DNA of 64,000 nt, from the NCBI GenBank assembly GCA_039804685.1, contig JBDLVQ010000021.1, positions 20,923 through 84,922 of the forward strand, given 5' to 3'. This document shows positions 1 through 64,000 of this stretch, one piece after another. The notes beneath the pieces were generated by a model. That model saw only the letters and a program-made list of their open reading frames with translations, was not told the DNA's origin and did not search any database. Source of the stretch: Pseudomonadota bacterium (lineage in GTDB: Bacteria; Pseudomonadota; Gammaproteobacteria; Burkholderiales; Burkholderiaceae). Position numbers and translations under genes: made by a program. Positions within the stretch are counted from its first letter, which is position 1; each line of letters begins with the position of its first letter.

Positions 1-151
1 TATCTACTTGAACTTCTAGTTTAGGTTCAGCCTGTACCAAAAGAATTTCTGGAGCATTGGGTTGCTCCAAAGACATATCTTTGAGGTAAACGCGTTGAAT
101 TTGAAAACTTGGTGTGTTATCGGCAACACCATTTGCAGCAACATCTGTCAT
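1..151 (-). CDS. secB: Protein-export chaperone SecB (5' part; runs off the window start)
   Basis: Manual translation from ATG at 151: [38 protein letters not shown]. QRVYLKDxSxExP is the SecB N-terminal signature; position after grxC fits the usual order. Confidence 0.92.
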
Positions 152-162
152 GATTTTCCTAT

Positions 163-420
163 TTATTGACTTAATAATGGATCTAGCTTACCAGCACGGT
201 CAAGTGCTGAAAGATCATCAAAGCCACCCACATGAGTGTCTTCAATAAAAATTTGAGGAACAGTGCGCCTCCCTGTTCTGGCAATCATCTCGTCTTTTTT
301 GCCAGGCTCCTTATCAACTAAGATTTTTTCTGTAATAACGGCACCCTTGGCTATTAATAAACGCTCGGCCATCACGCAATACGGGCAGACCTGTGTGCTG
401 TACATCGTTATTTTTGCCAT
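163..420 (-). CDS. grxC: Glutaredoxin 3
   Basis: CPYC active site, TVPQIFI and VGGFDDL motifs; 85 aa. Confidence 0.95.
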
Positions 421-447
421 TTTTATCCCCAGTAGCGATCAGTAGGC

Positions 448-861
448 TTACTTAACTAACGGTAAACCCGCCTGATTCCAAGCAGAAATACCACCATCTA
501 AGCATGCAACCTCAGAAAATCCAGCTTTTTTGAACTTTCCAGAAGCTGTATTTGCTCTATAACCGCTTAAACAAACTAAAATAACAGGCTTATTGCTGTC
601 TAACTTCAGTTGTTTAATGCCATTATCCAAATCAGCTAAAGGTAAGTGCTTTGATTGAGCTATGTGCCCAGCCTTGTACTCATCGGCTGTACGTATATCA
701 ACAATCTGAGCGTTTCTTTGGTTGACCCACTGAACTGCTGTGTGTACGCTAAGAAGCTGTTTGTTTAAACGACCCAAGATTTGGGGCAAGGCTAAGGCTA
801 GACCTGAGGTAACCAAGGTGGCTAGTAGCATTAAATTATTTGTATTTGTTAAGAAGTCCAT
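448..861 (-). CDS. Rhodanese-like domain protein (YibN-like, N-terminal membrane anchor)
   Basis: IVDIR...GHI and CLSGYRA loop, LDGGISAW. Start re-set to ATG at 861 (MDFLTNTNN); the longer ORF-track start overlaps gpmA. Confidence 0.9.
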   Translation of the reverse strand: MDFLTNTNNLMLLATLVTSGLALALPQILGRLNKQLLSVHTAVQWVNQRNAQIVDIRTADEYKAGHIAQSKHLPLADLDNGIKQLKLDSNKPVILVCLSGYRANTASGKFKKAGFSEVACLDGGISAWNQAGLPLVK

Positions 862-883
862 CAGTAAATTATAGAATGTGAAT
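862..883. promoter_or_regulatory. Overlapping divergent -10 elements (bidirectional promoter)
   Basis: TATAAT on - strand (868-873) 6 nt before the rhodanese ATG; TAGAAT on + strand (872-877) 6 nt before the gpmA ATG; no SD for either gene. Confidence 0.65.
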
Positions 884-1576
884 ATGAAACAACTAGTACT
901 TATTCGCCATGGCGAATCCCAATGGAACCTAGAAAACCGTTTTACCGGCTGGGTTGATGTAGATTTAACACCGACCGGTATCCAGCAAGCAACGCAAGCT
1001 GGCGAAAGTTTAAAGGCTGCAGGGTATGATTTTGACATTGCTTACACTTCTGTGCTTAAAAGGGCTATTCGGACTCTTTGGCACACTCAAGAAGCAATGG
1101 ATAGACTTTGGCTGCCTGTTGTCCACAGTTGGAGGTTAAATGAGCGCCACTATGGTGCTTTGGCAGGCCTTAATAAAGCAGAAACTGCTCAAAAATACGG
1201 TGATGAACAAGTTCATATTTGGAGAAGGTCTTATGACGTACGACCGCCCCTACTAGATCCAACTGATCCAAGAGCTTCATTTAATGACCCCCGCTACGCC
1301 AAGTTAAAGCGTGAAGAAATTCCTTTGGGGGAGTGTTTAAAAGACAACGTTGCTCGAGTTATTCCACTTTGGGAAGAATCGATTGCTCCTGCGCTTCGTG
1401 CAGGAAAGCGAGTATTAATTGCCGCTCACGGCAATAGCATTCGCTCACTTGTAAAGTATTTAGACAATGTTTCTGATGCAGACATTATGGAAATCAACAT
1501 CCCAAATGGAGTTCCGTTAGTCTACGAGCTAGACGATAACCTTAAACCAATTAAGCACTTTTACTTAGAAAAATAA
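884..1576 (+). CDS. gpmA: 2,3-bisphosphoglycerate-dependent phosphoglycerate mutase
   Basis: [27 protein letters not shown] motifs. Start taken as ATG 884 ([10 protein letters not shown]). Confidence 0.97.
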
Positions 1577-1578
1577 AT

Positions 1579-3015
1579 ATGTATCGCTCAATTAAGAGTA
1601 TTGCCCTCATTTGTACAGGCCTGATTGCTGGGGTTGCACTAACCCTGCAACTTTCAGCAACAGCCCAGCAAAATGGCTCCAACCTTCCTTTAGATGAATT
1701 AAGAAGTCTATCTAATGTGTTTGGTCAAATCAAACGAGATTATGTTGAGCCAGTTGATGATAAAAGACTATTAACTGATGCGATCAAAGGTATGGTTAGC
1801 GGCTTAGATCCGCACTCATCATATTTAGATAAAAAAGACTTTGCTGAAATGCAAGAACATACTCAAGGCAAATTTGCAGGCCTTGGCATTGAAATCACTT
1901 CAGAGGATGGCGTAGTTAAGGTCATGAACCCGATTGAAGACACCCCAGCAGCAAGAGCTGGCATTCAATCTGGAGACTTAATTACACGTCTAGATGACAA
2001 ACCAGTTCGTGGCATGACTTTAGATCAAGCCGTTCGTCGTATGCGTGGCGAACCTGGTACAAAAATTACTTTAACTATTTTCAGAAAGAGTGAAGATAGA
2101 ACTTTCCCAATCACGATCACTCGCGCTGAAATTAAAGTTCAATCCGTCAAAACCAAACTATTGGATAACGGCATTGCTTATGTTCGAATCACCAGCTTTC
2201 AAGAGCGTACGATTCCAGATCTAGCCAAAAAATTAAATGAATTAACTACAAAAGATTCTCAAATTAAAGGCTTGGTTCTAGATTTACGTAACAACGGTGG
2301 TGGCCTTCTTCAAGGTGCTGTTGGGGTTTCAGCAGCCTTTTTACCAAACGATGCTTTAGTGGTTTCAACCAAAGGTCAAGCTGAAGATGCCAAGCAATTA
2401 TTCACAGCTAACTTTAGTAACTACCGCTTATCAGAAAATAAGGACGTATTAGCTGAACTTAATCCAGTTTTCAAAAAAGTACCTATGGTTGTCTTAGTTA
2501 ATGCTTTCTCAGCATCAGCCTCAGAGATTGTTGCTGGGGCATTACAAGATCACAAACGTGCGACCATCATTGGCAAAACAACTTTTGGTAAAGGTTCGGT
2601 TCAAACTGTAAGGCCATTAAGTGCAGATTCTGCTCTTAAGCTAACCACAGCTTACTACTACACACCTTCAGGCAAATCAATTCAAGCATTTGGCGTCAAG
2701 CCAGATATTCCTGTTGATCAGAATTTAGAAGGCGACCCTGATGATGTTTTGATTACAAGAGAAATTGACAGCGAGAAGCATCTCAAGAATAAGCAAGCTT
2801 CTGAAGAAAAATTAATCAATGATCGTGAAAAGCGTCGCCTAGAAGAACTTCAGCGCATTGAAGAAATGAATGCAAAGAAATCCACTGAAGACAAAGAAAA
2901 GGATCGTAAAAAACGTCCTCCAGAGTTTGGATCAGCGGAAGACTTCATGCTAACGCAAGCTGCCGCTTACCTAAAAGGGCAACCTGTCAAACGCTCTAAA
3001 TCACGCCTTGAGTAA
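1579..3015 (+). CDS. ctpA: S41 family carboxy-terminal processing protease
   Basis: Signal peptide, PDZ region (GLGIEI), LDLRNNGGG, catalytic SASASEI and GKGSVQ motifs. Confidence 0.93.
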   Translation: MYRSIKSIALICTGLIAGVALTLQLSATAQQNGSNLPLDELRSLSNVFGQIKRDYVEPVDDKRLLTDAIKGMVSGLDPHSSYLDKKDFAEMQEHTQGKFAGLGIEITSEDGVVKVMNPIEDTPAARAGIQSGDLITRLDDKPVRGMTLDQAVRRMRGEPGTKITLTIFRKSEDRTFPITITRAEIKVQSVKTKLLDNGIAYVRITSFQERTIPDLAKKLNELTTKDSQIKGLVLDLRNNGGGLLQGAVGVSAAFLPNDALVVSTKGQAEDAKQLFTANFSNYRLSENKDVLAELNPVFKKVPMVVLVNAFSASASEIVAGALQDHKRATIIGKTTFGKGSVQTVRPLSADSALKLTTAYYYTPSGKSIQAFGVKPDIPVDQNLEGDPDDVLITREIDSEKHLKNKQASEEKLINDREKRRLEELQRIEEMNAKKSTEDKEKDRKKRPPEFGSAEDFMLTQAAAYLKGQPVKRSKSRLE

Positions 3016-3029
3016 TCAGAGATTAGCGC

Positions 3030-3782
3030 ATGAATGATCAAGATCTTCTTCGCTATTCTCGACACATCCTTCTAGAGGAAATTGGCATAGAAGGCCAAGA
3101 AAAAATCTTGGCCTCTCATGTCGTCATTGTTGGCGCCGGCGGTCTTGGATCAGCTGCAGCACCTTACTTAGTTGCAGCAGGTGTTCAAACAATCACGCTT
3201 ATTGATCATGACACGGTTGATCTTACAAATCTTCAGCGCCAAATCATGCATCAGCATGCATCAGTAGGAAAACCTAAAGTTTTATCGGGAAAAGATACTT
3301 TAGAAAAGTTAAATCCTGCGATCAAAGTGAATGCACTTCAAGAGAAAGCAAGCCCATCATTACTCAATGAGCTATTACCAAGAGCAACGGTTGTACTTGA
3401 TTGCAGTGATAATTTCACTACTAGACAATTAGTTAATGAACTATGCATCCAACATCATGTGCCATTAGTCAGTGGATCTGCGATACGCTTTGATGGTCAA
3501 GTTAGCGTATTTGATCATCGTAAAGATAATTCACCCTGCTACGCTTGCGTCTTCCCTAAAGACCAAAGCTTTGATGAAGTGCAATGTTCAACGATGGGTG
3601 TTTTCTCTCCATTAGTAGGCATCATCGGCACAATGCAAGCTGCACAAGCACTGCAGATCATCATGGATATTGGGCAAACGCTCAATGGTAGATTATTGCT
3701 TTGGGATGCACGCTCAACTGAAATTAATCAGATTCAAATTAACAAACAGCACAACTGTCCTGTTTGCTCTATAAAGAATTAA
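3030..3782 (+). CDS. HesA/MoeB/ThiF family adenylyltransferase
   Basis: RYSRHILL, GAGGLGS, DxVDLTNLQRQ, CYAC and CPVC zinc motifs. Confidence 0.93.
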   Translation: MNDQDLLRYSRHILLEEIGIEGQEKILASHVVIVGAGGLGSAAAPYLVAAGVQTITLIDHDTVDLTNLQRQIMHQHASVGKPKVLSGKDTLEKLNPAIKVNALQEKASPSLLNELLPRATVVLDCSDNFTTRQLVNELCIQHHVPLVSGSAIRFDGQVSVFDHRKDNSPCYACVFPKDQSFDEVQCSTMGVFSPLVGIIGTMQAAQALQIIMDIGQTLNGRLLLWDARSTEINQIQINKQHNCPVCSIKN

Positions 3783-5529
3783 TCTTATTCAAAGCTGCTT
3801 GTAAATCTTCCGGCTCAATTGCAGACAGCAATTGATCAACGGCCAGCTTCAAACTTCCTACGTCAGCACGCAAGACTTCTTTCTTTACAGAAAGCAGTTG
3901 ATTGAAGTGTAGCGAAAAATCAGTTAAACCCATCCCTAACAAAACTCTCGTCATAGATGCTTCGCCTGCCATCTCCCCGCAAACGGAAACTGGCATATTG
4001 GCAGCTTTTGCATCACGAATCACTCCTGCAATTAATCTTAAAACGGCAGGGTGCAGAGGATCATATAAATGGGCCACTGCGTTGTCAGCACGATCAATAG
4101 CTAGGGTGTACTGAATTAAGTCATTTGTACCAATTGATAAGAAATCCAAGCGCTTAATAAATAATGGCAGCGCAAGCGCAGCAGCTGGAATTTCAATCAT
4201 CGCGCCAACGCGCACGTAGGGGTCAAATAAAATGCCGCGCTCTTCCAATTGCTTTTTAGCAGTATCGATAAGATCCAAAGTCTGATCAATTTCTTGAGCA
4301 TGCGCCAACATTGGAATTAAGATTTTCATTTTTCCAAAAGCAGACGCTCTAAGAATGGCTCGAATCTGAATCAAGAACATATCTGGCTCTGATAAAGACC
4401 ACCGAATAGCCCTAAGTCCTAAGGGTGATAGATACGCCGAGTGGCCATCCTCATCAACATCCAAAGGTTTGTCAGCGCCAATATCAATCGTTCTAATAGT
4501 TACAGGTAGCCCCTTCATGGCCTCAGCTGTTTTTCTGTAAGCCCAGAACTGCTCTTCTTCATCGGGCATATGCCCTTTGCGATTCATGAACAAGAATTCA
4601 GATCTAAATAAGCCAATCCCAACAGCACCCGACTCTAAAGCCAATGAAGCATCATCAGGCATTTCAACGTTTGCCATTAAATCAACTGCCACACCATCTA
4701 AAGTAAATGTAGGGGTATGCTTGAGTCTTAAGAGTTTTTTCTTTTCTAACTTTCTTTGAGATTGAAGATGACGGTACTCTTCAAGAATCAAAGGACTTGG
4801 GTCAACAATAACAATACCGCGGTCACCATCGATAATTAACCAATCATCCTGATGAATAAGTTCGCTCGCACGCCTCACGCCCACAGCTGCAGGTATATCT
4901 AAACTTCTAGCAACAATCGCGGTGTGAGATGTTCTGCCACCCAAATCTGTAATAAAGCCGCCAAAGGCCACATCTTTAAAACGCATCATATCTGGTGGTG
5001 CTATGTCATGAGCAACCACAATGACTTCGGATAATTGATCGCCATCACTGACGCTCTTATAAAAAGAATTCAGAGTTTGATGATCTGCGCCATGGTGTAG
5101 AACTTTCATCACACGCTCAACCACCTGCCTAATATCTGTAGCCCGCTCTCGAAGATATTCATCTTCAATTTCAGCAAACTGCTCTAATAAATCTTCAAGC
5201 TGAGTGGCTAACGCCCATTCAGCGTTATATCTTCTTGACTTAATTAGCTCTAATGGTTTTTCTGTCAGAGTAGGATCTGCCAAAATCATGCCATGAACAT
5301 CTAAGAACGCCGCCATCTCTTCTGGGGCGGCATCAGGCAAACTTGCTCTGATGCTTTTTAATTCACCACGAACAACCTCGAACGCATTCAATAATCTTTT
5401 TTCTTCTTCTGCCTCTGTACCTTCGGGAACCAGGTAATGCTTTACATCCATTGCCGATGGAGCAATACGTAAAGCCCTACCAATAGCTATTCCGCTGGTA
5501 ACTGGGACGCCGTGAAGAGTAAAGGACAA
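3769..5529 (-). CDS. ptsI: PEP-protein phosphotransferase (PTS enzyme I)
   Basis: GGRTSHTAI phospho-His motif, GLFRSEFLF, SIGTNDLIQY, VCGEMAG. Confidence 0.96.
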   Translation of the reverse strand: MSFTLHGVPVTSGIAIGRALRIAPSAMDVKHYLVPEGTEAEEEKRLLNAFEVVRGELKSIRASLPDAAPEEMAAFLDVHGMILADPTLTEKPLELIKSRRYNAEWALATQLEDLLEQFAEIEDEYLRERATDIRQVVERVMKVLHHGADHQTLNSFYKSVSDGDQLSEVIVVAHDIAPPDMMRFKDVAFGGFITDLGGRTSHTAIVARSLDIPAAVGVRRASELIHQDDWLIIDGDRGIVIVDPSPLILEEYRHLQSQRKLEKKKLLRLKHTPTFTLDGVAVDLMANVEMPDDASLALESGAVGIGLFRSEFLFMNRKGHMPDEEEQFWAYRKTAEAMKGLPVTIRTIDIGADKPLDVDEDGHSAYLSPLGLRAIRWSLSEPDMFLIQIRAILRASAFGKMKILIPMLAHAQEIDQTLDLIDTAKKQLEERGILFDPYVRVGAMIEIPAAALALPLFIKRLDFLSIGTNDLIQYTLAIDRADNAVAHLYDPLHPAVLRLIAGVIRDAKAANMPVSVCGEMAGEASMTRVLLGMGLTDFSLHFNQLLSVKKEVLRADVGSLKLAVDQLLSAIEPEDLQAALNKINSL

Positions 5530-5799
5530 TTATTCGCCCTCACCAAATCGATCATTGATTAAAGCTTTCAGAGCATCAAAAGCTTCTTGTTCTTTTTCTC
5601 CAGATGTTTCTAGCGTCACAACACTGCCCATACCAGCTGCCAGCATCATGACGCCCATAATACTTTTTGCATTAACCTTACGCCCACCCTTAGATAAAAA
5701 GATTTCACTAGGAAACTGTCCTGCCAACTGAGTTAACTTAGCTGAGGCCCTGGCATGCAAACCTAATTTATTAATGATGTTGATGTCTTCGCTAGGCAT
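5530..5799 (-). CDS. ptsH: HPr phosphocarrier
   Basis: GLHARAS (His15) and NAKSIMG (Ser46). Confidence 0.96.
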   Translation of the reverse strand: MPSEDINIINKLGLHARASAKLTQLAGQFPSEIFLSKGGRKVNAKSIMGVMMLAAGMGSVVTLETSGEKEQEAFDALKALINDRFGEGE

Positions 5800-5801
5800 C
5801 T

Positions 5802-6251
5802 TTATTCCTTACTAAGTATTTTTTCCGAAGGTGACGCGTCAATTGGAACTCCCAGATGTCCGATCGGGAGAATCCCCTGTTGGCCACCATGCATAGCTTT
5901 TTGCATAGCCGAATCCAAGGACTCACCACGATATGAGATTGCTCTCATGAGCATAGGTAAATTAATACCCGTCAAAACTCTAACGCGACCCTCAAATATT
6001 GCTTTGTGAGCTAGGCGACTGGCAACGTTCGCTGGCGTGGCCCCCATGATGTCAGTCAACACAAGCAATCCATTTTTAGAATGGATCGATAGAGCAGCTT
6101 CCGTTGCCTTTTCAAGTGTTAATTTGGCATCTTCATGAGCCATAACATCAAGAGCCACTATACGATCTGGCACCTCTCCATAAACATGACGCACAAATTC
6201 TTTAAGTGCGGATGCCAAGGGTGCATGAGCGATGATTAAAATTCCAGCCAT
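5802..6251 (-). CDS. PTS EIIA component, mannose/fructose family
   Basis: IIAHAPLA, LTDIMGATPAN, GINLPML motifs. Confidence 0.9.
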   Translation of the reverse strand: MAGILIIAHAPLASALKEFVRHVYGEVPDRIVALDVMAHEDAKLTLEKATEAALSIHSKNGLLVLTDIMGATPANVASRLAHKAIFEGRVRVLTGINLPMLMRAISYRGESLDSAMQKAMHGGQQGILPIGHLGVPIDASPSEKILSKE

Positions 6252-6253
6252 TA

Positions 6254-7195
6254 TTAATTCAAATATTTTTCTAAATTATTAAGCCACTGCTTTGCAACAT
6301 CATGACCTGTTTGCTCTGTAATTTCAACAAAACATGTCGGACTGGTTACATTAATTTCTGTTAAATATCCACCGATAAAATCTAAGCCCACCAGATGTAA
6401 GCCACGCGCTGCCAATTGAGGCCCAATCTTAGTTGCCACATCTAATTCTTTCTGTGATAACTTTTGAGCAACGCCACGACCACCTGCGGCCAAATTACCC
6501 CTTACTTCACCCTCTTGAGGAATTCTGGCAAGCGAAAAAGGAACAGGCTCTCCACCAATTAAGAGTACTCTTTTATCTCCTTGAATAATTTCAGGGATAA
6601 ATTTTTGAACCATTAAAGCGCGGCGACCAACATCTCCTAAGCTCTCAACAATACTAGCAATATTTAGGCCATCTTGTTTGACCCTAAAAATGCCCATGCC
6701 TCCCATACCATCAAGAGGTTTAATGATAATGTCCTCATGTTGACGATGGAATGCTTTGATATCTTCTAAATCATGGCTGATGATTGTTGGTGGTGCAAAT
6801 TCTAAGAACTCAAGCAAAGCTAATTTTTCAGAATGATTTCTAAGGGCCTCCGGGCAATTGAATACCTTTGCACCTTGGCGAACTGCTTCTGATAAAAACC
6901 ATGTGGCCGTTACGTAGCTAACATCAAACGGCGGGTCTTTTCTCATGATCACCGCATCAAAAGAAGGAAGATTCAATGTATCAACAACTAACTTCTGATA
7001 CCAATCAAGCTCTAGACGATCAACTTTAATCTGCTGACATCGGGCCTTCATCAAACCATCAATACTTTTCAAGTCATGCACATGACAATGCCAAACCTCA
7101 TGACCCGCTGCTTGTGCAGCATCCATCATGGCTAAAGTGCTATCTTTTTTAACAGCAAAACTATTTAGTGGGTCCGCAATAAATAAAAATTTCAT
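6254..7195 (-). CDS. gshB: Glutathione synthetase
   Basis: KDSTLAM, MRKDPPFD, KPLDGMGG, RGNLAAGG, TEINVTSPT. Confidence 0.97.
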   Translation of the reverse strand: MKFLFIADPLNSFAVKKDSTLAMMDAAQAAGHEVWHCHVHDLKSIDGLMKARCQQIKVDRLELDWYQKLVVDTLNLPSFDAVIMRKDPPFDVSYVTATWFLSEAVRQGAKVFNCPEALRNHSEKLALLEFLEFAPPTIISHDLEDIKAFHRQHEDIIIKPLDGMGGMGIFRVKQDGLNIASIVESLGDVGRRALMVQKFIPEIIQGDKRVLLIGGEPVPFSLARIPQEGEVRGNLAAGGRGVAQKLSQKELDVATKIGPQLAARGLHLVGLDFIGGYLTEINVTSPTCFVEITEQTGHDVAKQWLNNLEKYLN

Positions 7196-7197
7196 TA

Positions 7198-8493
7198 TTA
7201 ATTATCTGCATCCGGGTCTGTACGCTCGAGCTCTAAAGATGCTGCTAATAAAGCAAGTCTTGCTACAACACCATATAAATAAAAACGATTGGGCACTGCT
7301 ACGCCAGGCTTGGCACCAACATCAGGGATTGTGTTGTGATCAAAGGCCAATGGTACAAAGTGCATCCCAGGAGAATTAAGATTCTCATCAACACCCCGAC
7401 CTGTATGAACACGATAAAAACCACCAACAACATAACGGTCCATCATATAAACAACTGGCTCTGAAACAGCCTCATTAATTTTTTCAAATGTGTAAACACC
7501 TTCTTGGACTAACACATCTGAAACTTCTAAACCCTCTTTGACGACACTCATCTTATTTCGTTCTTTACGATTAAGATCCTTCACCTCACTAGCATCTTTA
7601 ACAGTCATGATGCCCATGCCATATGTACCCGCATCGGCCTTAACAATCACATATGGCTTTTCTTTAATGCCATATTCGCGATATTTACGAGCTGTTTTTT
7701 TCAAGATAGTATCTACGGCGTCTTGTAACTCCTGCTCACCAATGCGCTCATGAAAATTAATCCCTGAACATTTGCTGAAGAATGGATTAATCATCCATGG
7801 GTCAATGTCGATAACTTTTGAAAACTTCTTCGCCACATCATCATAAGCAGCAAAGTGGTTTGATTTACGACGCACTGACCAGCCTGAATGTATCGGCGGC
7901 AATACGTATTGCTCATGCAGGTTTTCCAAGATGGCAGGAACGCCACCTGACAAATCATTATTCAAAAGAATAGTGCAAGGATCAAAATCCTTGAGACCTA
8001 GTCGACGGCCTTTAATACCTAATCTAACCAATGGCTCCAAAATAAGTCTTTGGCCATCTGGCAAATCAATTGGCGTGGGTTTTGTGATTTCTTCAGATAA
8101 AGATCCCAAACGAACATTTAAGCCTGTTTGTCTCAGTATCGACGCCAAACGTGCCACGTTTTGCAAATAAAACACATTGCGCGTGTGACGCTCAGGAATC
8201 AATAATAGATTTTTTGCATCAGGGCATATTTTTTCAATGGCGGCCATCGCGGCTTGAACAGCCAAAGGCAACATTTCTGGAGATAAATTATTAAATCCAC
8301 CAGGAAATAAATTTGTATCAACTGGTGCTAACTTAAACCCAGCATTTCGCAAATCAACAGAACAGTAAAAAGGTGGTGTGTGCTCTTGCCACTCCAATCT
8401 AAACCATCGCTCGATAGCGGGCGTAGCTTCTAAAACCTTGCGCTCTAATTCAAGCAAGGGGCCATTAAGGGCTGTAATCAAATGAGGTACCAT
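7198..8493 (-). CDS. gshA: Glutamate-cysteine ligase (betaproteobacterial GshA type)
   Basis: YCSVDLRNAGFKLAPVDTNLFPGGFNNL, KADAGTYGMG; directly upstream of gshB. Confidence 0.93.
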   Translation of the reverse strand: MVPHLITALNGPLLELERKVLEATPAIERWFRLEWQEHTPPFYCSVDLRNAGFKLAPVDTNLFPGGFNNLSPEMLPLAVQAAMAAIEKICPDAKNLLLIPERHTRNVFYLQNVARLASILRQTGLNVRLGSLSEEITKPTPIDLPDGQRLILEPLVRLGIKGRRLGLKDFDPCTILLNNDLSGGVPAILENLHEQYVLPPIHSGWSVRRKSNHFAAYDDVAKKFSKVIDIDPWMINPFFSKCSGINFHERIGEQELQDAVDTILKKTARKYREYGIKEKPYVIVKADAGTYGMGIMTVKDASEVKDLNRKERNKMSVVKEGLEVSDVLVQEGVYTFEKINEAVSEPVVYMMDRYVVGGFYRVHTGRGVDENLNSPGMHFVPLAFDHNTIPDVGAKPGVAVPNRFYLYGVVARLALLAASLELERTDPDADN

Positions 8494-8513
8494 GCCACCA
8501 TTCTAAGACAGAT

Positions 8514-8550
8514 AAAAAAAGAGCGGGTTCTTATTCAGAATCCGCTCTTT
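8514..8550 (-). terminator. Intrinsic terminator of torF-glnK-amtB
   Basis: AAAGAGCGG/CCGCTCTTT stem extended by TTCT/AGAA, followed by a 7-U run on the - strand. A second hairpin CCCCTAAA/TTTAGGGG lies at 8556-8579. Confidence 0.8.
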
Positions 8551-8623
8551 AAATCCCCCTAAATTTGGACTTTTAGGGGTTACTCCACACTACATTTCAC
8601 ACAGATTTACGAAAAATCACTAA

Positions 8624-10111
8624 TTAAGCTTCGTATGCAGTTTCGCCATGAGACGTGATATCTAAACCTTCACGCTCTTCGTCTTCTGGCACACGTAAAC
8701 CGATTACCAAATCTACTAGTTTGTAAGCGATGTATGAAACCACGCCAGACCAAACAATAGTTGTTAATACAGCCTTAGCTTGAATCCAAACTTGTCCTAC
8801 GATTGAGTAGTCAGCTGCTACCGCATTTGCTACGTAGTCATAGATACCTGTACCACCCAATGATGGGTCTGCAAATACACCAGTTAGTAATGCACCCAAG
8901 ATACCACCAACACCGTGAACTCCAAACACGTCCAAGCTGTCGTCTGCACCAAGCATGCGCTTCAAACCAGTTACACCCCACAAACATAGGAAACCAGCGA
9001 TCAAACCAATCACGATGGCGCCCATTGGGCCTACAAATCCAGCGGCTGGAGTAATTGCAACCAAGCCGGCTACTGCACCTGATGCAGCACCCAACATTGA
9101 TGGCTTACCCTTGCCTAACCACTCGCCTAAGCTCCAAGTCAGAACCGCAGCAGACGTTGCCAAGAAAGTATTAGCAAATGCCATTGCTGCACCACCTGAT
9201 GCCTCTAGTGCTGAACCAGCGTTGAAACCAAACCAACCAAACCACAATAGTGAAGCACCAACCATTGTCAAAGTTAAGCTGTGTGGTTTCATAGCTTCTT
9301 TACCGAAACCAATACGCTTGCCAATAACGAAGGCACCTACTAAACCAGCAACTGCTGCGTTGATATGTACAACTGTACCGCCAGCAAAATCTAGAGCACC
9401 CATTTGGAACAACCAACCTGAAGCTGCTGTAGCTGCATCACCGGCCGCTTTATCTGTAAATAGATCAGGACCAGGCCAGAACCAAACCATGTGAGCAATT
9501 GGTAAATAGCTAAATGTGAACCATAGAACAACAAACAACAAGACAGCAGAGAACTTAGCGCGTTCAGCGAATGCACCAATAATCAAGCAGCAAGTAATCG
9601 TTGCAAATGCGCCTTGGAATGAGAAGAATGCAAATTCTGGAATCACTACGCCTTTACTGAAAGTAGCACCCATTGATTCAGGGGTTAAACCAGCCAAGAA
9701 AAGACGATCAAATCCGCCGAAGAATGCGCCACCCTCTGTGAAAGCAATACTGTAGCCATAAACTGCCCACAACACTGAGATCAAAGAAAAGATCACCATA
9801 CATTGCATCAACACTGACAACATGTTTTTGCTACGCACTAAACCACCGTAGAAAAGACCCAAACCTGGCAATGTCATGAGAATAACTAAAGCAGTACAAA
9901 TCATGACCCAGGCTGTATCACCTTTGTTAGCAACTGGCGCCGTGGCGGCAGGTGCGGCTGGAGCAGCACTTGCTGCAGCTGCTGCAGGGGCAGTTACTGC
10001 TGGCTTAGCTTCTTCAGCAGCATAAGCTGGTGAAGATACTGCCATCGTAAAAGAACCTAGAGCTAAAGCTGCTGCGCTGGCTGCGAGTAGACGTTTGATC
10101 CAATATGTCAT
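8624..10111 (-). CDS. amtB: Ammonium transporter
   Basis: Signal peptide plus Ala/Pro linker, DFAGGTVVH, WFGWFGFNAGS, FGVHGVGG. Confidence 0.97.
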   Translation of the reverse strand: MTYWIKRLLAASAAALALGSFTMAVSSPAYAAEEAKPAVTAPAAAAASAAPAAPAATAPVANKGDTAWVMICTALVILMTLPGLGLFYGGLVRSKNMLSVLMQCMVIFSLISVLWAVYGYSIAFTEGGAFFGGFDRLFLAGLTPESMGATFSKGVVIPEFAFFSFQGAFATITCCLIIGAFAERAKFSAVLLFVVLWFTFSYLPIAHMVWFWPGPDLFTDKAAGDAATAASGWLFQMGALDFAGGTVVHINAAVAGLVGAFVIGKRIGFGKEAMKPHSLTLTMVGASLLWFGWFGFNAGSALEASGGAAMAFANTFLATSAAVLTWSLGEWLGKGKPSMLGAASGAVAGLVAITPAAGFVGPMGAIVIGLIAGFLCLWGVTGLKRMLGADDSLDVFGVHGVGGILGALLTGVFADPSLGGTGIYDYVANAVAADYSIVGQVWIQAKAVLTTIVWSGVVSYIAYKLVDLVIGLRVPEDEEREGLDITSHGETAYEA

Positions 10112-10123
10112 TTTTAACCTCGC

Positions 10124-11286
<1,163 letters not shown>

Positions 11287-11337
11287 GTAGTGCACTCCTA
11301 ATAAACAATCCAAGGGAAATTCCTTGCGTTTAAGATA

Positions 11338-11353
11338 AGCAAAAGCTATGCCA
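11338..11353 (-). promoter_or_regulatory. Sigma54 (-24/-12) promoter
   Basis: TGGCATAGCTTTTGCT; GG and GC are 12 nt apart as in TGGCAC-N5-TTGCW. Confidence 0.88.
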
Positions 11354-11371
11354 GTTTTATTTATATCAATA

Positions 11372-11384
11372 AATCAATGACTTA
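11372..11384 (+). promoter_or_regulatory. IHF binding site
   Basis: AATCAATGACTTA matches WATCAANNNNTTR and lies between the sigma54 promoter and the NtrC sites. Confidence 0.75.
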
Positions 11385-11423
11385 TATTTATAATTATTTG
11401 GAAAGAGCTCTAATTGAAGGTGT

Positions 11424-11477
11424 GGCACCAAAGTGGAACATTAGGTATGCACCAAAATGAAGCACTTATTTGGTGCA
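11424..11477. promoter_or_regulatory. Three NtrC enhancer-like sites
   Basis: GGCACCAAAGTGGAACA (11424-40), TGCACCAAAATGAAGCA (11448-64), AGCACTTATTTGGTGCA (11461-77) versus consensus TGCACCA-N3-TGGTGCA. Confidence 0.8.
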
Positions 11478-11533
11478 TGAGAATTTCATAATTTTGGTAA
11501 AAAGTAGGTATTAAAGATTTACCTGGAGAAAAT

Positions 11534-11785
11534 ATGAACCCGCAAGACATCATGCAAAAAGTGCAATCAATTGCCAGCGACATGCAGAGCAAAGTGGAAG
11601 ATGCTATTCGTCAGTCACCAGCTAAAGATTTAGAAAAGAATGTTCGTAGTCTCATGACTCAAGGATTCCAAAAAATGGACTTGGTCACTCGCGAAGAATT
11701 TGATCTGCAAACACAAGTGCTTGCAAAAACAAGAGCGAAGCTAGAAGAACTGGAAGCCAAAGTGAGCGCACTAGAAAAAAAATAA
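11534..11785 (+). CDS. ubiK: Ubiquinone biosynthesis accessory factor UbiK family
   Basis: KMDLVTREEFDLQTQVLAKTRAKLEELE coiled-coil motif; SD GGAG. Confidence 0.88.
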   Translation: MNPQDIMQKVQSIASDMQSKVEDAIRQSPAKDLEKNVRSLMTQGFQKMDLVTREEFDLQTQVLAKTRAKLEELEAKVSALEKK

Positions 11786-11802
11786 TTCAAGTTGTGCCTT
11801 GT

Positions 11803-11831
11803 AAAACAGCAGAACATTGTTCTGCTGTTTT
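11803..11831. terminator. Bidirectional terminator between ubiK and MFS gene
   Basis: 13 bp stem AAAACAGCAGAAC/GTTCTGCTGTTTT with a 3 nt loop. Confidence 0.8.
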
Positions 11832-11834
11832 GGT

Positions 11835-13097
11835 TTAGTGTCCGGCCAAATGATGTTTCAATGGTTTTGGATAAAACAAAAACCACAAATAAGCAAAGAG
11901 CTGAATAAGTAAGAATATAAAAAATACTTGTTTGAATGCAGCCACTTTCTCAATGCCCAATGAGAAAGCAAGATCGAGCCCCCAACCTATACCCCACTGA
12001 AAAATAAACGCCCCTACAAATATTAATAAGTTGTAACTTGTTGCCGCAACGCCAGCATTCCGCGATGGAAATGCAGTGATCACAGTGCTTTGCCCCAGGA
12101 TGTGTCCAGTTGCACTCACAGCCAAAATAATCCACAAAATCCAACTCAAGGGTGAGCTGAAGTAAATGCCCAGCAACTGACTAACCAAGCCTACTGCTAG
12201 CAACCACTTTACATAATTGAGAGTTTTAAATCCTTTGCTATTCGCTCTAGGCAATAACCAAGCGTTAAAAGCATAAGCCAACAGCATCATGCCGTTAAAT
12301 AAAAATAAAACAGTCGCGCTTGTTTCAGAGCTGTAACCTAAAACCTCTGTCATCCAGGGCCCCAGCCACAGAGATTGCAAAGCTAAGAAGCCACCATGAT
12401 TAACAATACCGATCGGCAACATTCTCAAAAAGAAGGGATCAATCAAAATATCTTTTAAACCAAAGGATTCTTCATTATTAATGTTTTGATTCTTAGGACT
12501 AGGCTGATCATTCAACTTAGGAATGCCTAGTTGAATTCCCAAGAATGCAAGTCCTACCAAAATTGCCATAATAAAAAATGCGCCGCGCCATCCGATATAA
12601 GGTAAAGCCATTTGAACTGGAATTGTCGTAACCAATGCTCCAGCTGTTCCAAACACTAACATGCCTGAAGCCAATTGACTTTGCTGCTCCACCGCAAACC
12701 AGCGCCTATAGGCAGTAAATGCTGCCATCAAGCAGGCCGAGACTCCAATACCAATTAGCAAGCGCCCAATAGTCAGACCCCATAAACTATCTGCATAAGC
12801 AAAAATAGCTGAACCAACTAGAGCTATTAATAACAATGTGCTCTCTGTACGTCTTGGGCCAAAATGGTCTAAGGCCATACCAATTGGAATTTGCATAAGA
12901 GCAAATCCAACAAAATAAGCTGAGGATAAAAGGCCTAACTCAGAATGACTGATGCTTAAATCAGCCATCAGTTCGGGAGCTATTACTGCATTGACAGCTC
13001 TGAATGCATAGGATAAAAAATAGGCAAAAGCAAAATATAGAAACACGCGCCAAGCCAGAGCGCCGCGCATTGGAAGTTGAGTTTGAGTGTGAATCAT
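11835..13097 (-). CDS. MFS transporter
   Basis: About 12 hydrophobic segments, motif A GMALDHFGPRR. Confidence 0.9.
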   Translation of the reverse strand: MIHTQTQLPMRGALAWRVFLYFAFAYFLSYAFRAVNAVIAPELMADLSISHSELGLLSSAYFVGFALMQIPIGMALDHFGPRRTESTLLLIALVGSAIFAYADSLWGLTIGRLLIGIGVSACLMAAFTAYRRWFAVEQQSQLASGMLVFGTAGALVTTIPVQMALPYIGWRGAFFIMAILVGLAFLGIQLGIPKLNDQPSPKNQNINNEESFGLKDILIDPFFLRMLPIGIVNHGGFLALQSLWLGPWMTEVLGYSSETSATVLFLFNGMMLLAYAFNAWLLPRANSKGFKTLNYVKWLLAVGLVSQLLGIYFSSPLSWILWIILAVSATGHILGQSTVITAFPSRNAGVAATSYNLLIFVGAFIFQWGIGWGLDLAFSLGIEKVAAFKQVFFIFLLIQLFAYLWFLFYPKPLKHHLAGH

Positions 13098-13104
13098 GTG
13101 ACTG

Positions 13105-13710
13105 TTAATAAGGCTTAAACCCACTCAGAAACATACTATGCTCATCTGAGCTTAAAGTTTTTTCTAAGTCTTGATTAGATGTCAGTGTCTGCAGGATGGT
13201 TTGTTGATAAATTAAAATTTGACCATCAGAAAAGACTCTTTGAACCAGACGAGTTCGCATCAATCGGCGCTGACCATCTGGTCCCAAACCATCAATGACC
13301 CATTCTTTAGCAGGCAATTTTTCTGATGCTTGGCCAGAGGTATTGATTGTGATTGCTTGGGGGGCGACAGCTTGGCTTGTTTTCAAATTACTCAAAATGC
13401 CTGACTGAATAAATTCCAGCAATTGAGACATATGTGCCGATGATCTTAATTCAGGCGGCACTTGAATCACCCCAATGGCATACAAGCCATCTTTTACCTT
13501 AACAGCCTCCATGGTCATCGTTAACTTTTGCTGCTGAAACAACATGGTCTTTTCAGCACGACTTGGCTTGCCAGGATAGAGAGCCTCATACATCAGGTCA
13601 TCAGAACGGACTGTGCGCCAATCAAATGTTGGCGTACAAGCTGAAAGCGCCAACAAAAGACACAAAAATGAAAAGAGGCGGTTTATCAACATAAAAGAAT
13701 TATTTTGCAT
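13105..13710 (-). CDS. Conserved hypothetical lipoprotein
   Basis: Lipobox LSAC followed by TPTFDWR, typical of a Burkholderiales-conserved family. Confidence 0.75.
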   Translation of the reverse strand: MQNNSFMLINRLFSFLCLLLALSACTPTFDWRTVRSDDLMYEALYPGKPSRAEKTMLFQQQKLTMTMEAVKVKDGLYAIGVIQVPPELRSSAHMSQLLEFIQSGILSNLKTSQAVAPQAITINTSGQASEKLPAKEWVIDGLGPDGQRRLMRTRLVQRVFSDGQILIYQQTILQTLTSNQDLEKTLSSDEHSMFLSGFKPY

Positions 13711-13721
13711 AAAATGTGATT

Positions 13722-14252
13722 ATGCCCACTCCATCTATATTTCGTTTATTTATTAGCGCGAGATGCTTGTCATTGATAAGCGCACTTATGCTCATATTTA
13801 GTATCGCTGCTTGTTCTTCAGATACGCAACAATCCATGCCTAACTTTAAAGTGTCAGAAATATCAGGCCACCAACTGACGCAAGATGATTTTAAAAACAA
13901 GGTGGTTATTTTTAATTTTTGGGCAACCAGCTGCACCACATGTGTGAAAGAGATGCCTCAGCTTGTAGAAACCTATCAAAAATATAAAAATACGGGGCTC
14001 GAATTAACCGCTGTAGCTATGGCCTATGATCCCCCGATGTATGTGGTCAACTTCGCAGAAACCAGAAAGCTTCCATTTAAAGTTGTTTTAGATTCTGATG
14101 GTAGTGTTGCCAAAGCTTTTGGAAAGATTCAGTTAACGCCAACGACTATCGTTGTTGATAAAAAAGGCAAGATTATTAAGCGATATGTTGGCGAACCAGA
14201 CTGGACTGAATTTCATCAGCTCATTGAAAAGTCTTTAGCTGAAAAAGCCTAA
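13722..14252 (+). CDS. TlpA/ResA-like thiol-disulfide reductase (lipoprotein)
   Basis: Lipobox IAAC, NFWATSCTTCVKEMP, PTTIVVDK. Confidence 0.9.
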   Translation: MPTPSIFRLFISARCLSLISALMLIFSIAACSSDTQQSMPNFKVSEISGHQLTQDDFKNKVVIFNFWATSCTTCVKEMPQLVETYQKYKNTGLELTAVAMAYDPPMYVVNFAETRKLPFKVVLDSDGSVAKAFGKIQLTPTTIVVDKKGKIIKRYVGEPDWTEFHQLIEKSLAEKA

Positions 14253-14264
14253 AGACTTTTAAGA

Positions 14265-15218
14265 TTAGACTGCGCCAGCCTTCTCTGCTTGCTGGTCGGC
14301 ATGGTAACTAGATCGAACCATTGCACCAACGGCTGCATGAGTAAAGCCCATTGCATAAGCCTCTTTTTCAAACATAGCAAATGTGTCTGGGTGAACATAG
14401 CGGCGAACAGGCAAATGATGTCCTGATGGCGCAAGATACTGGCCAATAGTCAACATATCAATATTGTGCTCACGCATGTCACGCATCACTTCAAGAATTT
14501 CTTCGTCTGTTTCACCTAAGCCCACCATCAAACCACTCTTGGTCGAAACTTTTGGATATAAAGCTTTAAAATCTTTCAGCAGTTTTAGTGAGTGCATATA
14601 GTCAGAGCCAGGTCTTGCCTCTTTATATAAGCGAGGGACCGTTTCTAGATTGTGGTTCATGACATGAGGAAGACCATTAGCAAAAATATCTAAAGCCTTT
14701 TCTAAGCGTCCACGAAAATCAGGGACTAAAACTTCAATATTGGTATTTGGTGATAAATCTTTTGTCTTAGTAATACAGTCAACAAAATGTTGGGCCCCAC
14801 CATCCCGTAAATCATCGCGATCAACACTAGTAATCACGACATAAGATAACTTCAAAGCGGCAATTGTTTTGGCCAAATTAAGTGGTTCATCTAAATCTAA
14901 AGGATCAGGCCGTCCATGGCCAACATCACAAAATGGACAGCGACGAGTACATTTATCACCCATGATCATAAATGTTGCAGTACCTTTGCCAAAACATTCG
15001 CCGATGTTGGGGCAACTGGCCTCTTCACAAACAGTCACCAGTTGATTTTCTCTTAGTATCTTTTTGATTTCATGAAAGCGAGAGTTACCAGAAGCGGCCT
15101 TAACTCGAATCCAATCAGGCTTTTTAAGCACCTGCTCGATAGGAACAATTTTGATAGGAATGCGAGACGTCTTATCAGCTGATTTTTGTTTTTGATTTGG
15201 ATCGTAGGTCTTGGTCAT
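14265..15218 (-). CDS. lipA: Lipoyl synthase
   Basis: [12 protein letters not shown] and CTRRCPFC clusters, RSSYHA. Confidence 0.98.
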
Positions 15219-15865
15219 GACCGCACCTCTAGTTGTTGTGATAAATGGCCCAATAGATATTTAGCCACAATATCGATATTGTCGCTCACTCCCAGTGAGT
15301 GGAGGTCAATTGTCTTTAAACCCGCATAACCACAAGGGTTGATAGCCTCAAATGGCGCCAAGTCCATATGAACATTGAGTGCGAGGCCGTGATAACAGCA
15401 TTGCTTAGTAACTTTAAGGCCCAACGCCGCTATTTTTGCTCCGATATTGTTTTGGGCAATTATTTCCTGTTGAGCTAAATAGATTCCCGGCGCCCCTTGA
15501 TGGCGCTCACCCTGAATTCCCAAGTCTGCCAAGGTATTAATAATAGATTGCTCCATTCGATGAACTAAGTCACGGACAAATAAATGACGACGCCTTAAAT
15601 CTAATAACAAATAAACAACTAACTGACCAGGCCCGTGATAAGTAATTTGCCCACCCCTATCAATTGGTATCAGCGGAATTTTAGAATCGACCTGAAGTAA
15701 GTGCGCAGGATCTCCTGCCTGACCTAATGTAAATACCGAAGGATGTTCTAAAACCCAAATCTCATCTGGAGTATTGTTGTCGCGCTGCGACGTCAAATTT
15801 TTCATTGCCTCATAAGTTGGCAAATATTCTTGACGCCCCAAGTGACGGATAACAATTTCGTTCAT
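15215..15865 (-). CDS. lipB: Octanoyltransferase
   Basis: [30 protein letters not shown]. Confidence 0.97.
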
Positions 15866-16138
15866 TTATAAAACAACACTCACCATCGGATGTGTTGAAA
15901 GTGTTCGATACAACTCATCTAACTGTTCGCGACTGGTGACTCTCACCGTTACAGTTAACCCTAGATAATTGCCATTTTTTGATGGGCGACGTTCAATTGT
16001 TTCAACATTGAAGCTAGGGTCAAAATTTAATACGATGCTCTCAATGGCTGATTGATAACCTTCAACCGCCTTACCCATTACTTTGATAGGAAAATCACAG
16101 GGGTATGTAATCAAGGACTCTTCTGGAGGAATATCCAC
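15866..16138 (-). CDS. ybeD: DUF493 / YbeD family protein
   Basis: YPCDFPIKVMG, SKNGNYLGLTV; start re-set to GTG 16138 after SD AAGGAG. Confidence 0.88.
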   Translation of the reverse strand: MDIPPEESLITYPCDFPIKVMGKAVEGYQSAIESIVLNFDPSFNVETIERRPSKNGNYLGLTVTVRVTSREQLDELYRTLSTHPMVSVVL

Positions 16139-16139
16139 A

Positions 16140-16859
16140 CTAAACTCCTTGAGTTGGATCGGGCTGGCCATGCCATGCTCTTAAAATTAAATCGCGAATG
16201 CAGTGCAATTTTCGATGAAAGAAATGGTCTGCTCCTGGGATAACCTGAACGGTTAACTCCTGAGGACGCGCCCAGTCAATCACACTACTCAGTGGTATCA
16301 CATCGTCGACCTCACCATGAATCACAATCGTATTCTTAGGGACGGGCGCCACTTCCCATTTTGAAGTGGCACTTCCAACCATAATCAATCGTTCTGGTGG
16401 CGCTCCAACTTCTTCTAAATGTTTAACGACATAGCTGCTAACATAACTTCCAAAAGAAAATCCTGCTATCGCTAAAGGAAGTTCGCCAACCAATGCCGGC
16501 CAGGCGTGACCTTCTAGCTCTGCAATACCTTGCCAGCTAAACGAATCGCGCATCCATGCAATCACCGCAATTAAATCTTCAGCCTCGCCTTTGCCGTCAT
16601 CGTGTGTTCCTTCACTACTGCCAACGCCCCTAAAATTAGGGCGCAAGGTGACATAACCTAATTGTGCAAATGTTCTCGCCAAAGTTTGTGCCACCTTGTT
16701 ATCCATTGTTCCGCCCAACAATGGATGTGGATGAGCTACTAATGCAATACCTCTTGGTCGATAGCTATGGGGATGCTGCTTAATTTCATCAGGTAAATCG
16801 AGTGATGCCTCGATTAAGCCAGCTGGACCTTGAAAATGTATTTTGATTGTGCGACTCAC
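16140..16859 (-). CDS. Alpha/beta hydrolase
   Basis: HPHPLLGGTMDNKV, nucleophile GFSFG, IHGEVDDVI, GADHFF. Confidence 0.9.
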   Translation of the reverse strand: MSRTIKIHFQGPAGLIEASLDLPDEIKQHPHSYRPRGIALVAHPHPLLGGTMDNKVAQTLARTFAQLGYVTLRPNFRGVGSSEGTHDDGKGEAEDLIAVIAWMRDSFSWQGIAELEGHAWPALVGELPLAIAGFSFGSYVSSYVVKHLEEVGAPPERLIMVGSATSKWEVAPVPKNTIVIHGEVDDVIPLSSVIDWARPQELTVQVIPGADHFFHRKLHCIRDLILRAWHGQPDPTQGV

Positions 16860-17171
16860 TTATTCGATCCTCAATCGATCAACAATTTGACCTTTAATGA
16901 AATGCTCATTAATGATTTCATCCATATCACTTTGATCAACGGCCGTATACCAGATACCCTCTGGATAAACGACCATAACAGGACCATGTGCACAACGATC
17001 TAAACAACCAGCCTTATTGACTCTGACCTTACTCGCACCAGATAAGCCAAGCTCTTTACAACGAATTTTCGTATATTCAAATAATTGATTGGCGCCATGC
17101 TGGGCACAACAGTCATCACCGTTTTCACGCTGATTTAAACAAAAGAATAGATGGTATTTAAAGTAGCTCAT
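16860..17171 (-). CDS. Thioredoxin-like (2Fe-2S) ferredoxin
   Basis: FFCLNQR...CC, RVNKAGCLDRCAHGP, VYPEGIWY; start ATG 17171. Confidence 0.92.
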   Translation of the reverse strand: MSYFKYHLFFCLNQRENGDDCCAQHGANQLFEYTKIRCKELGLSGASKVRVNKAGCLDRCAHGPVMVVYPEGIWYTAVDQSDMDEIINEHFIKGQIVDRLRIE

Positions 17172-17179
17172 AAGCAAAA

Positions 17180-18268
17180 TTATATAGAGGAAGATCGCAT
17201 TAGACGCTTGAGTAAAGATAAGGATGCCCCAATTGGCCAAATCCAGGCAAGCCAAGCCATTAAATGATTAAAGTGAATTAATCGGCCTTGTCGCCATTCT
17301 TGAATGGTGAGGATGTAATAAGGATTTTTGGGAAGGAAATTGACCAACAAGACCATGCCCACCAAACTTAATACCGCCACCAAATATAACCACCTTTTTT
17401 TAAGTTGCAAAACAGCGATCAAAATCAAAGTAGAAAAAATCATTCCCCATAACGCAGCGGGTGTTAACCACAAGAAACTCTTATCGACCCCAAACTGCAT
17501 GCCAGAAAAAAGTGCTTTTAAAACAATAGTAGCAACTAGCAAAGTTAATAGTAGCCGCACTCTAGGGGCGCTCAACCGCATGGTGATGGCTAGACATGAG
17601 CCAGCTGCCAACCAAGCAACCATTGTTGTTGCTATCTCTAAGGCGGCAAAATTAAATGTATCTTTCCAAATAGCTTGGTTAGCCCAAACTCCGCCCCAAT
17701 CACCCATAGCCAACCATGCTGTTTGAGGATAAATTTGAGCAAATGGGAAAGCCATCATCAAAATAATTCCGCTCGTGTGCAGGCCAAACCACTCTATACG
17801 TCGATGTTGAAATGCACTGCCTGACAACCATCTCGGATCCATTGGCATGGCTAAGAGCGCTCCAATAGTCGCGCCACCCATATTGGCCCACCAATCAACA
17901 TTACTTGGAATCCGAGTCGATAACCAAGTTTGTAAAGATTCCAATGAGCCAGATACCAAGCCCCCTAATAACAAAGCGAATAAAAGAGCCTTATAAGCTT
18001 TCAGGCGAGGATAGATGGCAAATACGGTTAAAAAACCTAAAGGCAAATAACCCAAAATATTAGTAAAAACATCAAATGAAGTGATGTATCTGGGGATTGG
18101 CGCATTCACCCAATCAAATATTCCGGCACCAACTGCAACATTAAAGTTAAATGGATAAATACTTGCGTAGACAATCAACAACACATAGGCAAAAGCAGCT
18201 ATGCGGGCTGTTGGCATAGGTAAATCTGGCCAAGATAAGCGCTGAGGACGTTGAAAATTGTCTGACAT
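17180..18268 (-). CDS. VanZ family membrane protein
   Basis: FDVFTNILGYLPLG, LESLQTWL..R.PSNVDW..N..G; polytopic. Confidence 0.85.
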   Translation of the reverse strand: MSDNFQRPQRLSWPDLPMPTARIAAFAYVLLIVYASIYPFNFNVAVGAGIFDWVNAPIPRYITSFDVFTNILGYLPLGFLTVFAIYPRLKAYKALLFALLLGGLVSGSLESLQTWLSTRIPSNVDWWANMGGATIGALLAMPMDPRWLSGSAFQHRRIEWFGLHTSGIILMMAFPFAQIYPQTAWLAMGDWGGVWANQAIWKDTFNFAALEIATTMVAWLAAGSCLAITMRLSAPRVRLLLTLLVATIVLKALFSGMQFGVDKSFLWLTPAALWGMIFSTLILIAVLQLKKRWLYLVAVLSLVGMVLLVNFLPKNPYYILTIQEWRQGRLIHFNHLMAWLAWIWPIGASLSLLKRLMRSSSI

Positions 18269-18294
18269 ATGCACATAGTACCTACAATATCAAT

Positions 18295-19077
18295 ATGGCT
18301 ATAAATTGGATACTTGAACGCGTCGAAGAAAGCACCTCTACCAATGAGGATTTGATGTCTCGTTGGAGGTCTGGATTGCTATGGGAGCCAGTTGCAAGAA
18401 TGGCTCTTAAGCAAACCTCTGGCAGAGGCAGAATGGGCAGAGCCTGGGTCAGCGGCCCAGATACAGCCCTTACCTTCTCGGTAGCCTATCCGTTCAGAAA
18501 AGGAATTCAAGATTTATCTGGCTTAAGTCTTGCGTGTGGCTTGGCGGTCGTTAAAGGAATTGCATCAGCCACAAGCATCAGCAAAGAAGATCTTCAAAAA
18601 ATGGGCCTTGGTTTAAAGTGGCCTAATGATATTTTATTGAATCAAAAGAAGGTGGCGGGCATGCTCATTGAGGGCGGTCAATTGAAGCCCGAAGAGCCCA
18701 CCTGGTTAATTATCGGAATTGGCATCAACCTTAATAGCAATTCAAATATCTCTGCCCAAATTGGTAGAGAAATTGCAGGCATTAATGACCTCACCATCTC
18801 GACACCAATTAACGCGGATTTATTATGGCTAGAACTAATAAAAGAATTGGGTATTGTCATTACAGACTTTGAAACATCTTCATTTAAGAAATTTCAAACG
18901 GAGTGGAATGACTGGGATGTCTACAAAAACAAAATGTGTCAAATCCACCAACAAGATAAGTTAGAGTCAGAAGGCATCGAAAAAGGTGTTGATGAAAATG
19001 GTTGCCTTTTGATTGAAACCTCAGGCACTTTAATGAAAATTATTAGCGGTGATGTTTCCTTGAGAATGGTTGTATGA
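18295..19077 (+). CDS. birA: Biotin-[acetyl-CoA carboxylase] ligase (no HTH)
   Basis: STN, QTSGRGRMGRAW, LKWPNDI, KVAGMLIE, GIGIN. Confidence 0.93.
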   Translation: MAINWILERVEESTSTNEDLMSRWRSGLLWEPVARMALKQTSGRGRMGRAWVSGPDTALTFSVAYPFRKGIQDLSGLSLACGLAVVKGIASATSISKEDLQKMGLGLKWPNDILLNQKKVAGMLIEGGQLKPEEPTWLIIGIGINLNSNSNISAQIGREIAGINDLTISTPINADLLWLELIKELGIVITDFETSSFKKFQTEWNDWDVYKNKMCQIHQQDKLESEGIEKGVDENGCLLIETSGTLMKIISGDVSLRMVV

Positions 19078-19865
19078 GCATCTTATTAATTGATCTAGGT
19101 AACACAAGACTTAAATGGGCTTTAGCTCAGAGTGACATCAACCATTTATCTGAAGATTTTGATCACCAAGGCTCTTTACCAAAAGGGGAAGTACTATCAA
19201 TTATGGAGCTTTGCCTTAATAAAACATGGGCAATCGAGCACATTGTTTGTTCTAGTGTTATCTCCAAAGAAATAACTGCCTCTATTCAAAGTGCATTTGA
19301 AAAAATATTCCCTAATGCGGGCTGGCATCAGATTAATGGCGCCACCCTACTTGAAGCAATTACAACTAGCTACACTGATGCAGCACAACTGGGCAGTGAT
19401 CGTAGGGCGATGATCATAGGCGCTCAAGCACTGCACCCAAACAAGAACCTTCTCATCGTGGGCCTAGGGACAGCAAGTACCATCGACTTATTGACAGCGC
19501 AACCCCACCATCACGGTGGGTGGATCCTGCCAGGATTTTCTTTAATGAAAGAGGCTCTTGCCACTGGCACAGACAGACTGCCTAATGGAGGCCTCACCTC
19601 AGATACTCATTTGTCATTTAGTGTTGGTATTGATACTCTTGCGGCAATTAATCATGGGGTTCTTGCAAGCCAAATAGGTGCTATTGAAATGGCCAAAAAA
19701 TATGCCGCTAAAGAAGGTGTCCCATTAGATTTAATCATTTTGGATGGTGGCAATGCCACACAATTAATCCAAGATCATTACAACAATGATTTACCAATCA
19801 AACAGGAAGCCAATTTAGTTTTAAAGGGTTTGTTTGCTTGGTGGCAAAGTATGAGTAAAAAATGA
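19074..19865 (+). CDS. coaX: Type III pantothenate kinase
   Basis: IDLGNTRLKW, LGSDR, GTASTID, GGWILPG. Confidence 0.93.
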   Translation: MSILLIDLGNTRLKWALAQSDINHLSEDFDHQGSLPKGEVLSIMELCLNKTWAIEHIVCSSVISKEITASIQSAFEKIFPNAGWHQINGATLLEAITTSYTDAAQLGSDRRAMIIGAQALHPNKNLLIVGLGTASTIDLLTAQPHHHGGWILPGFSLMKEALATGTDRLPNGGLTSDTHLSFSVGIDTLAAINHGVLASQIGAIEMAKKYAAKEGVPLDLIILDGGNATQLIQDHYNNDLPIKQEANLVLKGLFAWWQSMSKK

Positions 19866-20071
19866 ATAAAAAATTAAACCTCTTTTTATCAGTTTTAATC
19901 ATTTTAGGAACTGTGTTGAGCTTGCTAATCGTGGCACTGCCGTCTAAAACTCAGCAAATGATCAACGCTTGGTTTGAAAATAAAGAGGTGGCAACAGGTG
20001 CCCCCATTAAACAATCACCCGAATTAAAAACAACAGGTCCTGCGACCTCAGGCTCTAATTTTTCTCAATAA
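19862..20071 (+). CDS. Small membrane-anchored hypothetical protein
   Basis: ATGA overlap with the coaX stop; N-terminal TM helix plus polar tail; 69 aa. Confidence 0.6.
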   Translation: MNKKLNLFLSVLIILGTVLSLLIVALPSKTQQMINAWFENKEVATGAPIKQSPELKTTGPATSGSNFSQ

Positions 20072-20551
20072 GGCAGTTGTTGAACGATCATGGAGGAAAG
20101 GAATTGCATAAGCTTTGCCTCCCCAAGTTTTCACCAATGCAGTTTCAGCCAAAGTAGCAATCTCATAATCACCACCTTTAACGTAAATATCCGGCTTGAT
20201 TTGTGCAATCAATTCTACGGGTGTTTTTTCAGAGAAAAGCACAACTAGATCAACAGATTCCAATGAAGCCAACAATGCTAAGCGATCTGCTTCTGCATTA
20301 AGCGGGCGATCATCACCCTTACCTAACATACGCACTGATGCGTCAGCATTCACACCCACAATCATACTGGCACCCAAGCTTCTTGCTTGCGCAAGGTAGC
20401 TGACATGACCCCGATGAAGGATGTCAAAAACCCCATTCGTAAACACAACTGGCTTAGGCAGTTGACTTAATTTCTCTTGCAAATTTTGAGGCGTGCAAAT
20501 TTTTTTCTCAAAGTTTGGTGGCGGTAATTTTGATAGATCTGCTTGTGTCAT
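20048..20551 (-). CDS. rfaE2: D-glycero-beta-D-manno-heptose 1-phosphate adenylyltransferase
   Basis: FTNGVFDILHRGHVSYL, KGDDRP, VKGGDY, RSTT. Confidence 0.93.
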   Translation of the reverse strand: MTQADLSKLPPPNFEKKICTPQNLQEKLSQLPKPVVFTNGVFDILHRGHVSYLAQARSLGASMIVGVNADASVRMLGKGDDRPLNAEADRLALLASLESVDLVVLFSEKTPVELIAQIKPDIYVKGGDYEIATLAETALVKTWGGKAYAIPFLHDRSTTALLRKIRA

Positions 20552-20569
20552 AAATGAGATATTAACCGA

Positions 20570-22096
20570 CTATATGCTGTCTAAATCATTCAATATTTTT
20601 TGAGCATGGATTGAAATCAATTTTTGTTCTTCCAAGGGTATTCTCTTGAGGTTGGCAACCATTAATTTTGTTCGTGGATTTTTTCCGAATTCATCTTGAT
20701 GATTAATTAAGAAATTCCAATATAAATTAGTCATTGGGCAGGCATTTTCGCCATAGCGGATATCGCTCTGATAACTACAATTTTGACAGTAGTTGCTCAT
20801 TCTTTTGACATATGCGCCACTTGCCACATATGGCTTACTTGTAAATCGTCCACCATTGGCAAATAGAGCCATGCCTGCCGTATTTGGTAACTCAACCCAT
20901 TCAATGGCATCAACATAGACAGCGAGATACCATGCGCATACTTCTTTCGGAAGAATTTCAGCTAATAATGCAAAATTTCCTGTAATCATTAATCTCTGTA
21001 TGTGGTGTGCATATCCATACTCGAGAGTTTGATTAATAGCGTCTTTCATACATTGCATTTTGGTATTCGCCGACCAATACCAACTCGGCAACTTTCTCTG
21101 ATGGTCAAAGTAATTATCTTTCGCCATCTTTGGCATATCTAAGTAATAAACCCCACGAACAAATTCTCTCCAGCCAAGAATTTGTCGAATAAATCCTTCA
21201 ATTGAACTCAAAAATCCACCACGAAGCTTCCATGCGGCCAAAGTTTTTTGAATAACCTCTTGCGGACTAATCAGTTTCAAATTAAGGGCACATGAAATCG
21301 TAGAGTGCCATCCAAATGGCGTATTGGTCCACATAGCATCTTGATAACTGCCGAATAACTCCAGCCGATGCTCCACAAAATAATCAAGGGCTTTTAACGC
21401 ATCCCCCCGAGTAACAGGCCAAGCAAATTTTTCAAGCTGTCCAGGATGATCTGGATATTTTTTTAAAACATAATCAATCACATCTTGTGTGATGTCATCA
21501 GGCACAAATGCTAGTGGGCCATTAATCAAGCCTGGGCCTTTTTTGGAATAAGGCTTTCTATTTTGGTCATCAAAATTCCATTGGCCACCTTCTGGCTCAC
21601 CATCTTCTTGCATCAATATTTGATGCTTTTTTCTCATGTATCTATAAAAGTATTCCAGCCTTAACTCTTTCTTATCTCCAGCCCACTCTTTGAACTCTTG
21701 GGTTGTGCAATAAAAATGAGTGTCTGGTCGCAGCTCTAAATTAATCTTAAGCTTTTGCGCCAAAGATATCAAAGCATCCCGAAGTCTTACCTCACCCGGC
21801 TCAATACATATTAAATGTGTAAATGAATGCGCTGAAATATAAGCACTTAAAAATTCAACGATTGGAAGTGAGTTTTCTTTTATATAGGTAAGTCGATAAC
21901 CCTGAGATATAAGATCAGCTGCAAAGTGACGCATAGCGGATAGAAAGATCGCTATTTTTGCTTTGTGAGACCAGACGTATTGAGCTTCATTTTCTGACTC
22001 GATCATGATGATCTCGTCCGCAGCCAGATCAACACCCACTAAAGCAGAGCTATTGCTCTGCAGTTGGTCCCCCAGAATAAGAACCAGCTTTTTCAA
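20570..22096 (-). CDS. FeS bacterial cryptochrome/(6-4) photolyase (PhrB/CryB-like)
   Basis: LILGDQL, GGQWNFD, YAHHIQRLM, four Fe-S cysteines (MQC, YCQNC, ACP); TTG start. Confidence 0.92.
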   Translation of the reverse strand: MKKLVLILGDQLQSNSSALVGVDLAADEIIMIESENEAQYVWSHKAKIAIFLSAMRHFAADLISQGYRLTYIKENSLPIVEFLSAYISAHSFTHLICIEPGEVRLRDALISLAQKLKINLELRPDTHFYCTTQEFKEWAGDKKELRLEYFYRYMRKKHQILMQEDGEPEGGQWNFDDQNRKPYSKKGPGLINGPLAFVPDDITQDVIDYVLKKYPDHPGQLEKFAWPVTRGDALKALDYFVEHRLELFGSYQDAMWTNTPFGWHSTISCALNLKLISPQEVIQKTLAAWKLRGGFLSSIEGFIRQILGWREFVRGVYYLDMPKMAKDNYFDHQRKLPSWYWSANTKMQCMKDAINQTLEYGYAHHIQRLMITGNFALLAEILPKEVCAWYLAVYVDAIEWVELPNTAGMALFANGGRFTSKPYVASGAYVKRMSNYCQNCSYQSDIRYGENACPMTNLYWNFLINHQDEFGKNPRTKLMVANLKRIPLEEQKLISIHAQKILNDLDSI

Positions 22097-22100
22097 CTTG

Positions 22101-23063
22101 TTAGCTGGTGTGCTTTTGGCGCCAGGCTTTAATGCCCAAAGAAATATCTTGTAACGCAGCCATAATCATCACATCTTCTGGTGGGCGTTTTCTTAGGGCT
22201 GAGTTATCTCCACCAGCCCAAACCTCTACTCCAGGAGCCAATTTTGACTTTAATTCTTTCAAACCATCTACGACTTGATTTTGGTTAATTTGAGATGAGA
22301 ATGACAAAGCAATAATGTCCGCTTTTTGAGCTCTTGCCGCCTGAGCTATCTCAAGTATTGGCGTTTGAGTTCCTAAAGAGACACAAACACAGCCCTCTAA
22401 AGCCATGAGAGCTTCAGCCATTAACAAACCAAGGCTATGTTGCTCTTGAGGAAATGTTGTTAACAAAACTCTTGGTCTTGCTAACTCTTCGTTTTGGCCC
22501 GTATGGCCACGCGGGACAGAATTAATTGCAGTCCGCAATAGATGCTTGATCTGCTCTGTAAACAAATGCTCTTCATGGATTTCGAGCTTACCTTCTGCCC
22601 AATAATCACCAATATTCTTGATGAGTGGCGCTACGACTTCAATCACAAATCGGTCCAGACCGATTTTCATCAAAGTAGTCGATAGCGCTAGTCTTAGAGC
22701 CTCAGTTTGATGCGAGCGCAACAAGTCCAAGTAACGCACCATCTCATCTTGGGATATAACGGGGCCATGAGAATGATATTGTTCCTGAGCCTGCATTAAT
22801 TTCGAACTTAATTCCCTAAGCGCTTCAATCGGCAGAGGAACAATTCGACCCGGGCGATGTCCTAAATCAAGCAATCTCTTGATTAATCTTAGTTTTTCTA
22901 TTTGATCAGCTGGATACACTCTATCGTCATTACTATCTCTAAGTGGTCTTGGAAAGTCATAGCGACGCTCCCAGACCCTTAAAGTGTCTTTTGCAATGCC
23001 AGTATCTCTCTCCACCGCAGCAATGCTTAGCATGTCGGGCAGGTTAGTAAATCTAACATTCAT
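22101..23063 (-). CDS. MerR-family B12-binding photoreceptor/repressor (CarH/LitR)
   Basis: MerR HTH (TLRVWERRY), W-x9-EH (WAEGKLEIHEEH) and E-x-H-x2-G (EQHSLG) AdoB12 motifs. Confidence 0.88.
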   Translation of the reverse strand: MNVRFTNLPDMLSIAAVERDTGIAKDTLRVWERRYDFPRPLRDSNDDRVYPADQIEKLRLIKRLLDLGHRPGRIVPLPIEALRELSSKLMQAQEQYHSHGPVISQDEMVRYLDLLRSHQTEALRLALSTTLMKIGLDRFVIEVVAPLIKNIGDYWAEGKLEIHEEHLFTEQIKHLLRTAINSVPRGHTGQNEELARPRVLLTTFPQEQHSLGLLMAEALMALEGCVCVSLGTQTPILEIAQAARAQKADIIALSFSSQINQNQVVDGLKELKSKLAPGVEVWAGGDNSALRKRPPEDVMIMAALQDISLGIKAWRQKHTS

Positions 23064-23190
23064 AATTTGAGTACTCGATATTTATTGCCAAGCTAAATAC
23101 TTGGTTTATATTGAGGGGAATTCTACACCGTCCTAGACAGAATTTGCATTTATTTATAATTGAGGGTAGTATTCCTTCATAACCATTTAT

Positions 23191-23221
23191 TTGCCCTAGA
23201 CAAAATAATATTTTGTATAAG
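23191..23221 (+). promoter_or_regulatory. Candidate CarH/LitR operator inside the gpx promoter
   Basis: 23 bp inverted repeat TAGACAAAATA-A-TATTTTGTATA (23197-23219) between TTGCCC (23191-96) and TATAAG (23216-21), a 19 bp spacer. Confidence 0.55.
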
Positions 23222-23262
23222 AAGGCAAAAATACAAAAATAGGGTCGAGGAGACAAGCCCAT

Positions 23263-23892
23263 ATGCAGGTCAAAGAGAAGAAAAGGGTATTCCCCACTCA
23301 AGAGGCTACAGACCTTAGTGATTCTTTTTTAAAAATTCCCTTCATTATTCTTTTCATTGGCGCTTTGATGTGGCTCTCTTGGCCAAAGGAATCGCAAGCT
23401 ATGACATGCCCCGCATCACTATCCCATCAATTTTTAAGACTTCAGGATGAAGCCCCCCAAGATCTATGCCAATACAGCGGTAAAGTCATCCTGGTTGTAA
23501 ATACAGCAAGTTACTGTGGTTTCACAAGCCAATATGAAGGTCTAGAGCAACTTTACGCAAAATACAAAGATCAGGGGTTTGTAGTTTTGGGATTTCCATC
23601 TAATGACTTTGGTAAACAAGAGCCTGGTAATAACAAAGAGATTGCTGATTTTTGTCACAACACTTACGGCGTTAAATTCCCAATGTTTGCGAAAAGCTCG
23701 GTCTCAGGGAAAGATGCCAACCCTTTATTTAAGCACTTGATAGAGAAGACAGGTACCAAACCTCGTTGGAACTTTTACAAATACATCATTGACCGTGATG
23801 GCAATGTTGTTGAGTCATTTAACAGCATGGCGTCTCCTAGCAGCAAAAAAATAACTTCACTTATTGAGAAGTTATTGCAGGAGAAAAAATAA
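23263..23892 (+). CDS. Glutathione peroxidase (Cys type, exported or membrane-anchored)
   Basis: VNTASYCGFTSQY, GFPSNDFG.QEPG, WNFYKY; hydrophobic N-terminal segment; SD GAGGAG. Confidence 0.9.
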   Translation: MQVKEKKRVFPTQEATDLSDSFLKIPFIILFIGALMWLSWPKESQAMTCPASLSHQFLRLQDEAPQDLCQYSGKVILVVNTASYCGFTSQYEGLEQLYAKYKDQGFVVLGFPSNDFGKQEPGNNKEIADFCHNTYGVKFPMFAKSSVSGKDANPLFKHLIEKTGTKPRWNFYKYIIDRDGNVVESFNSMASPSSKKITSLIEKLLQEKK

Positions 23893-23931
23893 TGCCTGCA
23901 GTAGTCATATAAGTTCAGTCGTAAAGTTTTC

Positions 23932-24008
23932 AACCATAAAACACATTAATTTTGAGCATGATTTCTCTCCCTCCCTTATTGATGTTCAAAAGTGTCTTAT
24001 GGTTTTTT
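23932..24008 (+). other. Long intergenic RNA hairpin with CU-rich loop and U tail
   Basis: 13 bp (one mismatch) plus 10 bp stems, loop GATTTCTCTCCCTCCCTTATTG, followed by TTTT. Confidence 0.6.
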
Positions 24009-24031
24009 CTATTCACCTGTGGGCATAAGTA

Positions 24032-25366
24032 ATGAAAATAGCGATTATTGGCGCAGGTATATCAGGCTTAGGTTGCGCATACGCACTGAGCAAATTGCCT
24101 CAAGTTGAATTAACCATTTACGAAGGTGGCGATCATATCGGCGGCCACAGCAATACTGTCGATTTAACAATTGATAACGCTCAGGGGTCAGTTACTCACG
24201 GCATTGATACTGGATTTCTGGTCTTTAATCAAAGAACATACCCTCGACTATTGCGTTTGTTTGATGAATTAAATGTTCCTATTACAGAATCAGATATGTC
24301 ATTTTCTGCCTCAATTCCCCAACGAGATAGCTGCGCAATAGAATGGGCGGGAACAAATATTGACTCAGTTTTTGCACAAAGAAAAAATCTAGTTAAACCA
24401 GCCTTCTTAAGAATGGTGGCTGACATTATTAGGTTCAATAAGCTTTGCACCAGCATAGCAACTGATAATAAGTTAGGAAATCTGGAGTTATCAGTTGGAG
24501 AATTTATTGAGAAAAATAAATTTAGTGAATCGTTCAGGGACTGGTATTTTTTACCAATGATTGGTGCCATCTGGTCATGCTCTACGGATCAAATGCTGTC
24601 ATTTCCGATTTCAACAATGATTAGGTTTTGCCATAATCATGGCTTAATAAAAATCACCGACAGGCCACAATGGCTAACCGTCAGCGGTGGATCTAAAGAG
24701 TATGTCAATAGAATCACTGATGCCATTAAATCAAACGGTGGAAAGTTTGTTCGGGAGTACGCTAACTCAGTAACACGCTTGAAGGGTGAGGTTGAAATTA
24801 TGTCCAACCTATCTTCAGAAAAGTATGACCATGTCGTTATGGCAAGTCATAGTGATCAAACATTAACCCTCTTGACGAATCCAAGCAAAGAAGAAAAAGA
24901 AATTCTGGGGGCGATCTCTTATCAAGACAACAGAGCAGTACTTCACACAGACCAGGGAGTGCTCCCCAAAAATAAAAAATGCTGGGCAGCTTGGAATTAC
25001 GCGACAACACTCAGTCAAGGCAAAGAGGCTCAAAGAGTTTGTGTGAATTACTTAATTAATAAGCTACAGCCCTTGCCAAAGGAATGGGAAGATCAGCCAG
25101 TGATTGTTAGCTTGAATCCGATTACTGAGCCAAGAAAAGAATCTATTCGTGCCGATATTCAATATGCTCACCCAGTTTTTGATGATGCCGCAATTAAGGC
25201 ACAGACTAAGCTGCCATTCATTCAAGGAACCAATAACACTTGGTTCTGTGGTGCATGGACTGGCTTCGGTTTTCATGAAGATGGGTTGCGATCAGGTGAA
25301 CTTGTAGCGGAAGCTATTTATGAGGTGCTTCACAAACCGCAAAAACAAAGCCTCAATACGATATGA
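24032..25366 (+). CDS. FAD-dependent oxidoreductase (RSP_1091-like, modified fatty-acid pathway)
   Basis: IGAGISGL, IGGHSNT, DTGFLVFN..TYP, FCHNHGL, GFHEDGLRSG. Confidence 0.88.
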   Translation: MKIAIIGAGISGLGCAYALSKLPQVELTIYEGGDHIGGHSNTVDLTIDNAQGSVTHGIDTGFLVFNQRTYPRLLRLFDELNVPITESDMSFSASIPQRDSCAIEWAGTNIDSVFAQRKNLVKPAFLRMVADIIRFNKLCTSIATDNKLGNLELSVGEFIEKNKFSESFRDWYFLPMIGAIWSCSTDQMLSFPISTMIRFCHNHGLIKITDRPQWLTVSGGSKEYVNRITDAIKSNGGKFVREYANSVTRLKGEVEIMSNLSSEKYDHVVMASHSDQTLTLLTNPSKEEKEILGAISYQDNRAVLHTDQGVLPKNKKCWAAWNYATTLSQGKEAQRVCVNYLINKLQPLPKEWEDQPVIVSLNPITEPRKESIRADIQYAHPVFDDAAIKAQTKLPFIQGTNNTWFCGAWTGFGFHEDGLRSGELVAEAIYEVLHKPQKQSLNTI

Positions 25367-26139
25367 GTCTGGCTAAGTTGTGTTTTGGGCAGGTCCGTCA
25401 TGCCCGCATTCAACCGGCAAAAAATGCATTTGCTTATTCAGTTTTTACATTGCGCATTCCAATGCGTAAAAGACAGCTTTGTCCAACTGGTATTGCACAA
25501 GCTGGCTTAGGAGATAACTCATTTTCATGTTTATCTTTTTTTGACAAAGATCATGGAAATGGGAATGGCCAATCTTTAGAGTGGGCACTAGATATTGCAA
25601 GATCTAATGGCATCAACGATATAGAGGGTGAAGTCTGGTTACAAACATTTCCTCGTGTTCTAGGATATGTATTTAACCCCGTTAGTTTTTGGTTTTTCGA
25701 AAACAAACAGGGGGATTTAAGAGCCATTATTGCTGAAGTCAACAATACGTTTGGTGAGAGACATTCTTATCTTATTTTCAATGATGAAGGTCAAAATCTA
25801 AAGTGGGGAGAAACTTTTCAATCTAATAAAGTTTTCCATGTGTCCCCATTTTGCGAAACAACTGGTAAATACTTTTTTAGATTTTTTAGAACGGAATATC
25901 CAAAAACTCAAAATGTTGCTCGCATTGAATACCATCACCAAGGGCCAGTCTTAATCACAAGCATTAATGGTGATGAAAATAACATCAAGTTTAAAACCAT
26001 TCTTTGGGCTATGATTAGATACCCTGCAATGAGTTTTGGAGTTATATTTAGGATCCATTGGCAAGCAATAAAACTTTGGATTAAAGGCGTGAAATTTCAC
26101 AGCAAACCAAATCCGCCAGCAACGGAAGTTAGCAAATGA
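25363..26139 (+). CDS. DUF1365 family protein
   Basis: V.H.R, PRVLGYVFNPVSFW, AEVNNTFGERH, FHVSPF, IHWQA.KLW.KG. Confidence 0.92.
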   Translation: MSLAKLCFGQVRHARIQPAKNAFAYSVFTLRIPMRKRQLCPTGIAQAGLGDNSFSCLSFFDKDHGNGNGQSLEWALDIARSNGINDIEGEVWLQTFPRVLGYVFNPVSFWFFENKQGDLRAIIAEVNNTFGERHSYLIFNDEGQNLKWGETFQSNKVFHVSPFCETTGKYFFRFFRTEYPKTQNVARIEYHHQGPVLITSINGDENNIKFKTILWAMIRYPAMSFGVIFRIHWQAIKLWIKGVKFHSKPNPPATEVSK

Positions 26140-27356
26140 ACACTCGAACTAATGTATTGAATGATCAATCTGGGACACTTCCATGGCACGCCGAAGCCTT
26201 CCTTAAACTTTTAGAGAATATACGAGTTGGACAACTAAACTTAGTGGATCCTAACGGCAATCAATTCTGCTTTGAAGGCACTCAAGTAGGGATTACAGCT
26301 CACATTCATATTCATAATTGGTCAGTATCAAAGGCCTGCCTTAAATCTGGTGACATTGGTTTTGCTGAGAGTTATATCAATGGTGACTGGGATTCGCCAG
26401 ATATTGAAAGTTTATTGCGTTTGCTATTAGTGAATCGCCAAGCTATTGAAAAATTGATTTATGGCAGTTGGTGGGGGAGTCTATTTCATAGGCTCAAGCA
26501 TTGGCTCAATAAAAACTCTAAAAAAGGGAGCAAGAAAAATATTCATGCTCACTACGACATAGGCAACTCGTTTTACTCTCTTTGGCTTGATCAAAGCATG
26601 ACATACTCAAGTGCGTGTTTTGATGAAAAAAACATGTCTCTTGTTGATGCTCAAAAGAATAAATACCAAAAAATTATTTCTTCTTTGGGCATCCAAGAGA
26701 ATGAACGTCTTCTAGAGGTCGGTTGTGGCTGGGGCGGATTGATGGAGACCGCCAAAAGAAAGAATATTGCCATTGATTGTCTAACCATTTCCCAAGAGCA
26801 GGCTGCATATGCACAAGCAAGATCTGATCAACTAAGCCTTACATTCTCAAGCCCGGCTAACATTATTCTTCAAGACTATCGGGATCACAAAACTGAATAT
26901 GATGGGATTGCTTCTATTGAAATGTTTGAAGCAGTTGGCGAGGAATATTGGCCAAGTTACTTTGAGATGATTAATCGATGCCTCAAACCAGGCAAAAGAG
27001 CTTGCATACAAACCATTGTCATTGCCGAAGACTTGTTTGAAAAATATCGTCATAACTCCGACTTCATCCAACAATATATTTTTCCAGGCGGCATGCTTCC
27101 CTCAAAAACCATATTTGAAAAATATGCTGCAGATGCTGGACTTATCGTGGAAGATGCCTACTCCTTTGGTAAGGACTACCAAAAAACTTTGGAGATTTGG
27201 CACTCGCAATTCAACTTATCTCTTAGCGAAATTAAATCTCAAGGCTTTGATGAAAAGTTTATTAGACTTTGGAATCTTTACCTTATGTATTGCGCAGCTG
27301 GCTTTGCTGAAGAAAGTACCGACGTAATTCAATTCACATTAAGAAAACCTTCTTAG
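26136..27356 (+). CDS. cfa: Cyclopropane-fatty-acyl-phospholipid synthase family methyltransferase
   Basis: NIHAHYDIGNSFY, LEVGCGWG, SIEMFEAVG, IFPGGMLPS. Confidence 0.92.
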   Translation: MNTRTNVLNDQSGTLPWHAEAFLKLLENIRVGQLNLVDPNGNQFCFEGTQVGITAHIHIHNWSVSKACLKSGDIGFAESYINGDWDSPDIESLLRLLLVNRQAIEKLIYGSWWGSLFHRLKHWLNKNSKKGSKKNIHAHYDIGNSFYSLWLDQSMTYSSACFDEKNMSLVDAQKNKYQKIISSLGIQENERLLEVGCGWGGLMETAKRKNIAIDCLTISQEQAAYAQARSDQLSLTFSSPANIILQDYRDHKTEYDGIASIEMFEAVGEEYWPSYFEMINRCLKPGKRACIQTIVIAEDLFEKYRHNSDFIQQYIFPGGMLPSKTIFEKYAADAGLIVEDAYSFGKDYQKTLEIWHSQFNLSLSEIKSQGFDEKFIRLWNLYLMYCAAGFAEESTDVIQFTLRKPS

Positions 27357-28136
27357 ATGGCTCTCAATCAACCTATTAATAACTTTATTAATAAAAGAGT
27401 TTGGATAATCGGTGCATCTAGTGGCATCGGGAAAGCTACTGCTCACAGTCTGCTTAAGCTTGGTGCCAAAGTTGGACTAAGCGCAAGAAAAACTGAAGAA
27501 CTCCATAAAATCCAGAGTCAATACCCCGAAGATCAAACACTTGTTTTGCCGTGTGATGTATTAGATGAAGTTGCCCTAGAAAACTCTTACAAAACAATTA
27601 AAGAATTTTGGGGCGATCTTGATCTATTACTTTATGTCGCCGGAATTTATGAGCCCATGAGGGCAGACCACTTTAATTTAAGCGCCGCAAAAAATATCAT
27701 TGCAACAAACGTAATTGGTCCAATGTCAGCCTGCGCGACTGTTCTGCCTGATTTCATCAACCGCCAATCAGGTGGCATCGCGATTGTTTCTAGTGTGGCG
27801 GGTTATAGTGGGTTACCAAAGGCTTTGGCATATGGTCCCAGCAAAGCAGCGATGATTAATTTTTGCGAAAACCTCTACTACGATCTAAAACCTCTGGGCA
27901 TTAATGTTTATATGATCAACCCAGGATTTGTTGCAACCAGGGCAACTGCCAACAATGATTTTTATATGCCAGCCTTAATTTCTAGCGAGGCCGCCGCTGA
28001 CTATATTGTTAAGGGCTTTAAAAATGGTGAATTTGACATTCATTTCCCGAAAAGGTTTTCTTTATTTTTAAAATTTCTGAGAATTCTTCCATACTCAGTT
28101 TATTTTTTCCTCATCAAAAGAATTTTGAAAATCTAA
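27357..28136 (+). CDS. SDR oxidoreductase
   Basis: GASSGIG, YGPSKAA, NPGFVAT. Confidence 0.9.
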   Translation: MALNQPINNFINKRVWIIGASSGIGKATAHSLLKLGAKVGLSARKTEELHKIQSQYPEDQTLVLPCDVLDEVALENSYKTIKEFWGDLDLLLYVAGIYEPMRADHFNLSAAKNIIATNVIGPMSACATVLPDFINRQSGGIAIVSSVAGYSGLPKALAYGPSKAAMINFCENLYYDLKPLGINVYMINPGFVATRATANNDFYMPALISSEAAADYIVKGFKNGEFDIHFPKRFSLFLKFLRILPYSVYFFLIKRILKI

Positions 28137-28568
28137 ATGATTCAAGAATCTATTACGCAAGAAATTATTCAACGATTTGAAAATCTTGAGCTAAACACCA
28201 TTGACCGATTATTGGCGCTTTACGACGCGCAAGCATTTTTTAAAGACCCATTCAACGAAGTAATTGGAAAGCCTGCGATTGAAAGAATTTTCACTCATAT
28301 GTTTGACCAAGTCGACCAGCCTAGGTTTATTGTGACAAAGTATATGGCGATGGATACCCAAATTTCTCTGACTTGGGAATTTTGCTTTAACTTTAAGAAT
28401 GCGCCTAAAGAGCAACAAGTTATCAAAGGCTGTACTTGGCTCACATTGAATCAAGGACTATTAATTACCGAACATAGGGACTACTGGGATGCGGCCGAGG
28501 AACTTTATGAAAAGATTCCAGTCCTAGGTGGTTTGATGCGTTTTCTCAAGAAAAGACTTCGTGCTTAA
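28137..28568 (+). CDS. NTF2/SnoaL-like protein
   Basis: Y...A.FKDPFN.V.G, EHRDYWDAAEELYEKIP.LG. Confidence 0.88.
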   Translation: MIQESITQEIIQRFENLELNTIDRLLALYDAQAFFKDPFNEVIGKPAIERIFTHMFDQVDQPRFIVTKYMAMDTQISLTWEFCFNFKNAPKEQQVIKGCTWLTLNQGLLITEHRDYWDAAEELYEKIPVLGGLMRFLKKRLRA

Positions 28569-28589
28569 ATTAACGACGAAGTCTTTTAA

Positions 28590-29243
28590 TTAACGCTTTT
28601 CTTTTCTGGCTTTATTAATCAAATGATCCATTGCATCAATGGCTCGAGCCTTTGAGCCTCCAGTAATAGACGGTGATGTGATGTACTTACCCTGAATAGC
28701 CACAGTAGGAACTCCATCAATTCTGTAGCTTTGTGCAACTTGATTGGCCGCTCTTGCCTTCGATATAACGCTAAATGATTTAAACGCTTTTGAGAAAGCT
28801 TCTCTATCAACGCCCTGTGAAGCAACCCAATCAGTAATTTCTGATTCACTTAATAACTTCTTCTTGCCAACGTGAATAGCGTCCATCACCTTAGCATGTA
28901 AGTTAGACTTATCAAGACTTTCTAAAGCATAAAAGAGCTGGCTATGAGGCAATAAATCATCTCTAAAGGCTACCGGGACTTTTCGTACATAAACATCTTT
29001 ACCTTGTCGCTTCACCCAAGCATCCAATTGAGGCTCAAAGTCGTGGCAGTGAGGGCAACCATACCAAAAAAATTCAAGAACTTCTATTTTGCCTTTCGCC
29101 TCTATTGCCTGCGAAGTTGGCAACACACGATAATCAAAACCTTCTTCAATTGGCCTAGATTGAGCGAAGGCGATAGATGAAATGCCCACTAAAAATATGC
29201 TTAGGGAAATTTTTTTAAAAAATGAACTTAAATTAAATTTCAT
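28590..29243 (-). CDS. dsbA: Thiol:disulfide interchange protein DsbA
   Basis: Signal peptide, EFFWYGCPHC, GVPT. Confidence 0.93.
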   Translation of the reverse strand: MKFNLSSFFKKISLSIFLVGISSIAFAQSRPIEEGFDYRVLPTSQAIEAKGKIEVLEFFWYGCPHCHDFEPQLDAWVKRQGKDVYVRKVPVAFRDDLLPHSQLFYALESLDKSNLHAKVMDAIHVGKKKLLSESEITDWVASQGVDREAFSKAFKSFSVISKARAANQVAQSYRIDGVPTVAIQGKYITSPSITGGSKARAIDAMDHLINKARKEKR

Positions 29244-29245
29244 AT

Positions 29246-29806
29246 TTAATTGGCTTTATTAATTCTGATAACTGTTGATGTAATACCAGCACTTTGCAAT
29301 CTTGTACGAATTTGAGTAACTTCTGTTTGGCCAATATATGGCCCAACGCGAACTCGCCAGAGAGTTGCGCCATCTACCTCACGCTCAGAGATAAGTGCCT
29401 CTAAGCCTTGCATCGCTAACGCAGCTTTTTGTCTTTGCGCATCATCTTGACTTCTATACGCCCCTGTTTGCAACCAGTACTCTGGGCCTTGAGTAGCTGC
29501 CGCTATATTTGCAATGGGGTCTTTTTTAGACGCTTCACTTGGCAAAGGCACTTTACTTTGCAGAGACTTATTCAGGTTAGGTCGATCTTCAACCTGAACT
29601 TCGCCTTCTTCGATGGCCTCTACTGCTGCAGGCTTACTTGCCGCATCAGGAGCTCTCTGCCCCAACTTGGCTTCTGGAGCCCCTTTTTTTAAGCTGACAG
29701 CTACCCCCACCGCAATGGCTAAGCCTAAGAGCAAGCCTAAAACAAACCCCATGAGAGTCCCGCCAGAGCTGGTGCTTTGTAATTGCGTGTGCTTGTTTGT
29801 ATTCAT
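29246..29806 (-). CDS. SPOR-domain cell division protein (FtsN-like)
   Basis: GGTLMGFVLGL anchor, LQTGAY and WRVRVGP SPOR motifs; argS-SPOR-dsbA order. Confidence 0.88.
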   Translation of the reverse strand: MNTNKHTQLQSTSSGGTLMGFVLGLLLGLAIAVGVAVSLKKGAPEAKLGQRAPDAASKPAAVEAIEEGEVQVEDRPNLNKSLQSKVPLPSEASKKDPIANIAAATQGPEYWLQTGAYRSQDDAQRQKAALAMQGLEALISEREVDGATLWRVRVGPYIGQTEVTQIRTRLQSAGITSTVIRINKAN

Positions 29807-29823
29807 AGCGCCTATATTACCTC

Positions 29824-31584
29824 TTACATCTTATTAGGTGCAGAAACACCTAAAATTGATAATCCATTAGCGATGACTTGTTTAGTTGCAGAGAGCAAAG
29901 CTAATCTTGCCAAGCGCAACTCTTCTTCATCAACTAAAACGCGGTCCGCGTTATAAAAGCTATGGAACTCTCCAGCCAAATCTCGCAAATAAAAAGCTAA
30001 TGAGTGGGGTGTCATTTCTTTAGCTGCATCAGTTAAAACATCAGGATATTCTGCTAGGCGTCTTAATAAAGAGTCAGATGCCCCACTGGTCAAACTAGTT
30101 AAGGAAACATTCGCCAAGCTTGCTTCATTACCAGCCCACTGGCGCAATATTGAACATATTCTGGCGTGTGCATATTGAACATAGAACACCGGATTTTCAT
30201 CATTTTGCTTAAGTGCCAAATCGACGTCAAAAACAAACTCGGTATCTGCTTTACGTGAAATCAAGAAAAATCTTACTGCGTCACGGCCTCGACGAATAGC
30301 ATCATCACGCTCAGCTGCTGGTGTGTTTTCGTTAACACCCCCAGACCATTCAATCAAATCTCTAACAGTGACATATGAACCAGCGCGCTTTGAAATCTTG
30401 ACTTCTTCACCACCCTTCATGACTGTTACCATTTTATGAAGAACATATTGAGGGTAATCTTTCGGGATATCCCATTGACGCTTCTGAGCCACGCCCTGAA
30501 TACCAGATCTCACTCGGGCTATCGTCCCGTGGTGATCACTACCCTGAATATTGATCACATGAGTAAACCCACGCGACCATTTGCTCGCATGATAGGCAAC
30601 ATCAGGAACAAAGTAGGTATAACTGCCGTCTGACTTACGCATCACACGATCTTTATCATCACCATCATCAGTAGTTTTTAACCAAAGAGCACCTTCAGAC
30701 TCATAGCTCTTACCAGTAGACTTTAAATCGGCCACAACTGCTTCAACACTACCATCGCTGTAAAGAGATGACTCTAAATAGTAACGATCAAACTTAACAC
30801 CAAAAGATTGAAGATCAATATCTTGCTCACGTCTTAAATAAGCAACAGCAAAACACCTGATGGCATCCATGTTGTCAATATCACCGTCACCAACTACCGG
30901 CTCGCCATCTGCTGCAGTGACAGTTGCTTTTGCAATGTAATCGCGAGCGATATCTGCAATATACTCGCCGTTATAGGCAAGCTCTGGCCAAGCAGCATCA
31001 CCAGGCTTATGCCCTTTGGCTCTAGCTTGAACGGAAATAGCTAAATTCTGAATCTGTACACCTGCATCGTTGTAGTAAAACTCTCGATGCACTTGTAAAC
31101 CCTGAGTTTCCAATAAGTTAGACAGTACATCACCTAATGCAGCCTGACGACCATGTCCAACATGCAATGGTCCAGTTGGATTAGCAGACACAAACTCAAT
31201 TAAGACTTTCTTTGGATTGGTTGGCTGTCTACCAAAGCTGGTGGCTTCTTTAAAAATTGTATTTAATACTTGAGATTTTGCTGATTGCGTTAATCGTAAA
31301 TTAATGAATCCTGGCCCAGCAACCTCAACTGAAGCAAGTAAACCCGAATAGTTTGGTTGCGCCTGCAAAGCGGCAAGATATTCTTGGGCTAATTCGCGAG
31401 GATTGACTTTCCAAGCCTTTGATAACTGCATCGCAATGTTGGTCGCAACATCACCATGTTCGGCGACCTTGGGGCGCTCAAGGTGCGGCACAGGCAATGT
31501 GTCAGTAATCCCACGCTTAACAGCAATAGCACTTAGAGCATCTTGCATTAAATCAATGATTTGTTTTTTAATCACAGGCAACAT
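29824..31584 (-). CDS. argS: Arginine-tRNA ligase
   Basis: [33 protein letters not shown]. Confidence 0.98.
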
Positions 31585-31629
31585 AAATATTTACTTAATT
31601 AGTTATTGTTTTAATGTTAATCTTAAAAA

Positions 31630-31953
31630 ATGCTTTATAAATTTCATTGCAAAAAATCAGCCGATGTCTTTATGTTGAGTGACCTCACCCAAAAGATTTT
31701 TGACATCATTGGCAAACCATTAGAAGACCAAGGTGTTTTTTTGCTTGAGCAAATTCCAACTGCAATTGCCAAACTAGAAGAGGCTATTGCGCAAGACCTT
31801 GAACTTCGTAAAGCAGCATCTAATGAGGGCAATGAAACGTCCTCAGAAAAAGCCCAGGCTAAATCTGATCGACTGGGGCAAAGAGCATTTCCATTCCTTA
31901 AATTACTCAAAGAAGCCCTCGATAGCAATGAGATGGTCATTTGGAGCGACTAA
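31630..31953 (+). CDS. DUF1840 family protein
   Basis: MLYKFH.K...[19 protein letters not shown]. Confidence 0.85.
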
Positions 31954-34633
31954 AAAAATCATTTTTCTGATCATCACCAATACGGCCAACATCAAAATAC
32001 TGGGCATTTTTATTGGCGATATAAAAACCGCTAACGCTTGATGCTGGCAACATGGCCATTGATTCAGTTAAAGACATCTCCACTTCATTAGCCTTTAAAA
32101 CCTCAAACATTTCTTTCTTTACCAAATGATCTGGGCAAGCAGGATAGCCCGGGGCCGGCCTAATACCCACATAAGCCTCATCAATCATTTCAGTATTACT
32201 TAAATTTTCATCCGTGGAATAAGCCCAAAGTTCTTTTCTAACGCGCTCGTGCATTTTTTCTGCAAATGCCTCGGCCAATCTATCAGCTAAAGCTTTTAAC
32301 ATAATTGAACTGTAATCATCGTGCTTAGATTCAAATTCTTTTAATTTTTTCTCAATAGCATGACCAGATGTCACAGCAAACATACCAACATAATCAGTAA
32401 TGCCAGAATCTTTTGGCGCTACAAAATCAGCCAAACATCGATTAGGTTTTTTAACCCCATCTACAACTGGACGGTCAGATTGTTGTCTATGATTTTTCCA
32501 GGTCAACAAAATATCTTTGCGTGACTCATCTTGATACAACTCAATATCATCTCCTACGCTATTGGCTGGATATAAACCAATGACAGCATCAGCTTGCAAC
32601 CAACGGCCTTGAATAATCTTTTGCAACATGTCTTGGGCATCTTGATAGACCTTAGTTGCAGACTCCCCAACAACCTCATCCTTAAGAATTTGCGGGAACT
32701 TGCCAGCCAAATCCCAGGTTTGGAAGAATGGGGTCCAATCAATACAAGTAGCGATTTCTGCTAGGTCATAATTCTTGAAAACACGGCGCCCAATAAATTT
32801 AGGCTTAACAATTTTTTCTTTCGACCAATCAATCACTTGCTTGTTAGCGCGCGCTTGCTCAAGAGTAATCAGCGGGATTTGTTTTTTATTGGCATGCTGT
32901 TCACGAATTCTGCTGTATTCAACAGTTAAATCATCAATGAATTTTTTTGATCCGTCATCAGACAAAAGGCTGGAGGCAACAGATACAGCCCTTGATGCAT
33001 CAGGAACATAAACAACCGGACCTTCATAATGTGGAGAAATCTTGACAGCCGTATGAACACGAGAAGTTGTCGCACCACCAATCATTAATGGCATCTTTCT
33101 CTCTCGGAAATACTCATCTCGTTGCATCTCTTCTGCAACATAAGCCATTTCTTCTAATGAAGGTGTTATTAGTCCGGACAAGCCAATCAAATCAGCTTTT
33201 TCTTCTTTAGCAACTTTTAATATTTCATTGCAAGGAACCATCACGCCCATGTTGACAACATCAAAGTTGTTACATTGCAAAACAACAGTCACAATATTTT
33301 TACCAATATCATGGACATCGCCTTTGACTGTAGCCATGATGATTTTTCCTCGAGACTTAACGTCTCCCCCGCGCTCTAATATTTGGCGCTTTTCTTCCTC
33401 AATATAAGGAATCAAATGTGCTACCGCTTGCTTCATCACCCGAGCACTTTTAACCACCTGCGGCAAAAACATTTTGCCCGCGCCAAACAAGTCACCAACA
33501 ACATTCATGCCATCCATCAAAGGGCCTTCAATCACCTCGATTGGACGACCTTTAGCATTAAAAATTTCTAAACGCATTTCTTCTGTATCTTCAACGATAT
33601 GAGATGTAATGCCATGAACTAAAGCATGAGTCAGACGATCGCGAACGGAGCCTTCTCTCCAAGCAAGCGTTTCTTCTGCCTTGGCCCCACCACCCTTATA
33701 TTCATCAGCAATCTCTAACAACCTCTCAGTTGGAGTCTTCCCATCTTTTTCTTGGAAACGGTTCAGAACCACATCTTCAACGCGCTCTTTAAGTTTCTCA
33801 TCTAAGTCTGCATACACGCCCAACTGACCAGCATTAACAATACCCATATCCAAACCAGCTTGAATAGCGTGATAAAGAAAAACGGTATGAATAGCTTCTC
33901 TGACAACATCATTGCCGCGGAATGAAAAACTAACGTTAGAAACACCGCCACTTACTTTAGCGCCAGGTAAGTTTTTCTTAATCCAAGCTGTGGCATTAAT
34001 AAAGTCATTTGCATAGTTGTCATGCTCTTCTATGCCAGTAGCAATAGCAAAAATATTAGGGTCAAAAATAATATCTTCTGCAGGAAAGCCCAGCTCCCCC
34101 ACCAAAATTTGGTAGCTACGCTGACAAATTTCAATTTTTCTCTGATAGGTATCCGCTTGGCCTTTTTCATCAAATGCCATCACAACTGCGGCTGCGCCAT
34201 ACCGGCGTATTAAGTTCGCTTGATGCCTAAATGCATCCTCACCCTCTTTCATTGATATTGAATTAACAATTGCCTTGCCTTGAACACATCGCAGTCCTGC
34301 CTCGATGACGGTCCATTTAGATGAGTCGATCATCACAGGCACACGAGAAATATCCGGCTCTGATGCAATTAAATTCAAGAATCGAACCATGGCCGCTTTT
34401 GAATCCAACATGGCTTCATCCATATTGATATCAATAACCTGAGCGCCATTCTCAACTTGCTGGCGAGCCACAGACAGAGCTTCGTCATATTGCCCATTCA
34501 AGATCATGCGTGCAAACGCTTTTGATCCTGTTACGTTGGTTCTCTCACCAACGTTAACAAAACCCACGTGAGGGCTAATGTTGCAGGGCTCTAATCCAGA
34601 CAAGCGCATAGGGGGCATTGTTGTTGAAGTCAT
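31937..34633 (-). CDS. metH: B12-dependent methionine synthase, pterin/cobalamin/AdoMet part (C-terminus shortened)
   Basis: [33 protein letters not shown]; ends at [12 protein letters not shown]. Confidence 0.95.
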
Positions 34634-35670
34634 TACACAGACTCCTTATATGCATTCCAACGGCGTGAAGGTCTTTTAGCTACCGCATCAGCGATGGCTT
34701 TAATGTGAGCAGGAGTTGTACCGCAACAGCCCCCCACCAAATTAACTAATCCGTCTTTTGAAAACTCATCTAATAGTCTTGATGTCATTTCTGGAGTTTC
34801 ATCAAACCCTGTATCGCTCATTGGATTTGGTAGACCTGCATTGGGGTAACAAGAAACTGCAACATCACACACCTTAGCAAGCTCAGCAATATAGGGACGC
34901 ATTAAGGTTGCCCCCAAAGCGCAATTCAAACCAAATGTTAATGGTTTTGCATGACGCAAACTATTCCAAAAAGCTTCAACTGTTTGTCCAGATAAGATTC
35001 TCCCAGATGCGTCTGTTACCGTTCCAGAGATCATGACTGGAATCCGAACGCCAGCCTCCTCAAAAAATTCATCAATTGCAAATAATGCAGCTTTTGCATT
35101 GAGGGTATCAAAAATTGTTTCCACTAAGAACACATCTGCACCACCTTCATACAAAGCCTGAACTTGCTCTTTGTAGGCGACACGTAACTGTTCGAATGTG
35201 ACATTTCTAGCGCCAGGATCATTAACGTCGGGTGAAATACTAGCCGTTTTAGGGGTTGGTCCAACTGCCCCAGCCACAAAACGTGGCTTTTCAGGAGTTG
35301 AAAATTCATCACAAGCTTGCTTCGCCAATTTCGCTGCGGCAATGTTCATCTCTCTTGCCAACTCAGGCATTTTGTAATCATCTTGTGCAATTGTTGTTGC
35401 GCCAAAAGTATTTGTTTCAATCAAATCAGCGCCTGCAGCCAAATACTGCCGATGAATATCCAAAATAACTTCTGGATGAGTTAGGTTCAATAATTCATTA
35501 TTTCCTTTGAGGTCGCTAGGGTGCGCCTCAAAACGTTTTGATTGTGGCAAGCCTCTATAGTCTTCTTCAGATAATTTGCGCTGCTGAATCATGGTGCCCA
35601 TAGCACCATCTAAAACCAAAATTCGGTTTTTTAGTAATTCAGGCAAATTAGCGGCACGGGTATAAAGCAT
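34633..35670 (-). CDS. metH: Methionine synthase homocysteine S-methyltransferase domain (split metH)
   Basis: [33 protein letters not shown]; TAATG coupling to the next part; start ATG 35670. Confidence 0.93.
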
Positions 35671-35787
35671 AGGTAAAAACTCTTGGTTTAACCGCAAATT
35701 GATTGCGACAAATGAATTAAAGCTATATTTTATCGGTATTAGACATATTTATCTGATTCCATTAACTTTTTTATTCTAGGAGCCCTC

Positions 35788-36249
35788 ATGTTTGGAGCGA
35801 TGCCAGATTTCAATCAAAGTCTTGAAATGTTCAAAACCATGTGGGGCAATTCGCCAACACCTGGGGATTTAAGTGGTTTTGGGGCGGGTATTGGAGGGGG
35901 GGCAGGTATGCCAACGCTCAATATCGAAGAGCTAGATAAGCGTATTCAGGACCTTAAAAGCGTTGAAAACTGGCTGCAATTAAATATGAGCGTCCTCAGA
36001 AGCACAATTCAGGGCCTAGAGGTTCAGCGCGCCACATTGGCAGCTTTACAAAGCTTTAGCGCTGCTATGAATCCTGAAGCAATGGCGGAAGCCGGTAAAG
36101 CCGCCCAAAAAGCTGCTAGCCAAGCAACTCAAGCTGCAACAGAAATGGCAACTGAGATGGCTACGGGTAGCTTTTCAAGCAAGAAAACCGCAAAACCCCG
36201 TCAGAGCAAGCCTCGCGCAACAAGTAGCCGCGGCGCCAAAGGAAGTTGA
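35788..36249 (+). CDS. phaM: PhaM-family PHA granule protein
   Basis: EELDKRIQDLKSVENWLQLN..VLRSTIQGLEVQRATL core and basic C-tail; SD AGGAG. Confidence 0.75.
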   Translation: MFGAMPDFNQSLEMFKTMWGNSPTPGDLSGFGAGIGGGAGMPTLNIEELDKRIQDLKSVENWLQLNMSVLRSTIQGLEVQRATLAALQSFSAAMNPEAMAEAGKAAQKAASQATQAATEMATEMATGSFSSKKTAKPRQSKPRATSSRGAKGS

Positions 36250-37231
36250 GGTGGGCGATGGCCTCGCCCATCGCAAACGTGAGTTGGTGTAGATCTAACT
36301 CACGTTTAAACATGACTGGCACCAAATCTCTGGCATGCCCACGTCCACTGGAACAAAATGTCATTGTCTCTTGTAGACGATCTGCGTGATGTTGCTTTAG
36401 CTGTTCAACACGAAAATGCAATCCATTAAATGGCTTACCATGTGATGGCAAAACCAAAACACCATCTGGTAAATCGAGGTATCTCTCTATTGAACTCAAA
36501 TAAAGCCCCAAAGGATCAGCATCGGGCTCAGTATCAAAAACACTGACATTAGTCGAGATCCTCGGAAGCACCATATCACCTGAAATCAGCAAATTTAAAT
36601 CTGCACACCAAAATGATGCATGCTCTGGGGCATGGCCATAACCAACAATAACTTTCCAAGAGTGCCCCCCAATTTGAATCACCTCATTGTCTAGAATTCT
36701 TCTAAATCGTGGCGGCAGGCTAGGTACCATATTGCTAAAGTAATCTGCACGAGCCCTAATTTTTTCTAAATCAGACTCCTCCGTTAAGCCATGCTTAGAA
36801 AAATGCTCGGCAGCCCCGCCCCCACCAGCTACTGAACCCGTCTTTGTTCCAGATGGACTGATGAGCCACTTGGCCAACAGAAAATCAGTCATTGTTATCC
36901 AAAGTGGCACACCCCATTTTTCACATAACCATGATGAAAGACCAATGTGGTCAGGATGCATGTGGGTCACAATCACTCTAACAATTGGCAAGCCCTCAAG
37001 TTCATTCTTGAAGATATCTTCCCACGCTTCCTTGCTTGCTTCATTAGCAATTCCACAATCAACAAGCGTCCAGCCATCAATGCCATTAAATGAGTCTCTT
37101 AGTAACCACAAATTAATATGATTAAGTGCAAACGGTAAAGGCATGCGCACCCATTTAACAAAGGAATTAAGAGCCTTTGCTTGACCAACTTTGGGTAAAT
37201 CATCCTCCAATGGATAGTTAATTTCGCTCAT
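36161..37231 (-). CDS. MBL-fold metallo-hydrolase
   Basis: THMHPDHIG, GHAPEH, ISGD, PSHG, MGEAIAHL. Confidence 0.9.
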   Translation of the reverse strand: MSEINYPLEDDLPKVGQAKALNSFVKWVRMPLPFALNHINLWLLRDSFNGIDGWTLVDCGIANEASKEAWEDIFKNELEGLPIVRVIVTHMHPDHIGLSSWLCEKWGVPLWITMTDFLLAKWLISPSGTKTGSVAGGGGAAEHFSKHGLTEESDLEKIRARADYFSNMVPSLPPRFRRILDNEVIQIGGHSWKVIVGYGHAPEHASFWCADLNLLISGDMVLPRISTNVSVFDTEPDADPLGLYLSSIERYLDLPDGVLVLPSHGKPFNGLHFRVEQLKQHHADRLQETMTFCSSGRGHARDLVPVMFKRELDLHQLTFAMGEAIAHLNFLWRRGYLLREACSDGVLRFSCLKSYP

Positions 37232-37354
37232 CAATATTTTTCACTCTTACCACCAAAGACAGCGTGGTTTTTTAAGATCAGATTTATACAGGTACTAAAT
37301 AACTATAATGCTACAAAGACAGTTATATTGTTAATCAATCAACATAGGCTTAAC

Positions 37355-38029
37355 ATGACATCATCAAACAATCCCTACATCTTATCTAAGTTGCTAGATA
37401 ACAATAAAGAGTGGGTTGCATCAGTTACAAAATCCGACCCTAACTACTTTAGTCGTTTAGTTGGTCAACAAGCTCCAGAATACTTATGGATCGGTTGCTC
37501 AGACTCTAGAGTTCCCGCCAATCAAATTACCGGACTAGCCCCTGGTGAAGTTTTCGTTCATAGAAATATTGCGAACGTGGTGGTACATACCGATTTAAAC
37601 GCGCTTTCAGTTATTCAGTTTGCCGTTGATCAAATTAAAGTGAAGCACATTATTGTTGTTGGGCATTATGGCTGTTCTGGGGTTCGAGCTGCCCAAAAGA
37701 AGGCCCGCATTGGACTGGCTGATAATTGGATTCGTCACGTGCAAGATGTTCAATATAAGCATGGTAAATATTTGGGAACTGTTCTTAAAGAATCAGAGCA
37801 GTTTGATCATCTTTGTGAGCTTAATGTGATTGAGCAAGTCATGAACGTATGCCAAACAACCAGCGTACAAGATGCTTGGTCTAACAACCAAGAATTAACT
37901 GTGCACGGTTGGATTTATGATCTAAAAGATGGTGGCGTCAGAGATCTTGACATCAGCATCAAGAGTGCATCTGAGCTTGAGTCTCGCTATCAAACAGTAT
38001 TAACAAAGAATTATTCTATCGGTGAGTAA
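37355..38029 (+). CDS. can: Beta-class carbonic anhydrase
   Basis: IGCSDSRVP, FVHRNIAN, GHYGCSG. Confidence 0.96.
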   Translation: MTSSNNPYILSKLLDNNKEWVASVTKSDPNYFSRLVGQQAPEYLWIGCSDSRVPANQITGLAPGEVFVHRNIANVVVHTDLNALSVIQFAVDQIKVKHIIVVGHYGCSGVRAAQKKARIGLADNWIRHVQDVQYKHGKYLGTVLKESEQFDHLCELNVIEQVMNVCQTTSVQDAWSNNQELTVHGWIYDLKDGGVRDLDISIKSASELESRYQTVLTKNYSIGE

Positions 38030-38216
38030 CTCAAATCCATCAATAACTAATAGGCCAGCGTCTCCATGCATTAACTTATGCAGAATGGATGATGATGATC
38101 TTTATTGTTTGGGCTGCTTTAGGACGCTCGATGAAATTGCAGTTTGGAGCGAACTAAGTGTGTCAGAAAAAGAACCTATTTGGTTGGCTCTAGAAGAGAG
38201 AGCTTCACAGAAATAA
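38022..38216 (+). CDS. DUF1289 family protein
   Basis: SPCINLC...CLGCFRTLDEI..W. Confidence 0.88.
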   Translation: MSNSNPSITNRPASPCINLCRMDDDDLYCLGCFRTLDEIAVWSELSVSEKEPIWLALEERASQK

Positions 38217-38220
38217 AATA

Positions 38221-38250
38221 AAAAAGGGTCACTTTCGTGACCCTTTTCTT
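38221..38250. terminator. Bidirectional intrinsic terminator
   Basis: AAAAGGGTCAC-TTTC-GTGACCCTTTT with A and T runs on either side. Confidence 0.88.
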
Positions 38251-38275
38251 CCATCTCGAAATTAATTCATATAGA

Positions 38276-39259
38276 TTAATCTGCGTAGATGCCAGCCTTC
38301 TTGATGATTGGCGTCCACAATTCAATTTGAGCTTTCAAATGAGCTTTGTGACCAGCAGGGCTAGCATTTTTCTCGTTAGGGACTGTAGCACCCAAATCAA
38401 GCATTTTTGCTTTGAAGCCTGCATCATTAATACCGGCTTTAATAGCTGCAGATAATTTATCTGTGGCAGCCTTAGATGTGCCCTTGGGAGCATAAACACC
38501 GTGCCATACATTCACTTGGAAATTTTTCAACCCTTGCTCATGCAATGTTGGGATATCTTTGAATGCAGGAATACGTTGCAATGTTGTCGCGCCATATGCC
38601 TTTACTGAACCAGCCTTTAACTGACCAGCCAAGTTAGTTGTTTGGTCACACATCAATTGCACTTGACCGCCCATAAGATCTGTCAACGCTGGGGCAGTTC
38701 CTTTGTATGGCACCGTTGTCATATCTTGCTGAATTGAGCTCATGAACAATAAACCGCACAAGTGGCTAGCTGATCCAACACCTGCATTTGCATAGGCAAT
38801 CTTTGTTCCATTTGCTTTAATGTAAGCCAACAACTCTTTGTAGTTCTTAGGTGGTAAATCTTTGTTCGCAACCATTACCATTGGCACATCAGCGACTTGA
38901 CCTAAGTGCTCAAAATCAGTTAATGGATCGTAGCCCAAGTTACGGTATAGGCCTGGAGCTGTAGACATACCAATGTGATGAATCAAAAGTGTATAACCGT
39001 CATTCGTGGCATTCATTACTTTTTTAGCAGCAATCGTCCCACCAGCGCCTGGTGAGTTATCAACAATCACCTGTTGCTTCAATGCTTTACCCATCACAAG
39101 AGCTAATTCACGAGCAACTTTATCTGTAGGGCCGCCCGCAGCAAACGGCACGACCAAAGTTACTGGTTTGTCATCGGGGAAAGCAGCCTGAGATGCACCT
39201 GATACAAGAGCAGCTAAAACACCAACTGCAACGATCGCTTTGCGAAAATTCTTATTCAT
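38276..39259 (-). CDS. Bug/TctC tripartite tricarboxylate transporter substrate-binding protein
   Basis: VPFAAGGPTD, NSPGAGG, GVGSASHL, VPYKGTAPA; SD GGAG before ATG 39259. Confidence 0.93.
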   Translation of the reverse strand: MNKNFRKAIVAVGVLAALVSGASQAAFPDDKPVTLVVPFAAGGPTDKVARELALVMGKALKQQVIVDNSPGAGGTIAAKKVMNATNDGYTLLIHHIGMSTAPGLYRNLGYDPLTDFEHLGQVADVPMVMVANKDLPPKNYKELLAYIKANGTKIAYANAGVGSASHLCGLLFMSSIQQDMTTVPYKGTAPALTDLMGGQVQLMCDQTTNLAGQLKAGSVKAYGATTLQRIPAFKDIPTLHEQGLKNFQVNVWHGVYAPKGTSKAATDKLSAAIKAGINDAGFKAKMLDLGATVPNEKNASPAGHKAHLKAQIELWTPIIKKAGIYAD

Positions 39260-39441
39260 TAATATCTCCTTGACAGTTGTTGCCATTAAAAATAAGCAAA
39301 TCAACAAATTCCATTGTAAGGAAAAATGAAGGAAAAGACATAGCGCTAGCCCTTCAATTCGCTAGTGGATACCCTAATTGGGACATTTAAATTCTCGAGT
39401 ATCTCGGTAAATTTTAAATATCCATAACAGAGGTGGGGCCT

Positions 39442-39864
39442 CTATGCCAGAAGAAATTTATTGTGATCAGCAGTAACCATAATTAATTCCTTTTCTGCTC
39501 GCTTTGCAATTTTGAGAACTAATTTATCCTTGCTTATTAGAGTAGAGGGTTTGAGGGTATAAGCCAAATTAATAAAGACCTGATCATCTCTGTCTTTACA
39601 TTTCCAAGGGGCAACCTGCAAATCATCATCATTAATAGCCCTAGACCAGGATTTCCACTGTTGAATAGCCTGAGTTTGCTGATCTAAAGTTAATTTGAAT
39701 TGAGGTCTACTAAGTACATCAATCAATTCATCAATTGTTTTATGAGTTGCAACTGCATCAAGCTTTTGAGCCTCTAAAGCAGATCTTAGAGGGTGCGCTC
39801 GCTCATCATCAAAAACCAAAATGTCCAAAAGGATGTTGGTATCCAAAACAACTACTGGTCTCAT
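39442..39864 (-). CDS. PIN domain protein
   Basis: VVLDTN, E..DVL.R, C.DRDDQ.F, LISKD. Confidence 0.85.
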   Translation of the reverse strand: MRPVVVLDTNILLDILVFDDERAHPLRSALEAQKLDAVATHKTIDELIDVLSRPQFKLTLDQQTQAIQQWKSWSRAINDDDLQVAPWKCKDRDDQVFINLAYTLKPSTLISKDKLVLKIAKRAEKELIMVTADHNKFLLA

Positions 39865-39951
39865 GCAAATCTCTCTATAAACATTTAAGTTGGCTACTCT
39901 CAGATATCATAAGACAACCCCCAAATAAATAGCATTAAATAAAGGCATGCG

Positions 39952-40644
39952 ATGACGATATATGGATCTCAAGAACACGAAGAAATGGTTAATCAAATAT
40001 TGGGAGTACTTGAACCCCAGTATTTAGGGTTAGCAGAAGAAATTGATGGCATTACACCCAATGAAAAAATTATTTGGCATTTAACTTCTTTGTGGATGAA
40101 TGCTGCAAAACGCTTAGATCGAGATAAGCTTCCAGTTCACAAAGAACAGTTTAAATTTATTCTTTACTCCGTAGGCCATATTGTTGAATTACTAAGCGAT
40201 ACCGAGTGGGATCAAGTTGAAGATGAATGGATGGAACATTTGGCAAGGCTGAGAACTTTCAATGACGGCTTTTTGGGTCTCTATTTTCACAACAAAGAAA
40301 TTTCAGAAAGAACTGCTGATTTTTACAATATTTATGCGTGGCTAATTACTTTGTATCATTGGTTTGGATCAAGCGTATATCAAAAAATAAAACCTCGCAT
40401 AACCGATGAAACTAGCGAAAGTTATTTAATCGCCAACCAAAGTATGACTAACTTATTGGCCAACTTAACTGAGTTTACAGAGCGCTATCAAATTAAAGAG
40501 GATGTTTCCTCTTTCATTCAACAAGGCTTGAATTTAGTCATCAACAGACCGGCTAATTTCCCATGGGATCTTTATTTCGAGGCGGAAAAGGGGGAAGTTA
40601 AGCTACCCTCTTTTTCACCCCCAAAATCAAGTGAAAAAAGTTAA
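39952..40644 (+). CDS. Hypothetical protein (helical, acidic; no family recognised)
   Basis: 230 codon open frame with SD-like AAAGG; visibly AT-rich. Confidence 0.7.
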   Translation: MTIYGSQEHEEMVNQILGVLEPQYLGLAEEIDGITPNEKIIWHLTSLWMNAAKRLDRDKLPVHKEQFKFILYSVGHIVELLSDTEWDQVEDEWMEHLARLRTFNDGFLGLYFHNKEISERTADFYNIYAWLITLYHWFGSSVYQKIKPRITDETSESYLIANQSMTNLLANLTEFTERYQIKEDVSSFIQQGLNLVINRPANFPWDLYFEAEKGEVKLPSFSPPKSSEKS

Positions 40645-40651
40645 ACTAAAT

Positions 40652-40666
40652 TTACTCCACCGTAAC
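40652..40666 (-). repeat. Synonymous copy of the glmS 3' end (att-like)
   Basis: GTTACGGTGGAGTAA versus glmS GTTACCGTCGAGTGA (44022-44036); both read VTVE-stop and the 3 mismatches are all silent. Confidence 0.6.
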
Positions 40667-40693
40667 GTCCGAGTTCTCAACGGGGGTCACAAG

Positions 40694-41143
40694 TTATTTC
40701 TTTCTAAACTCTTTATGACAGGCGTTACAACTATCTCTTGCCTGCTCAAACGCAATCTTGAGCCTCTTTTGGTCTTTGAGTTCTGCGACCTTGACTAGAT
40801 TTGCTGTTTTCGCCTCTAAGTCTTTAGCCATCTTCTTAAATTGGTCTTCTTCCAGCCAAATATCATCTTTAGCTTTGGTATCGCCTCTTTCGCTTCCCGC
40901 CACAAAACCCTCCCACGGCAACTGACTAAGGTATTCGACTCTCTTGGCATCCACAATTACCGCATTTGCGTCATATGGTCTTGTGCCATCTACCGTCTGG
41001 AGAATGCGACTCCAATAGGTTGCCATTAATGTAAAGGCGGCTTTGCGATGTTTGATAGCTTGCTCAATTTTGCGATCTTCTTGAGCAATGCTGGCTGTTG
41101 ATACGAACAGGGTTAGCAAGGCTAAGGAAATAATTTTCTTCAT
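40694..41143 (-). CDS. Cytochrome c' (class II)
   Basis: Signal peptide, R.AAF..M, AK.DIW, C-terminal CNACH. Confidence 0.92.
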   Translation of the reverse strand: MKKIISLALLTLFVSTASIAQEDRKIEQAIKHRKAAFTLMATYWSRILQTVDGTRPYDANAVIVDAKRVEYLSQLPWEGFVAGSERGDTKAKDDIWLEEDQFKKMAKDLEAKTANLVKVAELKDQKRLKIAFEQARDSCNACHKEFRKK

Positions 41144-41158
41144 TTGAAATTCCAGAAA

Positions 41159-42334
41159 TCAATGAAACATTGGGTAAAGAACCATTCCAGCGACAGCGGC
41201 GGCAATCACAACCACTGGTTCAGTGAGCTTCTTATATTTCCACAGCAGTGCGGTAGTCACAATAGCCAATACCGCAGTCGGAATATCCACAATAGAGCGC
41301 TGAGCAATAACAATAACTGACCCTGTAATGGCACCAACTGCGGCGGCAGTTACACCGTCAATAAAAGCAACCAGACTTGGGTTCTTGCCATATTTTTTAA
41401 AGTAAGGCGCTGGGATAACGGTAAACAAGTAGCAAGGTACAAAAGTGGCTAATGCCGCAACACTAGCGCCCGTAAAGCCAGCAATGAGATAGCCGATAAA
41501 GCCTACGGTAATGACTACTGGTCCTGGAGTAATCATCGCAACGGCAACCGCATCGACAAACTGCTTCTCTGTTAACCACTGATGCTCTACTACGACACCA
41601 CCATACAAAAATGGGACGATAGCCAATCCCGAACCAAAAACAAAAGCCCCCGCTTTGGTAAAGAAGATAGCAATTTGACTCAATAGAGATAAATCAAAGC
41701 TACCCCATATGCTGGTGAATACTGGCACTTGAGTAACAGCAAGCCCATTCAGTCCACCACTCTTAAACCATTTAGGTGGCGCTTTAACGAACAAGGTAAT
41801 AAAGCCTGCCGCAAAGACGAGTGAGGCAATTTCAGATTGGGTCACTACAGTGCTGACTACCATCACTATAAAAATTGCCCACAGCAACTTATCTTTACCA
41901 ACAGTTTTCTTAGTGAGCTTTTGAGCGCTAATGGCAATAATGCCAATTACTGCGGCGCCTACCCCGTAAAACACCGAGCGCATCCACGCCAAATCACCAT
42001 AAGCAACATATGCCCAGCCTAGAGCCACCACCATTAAAAATGAGGGAACTACAAAAGCAATACCAGCTAGTGTTGCGCCCAGAATACGGTAGTGAACATA
42101 GCCCATATAAATGGCTAACTGAGCTGCCATTGGACCTGGCGCCATTTGCGCTAAAGCCATACCTTCTTTGTAGTCAGCCTCGGTAATCCAGCGATACTTT
42201 TCAACAAGATCACGATTCATATAGCCCGCTAGAGCTACAGGACCACCAAAGCCCCAAGTGCCGAGCTTGAGCATATAGACGACTAATTGCCAAAGGCTGT
42301 AACTTGGTTTTGAATCTAACTGGGCTGTCTCCAT
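41159..42334 (-). CDS. chrA: Chromate ion transporter (long-chain CHR)
   Basis: GFGGP, QMAPGP and second repeat FGSG / MITPGP. Confidence 0.92.
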   Translation of the reverse strand: METAQLDSKPSYSLWQLVVYMLKLGTWGFGGPVALAGYMNRDLVEKYRWITEADYKEGMALAQMAPGPMAAQLAIYMGYVHYRILGATLAGIAFVVPSFLMVVALGWAYVAYGDLAWMRSVFYGVGAAVIGIIAISAQKLTKKTVGKDKLLWAIFIVMVVSTVVTQSEIASLVFAAGFITLFVKAPPKWFKSGGLNGLAVTQVPVFTSIWGSFDLSLLSQIAIFFTKAGAFVFGSGLAIVPFLYGGVVVEHQWLTEKQFVDAVAVAMITPGPVVITVGFIGYLIAGFTGASVAALATFVPCYLFTVIPAPYFKKYGKNPSLVAFIDGVTAAAVGAITGSVIVIAQRSIVDIPTAVLAIVTTALLWKYKKLTEPVVVIAAAVAGMVLYPMFH

Positions 42335-42428
42335 AGCGATCTCTTTAATTTTTATTTTTTATGATTAGTCATCATACGCCGAGATTATGCGTGCGCCCAA
42401 GGGATTCCATTGAGAACGATAAGTTTGA

Positions 42429-42779
42429 TTACAGCAGATTAAGCCCAAAGTTTTTCATCAAGATAGAAAACAAGCCGAATAGAAGTACGGTGAGAACTAC
42501 ACATACCCCCAACGTCAACCAAAATCCAATCCTTGGGAGAAGATAAGGAAAAAATAAAAACATCGGCAATGTAGGGATCACATACCAAAAGGTGTAATAA
42601 GCGTGATTGGCTATTTTCTCTTCTGGCTGGTTTTCAACATATAGCCACACTAGAGTTAAAAGTGTCATCAATGGCAATGCCGCAATAAATCCACCCAGTC
42701 GATCACTTCTTTTAGCAGCCTCAGAAATGAATACAACCATTCCTGCGGTTAGGAGGTATTTAGTAATGATCCAAGCCAT
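42429..42779 (-). CDS. DUF3147 family small membrane protein
   Basis: KYLLTA..V..ISE.AKRS..LGGFIAALPL, YTFWYV.PTLPMF. Confidence 0.85.
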   Translation of the reverse strand: MAWIITKYLLTAGMVVFISEAAKRSDRLGGFIAALPLMTLLTLVWLYVENQPEEKIANHAYYTFWYVIPTLPMFLFFPYLLPRIGFWLTLGVCVVLTVLLFGLFSILMKNFGLNLL

Positions 42780-42874
42780 AGAAGCCTTTAATGTTGAGGG
42801 GGATTATATGATTATAGAAATGATACTTAAAACGATATTACACATATATACGCATATACGTATGTATAGAAACC

Positions 42875-43666
42875 TTACTTTCTTTGATTAAGTTTGCGCG
42901 AGCTCCATATGTCTAGTTGCCGTTGAGCTTCAGCAGTGATGCCATCAATAGAATCTTGGGGTAATTGCTTTAGGCATTCAGCCAACGCTTCGGGGCTGAG
43001 TTTTTCAGCAGGCTTGCTCTTCTTGATTTCTTGGGATGACTTACCATCCCAAGCAAATGGATTACCAAACGCTGGCGTATCGGGCAGGCAATCATCTCTA
43101 TAGACTGGCGCATCATTTGTAGCAAATTGCGTAAATGAAATCGTTCTTTCAAAGATGAGTGCTTTGCCTGTTGGTGTGGGTGGCAAAGCTGGCATAGATT
43201 TCATTGCCCTTCTAGCCAATTGCTCCGCTTTATCAGAAGTTTTCCAAAGCGTTTCAACCTTGACAAGGGTTCCATTTGGAGCAATTTCAATTCTGAATCT
43301 CACTTGCCCTTGATCTGGACCCTCAACAGCTGCGCCCATCATACTTCGCACTTGCTGACCGAAAGAGTGGCGATATCCTTTGCTATTTTTTAATGTGTAT
43401 TTAGATGCGAAAGCCCACTCTTCAGCAGTTGGCGCTGATGGCGCATCTAATGAAGCTGGTTGTTTATCGCTTCCTAGCCTAGGATTTAGATCGTCACCAT
43501 TTTTAGTAATAGGCTCTTCAAGGCGAACCTCAATAATGCTTAGATTTACATCTTTGGGTTTAGCAAAGATAAAGCCTTCATAGGTAGCCCACCACAGAAT
43601 TAGTCCAAGATGAACGGCAATTGATAGCCAGAGCGCAAAAAGGAGTCTGGGGGGCTTTTTTTTCAT
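42875..43666 (-). CDS. TonB C-terminal-like membrane-anchored protein
   Basis: SIAVHLG anchor, V.FRIEI.PNG.L..V....S...AE.LA.RA, LPPTP. Confidence 0.7.
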   Translation of the reverse strand: MKKKPPRLLFALWLSIAVHLGLILWWATYEGFIFAKPKDVNLSIIEVRLEEPITKNGDDLNPRLGSDKQPASLDAPSAPTAEEWAFASKYTLKNSKGYRHSFGQQVRSMMGAAVEGPDQGQVRFRIEIAPNGTLVKVETLWKTSDKAEQLARRAMKSMPALPPTPTGKALIFERTISFTQFATNDAPVYRDDCLPDTPAFGNPFAWDGKSSQEIKKSKPAEKLSPEALAECLKQLPQDSIDGITAEAQRQLDIWSSRKLNQRK

Positions 43667-43704
43667 TAACTTAGGAGCTTATCCGATACAAGTTCCAATT
43701 GGAA

Positions 43705-44025
43705 CTATCCAAGCACCCTCAACCCAGTAATCCTATATTTTGGGGGAGTATTCAATCGATCATCCCTGATCTTGCGTTTTTTGTAGATCGAGAATACGCC
43801 TTCAGCACTCAAATCGAATCCTCTGGGTGAACGATAGCCTTTTTGGGTAAGAGTCTCTGAGATGCCCCTAAAGGTCATCTTTTCTTGATCTCTCATTTGA
43901 ATAATGCTGTCTGAAAGTGTTTTTTGATAGTCAGAATACGCCCCAATCATTAGCGATCCGGTTCTGATGATTACTTCGAATTTGACAGCAAAGCCTTGAA
44001 GCTCTACTACCCCCTTTGGAATCAC
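43705..44025 (-). CDS. Small recombinase-domain-like HTH protein (possible remnant; start uncertain)
   Basis: [20 protein letters not shown] resembles the IA..LN..G..TPRG helix of serine recombinase DNA-binding domains; GTG overlaps the glmS stop. Confidence 0.55.
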
Positions 44026-45842
44026 TCGACGGTAACTGACTTAGCGAGATTTCTTGGCTTATCAACATCAGTGCCTCTAGCGCAAGCTGTGTGGTAAGCC
44101 AACAACTGCAACGGAATGACGTGGAGAATCGGAGATAAGTCACCGTAGTGCTCTGGCATACGAATGACATGTATGCCATCACTTGCGGTCATTTGAGTAT
44201 CAGAGTCAGCAAACACATAAAGTTTCCCGCCTCTAGCTTTAACCTCTTGCATATTAGATTTTAATTTCTCTAATAAGGCATCATTCGGAGCTACTGTAAC
44301 AACTGGCATTTGCTCAGTCACTAAAGCAAGTGGGCCATGCTTTAACTCTCCAGCTGGATAAGCTTCAGCATGAATATAAGAAATTTCTTTTAACTTAAGC
44401 GCCCCCTCAAGGGCAATCGGATAGTGCAAACCTCTTCCCAAGAAAAGCGCATTCTCACACTTAGAAAACGCCTCACTCCAAGCAATAATTTGTGGCTCAA
44501 GCGCCAAAGCAGAATTGATTGCTGAAGGCAAATGACGCAAACGATTGAAGGCATCTTTTTCTTGCTCACCACTCAATTGCTTTCTATGTTTTGCCAAAGT
44601 AAGGGCCAATAAATACAAGCCAACCAACTGAGTAGTAAATGCTTTTGTAGATGCCACACCAATCTCTGTACCAGCGTGGGTCAAGAAACGATATTTAGTT
44701 TCTCTAACCATGGCACTAGTAGCAACATTACAAACAGCGAGTGTTTCTGTGTGCCCGAGTGATTGAGCATGACGAAGCGCTGCTAACGTATCGGCAGTTT
44801 CTCCAGATTGAGAAACCACGATCACTAGTGCATTTGGATTTGGCACAGTTTTGCGATAGCGATATTCGCTTGCTATCTCAACTTGTGTTGAGATCCCTGC
44901 CAAATCTTCTAACCAATATTTAGCAGTGCTTGCTGCGTAATAACTTGTGCCGCAGGCCAAAATCAAAACGCTATTAATTTTTTCCCAATCAGCTGATGTT
45001 GCTCCGAATAAAGATGGATCAGCATGCTGCGCGTGACCTAATGTGTCTGCGATAGCTCGAGGCTGCTCAAAAATTTCTTTTTGCATGTAATGCTGATATG
45101 GCCCAAGATCAACAGCTGCCACCTGTGCAGGAACATCTTTTTGGGCTCGTGTCTGAATCTCGCCATTGATATTAGTAATAGTTACGCTATCAGTTGTTAA
45201 AACAGCAATATCACCTTCTTCAAGATATGACATTGCCTTAGCATGCTCTGCAACAGCCAAAGCATCTGAAGCCAGGAAATTTTCTTGATTGCCATAAGCA
45301 ACAACCAGAGGTGAACCCACTCGAGCTCCAACTAAGATACCCGGCGCATCTTGAGCAATAACTCCGATCGCATAAGCGCCGTGCAATCTTGGAACAATGG
45401 CGCGCACAGCGGCAGGCAAATCTCTTTGACTCATGTTCACATACGTTTGATGAATTAAGTGAGCAATAACTTCCGTATCTGTTTGCGAAACAAAGATATA
45501 ACCCGCAACCTTTAGCTCTTCTCTTAATTCCTCATAATTTTCAATAATGCCGTTATGAACCAAACCAATCAGATCGTTTGAAAAGTGAGGGTGCGCATTA
45601 ACAGTATCAGGCTTGCCATGAGTAGCCCAACGGGTGTGAGCAATGCCAATATTGCCAGACATTTTCTGACCCTGCTCGGCCAAATCAGAGACTCGAGCCG
45701 TAGTTCGCGCTCTATCTAATTGTCCATTAGATACCAAAGCAAAACCGCAAGAATCATAACCGCGGTATTCAAGCCGACGTAGGCCTTCAACTAAAACATC
45801 AACGACATTTCTTTTAGCAACTGCGCCAACAATCCCACACAT
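44022..45842 (-). CDS. glmS: Glutamine-fructose-6-phosphate aminotransferase
   Basis: [41 protein letters not shown]. Confidence 0.98.
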
Positions 45843-45875
45843 GACTATTTCCTATTGGTTAATGCTTTATCTAAT

Positions 45876-47243
45876 TTATTTTGATTTTTTGACTGGTCGC
45901 TGCCAGTTCAATGAAATTTGTTTAACCCTTGTAATGGTTAGCTGACCTGCTGGAGCATCTTTGGTGAGCGTTGTTCCTGCTCCCAAGGTTGCCCCTTTGC
46001 CAACGGTCACTGGGGCCACCAATTGAGTATCTGAACCAATAAACGCTTCATCTTCAATTACTGTTCGGAATTTATTAACGCCGTCGTAATTACAAGTAAT
46101 GGTGCCTGCACCCACGTTGACTTTAGAACCAATCGTTGCATCACCAATGTAGGCCAAATGATTTGCCTTACTGTTAGAAGCAATCTGGCTGTTCTTTACT
46201 TCAACAAAGTTTCCAATATGAACTTCATCAGCAAGTTCTGTACCAGGGCGCAATCTTGCATAAGGACCAATCACACTCTTGCCGCCAACTTTGGCTTGAT
46301 CAATATGTGTATAGGCATGGATCGCCGCGCCAGCCTCAATCACGGCATCACGTATCACGCAGTAAGGGCCAACTGACACCCCATCTGCCAAAGTGACTTG
46401 GCCTTCAAAAATACATCCAACATCAATCTTTACATCTTGGCCACAAATTAATTGACCTCGAATATCTATTCTTGCAGGGTCCATTAAAGTGACCCCTGCA
46501 TCCAGCAGTCGCTTGGCTAACTCAAGCTGCCATGTGCGCTCTAACTCTGCGAGTTGTTCCCGACTGTTAACTCCAACAGTTTCCCAAGTTGCATCAGGAG
46601 ATGTTGTGTGAACTGGAACTCCCTCATTAACCGCCAAAGAGATAATGTCTGTTAAATAATATTCCCCTTGAGCATTATTAGGCTCTAGAGCTTTTAACCA
46701 ACGCTTTAATTGCGCAGTGGGGACGGCCATCAGACCTGTGTTAATTTCTGTAATAGCCTTGATCTCTGTGCTGGCATCCTTCTCTTCAACAATCGATTGA
46801 ACGCCACCATCTAGATTTCTAACAATTCTTCCATAGCCCGTTGGGTTCGGCATGATTTGGGTCAACAAACCCAAGGCACCTTCACCAGCTAACCGACATA
46901 AACGCTCTAAGGTTCTAGTTTGTATCAATGGCACATCGCCATACAAAATTAAAGTGGGCTCATTGTCGATTAGAAGATCAGCCGCCTGTAAGACAGCGTG
47001 TCCCGTACCCTTTTGCTCTTTCTGAACAACTGTTTGGGCAGAAATTGCTGATTTCTCGAGATACTCACGAACGGCATGACCGCCATGCCCAAGAACAACA
47101 ATCGACTGGTGCTGACCTGATATGGCCTGAGCACTGGCAATGGCATGGGCAAGCATGGCCTTGCCAGCAAGGGGGTGTAAAACCTTGGGCACAGCAGATC
47201 GCATACGCTTTCCCTGCCCAGCAGCTAATATGACTATATTCAT
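45876..47243 (-). CDS. glmU: Bifunctional GlmU
   Basis: [16 protein letters not shown], hexapeptide repeats, TCNYDG. Confidence 0.98.
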
Positions 47244-47256
47244 TGATAATAATTAT

Positions 47257-48174
47257 ATGTGTTTATTCAAGCACCTCCTAACTCCGAAGCTAATCATGGT
47301 TTATTTCATATTTGCCATTATTTCTGGGTGTAGTGCTGTTCGCCTGATATACAACCAAGGGGACACCCTCACCTATTGGTGGCTAGATGATCATATTGGC
47401 TTTAATTCAGAGCAGGAGGCCTTTACCAGGTCGTCTTTAGAGCATCTTTTTGGGTGGCATCGAACAGAACAGTTGCAAGCCATTGCTACGACATTAGATA
47501 AAGCTCAACAAAAGCTTCAAAAGCCCATATCTAAAGAAGAGATGATGGGTTTAACAAGCGACTTTAAAAAACATGGTTACAGCATATTTGATCAAATCAT
47601 CCCTGATGCAGCCAAATTAGTAATTAGCCTAGAGCCAGGACAAATTGACTCGATCGAAAAACGGTTTGCAAAAAACAATGAAAAGTTTCGTAAAGAGTTT
47701 TTACCGGACAATAAAGATAAACAAGTGAAAGTTCGGGCCGACAGAGTTATTGACAGAACCGAATGGCTATTTGGTGGCCTTAGCAAAGATCAAGAAAAAA
47801 AGATTCGAGAGTTTTTACTTAATCATCCAGTCGATATGGAGATGGTCTACAAAGAGCGATTGCGTAGACAATCAGATTTCATTCAAATTTGCAAAGAAGT
47901 GAATCAAAAGAAGTTAAATCAAAAAGCAACAGAGGCCCTGTTAAAAGACTACATGAAGTTCTTTGAGGCTGGCAAAACAAAAGATCAGCAAGCTTTTAAC
48001 AAAAAATGGATGGAAACCGGGGCGGAGGTCACATCATTCATTACACAGATAATGAATGATGAGCAACGTCAACACGCTTTCGAAAGAATTGGTGGGTGGG
48101 TGGCAGATGTGCGAGAACTGATTAGAGATTCATCTGCACTGGCTGCCAAGAGATCTGCTCCTCTAAATCGATAG
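47257..48174 (+). CDS. DUF6279-like lipoprotein
   Basis: Lipobox [12 protein letters not shown]....YWWLD, WHR..QL; start uncertain (47257 or 47296). Confidence 0.78.
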
Positions 48175-48973
48175 AACCGCTGCTATCGGTTAAATTTTTA
48201 AAATCAAATTCTTTGCCATCCATCAAGTGTGATGGCACCACATTTTGTAATGAGCTAAATAAACTTTCGACACGGCCGGGGAATTTCTTTTCCCAGTCAC
48301 GCAATAACGCTTTCATTGCATTTCTTTGAAGATTCTCTTGGCTACCACAAAGGTTGCAAGGAATAATTGGGAACTCCATTTGTAAGGCGTATTTCTCTAA
48401 GTAGCGCTCTGGCACATAAGCCAACGGACGAATAACAATATGCTTGCCATCATCAGACCTCAGCTTTGGCGGCATTCCTTTTAACTTTCCACCATGGAAC
48501 ATATTCATTAACAGCGTTTCTAAGATGTCATCACGATGATGCCCTAGGGCAATCTTGGTGGCGCCCAACTCCCCTGCCACACGATACAAAATGCCTCGAC
48601 GCAATCTTGAACATAAACCACAAGTTGTCTTTCCCTCTGGGATTACCCTCTTAACAATCCCGTATGTATCCTGCTCTTCAATATGAAAAGGTATACCCAA
48701 CTTCTTAAGGTAATTAGGCAAAATTTCTTCTGGAAAGCCTGGTTGCTTTTGATCAAGATTAACAGCAACTAACTCAAAATTGATGGGCGCCCGCTCACGC
48801 AATTTCATCAAAACGTCCAACATGGCATAACTATCTTTTCCACCAGAAAGGCAAACCATGACCTTGTCACCTTCTTCGATCATGTTGTAGTCAACAATAG
48901 CTTGCCCTGCTAAACGACAGAGTTTTTTATCTAGCTTATTTTCTTCATAAGCGATTTTGCGTGGATCTTTCAT
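48122..48973 (-). CDS. ttcA: tRNA 2-thiocytidine(32) synthetase
   Basis: SGGKDS, CGLC, GHHRDD, PCNLC. Confidence 0.96.
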
Positions 48974-49365
48974 TCTTTAATCAAAAATATCTCAACGCCA
49001 ACAGCGTCACAATCTGGGTAAACATCTGGCTTGGCAGTTGAAACTCTTACCGCCCGAACGTGAGGGTGAGCCAACATGATTTTAGCAACATCGTCACATA
49101 GAGTTTCTTGCAAATGAATATGGCCCTTAGCCACTCTTTCAACAATACTTCTTCGCATAAAGTCATAGTCAAGGACTTCCTCGAGACTATCTTTCGTTGG
49201 CGTACTTTCGTTTAATGGAACAAACAAATCAACATTGATTAGAACGCGCTGCTCACCACGCTTCTCAAAATCATGAACGCCAATATTGATATAAATTTCG
49301 TAATTGCTTAAAAACAATCTACGGCAATCCATTAAACGTGGGTGGGATAGCAAAGCTTGCATCAT
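48970..49365 (-). CDS. folB: Dihydroneopterin aldolase
   Basis: IGVHDFE...EQRV..NVDL, DYD, LQETL, KPDVY. Confidence 0.9.
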
Positions 49366-50147
49366 TACTCCGTTAAAAACATAACGTCACGATCTGTGGA
49401 CAACAAATGCTGTCCGCCATCAACATAAAGTGTAGTGCCAGTAATGGCACTAGCGTTGGCCAAGTAAACCACAGCGCCCGCAATATCTTCGGGTGCTGAT
49501 GATTTGCCAAGCGGCGTCATTGCATGGGCTTTTACAAAACCATCCTCTGACTGATCTCCGGAAACCATTGTAATTCCTGGGGCAACTCCAACCACTCGCA
49601 AAATAGGGGCAAATGACTGCGCCAACAAGGTTGTTGCTGAGTGAAGTGCTGCTTTTGAGAGGGTGTAAGACAAGAAGTCCGGATTGAGATTGGCTAACTT
49701 CTGGTCAAGTAAGTTAATAATCACGCCTGAAGGCGTCTCACCCCCTGCCGCCTTTAGCTTGGCATGTTGACGGTATAAATCACGAGACAAGATGAGTGGC
49801 GCAGCAACGTTAGTAGTCATGTGACGATCTAATGCTGCATAACTAAAACTTGATGCGACGTCATACTGAAATAATGAGGCGTTATTAACCAAACAAGTTG
49901 GGACACCCAAAGCTTCAGTGCACCGTGCAATCAATTGATTGGCTTGTTTTTCATCTGACAAATCAGCTTGTAAAGCAATTCCTCGTTGGCCGGTAGCCAA
50001 AATCTCTTGAACAGTTTCCTCGGCAGCATCTTTTGAATTGCCATAATGAATTGCCACATCCCAACCATCTTTAGCAAGGCCAATTGCAATACCCTTCCCG
50101 AGGCGCTTTGCCGCACCAGTCACCAATGCAATTTTTTGAATTTTCAT
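49365..50147 (-). CDS. SDR oxidoreductase (pteridine reductase-like)
   Basis: TGAAKRLG, NNASLF, YTLSKAAL. Confidence 0.9.
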   Translation of the reverse strand: MKIQKIALVTGAAKRLGKGIAIGLAKDGWDVAIHYGNSKDAAEETVQEILATGQRGIALQADLSDEKQANQLIARCTEALGVPTCLVNNASLFQYDVASSFSYAALDRHMTTNVAAPLILSRDLYRQHAKLKAAGGETPSGVIINLLDQKLANLNPDFLSYTLSKAALHSATTLLAQSFAPILRVVGVAPGITMVSGDQSEDGFVKAHAMTPLGKSSAPEDIAGAVVYLANASAITGTTLYVDGGQHLLSTDRDVMFLTE

Positions 50148-50190
50148 AATTTTTACAGCTTCACTTATAAGAGTTGTAGACTCGCGAGGT

Positions 50191-51366
50191 ATGGATATTA
50201 AACCTAGCGCTGAAGAAACATCTCATAGCCAACTTTTGGCCAATAAAATTCAAGCAGAAATCTTAGCCAATAATGGCCAGATTTCTTTTGCTAAGTATAT
50301 GGAAATGGCCCTATATACGCCAGGATTAGGCTATTACGCTGCTGGATCCATCAAATTAGGCAGTCAAGGGGATTTTGTCACTGCCCCAGAAATTAGCCCT
50401 CTATTTGGCGCCACCATTGTTCAAACAATATTGCCTGCATTAACTCACCTTCAGGAAGAATCACTTCCTCTGCAAATCCTTGAGTTTGGAGCAGGATCGG
50501 GCGCCTTGGCGGAATCCGTTCTGGATGGACTGCAAAGATTAGGATTAAAAATTGACTCCTACAATATTTTGGATTTATCAGCAGATCTGATCGATCGCCA
50601 AAAACAAAGGCTTTTTCAGCGCCCAGAAAAAATTAATTGGCTATCTGAACTTCCAGAAAATTTTATAGGCATCATTCTTGCTAATGAAGTTTTAGATGCC
50701 ATGCCAATTGATCTGATTGTCCAAAGAAATGGGGCTTGGCACTATAAAAATGTTGGATTTGCCAAGACTGAACAAAATACTTCAGAACAATTTGTTTTTT
50801 GTGATGGCCTCAGAGTTGAAGATAGCTTGTTGCCAACTCAACTCCAAAAAGAAGATTTCCCTGAGGGATACACCACAGAAATCCATTCCAACGGCAACGC
50901 ATGGATCAATAGTCTTGCAGAGCTTTTGAAAAAAGGGCTTTTGCTCACCTTTGATTATGGTTTTCCTGCGCATGAGTATTACCACTTACAAAGAGGGCAA
51001 GGTACTTTGATGGGGCACTATCGCCACCACGCCATACAAGATCCGTTTTTCTATCCTGGGTTGTGTGATTTAACTGCTCACGTTGAATGGAGCACGATTA
51101 CCCAATCTGCGATTGATCATGGCTTTGACTTTTTGGGGTATACCAGTCAAGCCTCTTACTTGCTGAATGCTGGGATCGGGGAGCTAGCACTCACATATGC
51201 TGATCCAAGAGACGCCGTTAGCTTCATGCCCATCTCAAATGGATTGCAAAAACTTTTATCAGAAGCCGAAATGGGTGAGTTATTTAAAGCGCTGTGTCTT
51301 GGCAAAGATATGCCATTTTCTGAAGGTGACTTACCGGGCTTTAGATCGAAGCCTAGAGCTCTCTAA
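50191..51366 (+). CDS. SAM-dependent methyltransferase (MidA/NDUFAF7 family)
   Basis: YMEMALY..G.GYY, GDFVTAPE, EFGAGSG, NEVLDAMP, DLTAHV. Confidence 0.92.
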   Translation: MDIKPSAEETSHSQLLANKIQAEILANNGQISFAKYMEMALYTPGLGYYAAGSIKLGSQGDFVTAPEISPLFGATIVQTILPALTHLQEESLPLQILEFGAGSGALAESVLDGLQRLGLKIDSYNILDLSADLIDRQKQRLFQRPEKINWLSELPENFIGIILANEVLDAMPIDLIVQRNGAWHYKNVGFAKTEQNTSEQFVFCDGLRVEDSLLPTQLQKEDFPEGYTTEIHSNGNAWINSLAELLKKGLLLTFDYGFPAHEYYHLQRGQGTLMGHYRHHAIQDPFFYPGLCDLTAHVEWSTITQSAIDHGFDFLGYTSQASYLLNAGIGELALTYADPRDAVSFMPISNGLQKLLSEAEMGELFKALCLGKDMPFSEGDLPGFRSKPRAL

Positions 51367-52453
51367 GGGCAGCAAGTCTTGCTGATCGAATGGCCTCTTT
51401 AATTAAATCGCCACCCTTGGCTCCACTTGAAGTTACTTCAGCAGCGATCTGGCCTAAATCAATCTGACGAGCAGCATCATAAGATGCAGTCACTTGATTC
51501 GTTTGATAACCAAGTATCTTGATCACAGTCATGAGCTCGGTAAAACGATCCGGCTTTCTCCAAACGTCAATACGATCTAATAGATCCAGTAGACCTATTG
51601 AGTTTAGTTTTTCACCCTTGAGAGCTTGCGCCAAATCGCTAGCCAATACTGCGTAGTCTTTACACTCAACAGGAATACCCCACTGAATTGCCCACTCCTT
51701 AATAAGCTCACCTTTAAGTGAAGACAATAAAACAGCACATCTTTGGGAAATATTTAAATTCTGATGGGCTGCTGCATCTAGGTTTTTAAAAACTGTTAAA
51801 GCGCCCAAAAGCTCGGCGGGGAAAAATCGTTCCAAAACTTCACAAGACTCAAGGACATGAAACATCATAGAAGGCTTCTGAGACATTAAACCTTTTGAAA
51901 ATTCTTGCCACACTCTTTCTTTAACCAAAGCATTTAGTTCCCCACTAAGTCCCATACCCCGCAAAAGCGTCATTGTTTCTGGTGCCACTGTGAAGCTTGG
52001 AAAACGTGCAGAAAATCTGGCCACTCTTAGAAGTCGAACCGGGTCCTCGGAGAAAGCAGGGCCGATATGACGCAATACTTTTTGTTCAATATCTTTTAGG
52101 CCGCCATAAGGATCAATGATCGGGCCAATCAATTTTCCATCTTCAGAAATTTCTTGAGCCATGGCATTGACTGTTAGATCGCGCCTCTCAAGGTCCTGCT
52201 CCAGAGTTACATCTGGATTGGCGTGAAAAGTAAACCCTTTGTAACCAGGCGCCACCTTGCGTTCTGTTCTGGCTAACGCATATTCTTGATTAGTATCTGG
52301 ATGTAAAAAAACAGGAAAATCTTGGCCTACAGGTTTAAAACCTTTTTTGAGCATTTCTTCAGGGCTGGAGCCAACTACAACATAATCAACATCCTTCACT
52401 GGCAAACCCAGTAACTGATCTCGAATAGCTCCGCCGACTACATAAATTTTCAC
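51353..52453 (-). CDS. cca: CCA tRNA nucleotidyltransferase
   Basis: VGGAIRD, DVD, RRDLTVNAM, EDPVRLLR; 366 aa, no obvious HD insertion. Confidence 0.93.
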   Translation of the reverse strand: MKIYVVGGAIRDQLLGLPVKDVDYVVVGSSPEEMLKKGFKPVGQDFPVFLHPDTNQEYALARTERKVAPGYKGFTFHANPDVTLEQDLERRDLTVNAMAQEISEDGKLIGPIIDPYGGLKDIEQKVLRHIGPAFSEDPVRLLRVARFSARFPSFTVAPETMTLLRGMGLSGELNALVKERVWQEFSKGLMSQKPSMMFHVLESCEVLERFFPAELLGALTVFKNLDAAAHQNLNISQRCAVLLSSLKGELIKEWAIQWGIPVECKDYAVLASDLAQALKGEKLNSIGLLDLLDRIDVWRKPDRFTELMTVIKILGYQTNQVTASYDAARQIDLGQIAAEVTSSGAKGGDLIKEAIRSARLAALREL

Positions 52454-53364
52454 TTCAACAACACTTCCAATGGTTGAGGCGCTAGGCCAAAATCTTTTTC
52501 TAATGCATTTTCAGCACCAGGAGGCAAAACACTATCGACCTTCATAGACGCTATATTGTCTCGTGACATGACTGTAGGTCCTGGCATAAATTCTAATAAC
52601 CAAGCTTGAAGATAGCCTACGGCCGGTGGAATTGAAATAATAGGTCTACGGCGCCCTGATTTACTTCCAGCAAATCTAACTAAATCGGCCAAGGTATATA
52701 CCTTGGGACCCACTAAATCATAGGTACGCCCAATCGTTTGGGGCATCTGAATAGCTCTCACAAATGCAGTGGCAACATCAGAAACATATACAGGCTGGAA
52801 TTTAACATTGGCTCCGGCCAAAGGCATCACAGGAGCATATTGCTGCAAGGATGCAAACAAGTTGATGAAACTATCATTTTCGCCAAAGACAACAGACGGG
52901 CGAAATATCGTCCAGTCCAAATAACTTTGCTTGACCAATGCTTCACCATCGCCCTTACTGCGCTGATACATGGAAGGGCCATTTGAATCAGCACCCAAAG
53001 CGCTCATATGCAAATATCTTTTAATGCCATTCTTTTTCATGGCTTCTATGATTTTTTTGGGCAACTCTACATGTGCTTTGGCAAAATTTTTGCCGTATGG
53101 TGAAGCGGGCTTATCGTGCAAGATACCTACCAAATTAATCACCACATCGTCAGAAGATAACCTTCCACAAAGCTGGTTAAGAATATCTTGATTATGAATG
53201 TCGGCCTCAATAATTTGCGCCTGGGGCAAAACCCATAAATCTTTAGCGTACGCCAATCGACGCGTAGGGATAATGATTTTATGCCCCAAGCTTGCAAGCT
53301 TTGAGGCAATTTGTTGACCAATAAATCCACCGCCACCAATCAGTAAAACTTTAGCCTGTTCCAT
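52450..53364 (-). CDS. Complex I NDUFA9-like NAD(P)-dependent epimerase/dehydratase
   Basis: GGGGFIG, INLVGIL, MSALGA, YQRSK, RPSVVFG. Confidence 0.9.
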   Translation of the reverse strand: MEQAKVLLIGGGGFIGQQIASKLASLGHKIIIPTRRLAYAKDLWVLPQAQIIEADIHNQDILNQLCGRLSSDDVVINLVGILHDKPASPYGKNFAKAHVELPKKIIEAMKKNGIKRYLHMSALGADSNGPSMYQRSKGDGEALVKQSYLDWTIFRPSVVFGENDSFINLFASLQQYAPVMPLAGANVKFQPVYVSDVATAFVRAIQMPQTIGRTYDLVGPKVYTLADLVRFAGSKSGRRRPIISIPPAVGYLQAWLLEFMPGPTVMSRDNIASMKVDSVLPPGAENALEKDFGLAPQPLEVLLK

Positions 53365-55307
53365 TATGGCAACTCCGATAAAACTGCTGTTTTAGGAGAT
53401 ACGGTTCCCAATCTCTGCTTGAGGGAAGGCGTCTTTGAACTTGCAAGCACACTGTAATAATTAGCATTGCTCAATACATTTTTTACATAGCCCCTTGTTT
53501 CGTTAAAGGGAATAGTTTCAGCAAAAATTGCACCCTCAACAGCTCTTGGTAACTTTTCTCGCCACAACTTTGGGCGTCCTGGTCCTGCGTTATAGGCTGC
53601 CGAAGCAAGCGCCCAAGAACCATCTAGATCCTGTAGAACCATATTTAAATAATTACTACCAAGTGTCAAATTTGTATTCATATCACTTAATTGATTCGGC
53701 TTAAAGTTATCCATGCCAATTTTCTTAGCAACATACTTTGCGGTGGACGGCATCACTTGCATTAATCCTGATGCGCCCACATGAGATCTCGCATTCATGA
53801 TAAATCTAGATTCTTGACGAATTAGTCCGTAAGCCCAACTCGTGTCTAAGCCTATTGATTGAGCGATGGGGCTCAGAACTTCTCTATAAGGGGTTGGATA
53901 ACGCAAACTAAAATCATGTTCTGATTTCGTTCTATCAGCAGTATTCACTGCCCGATCATACAAACCAATACGCTTCGCATGTTCAGCAACAGCAATTAAC
54001 TGTTGGTCAGTTAAATCTCGCAAAGCCCAATTCCACTCTCGATTACCTTCAAATCGCAATCCCATGTCGTAGAAACGAACTGCTCTAGCAAATGATTTTT
54101 GTGATGCCATGTGCTTTACCAAAGCTTCATCTGCAGCGACCTTTTTAGGAATATATATTTTCATTCCAAGATCTTCTCTTGCTAACTGTCCGTAGAAATT
54201 GAATTGTTCAATGAGTGCTTGCATGGTTTCTTTGGCAAGAGATTCATCCCCCAATTCTTTTTGAGCTCGGCCATACCAATAAGTCCAAGCAGGGTCGCGC
54301 TTTCGGATCGCTGGTGACATATTCTCAATGGACTCCTTAACCAACTTCCAGTCCCCTTCACGCAAAGCTGTTCTAACCTTCCACTCCTGTGACTCTGCCG
54401 ACAATAGCTGGTGATGACCAGCCTCATGTTGAAGACGATATGCTTTGATTGCTTGACGATCTAATTTTTTAGCCAGAAATTGGCCTATGACACCCCAAGC
54501 TGCCGCTGTATTTTCACGACCCGTGCGCCACTCCTTCTTTTCAAAATCTCTAAAAGCTTGTGCTGGATCAACCCTGGCCTTCTTCACAATATCTGAAATA
54601 GGATCATCGCCGCCCGTTCGTTTGGCTAAAGTTTCGTAATTATTCTCAAGAGCAATTCTTCCAATAGCAAGAGCTTCGTACTTAGTTAACCCACCCAACT
54701 TCTGTAGATTTTGCACAAGCTCCGGACAGGCTTCTCCAAAATATTGCGGGTCCAATAAGATGTTCTTTGCTTCTGAGCCTAATATTTTTGGATCTTCTCC
54801 TTTGGCCATTCTTGACTGTAATGCAAAGCATTTCACTTGAGTATCATCATCTAACTGAAACTGAGCATACTCACGATCAAAGTTTGTCCAATCTTGTCGT
54901 TTACCTAAAACTAGCAAGTAGTCATTACGCAACCTATCGGCAATTGCAGAACCCGCATAAGTTTTTAAAAAGTTATTTACTGCTCCATCAACACTAGCAT
55001 CAGAATGAGCCTGCATTCCCCTGTCGAAAAGCTGAGGCTTAATTTGAAAATATGCGACGTAGTCAGCTAAGTCATGCTTATCTAACTGCGCTGCCAAAAG
55101 ATTTGCTTTGGCAACATCATTAACTTTGGCGGCCTCACGAAGCTCCACGAACTTTTGATCTTCCTTGCTTAAATCTTTATTGGCCTCAGCCTTTTTAGCT
55201 ATCTTTGACGAGGCTTGATTGCTTGATTTGGTCTTTGCCTCAACGGCCAACGACACAAGTACTGCACTAAGCGCTAGGCCTGCAATTAATTTATTTACTA
55301 GTTTCAT
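53364..55307 (-). CDS. slt: Soluble lytic transglycosylase
   Basis: IRQESRF catalytic Glu, GLMQVMP, AAYNAGPG, ETIPFNETRGYV; start 55307 chosen, 55337 possible. Confidence 0.93.
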   Translation of the reverse strand: MKLVNKLIAGLALSAVLVSLAVEAKTKSSNQASSKIAKKAEANKDLSKEDQKFVELREAAKVNDVAKANLLAAQLDKHDLADYVAYFQIKPQLFDRGMQAHSDASVDGAVNNFLKTYAGSAIADRLRNDYLLVLGKRQDWTNFDREYAQFQLDDDTQVKCFALQSRMAKGEDPKILGSEAKNILLDPQYFGEACPELVQNLQKLGGLTKYEALAIGRIALENNYETLAKRTGGDDPISDIVKKARVDPAQAFRDFEKKEWRTGRENTAAAWGVIGQFLAKKLDRQAIKAYRLQHEAGHHQLLSAESQEWKVRTALREGDWKLVKESIENMSPAIRKRDPAWTYWYGRAQKELGDESLAKETMQALIEQFNFYGQLAREDLGMKIYIPKKVAADEALVKHMASQKSFARAVRFYDMGLRFEGNREWNWALRDLTDQQLIAVAEHAKRIGLYDRAVNTADRTKSEHDFSLRYPTPYREVLSPIAQSIGLDTSWAYGLIRQESRFIMNARSHVGASGLMQVMPSTAKYVAKKIGMDNFKPNQLSDMNTNLTLGSNYLNMVLQDLDGSWALASAAYNAGPGRPKLWREKLPRAVEGAIFAETIPFNETRGYVKNVLSNANYYSVLASSKTPSLKQRLGTVSPKTAVLSELP

Positions 55308-55366
55308 GTTTTTTCGATGTAGCATAGACCTAATCATGCCTTATTTTTTCATTTTTTGAGCAGCTA

Positions 55367-55936
55367 GTGATAACTTTAAATTCTCTTCGCCAAGACTTAT
55401 TGCAAAAAAGATTGGATCTTCACAAAGATCTTGAAATCAGGGATGCGCTTGAAAAAAGCTTAATTAAGTATCTTGAACAATTTGACCAAGGTTGCTTGGC
55501 GATTTACTGGCCCATTAACAGTGAATTTGATCCAAGACCTCTAGCTCTCAACTGGGCCAGGCAGCATGCGACCAAAAAATTGGCTCTACCGATCGTGAAA
55601 ATTAATCAGCCATTGATTTTTGCGGAGTGGCATGACGGCGACAAGCTTGAGAAGGGGCCTCAAGGAATTCCACAGCCAATTCTCAATGCCAATGGCGCTA
55701 ACGGCATTCAACCCAATATCATTCTTTTGCCTTGCCTAGGATGGTCTTCTCAAAAAGGTCACTTTTGGAGGCTGGGCTATGGTGGCGGATACTACGATAG
55801 AACTTTAGAGTCTTACCGCACAAATGGCCATGCCGTGAAGGCTGTAGGAGTCGCTTACGGGGCCCTAGAAATAAAAGAGGACGCATGGCGTCCTCAATCT
55901 CATGATCAAGCTCTTGACGAGCTTATATGCGCTTAG
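55367..55936 (+). CDS. 5-formyltetrahydrofolate cyclo-ligase
   Basis: YWPINSEFD, ALP, RLGYGGGYYDRTL. Confidence 0.92.
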   Translation: MITLNSLRQDLLQKRLDLHKDLEIRDALEKSLIKYLEQFDQGCLAIYWPINSEFDPRPLALNWARQHATKKLALPIVKINQPLIFAEWHDGDKLEKGPQGIPQPILNANGANGIQPNIILLPCLGWSSQKGHFWRLGYGGGYYDRTLESYRTNGHAVKAVGVAYGALEIKEDAWRPQSHDQALDELICA

Positions 55937-55937
55937 C

Positions 55938-56765
55938 TCAAATTAAATTGAGCTCTTTAGCAATTGTTAGAGTTGGCTCTGCTTGATTTAGGCTATAGAA
56001 ATGCAATCCAGGGGCTCCAGCCAACATCAACTGATCGCATAAATCAGTTACTACGTCCAAACCAAATGCTTTGATAGATGCTGTGTCATCACCAAAAGAT
56101 TGAAGTCTTAAGCGAATCCATCGTGGAATTTCAGCGCCACAAGCATCAGAGAACCGTAACAATTGGGTGCTATTTGTAATAGGCATGATGCCCGGGACAA
56201 TTGGTTCATCAACTCCTAACTTAGCCGCCTCATCTACAAACTTAAAATAGGCATCGCTATTGAAAAAATACTGGGTTATTGCTGAATCTGCCCCAGCTTT
56301 CATTTTGTTGGCGAAGCGTTGCACATCATCAGTCATTGATTTTGCTTGTGGATGCATTTCTGGATAAGCTGCCACTTCAATATGAAAATGACTATCTGTC
56401 TCAGATCGAATGAATCGAACCAATTCATCAGCATGATGAAATTCACCGTACTGGCCCATTCCTGATGGCAAATCACCTCTTAATGCAACAATCCGTTGAA
56501 TACCCAGCGCTTTGTATTGCGCTAACAATTCACTGATTTTTTCCTTTGAGCTACCCACACAGGATAGATGGGGCGCAGCTTGCTGACCAGCCTCATGTAT
56601 TTCTTTAACAGCAGAAAAAGTGCCATCTTGGGTTGATCCACCTGCTCCAAAAGTAACAGAGAAAAATGTTGGCTTGAGCGCTGTTGCAAGTTGCTCACGC
56701 ACGGTGCGCAACTTAGCAGCTCCTTCCGGTGTTTTTGACGGGAAAAACTCAACGCTCAATTCCAT
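55938..56765 (-). CDS. metF: Methylenetetrahydrofolate reductase
   Basis: SVEFFP, SVTFGAGGS, ALRGD, AAYPE, ITQYFF, GLHFY. Confidence 0.97.
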   Translation of the reverse strand: MELSVEFFPSKTPEGAAKLRTVREQLATALKPTFFSVTFGAGGSTQDGTFSAVKEIHEAGQQAAPHLSCVGSSKEKISELLAQYKALGIQRIVALRGDLPSGMGQYGEFHHADELVRFIRSETDSHFHIEVAAYPEMHPQAKSMTDDVQRFANKMKAGADSAITQYFFNSDAYFKFVDEAAKLGVDEPIVPGIMPITNSTQLLRFSDACGAEIPRWIRLRLQSFGDDTASIKAFGLDVVTDLCDQLMLAGAPGLHFYSLNQAEPTLTIAKELNLI

Positions 56766-56794
56766 CTAATTTCTTTCTCTATTAATTCAGGATC

Positions 56795-58234
56795 TTAATA
56801 ACGATATGTTTCAGGCTTGTAAGGGCCTTCTTTTTTCACGTTAATGTAATTGGCTTGTTGATCGCTTAGCTCTGTCAACTGTGCGTTCAATTTTTTCAAT
56901 TGCAAACGTGCAACTTTTTCATCCAAATGCTTAGGCAATGTGTAAACGCCAACTGGGTACTTATTGGTATCAGCGGTGGTCCACAACTCGATCTGTGCAA
57001 TTGTTTGATTCGCGAATGAAGAGCTCATCACATAAGATGGGTGCCCCGTACCACAACCCAAATTCACTAAGCGACCTTTTGCCAAAATGATGATGCGCTT
57101 TTCAGCCTGACCATTGCTAGCCGGGAAAATAACGTGATCAACTTGCGGCTTAATTTCTTCCCATTTGTACTTTTCAACACCTGCAATATCAATCTCATTG
57201 TCAAAGTGCCCGATATTACAAACAATCGCCTGATCTTTCATCTTAACCATGTGATCATGAGTAATCACATGGTAGTTACCGGTTGCCGTAACAAAAATAT
57301 CTGCTTTGTCAGCAGCGTAGTCCATTGTTACAACCCGATAACCTTCCATAGCTGCCTGTAACGCACAAATTGGATCAACTTCAGTCACCCAAACCTGTGC
57401 AGATAAAGCGCGTAGAGCTTGAGCAGAACCCTTACCTACATCGCCGTAACCTGCAACAACTGCCACTTTGCCTGCAACCATGACATCTGTTGCGCGCTTG
57501 ATACCATCAACCAATGATTCGCGGCAACCGTACAAATTATCAAACTTGCTCTTGGTAACTGAGTCATTAACGTTAATCGCTGGGAATTTCAACTCACCCT
57601 TAGCATGCATTTGATATAAGCGATGAACGCCAGTTGTTGTCTCTTCTGTAACGCCCTTAACTTTTTCTAAGCGTACTGAATACCATGTTGGATCAACTTT
57701 TAGTTTTGATTTGATGGATGCAAAAAGAACTGTTTCTTCTTCGCTAGTTGGGTGATTCAAAACCGATAAATCTTTTTCAGCCTTTGTTCCCAAATGTAGC
57801 AACATCGTTGCATCACCACCGTCATCCAAAATCATGTTCGAGAAGCCGCCATCTTGCCATTCGAAAATGCGATGAGTGAATTCCCAATATTGCTCCAAGG
57901 TCTCACCCTTGATTGCAAACACAGGCGTGCCATTTGCTGCAATCGCTGCAGCTGCATGGTCTTGTGTTGAGAAAATATTGCATGAAGCCCAGCGGACTTC
58001 TGCACCAAGCGCCTCTAATGTTTCAATCAATACCGCAGTTTGAATAGTCATGTGCAAAGAACCCGTAATACGTGCACCGCGTAATGGTTGGCTTGCAGCA
58101 AACTCTTCGCGAATTGCCATCAAACCTGGCATTTCTGTTTCAGCAATAGCAATTTCTTTGCGTCCCCAAGCTGCTAATGAAATATCAGCAATAGCGCAAT
58201 CTTTAAGAATATCTAAATCATTTGGTTTGTTCAT
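56795..58234 (-). CDS. ahcY: Adenosylhomocysteinase
   Basis: [39 protein letters not shown]. Confidence 0.98.
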
Positions 58235-58270
58235 TACCACTCCAAGCTAGTAAGGAAGATCTTGGAGAGC

Positions 58271-58313
58271 AAATAAAAAGCTCGCCAACCAATTCACTTC
58301 CAGGTTAGCGAGC
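58271..58313 (-). terminator. Terminator forming the SAH riboswitch expression platform
   Basis: 11 bp stem GCTCGCTAACC/GGTTGGCGAGC followed by TTTTTATTT. Confidence 0.8.
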
Positions 58314-58390
58314 GTCGTTGCTAAAGGCTGTAAAGCCCCCTCTAAGCCTAGGGTGTCAGAACTTCGACACCTCGCAACGCTCCTTAGAGA
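58310..58390 (-). ncRNA. SAH riboswitch
   Basis: TCTAAGGAGCGTTGCGA...CTAGGCTTAGA...AACGACGCTC; P1 TCTAAG/CTTAGA, P2 GGTGTC/GACACC, pseudoknot GAGCG/CGCTC; upstream of ahcY. Confidence 0.92.
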
Positions 58391-58400
58391 TTTCGAAAAA

Positions 58401-59567
58401 TTATAAACCAGCAGCGGCTCTTAATGCTGCGGCCTTATCTCTTGCTTCCCATGTGAACTCCGGCTCTTCACGGCCAAAGTGTCCATAAGCAGCAGTTTTA
58501 CGATAAATTGGGCGAAGAAGATTTAACATCTTTACTATGCCCTTTGGCCTTAAATCAAAGTGAGTGCGCACTAACTCAGCAATCTTCTCATCCGAAACCT
58601 TGCCTGTGCCAAACGTACTGACCATCACTGATGTTGGCTGAGCAACACCAATCGCATATGAAATTTGGACCAAACACTTGCTTGCCAAACCCGCCGCCAC
58701 AATATTTTTAGCGACATAACGACCCGCATAAGCAGCTGAGCGGTCAACCTTTGAAGGATCCTTACCAGAGAAGGCACCACCGCCGTGAGGGGCTGCACCA
58801 CCGTAGGTGTCCACAATAATTTTGCGACCAGTTAAACCACAATCTCCCTGTGGGCCACCAATAACAAAGCGACCTGTTGGGTTCACCAAGTACTTAATTT
58901 CACCTTTGATTAACTCTTTAGGCAAAACCGGTTTGATAATTTCTTCAATCACAGCTTCGCGTAGTTTTTCTAAAGAAATATCTGGTGAGTGCTGTGTTGA
59001 TAAAACGATTGTGTCGATTGAATCAGGCTTGCCATCTACATAACGTAAAGTTACTTGTGATTTCGCATCTGGGCGCAACCAGTTCAAGCGGCCATCACGA
59101 CGCAAGTCAGCTTGACGCTCGACCAAACGATGTGACAAATGAATCGGTAAAGGCATTAATTCTGGAGTCTCATCAACAGCGTAACCAAACATCAAGCCTT
59201 GATCGCCAGCGCCTTGATCTAGGCCATCATCATGGGCTTTATCAACGCCTTGAGCGATATCAGGGCTTTGCTTGTCATAAGCCACTAAAACAGCGCAACC
59301 CTTGTAATCAATACCATATTCAGTATTGTCGTAACCAATTTGACGAATAGTGTCACGGGCTACGTTGATGTAATCAACGTTAGCTGTTGTTGTAATTTCA
59401 CCGGCAAGCACTACCAAACCTGTATTGCACAGAGTTTCTGCGGCAACACGTGCTGTAGGGTCTTGAGCCAAAATGGCGTCAAGAATCGCATCAGAAATTT
59501 GGTCAGATACTTTGTCTGGGTGACCTTCAGAAACAGACTCTGAAGTAAAGAAGTAGTTGTTAGACAT
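58401..59567 (-). CDS. metK: S-adenosylmethionine synthetase
   Basis: [33 protein letters not shown]. Confidence 0.98.
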
Positions 59568-59623
59568 TTGAAGCTCCTTAGTTAAATAACCGACAACACG
59601 TGCCGAGTATTACCAAGTGCGGC

Positions 59624-59678
59624 GACGCTTTAGCGGATAGTTTTAATTCGCCCCGCAAGTTGTCTTAACTCGGCGAAT
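59624..59678 (-). ncRNA. SAM-II-like riboswitch aptamer (variant)
   Basis: ATTCGCC-GAGTTAA-GAC-AAC-TTGC-GG-GGCGAAT-TAAAACTATCC-GCTAAA-GC-GTC: 7 bp P1, TTGC/GCTAA core, GAC/GTC P2a, TAAA in L3. Confidence 0.75.
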
Positions 59679-59685
59679 ACCCTAA

Positions 59686-59715
59686 ATTCTATAACATTCT
59701 CACTTTTAGTGGCAA
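59686..59715 (-). promoter_or_regulatory. Sigma70 promoter of metK
   Basis: TTGCCA-N18-TAGAAT, placing the start site just before the aptamer. Confidence 0.65.
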
Positions 59716-59733
59716 ACCTGTATATTTACCCCT

Positions 59734-60609
59734 ATGACAAGTACAAGATTACGCTTTACCAAAATGCATGGCGCCGGCAATGATTTCATTGTTTTAGATG
59801 GCATTTCTCAAGATCTTTCAAAGATCACTAAAGAGCAATGGCAAGCTTTGGCTCACCGTCAATTTGGCATTGGCGCAGATCAGATTTTATTAGTTGAAAA
59901 ACCGACTGAAGCAGATGCTGAATTCCGCTACAGAATCTTCAACTCTGACGGTGGCGAAGTTGAACAATGCGGCAATGGCTCACGCTGCTTTGTTAGATTT
60001 GTCAGAGAAAAAGGTTTAACCAAGAATAAAACCGTCAAAGTTCAAGTGGCCCATACCATCCTCGCTCTCACCGAGAATGATGACGGAGAGGTAACTGTGA
60101 ATATGGGGGCACCCATTTTGTCGACTGAATTAGTGCCGTTCAATTCCCTAGGGCTTGAAAACAAACCTGATGGTAGCTCATTGATTTACGAACTCAAACT
60201 TGCCGAAGATTCTGCATGGGTTGGGACAGTGTCCATGGGTAATCCACACGCCGTTCAAATAGTTGCAGATGTTGAAACCGCACCCGTTGAAATCCAGGGG
60301 CCGCAAATTGAAAAACATTCAGCATTTCCTAAAAAGGTGAATGCGGGATTTATGCAAATTCAAAATCGCCATGAAATTAAATTACGTGTCTTTGAAAGAG
60401 GTTCAGGAGAAACTCTCGCCTGCGGCACAGGCGCATGTGCGGCTGTAGTTTCTGGAATCCTAAGAGGTCACCTTGACTCACCGGTGAAAGTGCATACCCG
60501 TGGCGGTGACCTCAGCATTGCTTGGAATAACAAAGCCTCCGTAGACTCGCCCGTTATGATGACGGGCCCCGCACAGACAGTATTTGAGGGTGAAGTTACC
60601 CTAGATTAA
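59734..60609 (+). CDS. dapF: Diaminopimelate epimerase
   Basis: [36 protein letters not shown]. Confidence 0.97.
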
Positions 60610-61281
60610 TTAAATGCCGTATTGGTCGCGATACGCTTTAACTGCCGGTAGGTACTGCTGCAAATCTGCACTTTGTCCAGACTCTAAAAAGCTCATCAAG
60701 CTCGCCAAATTAGCAATAGAAACTACTGGCATGCCAAACTCTTTTTCAACATTTTGAACTGCTGAGCTATTTCCGATTTCAGTTGCTGTACCTGAGCGCT
60801 CCATACGGTCAAGTGCGATTAATACTGCTGCTGGCGTAGCCCCCGCATGGCGAATAATATCCACAGACTCACGAACAGATGTGCCTGCAGAGATGACGTC
60901 ATCAATAATGACCACGCGACCTTTTAATGGAGCGCCAACTAGTGTGCCACCCTCACCATGATCTTTTGCCTCTTTACGATTAAAGCAAAAAGGCACAGGT
61001 CTTCCCATGCCAGCCAATGCCACAGCAGTTGTTGCAGCCAAAGTAATACCTTTATATGCAGGGCCAAACAGCATATCGAACTCAATGCCTGAATTGATCA
61101 AAGCTTTTGCGTAGAATTCGCCTAATGCTTTTAATAAGGCGCCATCATTAAAGCCGCCGGCATTAAAAAAGTAAGGTGATAATCGTCCTGCTTTTGTTTT
61201 AAATTCGCCAAAAGATAAAACTTTGGCATCTAAAGCAAAATGGATAAAGTCGTTTTTAAAGTTTTCTTGATTGGAAGTCAT
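60610..61281 (-). CDS. pyrE: Orotate phosphoribosyltransferase
   Basis: [40 protein letters not shown]; start ATG 61281. Confidence 0.97.
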
Positions 61282-61288
61282 AACCGAG

Positions 61289-62068
61289 ATGTTACGCATC
61301 ATTACAGCCAACCTCAATGGTATTCGCTCAGCCGCTAAAAAAGGTTTCTTTGAGTGGGTCAATACTCAAAGCCCAGACATCCTTTGTATTCAAGAACTTA
61401 AGGCTCAAGAAGCGGACCTAGATGAAGCACTCTTAGCGCCATTGGGGTATCACGGCTTTTTCCAATATGCCCTGAAAAAAGGTTACAGCGGAGTTGGTTT
61501 GTACTCCAAGAAAAAGCCCGATTCAGTCAAAATTGGTTTTGATTCAGGAGAATTTGATGCTGAGGGTCGCTATGTTGAAGCACGCTTTGGCAAGCTCATC
61601 GTGATCTCAGCTTATTTTCCTTCAGGCTCGAGCGCTCCAGAGCGTCAAGAAGCAAAATTTAGGTTTCTAGATTTATTCATGCCTCACCTAAAAAGCCTTA
61701 AGGCTGAAGGCTTAGAGATTGTATTGTGTGGCGACATTAACATTGCACACCAAGAAATTGATCTGAAAAACTGGAAAGGCAATATTAAAAACTCTGGCTT
61801 CCTTCCAGAGGAGCGTGATTGGATGACTCAGCTTTTCAATGATGTTGGTTATGTTGATGTTTACCGATCATTGCACCCAGATACAACAGATGATTGTTAC
61901 ACCTGGTGGAGTCAAAGAGGTCAAGCCTACGCTAAAAATGTTGGGTGGCGCATTGATTACCAAATTGCAACGCCTGGCATTGCTCAAAAGGCCAAAAAGA
62001 TTGAAATTTATAAATCAGAAAAATTCTCTGATCACGCACCGCTGATTGTGGACTACGACACTATGTAA
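61289..62068 (+). CDS. xth: Exodeoxyribonuclease III
   Basis: N.NGIR, QELK, GYSGV, YFPSG, CGD.NIAH, WRIDY, SDHAP. Confidence 0.95.
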
Positions 62069-62932
62069 TTAAGGCCTGTATTCAGGCAAATGATCAACTG
62101 TCGTATTTTTTGCTTTCGCATAAAGAATTAAAGCGTCGAGCATATTTCTTTGCATCTCATAAATACGCGCCTCTCCAGAAGGGTGAGTAGATAACCACTC
62201 GGCCTGCTTTTCTTTATTACTGGCGCCCATTTTTTGCCAAAGAGAAATCCCCGCTCTAGGATCGTATCCAGCTCTAGCCGCAACATCCATACCCACCAAG
62301 TCCGCATCTTTTTCATCAGCCCTAGAAAAGCTCAAGCCCACCAACTGAAATCCCTGACCCAGAGCTTGACTGCCCAAGCCTCCCAAGCCTAATGCTTGAG
62401 ACAAAATGTTGGCGCCAAGATGACTCATTTGCTCCTTGGCAATTCTATCGCGGGCATGCTCTCTTAAAGCGTGTGCTATTTCATGCCCCATCACCATTGC
62501 TATTTCATCATCATTTAACTTAAGCGTTTCTAGAATACCTGTGTAAAAAGCAATTTTCCCACCGGGCATACAAAATGCATTAATTTGATCTGATACAAAT
62601 AAATTAACTTCCCACTTCCAAGCTCTTGCGTCTGGATTCCAAATTTGAGCATGCGGCAAAATTTTCTTAGCGATGGCTCTTAAGCGAATAACTTGAGGAT
62701 GATTATCCGGTGCAAGTTTATTTTTTTGAGCCTCTTTTTGTTTCATTGCATCATATTGACGAATAGCAGAGGCTTCTAATTGACTCGCGGGCACCATGTT
62801 TTTAAAACTTGAACCTTCACCAGCCTTCACTCCGTCAGTAGGAGGCAAATGTCGTGGAGAAGTAGAAGCGCAAGCGCCTAAAAAAATAACCATCAAAATA
62901 CTTGCGGCTATTTTTAAAATATTTTTTTTCAT
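62069..62932 (-). CDS. M48 family metallopeptidase (lipoprotein)
   Basis: Lipobox LGAC, NAFCMPGG, HEIAH, THPS; start ATG 62932. Confidence 0.92.
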   Translation of the reverse strand: MKKNILKIAASILMVIFLGACASTSPRHLPPTDGVKAGEGSSFKNMVPASQLEASAIRQYDAMKQKEAQKNKLAPDNHPQVIRLRAIAKKILPHAQIWNPDARAWKWEVNLFVSDQINAFCMPGGKIAFYTGILETLKLNDDEIAMVMGHEIAHALREHARDRIAKEQMSHLGANILSQALGLGGLGSQALGQGFQLVGLSFSRADEKDADLVGMDVAARAGYDPRAGISLWQKMGASNKEKQAEWLSTHPSGEARIYEMQRNMLDALILYAKAKNTTVDHLPEYRP

Positions 62933-62945
62933 GGCTCTTTTATTA

Positions 62946-64000
62946 TTAAGCTGACTCAAACTCAGATTTTTTATTTTTGTTCCACGGAGCAATTTTGGGC
63001 AATAGCAATAAACCAGGAATGGCGAGAACAAAACAAATGATGAAAAAGTTAGTCCAACCAGTGACCTCAACAATGTAACCAGTTAATGCATTTATAAAAG
63101 TTCTAGGAACTGCTGACAGACTAGTAAATAAAGCAAACTGGGTTGCAGTAAATCGCGGATTAGTTTCAAGAGCGATATAGGATGTAAATGCAGCAGTTCC
63201 CAAGCCGACCGACAAAGCCTCAAAACCAATCACCCAAGACAGCAACCATAAGTCTGCGCCAGTTTGAGCAAGGATCACAAATCCTAAAATCGCCACAGCT
63301 TGTAATACGCCAAAAAACCAAAGTGCACGATTAACCCCGGTTTTAAGCATCCAGTAAGCGCCCAAGATTCCACCCAAGATACTTGCCCAAAGGCCCGCAT
63401 TTTTAGCAACAAGGCCAATTTCTGTTCGTGTAAAACCTAACTCAATATAAAAAGGCGTGGCCAAAGCTGTAGCCATTGAGTCACCTAACTTATAAAGAAA
63501 TATAAATGCCAAAACTATTAAAGCGTGCTTCCAGCCCTGACGTTGAATAAATTCATTAAAGGGCTCAATCACAGCTTCACGCAAAGTTTTTGGCGCAGGA
63601 CCATACATCTTTGGTTCAGGCACCAGCAAGGTGGTCAGGACGCCCGGCAACATAAACAAACCGGTAACAAAGAAAACCCAGTCCCAGGTCAAAACATCTG
63701 AGAGGATTAAAGATAAAGACCCAGGCACAAGCGTTGATAACTTATAGGCGTTTACAAACAAAGCAGTTCCCGAACCCATCTGCTCTTCAGTTAACCACTC
63801 TCTTCGATGTGCATCAACAACAATATCTTGGCTTGCAGAAAAGAATGCCACGATGGCGGCCAAGAACACAACAGTCCAAATTTCTGTTCTTGGATTAAAT
63901 TGCCCCATCAAAATCACTGCCAACATCACTGCGATTTGCGTAGCAATCATCCAGCCACGACGACGTCCCAAGAATGGCAACTGAAATCGATCCATAGCGG
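62946..64000 (-). CDS. ampG: AmpG family muropeptide MFS transporter (3' part; 5' end outside the window)
   Basis: MDRF.LPFLGRRRGW, FFSASQDIVVDA.R, TATQFALFTSL. Confidence 0.92.
   Translation of the reverse strand, partial: AMDRFQLPFLGRRRGWMIATQIAVMLAVILMGQFNPRTEIWTVVFLAAIVAFFSASQDIVVDAHRREWLTEEQMGSGTALFVNAYKLSTLVPGSLSLILSDVLTWDWVFFVTGLFMLPGVLTTLLVPEPKMYGPAPKTLREAVIEPFNEFIQRQGWKHALIVLAFIFLYKLGDSMATALATPFYIELGFTRTEIGLVAKNAGLWASILGGILGAYWMLKTGVNRALWFFGVLQAVAILGFVILAQTGADLWLLSWVIGFEALSVGLGTAAFTSYIALETNPRFTATQFALFTSLSAVPRTFINALTGYIVEVTGWTNFFIICFVLAIPGLLLLPKIAPWNKNKKSEFESA

Follow-up and report, generated by a model that had tools for sequence, protein, structure and literature searches.

In genomes of the GeneMarkS-2 'group C', e.g. 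Mycobacterium tuberculosis and Deinococcus, leaderless genes have their Pribnow box next to the start codon (Lomsadze et al. 2018, PMC6028130); only 5.6% of Proteobacteria belong to this group, while many Burkholderiales fall into group X (PMC6028130). The initial annotation of the DNA studied here had described leaderless initiation as not the usual mode in Betaproteobacteria, which is correct, although Zheng et al. (2011, PMC3160421) had already reported in-silico leaderless genes, at 2.8–10.6%, for 9 of 71 Betaproteobacteria. In B. cenocepacia, dRNA-seq found 72 genes with a transcription start site (TSS) exactly at the start codon and a TA-rich motif upstream (PMC4603805). These two cases come from the same family or class as Polynucleobacter, the genus of the present genome; our literature search found nothing linking 'leaderless' with Polynucleobacter and no TSS study of this genus. 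The genome scanned here resembles group C in having a TANNNT -10 hexamer 6–8 nt from the start of operon-first genes, with Shine–Dalgarno (SD) sites lacking at these genes and kept elsewhere. It differs from group C in that the host is a betaproteobacterial genus; the background-corrected share, about 13–16% of putative transcription units, appears to be below the 25–50% quoted for group C (PMC6028130). Compared with the two betaproteobacterial cases, the box genes are housekeeping enzymes (gpmA, gshA, birA, glmU, ferredoxin) and not mainly transcriptional regulators. The mechanism is already known (Zheng 2011; GeneMarkS-2 group C); it is unusually common here for the family, but far from the rule.

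The scanned genome is that of a freshwater Polynucleobacter (1.58 Mb, 1343 ATG starts), gene starts were taken from a simple motif-blind caller, which truncated some signal-peptide genes, and d denotes the number of nucleotides from the end of the hexamer to the ATG. Upstream of the first ATG of these 1343 starts, TANNNT was found in 108 genes at d = 6 and in 46 genes at d = 7. Control offsets of 12–49 gave 29.6 ± 6.7 genes per offset, corresponding to ∼2.2% of genes at any upstream offset, so that the d = 6 count has z = 11.8 and a Poisson P of about 1e-28; mononucleotide shuffles of the 40 upstream bases of each gene gave 41.7 ± 7.0 at d = 6 (maximum 63 in 300). This is the kind of histogram comparison that the initial annotation had proposed, and an excess was found over both backgrounds. 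Start-adjacent -10-like motifs are a confirmed, localised signal above background.

A free EM mixture (SD, -10 or no motif) placed the -10 motif at 6 nt (0.57) or 7 nt (0.26), and returned a leaderless share of 0.20 (range 20–30%), which was judged to be inflated. This share was rejected as an estimate because EM runs with decoy spacers also gave 14–18%, with low-information motifs, and the excess of a fixed PWM over decoy offsets was used instead, which amounts to 93–129 genes, or 7–10% of the genome. Within the window, i.e. the whole 64-kb stretch of DNA analysed, 12 of 63 genes have TANNNT at d = 6 or 7, compared with about 3 by chance. About a quarter of the individual matches at d = 6 or 7 are expected by chance, and thus calls for single genes are uncertain.

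The sites named in the initial annotation were re-read in the sequence, and Pfam was run on ten of the encoded proteins, confirming their names. Thirteen hexamers were found where they had been placed, in the d = 6, 7 and 8 groups as given, with one exception among the near matches: the GATAAT of DUF6279 lies 5 nt, not 6 nt, before ATG 7195. The candidate elements are as follows.

868–873, minus strand, -10 box TATAAT of the rhodanese gene, 6 nt before ATG 861
872–877, plus strand, -10 box TAGAAT of gpmA, 6 nt before ATG 884
8500–8505, minus strand, -10 box TAGAAT of gshA, 6 nt before ATG 8493
13710–13715, plus strand, -10 box TAAAAT of the tlpA/redoxin gene, 6 nt before ATG 13722
13719–13724, minus strand, -10-like CATAAT of the lipoprotein gene, 8 nt before ATG 13710, near match only
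17179–17184, minus strand, -10 box TATAAT of the ferredoxin gene, 7 nt before ATG 17171
18275–18280, minus strand, -10 box TACTAT of vanZ, 6 nt before ATG 18268, invariant in 14 relatives
18283–18288, plus strand, -10 box TACAAT of birA, 6 nt before ATG 18295, invariant in 14 relatives
20559–20564, minus strand, -10 box TAATAT of rfaE2, 7 nt before ATG 20551
29814–29819, minus strand, -10-like TAATAT of the SPOR-domain gene, 7 nt before ATG 29806
31618–31623, plus strand, -10 box TAATCT of DUF1840 (name from the initial annotation), 6 nt before ATG 31630
47252–47257, minus strand, -10 box TATAAT of glmU, 8 nt before ATG 47243, near match
59721–59726, plus strand, -10-like TATATT of dapF, 7 nt before ATG 59734, weak example
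61289–61294, minus strand, -10-like TAACAT of pyrE, 7 nt before ATG 61281

Several of these sites are kept in related species. The rhodanese and gpmA genes form a divergent pair 22 nt apart whose boxes have TA (872–873) in common, and 25 Polynucleobacter loci all show the arrangement CAT-N6-ATTATAGAAT-N6-ATG, both spacers being variable; the gpmA start is fixed by its N-terminus, with Pfam His_Phos_1 aligned from residue 4. The gshA box, immediately downstream of a terminator-like hairpin and T run, reads TAGAAT or TAAAAT at 5–6 nt in 7 relatives with a variable spacer, and its product covers the full Pfam GshA profile. In the lipoprotein/tlpA pair, 11 nt apart with a predicted TSS–TSS spacing of 12 bp, the tlpA box is kept in 8 relatives and its first T has the A of the lipoprotein start codon as pairing partner; the lipoprotein CATAAT, which shares bases with the ATG of tlpA, is found in 7 relatives, partly under the constraint of that ATG. 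The ferredoxin TATAAT is invariant at 7 nt in 13 relatives, again with a variable spacer, and overlaps the vanZ stop codon; it is therefore a predicted internal promoter. The vanZ/birA pair is 26 nt apart, and since BirA has no HTH domain according to Pfam, the core conserved in this pair probably does not serve as a BirA operator. For rfaE2, TAATAT or TAAGAT stands at 7 nt in 10 relatives, and the DUF1840 box is preceded by TGT, making an extended -10. The glmU start is fixed by the N-terminus, and its TSS may lie 1–2 nt upstream of the ATG. The dapF box is present in the three closest relatives only and absent from more distant species. The pyrE TAACAT, read on the opposite strand, gives the first codons of a divergent xth-like gene (ATG 61289) at a distance of 7–8 nt, and its conservation is confounded by coding constraint.

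Across Polynucleobacter species, the hexamer and its distance are kept and the spacer varies. Between orthologues of genomes G000 and G002, 2 of 13 hexamers were conserved at strictly the same offset, and shifts of ±1 nt were seen on inspection; when ±1 nt was allowed, 7 of 16 were conserved, compared with 13 of 98 for decoy offsets (p = 0.008). Two further Polynucleobacter genomes carry the signal, and the share in three genomes is 5–7% of genes, several times that of five sampled outgroup genomes (0–1.3%), which show little or no signal. Three genomes from other genera of the family, matched in AT content (1.2–2.4 Mb, GC 0.43–0.49), gave no peak, so the signal is not an artefact of composition or method. 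The link to genome streamlining drawn in the initial annotation is thus not general, these three small AT-rich genomes being without a peak.

The logo of the boxes is T(-12) A(-11) a A A T(-7), with consensus TAaAAT and invariant positions T1, A2 and T6. No enrichment of a -35 element (TTGACA, spacers of 16–18) or of an extended -10 (TGn) was found upstream of the hexamers, which we regard as neutral and not as contrary evidence. The peak is confined to the first ATG of the ORF and absent at first GTG, first TTG and later ATG candidates; a box at d = 6 precedes 9.8% of first-ATG candidates; for first GTG and first TTG the figures are 2.3% and 3.6%, both from small sets and at background level. 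Box genes have a pyrimidine at position -1 in 75% of cases, compared with 56% of SD genes. The first 25 nt of their ORFs fold more weakly (-0.52 versus -1.36 kcal/mol, p = 3e-9), a difference that persists among operon-first genes only (p = 5e-5), and G content near the start is 12–13% versus 18–19%; the unstructured, G-poor stretch covers the first 25–45 nt of the ORF.

The box also depends on gene context. It precedes 70 of 352 divergently transcribed genes against a background of about 18, an excess of about 15% (the EM posterior leaderless share for this class, 30%, is inflated), whereas for genes <40 nt behind a same-strand gene it precedes 34 of 518 against about 16, an excess of about 3%, and for same-strand genes ≥40 nt apart the excess is 5%. 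The box is thus about 4–5 times commoner at divergent than at operon-internal genes. SD-like motifs peak at 6–7 nt in all gene classes (EM SD share 0.54), and the cited example genes are without SD (EM pSD 0.00–0.14). Genome-wide, the genes with the box are mostly first in their operon, but among the initial annotation's examples ferredoxin (8 nt after vanZ), the SPOR-domain gene (17 nt after argS) and rfaE2 (18 nt) closely follow same-strand genes.

Among the 176 divergent pairs, 16 have 0–30 nt between their start codons (EM start calls), with recurring spacings of 17, 22 and 26 nt. Both genes have a leaderless (LL) posterior above 0.5 in four of the five pairs at 22 nt and in two of the three pairs at 26 nt, and in most pairs of this kind both ATGs are preceded by a box at 6 nt. 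From this geometry, spacings of 11, 17 and 22 nt correspond to predicted TSS–TSS distances of 12, 18 and 23 bp, at which the opposite-strand -10 hexamers overlap symmetrically: in the 17-nt pair CATGCTGTTAGATTAACGGAATG, A2 of one box is paired with T6 of the other, and in the sequence-checked example of the 22-nt pairs, rhodanese/gpmA, TA is common to both boxes. Overlapping opposite-strand -10 elements with paired key positions were likewise described for bidirectional promoters by Warman et al. (10.1101/2020.01.31.928960), whose preferred distances include 12, 18 and 23 bp, while the 27-bp class here (26-nt spacing, three pairs) lies outside the distances listed there. Unlike in those promoters, each of the two predicted TSSs falls on a start codon, and therefore divergent gene pairs 11–26 nt apart would be free of UTRs on both sides. 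For a comparison of G000 with its congeners in the number of short divergent pairs, the samples were too small.

As the -10 box stands exactly 6–7 bases before the ATG, the mRNA probably has no leader. In the mechanism that we propose, a sigma70-type -10 element would place the start of RNA polymerase at the A of the ATG, 7–8 nt downstream of the hexamer, the mRNA would start with pppAUG, and the ribosome with initiator tRNA would bind this 5′-terminal AUG directly, using no SD site. About 95–130 genes (7–10%, and about 15% of the divergently transcribed) would follow this mode and the remainder would be SD-led; in a subset of divergent pairs, overlapping or abutting opposite-strand -10 boxes would make one symmetric region of 11–26 nt a bidirectional leaderless promoter. 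That the boxes are sigma70 -10 elements setting the TSS at the ATG, followed by leaderless translation, appears likely to us, both the TSS position and the mode of translation being deduced from sequence. The initial annotation's leaderless reading thus stands as far as numerous conserved -10 boxes and a geometry with the TSS at the start codon are concerned, but its suggestion of a lineage that has lost most of its 5′ UTRs is not supported, because the signal concerns 7–10% of genes and SD sites still precede about half of all genes.

We consider it rather improbable that the hexamer is instead an A/U-rich, non-SD ribosome- or S1-binding element in leadered mRNA, without promoter function, as in GeneMarkS-2 'group B'. 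The hexamer does lie where an SD site would, at -12 to -7, its -35 partner was not found, and a small excess is also seen at operon-internal genes (25 of 518 at d = 6 versus about 8). But a motif of group B type would be expected just as often at internal genes (PMC6028130), which the preference for divergent genes contradicts; furthermore, the invariant T1, A2 and T6 match the sigma70 -10 element, unlike a plain A-run, the opposite-strand hexamers overlap in symmetric geometries known from bidirectional promoters, and in divergent pairs 11–26 nt apart a leader would need the neighbour's coding sequence.

Somewhat less remote, though still unlikely, is that the boxes are real but minor, secondary or conditional promoters, with main expression leadered or by read-through, or that the TSS lies 1–3 nt upstream and gives a very short leader. 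The ferredoxin, SPOR and rfaE2 boxes just behind a same-strand gene, the 8-nt spacers at glmU and the lipoprotein gene, and the B. cenocepacia 'leaderless' TSSs, many of which precede the start by as much as 10 nt (PMC4603805), are in line with this; the cited genes' lack of SD, their selectively unstructured 5′ coding ends and the divergent pairs that have no other intergenic promoter space argue against it. Least probable of all is that chance hexamers in AT-rich intergenic DNA were selected by eye together with the choice of start codon, given the size of the peak over other offsets and far above shuffles, its absence from AT-matched outgroup genomes and the conservation of hexamers across species. 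The background frequency of TANNNT is considerable, and the initial annotation allowed 6–8 nt and picked among starts, e.g. ATG 861 over ATG 1038, yet chance is refuted for the set as a whole and still applies to about a quarter of individual matches. Leaderless transcription from sigma70 -10 boxes is thus the reading that we prefer.

Since the mechanism itself is textbook, the gain lies in the lineage and the architecture and not in a new principle. We give about even chances to the broader proposal that Polynucleobacter has undergone a several-fold expansion of leaderless expression relative to the other genera sampled in the family, expressing core housekeeping genes from pppAUG mRNAs and using 'double-leaderless' bidirectional promoters at quantised spacings of 11, 17, 22 and 26 nt, frozen genus-wide. 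The motif-blind caller and simple SD-based logic misplace several box-gene starts, and modelling a leaderless class would improve start-codon annotation and promoter prediction in this very abundant freshwater genus. The rhodanese/gpmA locus is a compact natural test case, in which one symmetric -10 region would drive two leaderless genes. As other reduced genomes of the family lack the peak, genome reduction alone is not sufficient for leaderless genes; if the proposal is true, an abundant freshwater bacterium would have a lineage-specific way to compact its regulatory DNA, and not one that follows generally from genome reduction.

In the source genome (G000), whose assembly comprises 1.58 Mb in 57 contigs with 42.5% GC, 1360 genes were called by a motif-blind, 3-periodic Markov model run on the whole genome, and offsets were counted from the first in-frame ATG. 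The window corresponds to C21:20923-84922 in this assembly. The initial annotation had read TANNNT hexamers 6–8 nt before ATG as -10 boxes of probable widespread leaderless mRNAs, and the genome-wide position histogram bears out a positioned hexamer. At d = 6, where d is the number of nucleotides between the end of the hexamer and the ATG, the hexamer occurred in 108 genes (z = 11.8, Poisson P ∼1e-28), and at d = 7 in 46, compared with 29.6 ± 6.7 genes at each control offset from 12 to 49 and 41.7 ± 7.0 in mononucleotide shuffles of 40 upstream bases per gene. Using a fixed -10 PWM at d = 6/7 versus decoy offsets, the excess was 93–129 genes (7–10%), a range that covers three different start-calling rules. 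A free EM mixture of SD, -10 and no motif gave a leaderless share of 0.20, which we discounted because decoy-spacer runs still returned 0.14–0.18, with low-information motifs; only the real spacer set preserved the TAAAAT motif (3.2 bits) together with sharply peaked spacers of 6/7 nt.

We then considered the nature of this signal. A Bacteroidetes-type ribosome-binding motif would be expected at equal frequency at internal genes (PMC6028130). The box at d = 6 and d = 7 was found in 70 of 352 divergently transcribed genes (background ∼18), in 43 of 423 same-strand genes separated from their neighbour by ≥40 nt (background ∼20), and in 34 of 518 genes <40 nt behind their neighbour (background ∼16). 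Moreover, the peak is confined to the first ATG of the ORF, being absent at the first GTG/TTG and at later start candidates. The box has the logo TAaAAT. Boxed genes carry a pyrimidine at -1 in 75% of cases, versus 56% for SD genes, and A at +1, matching the usual context of transcription initiation. No enrichment of -35 or TGn motifs was seen upstream of the boxes. Boxed ORFs are poor in G at their 5′ coding end and more weakly structured across the first 25–45 nt (first 25 nt: −0.52 versus −1.36 kcal/mol, p = 3e-9), also when the comparison is restricted to operon-first genes (p = 5e-5), as expected if the start codon is the 5′ end of the mRNA. It is thus likely that ∼100–130 sigma70 -10 elements initiate transcription on the ATG, a TSS position that we infer, and yield leaderless mRNAs. 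This set would coexist with an SD-led majority of genes. The evidence does not bear out the proposal that most 5′ UTRs were lost in this lineage, as the excess reaches only the 7–10% of genes and SD-like tetramers peak 6–7 nt upstream in every gene class.

Every site cited in the initial annotation was re-read in the sequence, with the following hexamers and distances.

Hexamers preceding the start codons of the cited genes
Rhodanese: TATAAT, d = 6
gpmA: TAGAAT, d = 6
gshA: TAGAAT, d = 6
tlpA: TAAAAT, d = 6
vanZ: TACTAT, d = 6
birA: TACAAT, d = 6
DUF1840: TAATCT, d = 6
Ferredoxin: TATAAT, d = 7
rfaE2: TAATAT, d = 7
SPOR: TAATAT, d = 7
dapF: TATATT, d = 7
pyrE: TAACAT, d = 7
glmU: TATAAT, d = 8
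Lipoprotein: CATAAT, d = 8
Gene with ATG 7195: GATAAT, d = 5

All agree with the earlier values except the last, previously placed at 6 nt. The protein names were confirmed by Pfam for all ten proteins tested. Ferredoxin, SPOR and rfaE2 are not simply first in their operons, each lying 8–18 nt behind a same-strand gene. The GpmA and GlmU starts are fixed by N-terminal protein sequence, and for the lipoprotein gene, tlpA and glmU homology favours the longer frames that begin next to the box. The coding-potential caller shortened genes with a signal peptide or an atypical N-terminus (lipoprotein, tlpA, SPOR, DUF1840 and glmU; window positions 13593/13953, 29752, 31672 and 47204). On the minus strand, a terminator-like hairpin (gagcgg...cccgctc) with a T run directly precedes the gshA box (window ∼8506–8545), where a -35 element would be, and is kept in relatives. 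A second full-length gpmA outside the window (G000:C44:1691-2380), 94% identical to the copy at 884–1576, may stem from a recent duplication or from mixed strains in the MAG.

A BirA protein search identified the relatives as Polynucleobacter species and MAGs (Burkholderiaceae, Betaproteobacteria). Hexamer and distance are kept in 7–14 Polynucleobacter loci for gshA, the lipoprotein gene, tlpA, ferredoxin, vanZ, birA and rfaE2, while spacer letters vary and protein identity reaches down to 56–60%. The rhodanese/gpmA unit, CAT-N6-ATTATAGAAT-N6-ATG, shows no variation among 25 Polynucleobacter loci (24 genomes), across which rhodanese identity drops to 39–46%. Genome-wide, G000 hexamers at d = 6/7 were retained within ±1 nt in the orthologues from G002, a genome of the same genus, in 7/16 cases versus 13/98 at decoy offsets (p = 0.008). 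The dapF box is retained in the closest relatives only, and conservation of the pyrE box is uninformative because this box overlaps, as reverse complement, the first codons of the opposite gene.

By EM start calls, start codons are 0–30 nt apart in 16 of 176 divergent pairs, with recurring spacings of 17, 22 and 26 nt. Both genes have a leaderless posterior >0.5 in four of the five 22-nt pairs and two of the three 26-nt pairs, and in most recurrent-spacing pairs above this cutoff on both sides, each ATG has a hexamer at d = 6. The 17-nt pair reads CAT GCTGTTAGATTAACGGA ATG, and A2 of one box is opposite T6 of its partner. This is exactly the arrangement described for bidirectional promoters whose TSSs are separated by 18 bp, with 23 and 12 bp as further listed distances (Warman et al., 10.1101/2020.01.31.928960). 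Rhodanese/gpmA (22 nt with a shared TA) and lipoprotein/tlpA (11 nt) are predicted at 23 and 12 bp, whereas the 26-nt class (vanZ/birA) is missing from that list. The vanZ/birA core ACATAGTACCTACAATA (window 18269–18294) is invariant in 14 loci, beyond both hexamers. Since BirA of the window has no HTH domain (Pfam), this extra conservation must come from another factor or from promoter symmetry alone. Divergent pyrE and an xth-like exonuclease gene have 7 nt between start codons (window 61282–61288; 8 nt including the palindrome AGGCCT in most other species), and any leader of either gene would fall inside the opposite coding sequence.

The same pipeline was applied to 400-kb samples of comparison genomes.

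Excess of TANNNT at d = 6/7, and z at d = 6
G000, own genome: GC 0.425; 7.1%; z 11.8
G002, same genus: GC 0.438; 6.6%; z 5.7
G061, genus, deep branch: GC 0.483; 5.1%; z 7.6
G048, family, other genus, 2.4 Mb: GC 0.456; none; z −1.2
G040, family, other genus, 1.9 Mb: GC 0.492; none; z 0.1
G027, family, other genus, 1.2 Mb: GC 0.426; 1.3%; z −0.5
G024, family, other genus: GC 0.646; 1.2%; z 2.6
G017, order-level outgroup: GC 0.497; 1.0%; z 1.5

Hence the signal is not an artefact of base composition and is not shared by the family's small genomes as a rule; among the sampled genomes it is specific to the genus. G048 and G027 have ∼205–210 confident genes per 400 kb and divergent spacers of 590–1100 nt, a low coding density that points to symbionts rich in pseudogenes.

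Leaderless genes were previously estimated at 2.8–10.6% in 9 of 71 Betaproteobacteria (Zheng et al., PMC3160421), and TSSs lie at the start codon of 72 genes in B. cenocepacia (PMC4603805). Our literature search found no mention of leaderless genes in Polynucleobacter, the sole transcriptome paper found for the genus being microarray-based. GeneMarkS-2 group C genomes have the same architecture, although the share is lower here. The start-adjacent box is thus already known, and what is new is modest: its genus-specific expansion in the genomes sampled and the frozen divergent promoters at which both genes are predicted to be leaderless.

Follow-up and report, generated by a model that had tools for sequence, protein, structure and literature searches.

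A probable recombinase-less derivative of a serine-recombinase element in the 3' end of glmS, and its apparently undescribed family

The insertion point of Tn7 is about 25 bp past the glmS stop codon; 5 bp of the target are duplicated and no coding sequence is copied. Tn7 and the Tn7-like and CAST elements use DDE transposition by TnsABC+D and home to attTn7 via TnsD/TniQ. In staphylococci, SCC elements (SCCmec) enter the 3' end of rlmH (orfX) through the large serine recombinases (LSRs) CcrAB, and ccr-less pseudo-SCC elements as well as tandem composites occur. The CIMEs (cis-mobilizable elements) of streptococci descend from elements of the ICESt1/ICESt3 type at the fda 3' end, and are thought to move by accretion, i.e. 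by tandem integration of an autonomous element. Finally, the island fGI-3 (a “tycheposon”) of ‘Ca. Methylopumilus’/OM43 ends at glmS and is recognised by its tRNA-Met border and by xerD, a tyrosine recombinase (PMC10872708). The text of that paper, as covered by a term search, mentions neither a serine recombinase nor a duplication of the glmS end.

The locus described here lies in a 64,000-nucleotide stretch of DNA from a Pseudomonadota bacterium (JBDLVQ010000021.1:20923-84922), referred to as the window. Judging from sequence comparison, positions 40652-44036 very probably represent a recombinase-less derivative of an integrative element put into the 3' end of glmS by an LSR. The block and its surroundings are composed as follows.

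44022..45842, minus strand: glmS, 606 aa; SIS and GATase domains by Pfam; synteny with glmU conserved across all relatives
44022..44036, minus strand: attL core GTTACCGTCGAGTGA, the last 15 nt of glmS (V-T-V-E-stop); predicted crossover AC at 44033-44032
43997..44021, minus strand: P-right arm of attL on the element side, with a spacer of 7 nt and then GGGGGTAG
43705..44025, minus strand: P0001, a small protein conserved in the elements, 106 aa when read from GTG; about 81 aa with Met26 (43950) as start
42875..43666, minus strand: TonB-C-like protein, 263 aa, cargo; TIGR01352, 24.8 bits, below the cut-off of 27.1
42429..42779, minus strand: small membrane protein, PRK09272-type, 116 aa, cargo; NCBIfam NF006751, 198 bits
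41159..42334, minus strand: chromate efflux transporter ChrA, 391 aa, cargo; PF02417, E 6e-76; TIGR00937, E 3.5e-124
40694..41143, minus strand: cytochrome c', 149 aa, cargo; PF01322, E 2.5e-31
40652..40693, minus strand: vestige of an LSR gene, the last 13 codons (LVTPVENSDVTVE) and the stop; also P-left arm of attR plus core
within 40652..40693, minus strand: P-left arm of attR, ACCCCC (gene strand) at 40682-40687 and then a 15-nt spacer
40652..40666, minus strand: attR core GTTACGGTGGAGTAA, the second copy of the glmS end; AC at 40663-40662
39952..40644, plus strand: 230-aa ORF in the host flank outside the element, convergent on glmS in empty sites

An earlier reading of the window from sequence alone (the sequence-only reading) had listed ChrA, cytochrome c', a TonB-like protein, DUF3147 and a recombinase-like ORF within the block. 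The first two assignments hold and the third is weak, given its score below the cut-off. The ORF at 42429..42779 gave no Pfam match for DUF3147 at E ≤ 0.01 and matches NF006751 instead, and the recombinase-like ORF was not upheld (see below). The TonB-C-like protein is 90-93% identical in G239, G055 and G119, three genomes with LSR-less copies. For the 230-aa ORF of the host flank, no family match was obtained in Pfam, NCBIfam or PHROG.

The two 15-mers agree at 12 of 15 positions and the three differences are all silent (VTVE-stop), in line with the claim of a synonymous glmS-end duplicate made in the earlier reading. The inverted motif it placed just inside each end of the block was likewise recovered: ACCCCC at 44009-44014 on the plus strand is GGGGGT in gene orientation and lies 7 nt past the glmS stop, whereas GGGGGT at 40682-40687 is ACCCCC in that orientation and lies 15 nt ahead of the distal 15-mer. 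By itself, the 15-mer pair is not significant. Chance was gauged by 100 shuffles of the window with up to three mismatches allowed; such a 15-mer is expected 0.84 times, and at least two matches were found in 24 of the 100 shuffles. This would fit a chance match within an ordinary flexible island, swapped by homologous recombination at conserved flanks and with no site-specific step, and the region after glmS is indeed variable in the genus (a pirin-like gene, by reading of the translation, PIN or others). The pair is rescued from chance by the low number of matches in the assembly, by its identity to the glmS end of relatives, and by its recurrence across the genus. A degenerate glmS-end pattern, with TGG permitted as last codon, has four matches in the 1.58-Mb assembly, three of which end in a true stop (glmS, the distal copy, and one site on another contig). 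Moreover, the real glmS end of the relatives G015 and G023 is identical to the distal 15-mer of the window. In the genus, a second glmS-end copy with its flanking motif downstream of glmS (attR pattern) was found in 12 of 241 genomes vs. 4 for the reversed control. The corresponding attL pattern (glmS end, N5-9, then GGGGGT) was present in 18 of the 241 vs. none. The attL pattern was seen in Methylophilaceae and Lysobacter as well. With the VTVE-stop copy and its arms at fixed spacing, the same architecture in other families and another class, a distal copy that is the end of an LSR gene, and an empty site that rejoins exactly at the repeat (see below), coincidence within a flexible island is highly improbable.

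Such an empty site is present in G176, whose glmS is 93% identical to that of the window. Here, glmS ends in GTTACGGTCGAGTAA and continues directly into the DNA that lies below 40652 in the window. G176 joins window position ...40666 to 44024..., and the two alignments overlap by 13 nt inside the 15-mer. The expectation of the earlier reading that an empty site should rejoin glmS to the DNA below 40652 is borne out exactly at the repeat. The attB of G176 is what results when the left side of attL is joined to the right side of attR; conversely, attL and attR are hybrids with one host and one element half-site each, an arrangement that, like an empty attB, is expected of an LSR element. In G176, G051, G067, G166 and G168, all with empty sites, glmS is directly followed by the 230-aa ORF. 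The empty site of G007 additionally lacks the adjacent 230-aa ORF, which is a separate host indel. The stop codon is TAA in every empty site read, and TGA in the four LSR-less copies read (window, G239, G055 and G119).

Full elements were found at the glmS end in G006 (Polynucleobacter sp. 30F-ANTBAC), G100, a Methylophilaceae genome and Lysobacter koreensis. Their order is glmS-attL, a P0001-family protein, variable cargo, often a small resolvase, the LSR and attR, where the last codons of the LSR itself (SVTVE and stop) form attR. In G006, the distal VTVE-stop ends a 573-aa protein in which all three domains (Resolvase, Recombinase and Zn_ribbon_recom) were read; the LSRs of the other three genomes were assigned by sequence homology. 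That of G100 is 64% identical to the G006 protein and has the C-terminus ...KLVTPVQNSDVTVE. The Methylophilaceae LSR (65% identical, element of about 27 kb) and the Lysobacter koreensis LSR (49%, about 10 kb) belong to elements in which attL at the glmS end is followed by a P0001 homolog. Among the best 120 LSR homologs in a set of 5.8 billion proteins, 66 carry VTVE at the C-terminus. In combination with the empty site, the intact elements support what the earlier reading proposed: an element of recombinase type, distinct from Tn7, whose attB is the 3' end of glmS and which provides a new end in its place. By contrast, the distal 15-mer, described as non-coding in the same reading, is better seen as what remains of an LSR gene at its 3' end.

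The attP site is an imperfect palindrome of about 49 bp, ACCCCC-N37/38-GGGGGT, with the two motifs as its outer ends. It overlaps the stop codon of the LSR gene, so that the LSR ends S-V-T-V-E-stop as GlmS does. For 32 of the 42 sites, the dyad is centred on the AC of the Thr codon, between core positions A4 and C5, and about this centre mostly 14-18 of 21 flank positions are complementary. This AC is the predicted crossover dinucleotide. From the position of the dyad centre we infer that the element supplies the last 10 nt of glmS, here including the TGA stop, and that the attR core from the AC at 40663-40662 onward would be the displaced original glmS end. Relative to G176 (about 7-12% diverged), the three polymorphic positions of the window cores give no single clean crossover pattern, so that the crossover point is placed by dyad symmetry only. 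The reconstructed attP of the window shows weaker symmetry than most others (12 of 21 positions, centre at position 4.0) and its right spacer measures 7 nt, not 8. The attL of the window may be impaired. Junctions resembling attP were also found in 41 metagenome contigs, many with an LSR ending at the core and P0001 following; these could be tandem arrays or circles.

P0001 is the ORF beside glmS that had been read as recombinase-like. The 106-aa protein gave no significant Pfam, NCBIfam or PHROG match, and its AlphaFold2 model (pLDDT 84) found no fold match in the PDB. Sub-threshold hints point only to the Recombinase domain and HTH families. It is better described as a conserved accessory protein without catalytic domain and without family, solved-structure or fold match. 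Homologs adjoin attL in G006, G055, G119, G239, G200, G196, G100, G032, Methylophilaceae and Lysobacter, and P0001 lies beside an att arm in every family member examined. It may serve recombination as an accessory or directionality factor, but it is no recombinase.

The choice of target raises the question of a transposon, Tn7-like or other, or of a tyrosine-recombinase island of the tycheposon type that merely adjoins glmS. Similarities are evident. Tn7 and its relatives home to glmS, and the elements described here share with Tn7 the same conserved glmS 3' end as a safe, near-universal landing site, an intact glmS and accessory cargo. Likewise, a Methylophilaceae island of tycheposon type, bounded by tRNA-Met and xerD, ends at glmS (PMC10872708); as far as that account goes, it resembles the present elements as a variable island abutting glmS in freshwater Betaproteobacteria, and one Methylophilaceae genome holds an intact LSR element at glmS. 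However, the insertion point falls within the final five codons of glmS and 15 coding nucleotides are duplicated, in place of an insertion about 25 bp downstream with a 5-bp duplication, and neither tnsA/B/C (with tnsD/tniQ) nor, by Pfam, any Tns-type, phage-integrase or other tyrosine-recombinase domain was found in the block or in those ORFs of the intact G006 element that were scanned. The interval 36000-50000 contains no tRNA. A transposon or tycheposon-type origin is accordingly very hard to sustain. In contrast to Tn7, the glmS-end elements would exchange strands inside the last codons by a serine recombinase and supply a replacement end.

The proposed mechanism resembles that of SCC elements: LSR insertion into the last codons of a conserved housekeeping gene, short flanking direct repeats with the gene 3' end, tandem arrays, and derivatives that have no recombinase but keep intact att sites at both ends. 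The comparison is one of mechanism only. An SCC-type element proper was rejected, as the target is glmS, not rlmH, and intact relatives have a single LSR. The glmS elements occur in Proteobacteria and use another LSR lineage, with one LSR, often plus a small resolvase, in place of the CcrA/CcrB pair; their attP overlaps the LSR stop (SVTVE end), and a conserved small protein sits on the attL side.

In the window, the LSR gene is cut to its last 13 codons while both att sites and the cargo persist. Over 48 nt, the sequence here agrees at 91.7% with the intact LSR gene of G100 at its 3' end. No match to PF00239 (Resolvase), PF07508 (Recombinase domain) or LSRs was found in the window's own assembly (91% complete), though an LSR might lie on DNA outside it. 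The window thus holds a derivative and not an autonomous member. In the proposed sequence of events, the LSR would cross over within the Thr codon, at the AC in the centre of the site; glmS would retain its sequence through GTN-AC and take its last 10 nt from the element, with the original end shifted to attR. In the window copy, the LSR gene has been lost down to the last 13 codons, sparing both att sites. As no serine recombinase was found in the assembly, the block would be movable only with an LSR given in trans, e.g. by a second element integrating in tandem. Such trans-mobilisation would resemble that of the CIMEs, which are likewise islands between functional-looking att sites without recombination genes of their own, and tandem junctions exist in the glmS family (G239 at L054, metagenome contig L100, and contigs L085 and L086). 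The window itself has no tandem partner. Unlike the glmS elements, whose partner would be an LSR element, CIMEs need tyrosine integrases and conjugation by a partner ICE; no transfer machinery was identified for the glmS elements.

The distribution of the LSR-less form speaks to how it spread. Element genes of the window are 84-94% identical to those of G239, G055 and G119, compared with 69-74% for the adjacent glmS, and the hosts nearest by glmS (G176, 93%, and G007, 87%) have empty sites. Furthermore, the junction of the cytochrome c' stop with the 13-codon vestige (CTNGTGACCCCC) is common to the window, G239 and G119; G055 carries the same remnant. These three observations are difficult to reconcile with an element that entered each lineage with its own LSR and lost it in situ, leaving a block that was never mobile and was inherited vertically. 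In-situ decay itself is real: a deletion in G018 fuses P0001 to residue ~51 of the LSR, in G200 the LSR is down to a 61-aa tail, and further deletions have produced the forms in G055 and G119. Still, we regard independent loss in each lineage as unlikely. One ancestral LSR deletion behind the LSR-less copies, followed by transfer, would be more economical than repeated identical deletions. A trans-supplied LSR was probably the route of this LSR-less form to distantly related hosts, and homologous recombination in glmS, rather than site-specific integration, could contribute to the spread. The earlier view of the block as a relic is supported as to its origin from a non-Tn7 element of recombinase type, but the relic is not merely local: it is one copy of an LSR-less element spread among distant hosts.

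Among the papers searched, none describes an LSR with glmS as attB, and the glmS-end serine-recombinase elements form a widespread, apparently undescribed family. We lean towards a broader picture, in which an undescribed LSR family of Beta- and Gammaproteobacteria and of many freshwater and marine metagenomes has converged on the target of Tn7. Its attP would reside in the last codons of the LSR gene (SVTVE), P0001 may be a new directionality factor, and LSR-less cassettes would be moved in trans via tandem accretion.

The 3′ end of glmS and its surroundings in the window carry the following features. The distal copy is assigned to a large serine recombinase (LSR) by the comparisons described below; attL denotes the junction at the glmS end and attR the distal junction.

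Features of the glmS locus, from glmS outwards
44022-45842, minus strand: glmS, host gene, its 3′ end forming the attL core
44022-44036, minus strand: VTVE-stop 15-mer ending glmS, GTTACCGTCGAGTGA
43705-44025, minus strand: P0001, 106-aa ORF adjoining attL
between the two 15-mers: TonB-C-like protein
between the two 15-mers: PRK09272-type membrane protein
between the two 15-mers: ChrA
between the two 15-mers: cytochrome c′, its stop directly ahead of the LSR vestige at 40652-40693
40652-40666, minus strand (same strand as glmS): second VTVE-stop 15-mer, distal copy, GTTACGGTGGAGTAA
39952-40644, plus strand: 230-aa ORF, host flank
39442-39864, minus strand: 140-aa protein with a PIN_3 domain, directly downstream of the glmS locus

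The sequence-only reading had described a duplicated glmS end with silent differences and an inverted G5/C5 motif inside both ends, and both observations are reproduced. The two 15-mers match at 12 of 15 positions, all three differences being silent, and on the gene strand GGGGGT lies 7 nt past the glmS stop and ACCCCC 15 nt ahead of the distal copy. The 12/15 match alone is not significant, as shuffled windows contained a mean of 0.84 such matches, with two or more in 24 of 100 shuffles. Still, VTVE-stop 15-mers with a true stop occur only three times in the entire 1.58-Mb assembly, and two relatives (G015 and G023) have a genuine glmS end identical to the distal copy. The third one (G000:C24:3556-3570, GTAACTGTTGAATAA) presumably ends an unrelated gene. 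Homology extending past the 15-mer was dismissed because upstream of the copies the adjoining 27 nt fail to align by eye, as is expected between glmS and the end of an LSR gene. A search for inverted repeats returned only an 18-nt pair (40587-40604 / 44000-44017), which is not the att arm; the true arms were found through cross-genome comparison.

Among the 241 genus genomes compared, the nearest relative first found (G007, ~89% identical) joins glmS straight to the PIN gene, i.e. window position 39863 to 44017, with the PIN start codon 5 nt past the glmS stop. This site was considered as a refutation of the proposed boundaries and set aside, because the 230-aa ORF that it lacks is host flank. 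The ORF, which has no Pfam, NCBIfam or PHROG family, is found only in 8 of the 241 genomes, sits between glmS and the PIN-domain gene in all seven loci inspected (window included), and directly follows glmS, convergent on it, in G176, G051, G067, G166 and G168. The decisive case is G176, with 93% identity to the window in glmS and 87.5% in the flank. Its glmS ends GTTACGGTCGAGTAA and then runs into the sequence lying below window position 40652, and its two alignments to the window share 13 nt within the 15-mer. G176 thus provides the exact empty site, rejoined at the 15-mer as the sequence-only reading had anticipated.

Other relatives, too, have a second VTVE-stop copy downstream of glmS, and the flanking motifs are the same in every case. 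In Polynucleobacter sp. 30F-ANTBAC (G006) the distal VTVE-stop terminates an ORF of 573 aa, identified as an LSR by its Resolvase, Recombinase and Zn_ribbon_recom domains. The LSR of G100 (64% identical) has the C-terminus ...KLVTPVQNSDVTVE. Window positions 40652-40693 read LVTPVENSDVTVE-stop, directly after the cytochrome c′ stop, and the 48 nt at the distal copy are 91.7% identical to the end of the G100 LSR gene. As the distal copy is the LSR 3′ end in both G006 and G100, the matching sequence of the window is what remains of an LSR gene that has been deleted. The duplicate of the glmS end is thus real, but rather than being non-coding, as first described, it is the remnant of an LSR coding end. 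The window's own assembly (91% complete) contains no LSR, Resolvase or Recombinase-domain match.

At E <= 1e-20, 737 LSR homologs were retrieved from a set of 5.8 billion proteins, with source names no more specific than “recombinase family protein” or “DNA invertase Pin-like”. Among the best 120 of these 737, 66 end in VTVE and 4 more in ATVE or ITVE. About one quarter of these closest homologs (P0005-P0124) end in ...DGRG, ...GRGK or similar, a possible sign of sister lineages that target a different gene, and about ten others (roughly 8%) terminate in ...VTP, perhaps because their gene calls are truncated. A small serine recombinase of ~224 aa, with a Resolvase domain only, is encoded within a few kb upstream of the LSR (in G006 at L013 15055-15729) and was present in all four LSR-bearing genus members examined (G006, G100, G196 and G229); it may serve in multimer resolution or inversion.

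The attL pattern VTVE*-N5-9-GGGGGT was found in 18 of the 241 genomes (reversed control, 0) and the attR pattern CCCCC-N13-17-VTVE* in 12 (reversed control, 4). The extent of individual members varies widely.

Distance from attL to attR in individual elements
G100, LSR-bearing: ~20 kb
G006, LSR-bearing: ~14 kb
G196, LSR-bearing: ~13.8 kb
Window, LSR-less: 3.4 kb
G239, LSR-less: 3.4 kb
G055, LSR-less: 1.7 kb
G119, LSR-less: 1.4 kb
G018, dead LSR: 1.7 kb, P0001-LSR fusion removing the catalytic serine

A Methylophilaceae bacterium encodes a related LSR (65% identical) in an element of ~27 kb, and Lysobacter koreensis another (49% identical) in one of ~10 kb; each of these elements has at its opposite end the glmS end, followed by GGGGGT and a P0001 homolog. 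Together with the empty site of G176, the LSR-bearing relatives at the glmS end support the initial proposal of a non-Tn7 element with glmS as attB, and the assignment of the window block as a recombinase-less member of an apparently undescribed family of glmS-targeting LSR elements.

The 14-kb cargo of G006 (L013 4480-16400) consists mostly of ORFs without a Pfam match, in addition to an AAA ATPase, a DnaJ-domain protein and DUF2167. The entire attL-attR content of the G018 element is the dead fusion gene, a 562-aa ORF (L016, G018:C25, 1451-3139) joining the first ~40 residues of P0001 to the LSR from about residue 51. In G012 (L014, G012:C119, 404-760) a reversed P0001 lies beside attR. Inversion in situ was considered and rejected, since three metagenome contigs share the att sequence: both LSR and P0001 are reversed in L099, the LSR in L107 and P0001 in L096. 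More likely, these four represent a subfamily whose gene module has the opposite orientation to the VTVE* core. An LSR encoded on the strand opposite to the core would then not end in VTVE.

Joined together, the element-side arms make up an attP of ACCCCC-N37/38-GGGGGT. Its length of ~49 bp is usual for the attP of an LSR, Bxb1 and phiC31 being examples. Metagenome contigs, when scanned, revealed 41 attP-like junctions, many with an LSR ending at the core followed by the P0001 gene, and these may be tandem arrays or circles. Of 42 sites, 32 have their best dyad centre between core positions A4 and C5, mostly with 14-18 of 21 flank positions complementary there. As LSRs exchange strands at a central dinucleotide, the predicted crossover point is the AC in the Thr codon, a dinucleotide that does not vary in glmS and is not a palindrome. 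A glmS gene at a filled site would accordingly owe its final 10 nt to the element. Consistent with an element-supplied glmS end, the glmS stop is TGA in all four LSR-less copies of the window's type (window, G239, G055 and G119) and TAA in all empty sites and all attR copies read. The three variable positions in the window's own cores are too uninformative to fix the crossover point independently. With an attL spacer of 7 nt rather than 8, and a reconstructed attP less symmetric than most (12/21), the window copy may no longer be a good recombination substrate.

Regarding gene content, ChrA and cytochrome c′ are confirmed, and the TonB-C-like protein is a weak match. The ORF originally called recombinase-like, P0001, is rejected as a recombinase and kept as a conserved accessory protein. 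It has no significant match in Pfam, NCBIfam or PHROGs, none in the PDB by sequence profile, and none to the LSR by hhalign; a confident AlphaFold2 model (pLDDT 84) found no match in the PDB by Foldseek. Similarity to the Recombinase domain was limited to its HTH portion and stayed sub-threshold, and P0001 is not a recombinase. The family, with a conserved core including LRD...TF..IA..L, adjoins an att arm in every member examined, and this universal linkage makes an accessory or directionality factor our best guess. LSR directionality factors are diverse. Copies of cargo genes also occur away from glmS at 78-84% identity, namely chrA and the TonB-like gene in G016 (G016:C1:264889-268030) and the TonB-like and small membrane protein genes in G019 (G019:C1:1733362-1734544), indicating a module that also exists outside the element.

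The element genes of the window are 84-94% identical to those of G239, G055 and G119, whereas the adjacent glmS genes share only 69-74%; in the nearest hosts by glmS (G176, 93%; G007, 87%) the sites are empty. The window, G239 and G119 have one and the same junction of cytochrome c′ stop and LSR vestige, and G055 retains the same vestige. The shared junction and the identity contrast point to an LSR that was deleted once, in an ancestor, after which the LSR-less form spread horizontally and came to occupy the same site in other hosts. Directly behind this element, G239 and metagenome contig L100 carry the left arm of a second one, and contigs L085 and L086 show tandem arrays too. Mobilisation of the LSR-less copy in trans, via tandem accretion with an LSR-bearing partner, would be a plausible route. 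Such accretion has been proposed for CIMEs, and tandems are seen in SCC composites.

In mechanism the family resembles SCC elements, which likewise use an LSR and a housekeeping gene's 3′ end, are flanked by direct repeats and occur as tandems and recombinase-less (ccr-less) derivatives; with Tn7 it shares the choice of target, and it belongs to neither. No tRNA is present at positions 36000-50000 of the window, and neither tns genes nor a tyrosine recombinase were found in the block or among the scanned ORFs of the intact G006 element. A flexible island ending at glmS in Methylophilaceae has been ascribed to a tRNA-Met/xerD tycheposon (PMC10872708). A full-text literature search returned no report of a serine recombinase with glmS as attB, an absence that is not proof of novelty.

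The glmS locus is a classic chromosomal “safe harbour”, so far known as the target of Tn7-type transposons. The present data suggest that a second machine, an LSR mechanistically unrelated to Tn7, has evolved to use the same conserved codons, and that it targets glmS through an imitation of the gene's end built into the recombinase coding sequence. An LSR with near-invariant glmS codons as natural attB could provide a one-protein, landing-pad-free integration tool for many Proteobacteria and could complement mini-Tn7. The window copy is a decayed member only, and its value lies in the family that it reveals. This family explains part of the variable island beside glmS in abundant freshwater bacteria (Polynucleobacter, Methylophilaceae). 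It also illustrates how a small set of cargo genes, in the window those for chromate efflux and cytochrome c′, can move although it has no recombinase of its own.

Follow-up and report, generated by a model that had tools for sequence, protein, structure and literature searches.

A predicted metK-dedicated SAM-II-type riboswitch with G at position 10 in Betaproteobacteria

What does a SAM-II-like aptamer sense when position 10 of its first loop is G in place of U, and how could it reach a Shine-Dalgarno (SD) sequence that lies outside its pseudoknot? The leader of metK in the 64,000-nt stretch of DNA analysed here (the window) raises both questions, and a first-pass annotation had proposed a distinct SAM-II subclass with shifted affinity or ligand and a strand-exchange expression platform. 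The probable answer from our analysis is a riboswitch that falls structurally within SAM-II and senses SAM, the ligand that we infer; it would belong to a subtype mainly dedicated to metK in Betaproteobacteria and act as a translational OFF switch.

The metK leader and its aptamer fold

The leader lies on the minus strand within the 166-nt spacer between dapF and metK, the start codon of which is at 59567; the genus is Polynucleobacter, and the metK of the host shares 92% identity with its counterpart in Polynucleobacter sp. 78F-HAINBA. A TAGAAT or TAAAAT box is present in relatives of the genus too, at an equal distance from P1, and transcription is expected to start a few nucleotides 5' of P1. 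The features of the locus and of the aptamer are as follows.

59734–60609, plus strand: dapF, the neighbour across the spacer.
59686–59715, minus strand: promoter-like site with TTGCCA (59715–59710), an 18-nt spacer and TAGAAT (59691–59686), 10 of 12 matches in a consensus scan.
59672–59677, minus strand: P1 5' strand UUCGCC, pairing with 59647–59652.
59665–59671, minus strand: L1 third strand GAGUUAA, placed by the RF00521 alignment and invariant in the genus.
59655–59664, minus strand: GACAACUUGC, made up of the P2a 5' strand GAC, AA, and the P2b 5' strand C19-U20-U21-G22-C23; P2a covaries.
59647–59652, minus strand: P1 3' strand GGCGAA, pairing with UUCGCC.
59635–59646, minus strand: A-rich L3, UUAAAACUAUCC, read off the sequence.
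59624–59634, minus strand: GCUAAAGCGUC, that is G42, C43, U44, A45, A46, A47 and G48, then C, then the P2a 3' strand GUC; invariant in alignment A1, with its pairing counted.
59574–59579, minus strand: SD sequence AAGGAG, 6 nt 5' of the AUG.
58401–59567, minus strand: metK, S-adenosylmethionine synthetase of 388 aa, the gene under control, with Pfam S-AdoMet_synt N, M and C domains (E 1e-42 to 1e-70).

Right behind the promoter-like site and 5' of metK, positions 59620–59680 (minus strand) fold as a SAM-II H-type pseudoknot. In this structure P1 forms a hairpin, and its loop pairs through the 3' half (GAC..CUUGC) with the 3' tail GCUAAAG.GUC (GCUAAAG at 59634–59628 and GUC at 59626–59624, minus strand); the L1 strand GAGUUAA would occupy the major groove of P2b. 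The L3 strand of SAM-II sits in the minor groove of P1; in the relatives of the window element L3 is variable in length and is the place of hairpin insertions. In SAM-II the sulfonium is contacted by O4 of U11 and U21, the adenine is Hoogsteen-paired to U44, the amino-acid end of SAM is touched by A47, and G22-C43 and C23-G42 are paired. The ligand-site nucleotides U20, U21, G22, C23, G42, C43, U44, A45, A46 and A47 are all present in the window, as are all SAM-touching nucleotides of the metX and SAM-V structures, and neither CUUGC nor GCUAAAG varies in alignment A1, where both keep the register of the RF00521 model. The register was taken from the RF00521 alignment and agrees with the published numbering (PMC3764141, PMC3303485). 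The first-pass annotation had placed all SAM-II elements in register with the metX aptamer, and its coordinates check out on the minus strand, with each element placed by the RF00521 alignment; its reading of L1 as GAGUUAA is likewise correct, with G at 59669, the position of U10 in metX, while U11 and U12 are retained.

The reference for SAM-II is the family RF00521 (SAM_alpha) and the metX aptamer structure 2QWY of Gilbert et al. 2008, as cited in PMC3303485 and PMC3764141. The metK element resembles it in its H-type pseudoknot with P1, the L1 triplex strand, P2a/P2b and an A-rich L3, in the identity of the core nucleotides G8, A9, U11, U12, U20, U21, G22, C23, G42, C43, U44 and A45–A47, and in its position before methionine or SAM genes (metK here; metK, metZ, metH and metX in relatives). 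It differs in carrying G for U10, in a short, near-invariant P2a (GAC:GUC) with an AA/C internal loop, in scoring 11.7 bits against a cut-off of 36, in controlling metK, and in an SD that lies 45 nt downstream and would be reached through a strand-exchange relay, not within P2a. SAM-V (RF01826; metY structure, Huang and Lilley 2018, PMC6061858) has the same binding-site architecture, acts on translation, and has an equivalent third-strand U8 bonded to the adenine-pairing U47 (PMC6061858), whereas its SD lies inside a 2-bp P2a, it has a P3, its lineage is marine Alphaproteobacteria and Bacteroidetes, and the metK element has no match to RF01826 and a remote SD, 45 nt past P2a. The SAM/SAH riboswitch (RF01727), found before metK in Rhodobacterales, is likewise a small, metK-dedicated H-type pseudoknot with translational control, but its sequence core is unrelated, the metK element has no RF01727 match at E ≤ 10, and the SAM/SAH class fails to tell SAM and SAH apart, whereas the metK element keeps the sulfonium-reading U11/U21 pair.

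With Rfam at gathering thresholds, the sole match reported was a canonical SAH riboswitch before ahcY (RF01057, 54 bits, 58303–58391, minus strand), which begins about 10 nt past the metK stop codon and precedes ahcY (56795–58240) and metF (55938–56765). Since this riboswitch, ahcY and metF follow right after metK, the genes of the activated methyl cycle stand in one row, in which a predicted SAM-type OFF switch before metK is followed by a SAH ON switch before ahcY-metF.

Detection, conservation and covariation

The first-pass annotation had proposed a search with models for SAM-II and for SAM-V. RF00521 gave an end-to-end match at 59610–59687 under relaxed thresholds, with 11.7 bits and an E value of 3.8 in 321 nt, which does not reach the gathering threshold of 36 bits, and SAM-V (RF01826), SAM-II long-loop and SAM/SAH (RF01727) gave no match at E ≤ 10 within 59480–59800. 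By itself the RF00521 match is weak evidence and not significant; the conservation of the sequence nonetheless indicates an element far beyond chance, because in a DNA search of 60 relatives its 57-nt core (59676–59620) was kept, at 84–93% identity, by all but one of the 36 other genomes of the genus (35 of 36), with flanks that could not be aligned. The same core was found in four other families, always just 5' of metK and again between unalignable flanks. That G10 could be a sequencing error, a concern raised at the outset, is refuted by the presence of the core in those 35 genomes. Other, weak RF00521 matches in the own genome (best 21.8 bits), which fall within coding sequence, look like chance.

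A covariance model built from 15 sequences with P1 alone as structure (R1) had matches in 315 of 401 genomes sampled evenly from the GTDB order Burkholderiales (equivalent to Betaproteobacteria), often with 2–5 copies per genome. Directly before metK the aptamer was seen in Paraburkholderia, Cupriavidus, Caballeronia, Herbaspirillum, Variovorax, Hydrogenophaga, Castellaniella and Thiobacillus. Among the 15 sequences, 97.6% of cells were paired and three P1 pairs had both sides changed; for the full pseudoknot in 118 distinct matches, 94.7% of cells were paired, compared with 28–46% in slid controls, and both-sided changes occurred in seven pairs (five of the six in P1 and two in P2a). The covariation score of these 118 sequences was 0.204, versus 0.060 when shuffled, and none of 500 shuffles reached 0.204. 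As P2 was absent from the R1 search model, its support is unbiased, and P2a appears as GAC:GUC, GUC:GAC, CAAC:GUUG, GAAC:GUUC, GAGC:GUUC and CAC:GUG. Within the genus neither P2b nor the platform helices vary, so that their support comes from conservation and not from covariation. The alignment of metK leaders that had been suggested for detecting conservation and covariation of G10 returned the former (93 of 100) together with covariation in P1 and P2a, and none with position 10.

Several individual loci deserve mention. In the genus Polynucleobacter, including the own genome, R1 finds one copy per genome, the metK one, and terminator-type SAM-II elements before metX or metZ seem to be absent, while many other families carry 2–5 copies. 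One Polynucleobacter leader (L032, genome G029) has a 10-nt tandem duplication, GUUAAGACAA, in L1/P2a of the metK aptamer (GAGUUAAGACAAGUUAAGACAACUUGC), which lengthens the loop and does not destroy the core. In a reduced genome of 1.2 Mb from the same family (L273, genome G338), the metK aptamer carries CAAAUUGC and GCUAAAUCG, a compensatory change of C19:G48 to A:U, and a long L3 insertion. Three records of metagenome-assembled genomes labelled Bosea thiooxidans, Asaia bogorensis and Candidatus Intricatilinea (L189, L199 and L207) contain a metK 76–80% identical to that of the window with a comamonad-type metK leader, and their contigs probably represent betaproteobacterial DNA that was mis-binned or wrongly labelled.

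Position 10 and the two subtypes

In solved structures, U10 (U8 in SAM-V) donates its N3-H to O4 of the adenine-pairing U44 or U47, and it is a second-shell contact to U44 that does not touch SAM directly (PMC3303485, PMC6061858); U10 to U12 were completely conserved in a survey of the Rfam seed (PMC3764141). In the window U11 and U12 are kept and 59669 is G, so L1 departs from this U10-U11-U12 signature. Two subtypes could be told apart among 180 unique betaproteobacterial elements, and position 10 was distributed between them as listed here.

Type A, before metZ, metH or other genes, or first of a tandem pair: L1 GAUUUGA, then CAGCUUGC, a variable P2a and a terminator.
Type B, the form of the window: L1 GA[G/U]UUAA, then GACAACUUGC and GCUAAAGCGUCGCC, without a terminator.
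Position 10 in type A, the terminator type (n = 43): U in 40, G in 3.
Position 10 in type B before metK (100 unique): G in 93, U in 6, C in 1.
Position 10 in type B before an ORF of about 100 aa termed 'MYDC' (17 unique): G in 5, U in 12.

One metK leader from Corticimicrobacter, outside this tally, has A at position 10, and a phylum-wide sample gave only U10 outside Burkholderiales, with no G10 there. Position 10 is thus a natural G/U polymorphism, with the G-form standing before metK across most Betaproteobacteria: both forms occur before metK, metZ and the MYDC ORF, and they swap between orthologous metK leaders. The view of G10 as a conserved, subclass-like signature was borne out, since G is kept in 93% of the unique betaproteobacterial metK leaders and is therefore clearly under selection there, hence not neutral; as all partner genes belong to SAM or methionine metabolism, G10 is no marker of another gene set. 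Failure of the Rfam model is not due to G10 alone, because U10 relatives of type B (L071, L073) and most type-A elements fail as well; one SAM-II match in 17 loci passed the RF00521 threshold (36.9 bits).

Type A corresponds to what Leyn et al. 2014 called the betaproteobacterial 'metXZ element' (PMC4239095); according to McCown et al. 2017 that element is a canonical SAM-II (PMC5473149). It shares its lineage and the aptamer core CUUGC ... GCUAAAGCG with the metK form, and it is matched by R1 in the same genomes, often in tandem with a metK-like type B; its differences are the L1 GAUUUGA (U10 in 40 of 43), CAGCUUGC, a variable P2a, an intrinsic terminator, and control of metX, metZ and metH. 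For metK of beta-proteobacteria, Leyn et al. reported that no regulator was found, and SAM_alpha turned up by Rfam in two alphaproteobacterial orders only, Rhizobiales and Rhodobacterales (PMC4239095). Terminator-linked SAM-II aptamers were noted in beta-proteobacteria in 2007, and tandem SAM-II pairs, the first with a terminator and the second of the ribosome-binding-site (RBS) type, in 2022.

Elsewhere in the Betaproteobacteria, tandem SAM-II elements are present in L053, L057, L071, L073 and some 25 further loci, in the order type A with terminator, type B with RBS platform, and an ORF of about 100 aa starting with MYDC or MFDC. These ORFs had no Pfam match; in the four loci checked, the product of the gene that follows starts, as judged by eye, like a MATE-family efflux transporter, and the MYDC loci look like an uncharacterised SAM-controlled cassette. 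Type B also stands before a MoxR-like AAA ATPase in L094 (Pfam AAA_5 match) and, by resemblance to the eye, in L135 and L061, the last of which has a SAM-I/IV aptamer (RF01725, 44.5 bits) near the SAM-II element on the strand of its type-B match.

That G10 marks a distinct subclass with shifted ligand specificity (SAH or SAM/SAH, MTA or methionine), as in other riboswitch variant classes, was the first-pass reading, and it draws on real features: G10 is conserved and gene-specific (93 of 100 metK leaders versus 3 of 43 terminator-type elements), U10, reported as invariant among the Rfam seed sequences, props up U44, the base that binds the adenine (PMC3303485, PMC3764141), metK of Rhodobacterales is under a SAM/SAH riboswitch without discrimination (PMC4239095), and a variant of a SAM aptamer with a new ligand has a precedent (PMC10853860). 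However, the direct SAM contacts are unchanged, including the sulfonium-reading U11/U21 carbonyl pair; orthologous metK leaders have U, C or A in some lineages; G10 also occurs before metZ and the MYDC ORF; a comparison of G10 and U10 forms across the aptamer detected no partner position covarying with position 10 and no compensating change elsewhere; and ahcY, in the same operon, is already preceded by a SAH riboswitch of its own. Because the SAM contacts are kept, G10 and U10 alternate in orthologous leaders and before the same genes, and nothing covaries, a changed ligand, as the first-pass reading had it, appears unlikely from the sequences.

The metK-leader element is instead most likely, as judged from sequence comparison, a SAM sensor whose second-shell G may tune the response. 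The N1-H or N2-H of G10 could replace the N3-H of U as donor to O4 of U44, and in the empty aptamer a G10-U44 wobble might compete with SAM and thereby raise the threshold at which metK responds, which would suit a gene that is to be shut off only when SAM is plentiful. A bolder form, which we regard as tentative and rather doubtful, is that G10 defines a metK subclass with a functionally different pocket, through a wobble with U44 when empty or a re-shaped adenine layer, so that the SAM threshold would be markedly higher, or the discrimination between SAM and SAH relaxed, relative to the U10 methionine-synthesis aptamers of the same cell; if it were true, a single nucleotide would set the hierarchy between making methionine and making SAM.

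The expression platform and the meaning of the subtype

The SD sequence AAGGAG (59579–59574) is indeed remote, as first described, lying 45 nt past the last aptamer pair, and the three downstream complements of the aptamer that had been listed, ACUCGGC (59608–59602), GUUGUC (59597–59592) and UUAACU (59585–59580), are present as stated. The strands between aptamer and SD are the following.

59620–59628, minus strand: GCGUCGCCG, 5' strand of an alternative hairpin, H2, pairing with GGCACGU in the RNAalifold consensus of 25 genus leaders.
59608–59619, minus strand: CACUUGGUAAUA, putative anti-SD strand, the H2 loop in the proposed ON state, pairing with 59576–59589 in the minimum-free-energy (MFE) fold with the aptamer blocked.
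59602–59608, minus strand: ACUCGGC, complement of GCCGAGU, in 4 of 13 genus leaders.
59598–59605, minus strand: CGGCACGU, 3' strand of H2, the GGCA of which also pairs with UGUC in the hairpin of the proposed OFF state.
59592–59597, minus strand: GUUGUC, found in all 13 genus leaders, complement of GACAAC (ON) and, in the hairpin of the OFF state, of GGCA.
59580–59585, minus strand: UUAACU, complement of AGUUAA in L1, abutting the SD; 12 of the 13 genus leaders have a complement to L1.

RNAalifold of the 25 genus leaders returned P1 together with H2 (GCGU-C-GCCG : (N)GGC-ACGU). The helix GCGUCGCCG:CGGCACGU is present in all 13 non-redundant genus leaders, and its 5' strand, likewise in 13 of 13, shares GCGUC with the pseudoknot. 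GUUGUC is also found in 13 of 13 (0.9 expected by shuffling; not enriched in other families), and a complement of L1 lies beside the SD in 12 of 13 (4.3 by shuffling). Order-wide, the 22 nt after the aptamer are complementary to the ribosome-binding region, with a mean of −19.7 kcal/mol, a mean z of −2.75, and z below −1.64 in 72% of 92 leaders; the anti-SD duplex of the window is modest (−13.7 kcal/mol, z −1.6, reached by 36 of 500 shuffles). The partner of the aptamer 3' strand GCGUCGCC, GGC[A/U]ACG[C/U], occurs in 55 of 100 metK leaders versus about 5 by shuffling. The strand-exchange platform of the first-pass annotation was therefore upheld in part, namely for GACAAC:GUUGUC and the L1 complement; its ACUCGGC helix was not, and it had missed both the conserved H2 helix and the anti-SD strand after the aptamer. 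The ACUCGGC helix was rejected as a conserved switch element, given that it occurs in 4 of 13 genus leaders, is unenriched elsewhere, and overlaps, and so excludes, the 3' strand of H2.

These elements suggest a four-strand exchange between GACAAC (A), GCGUCGCCG (B), CGGCACGU (B') and GUUGUC (A'). Without SAM, conservation and folding suggest that A would pair with A' and B with B', and the anti-SD CACUUGGUAAUA would be held in the loop of the H2 hairpin, leaving the SD free (ON). With SAM, the pseudoknot would capture both aptamer strands (A:B), GGCA would pair with UGUC (B':A'), and the anti-SD would pair with UAUU..ACUAAGG, hiding the SD and shutting off metK translation (OFF). Blocking the aptamer as a proxy for the SAM-bound state made the anti-SD pair with the SD and GGCA with UGUC, and in most of the genus the anti-SD also paired with the AUG (GCCGUUG:CAAUGGC, UUCCU:AGGAA). 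When H2 was enforced, the best folds of L014, L015 and L021 added GACAAC:GUUGUC and the L1 pairing, whereas those of the window and L030 did not. The unconstrained MFE fold of most genus leaders is the sequestered, OFF-like one, and the ON fold is 8–11 kcal/mol less stable, so kinetic, co-transcriptional control is needed: with energies favouring OFF, the ON fold would be set during transcription.

Could G10 be kept for the platform instead of the pocket, by pairing with C of a downstream complement (ACUCGGC or UUAACU) in a ligand-free fold? The free-state MFE of the window does pair GCCGAGU with ACUCGGC, its 5' segment is unusually complementary to the platform (z −3.4), and the L1 complement lies beside the SD in 12 of 13 genus leaders. 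Outside the genus, however, where G10 is conserved, complements to the aptamer 5' half are not enriched (GCCGAGU 9 of 87 versus 8.7 shuffled; AGUUAA 8 of 87 versus 13.6), the z score of the 5' segment is about −1 to +1.5 in most leaders, and ACUCGGC has an internal mismatch in the close relative L012 and excludes the conserved H2 3' strand. Because G10 is conserved order-wide and the L1 complements are not, platform pairing cannot explain G10, and we regard this reading as quite unlikely. Highly improbable is a leader that is no metabolite sensor, serving as some other conserved structure (for instance to bind a protein or an sRNA, or to stabilise the mRNA) or mainly as a transcription terminator, since, although a terminator-like hairpin with a U-rich run was flagged at 59606–59590 and in L014 and L175 a strong hairpin precedes a run of seven or eight U, the exact SAM-II binding core is kept over the whole bacterial class before SAM and methionine genes, the hairpin of the window is weak, and the post-aptamer strand is complementary to the RBS order-wide.

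A pure terminator was also considered for the window as a candidate and rejected, the hairpin (−4.8 kcal/mol) being too weak and the U tract poor (UUAUUUAACU); in a few relatives, such as L014 and L175, the extended GGCA/UGUC hairpin and its U run form a true terminator.

Collectively, the element is a metK-dedicated betaproteobacterial SAM-II subtype with a U10G signature and a proposed relay-type translational platform, and on present evidence no new ligand class. Neither Rfam, as a family, nor the open-access literature searched, as a description, contained a G10 or metK-linked SAM-II form in beta-proteobacteria. It fills a reported gap, as in most Betaproteobacteria, among them Comamonadaceae, Cupriavidus and relatives of Burkholderia, metK is preceded by a SAM-II-type aptamer beyond the reach of the Rfam model, and a covariance model seeded with metK-leader sequences would recover hundreds of such elements for annotation. 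The two forms also amount to a natural experiment, in which a ligand-site position regarded as invariant carries G in front of one gene but U in front of others within the same genomes, and the comparison of G10 with U10 would reveal how a second-shell contact tunes a riboswitch.
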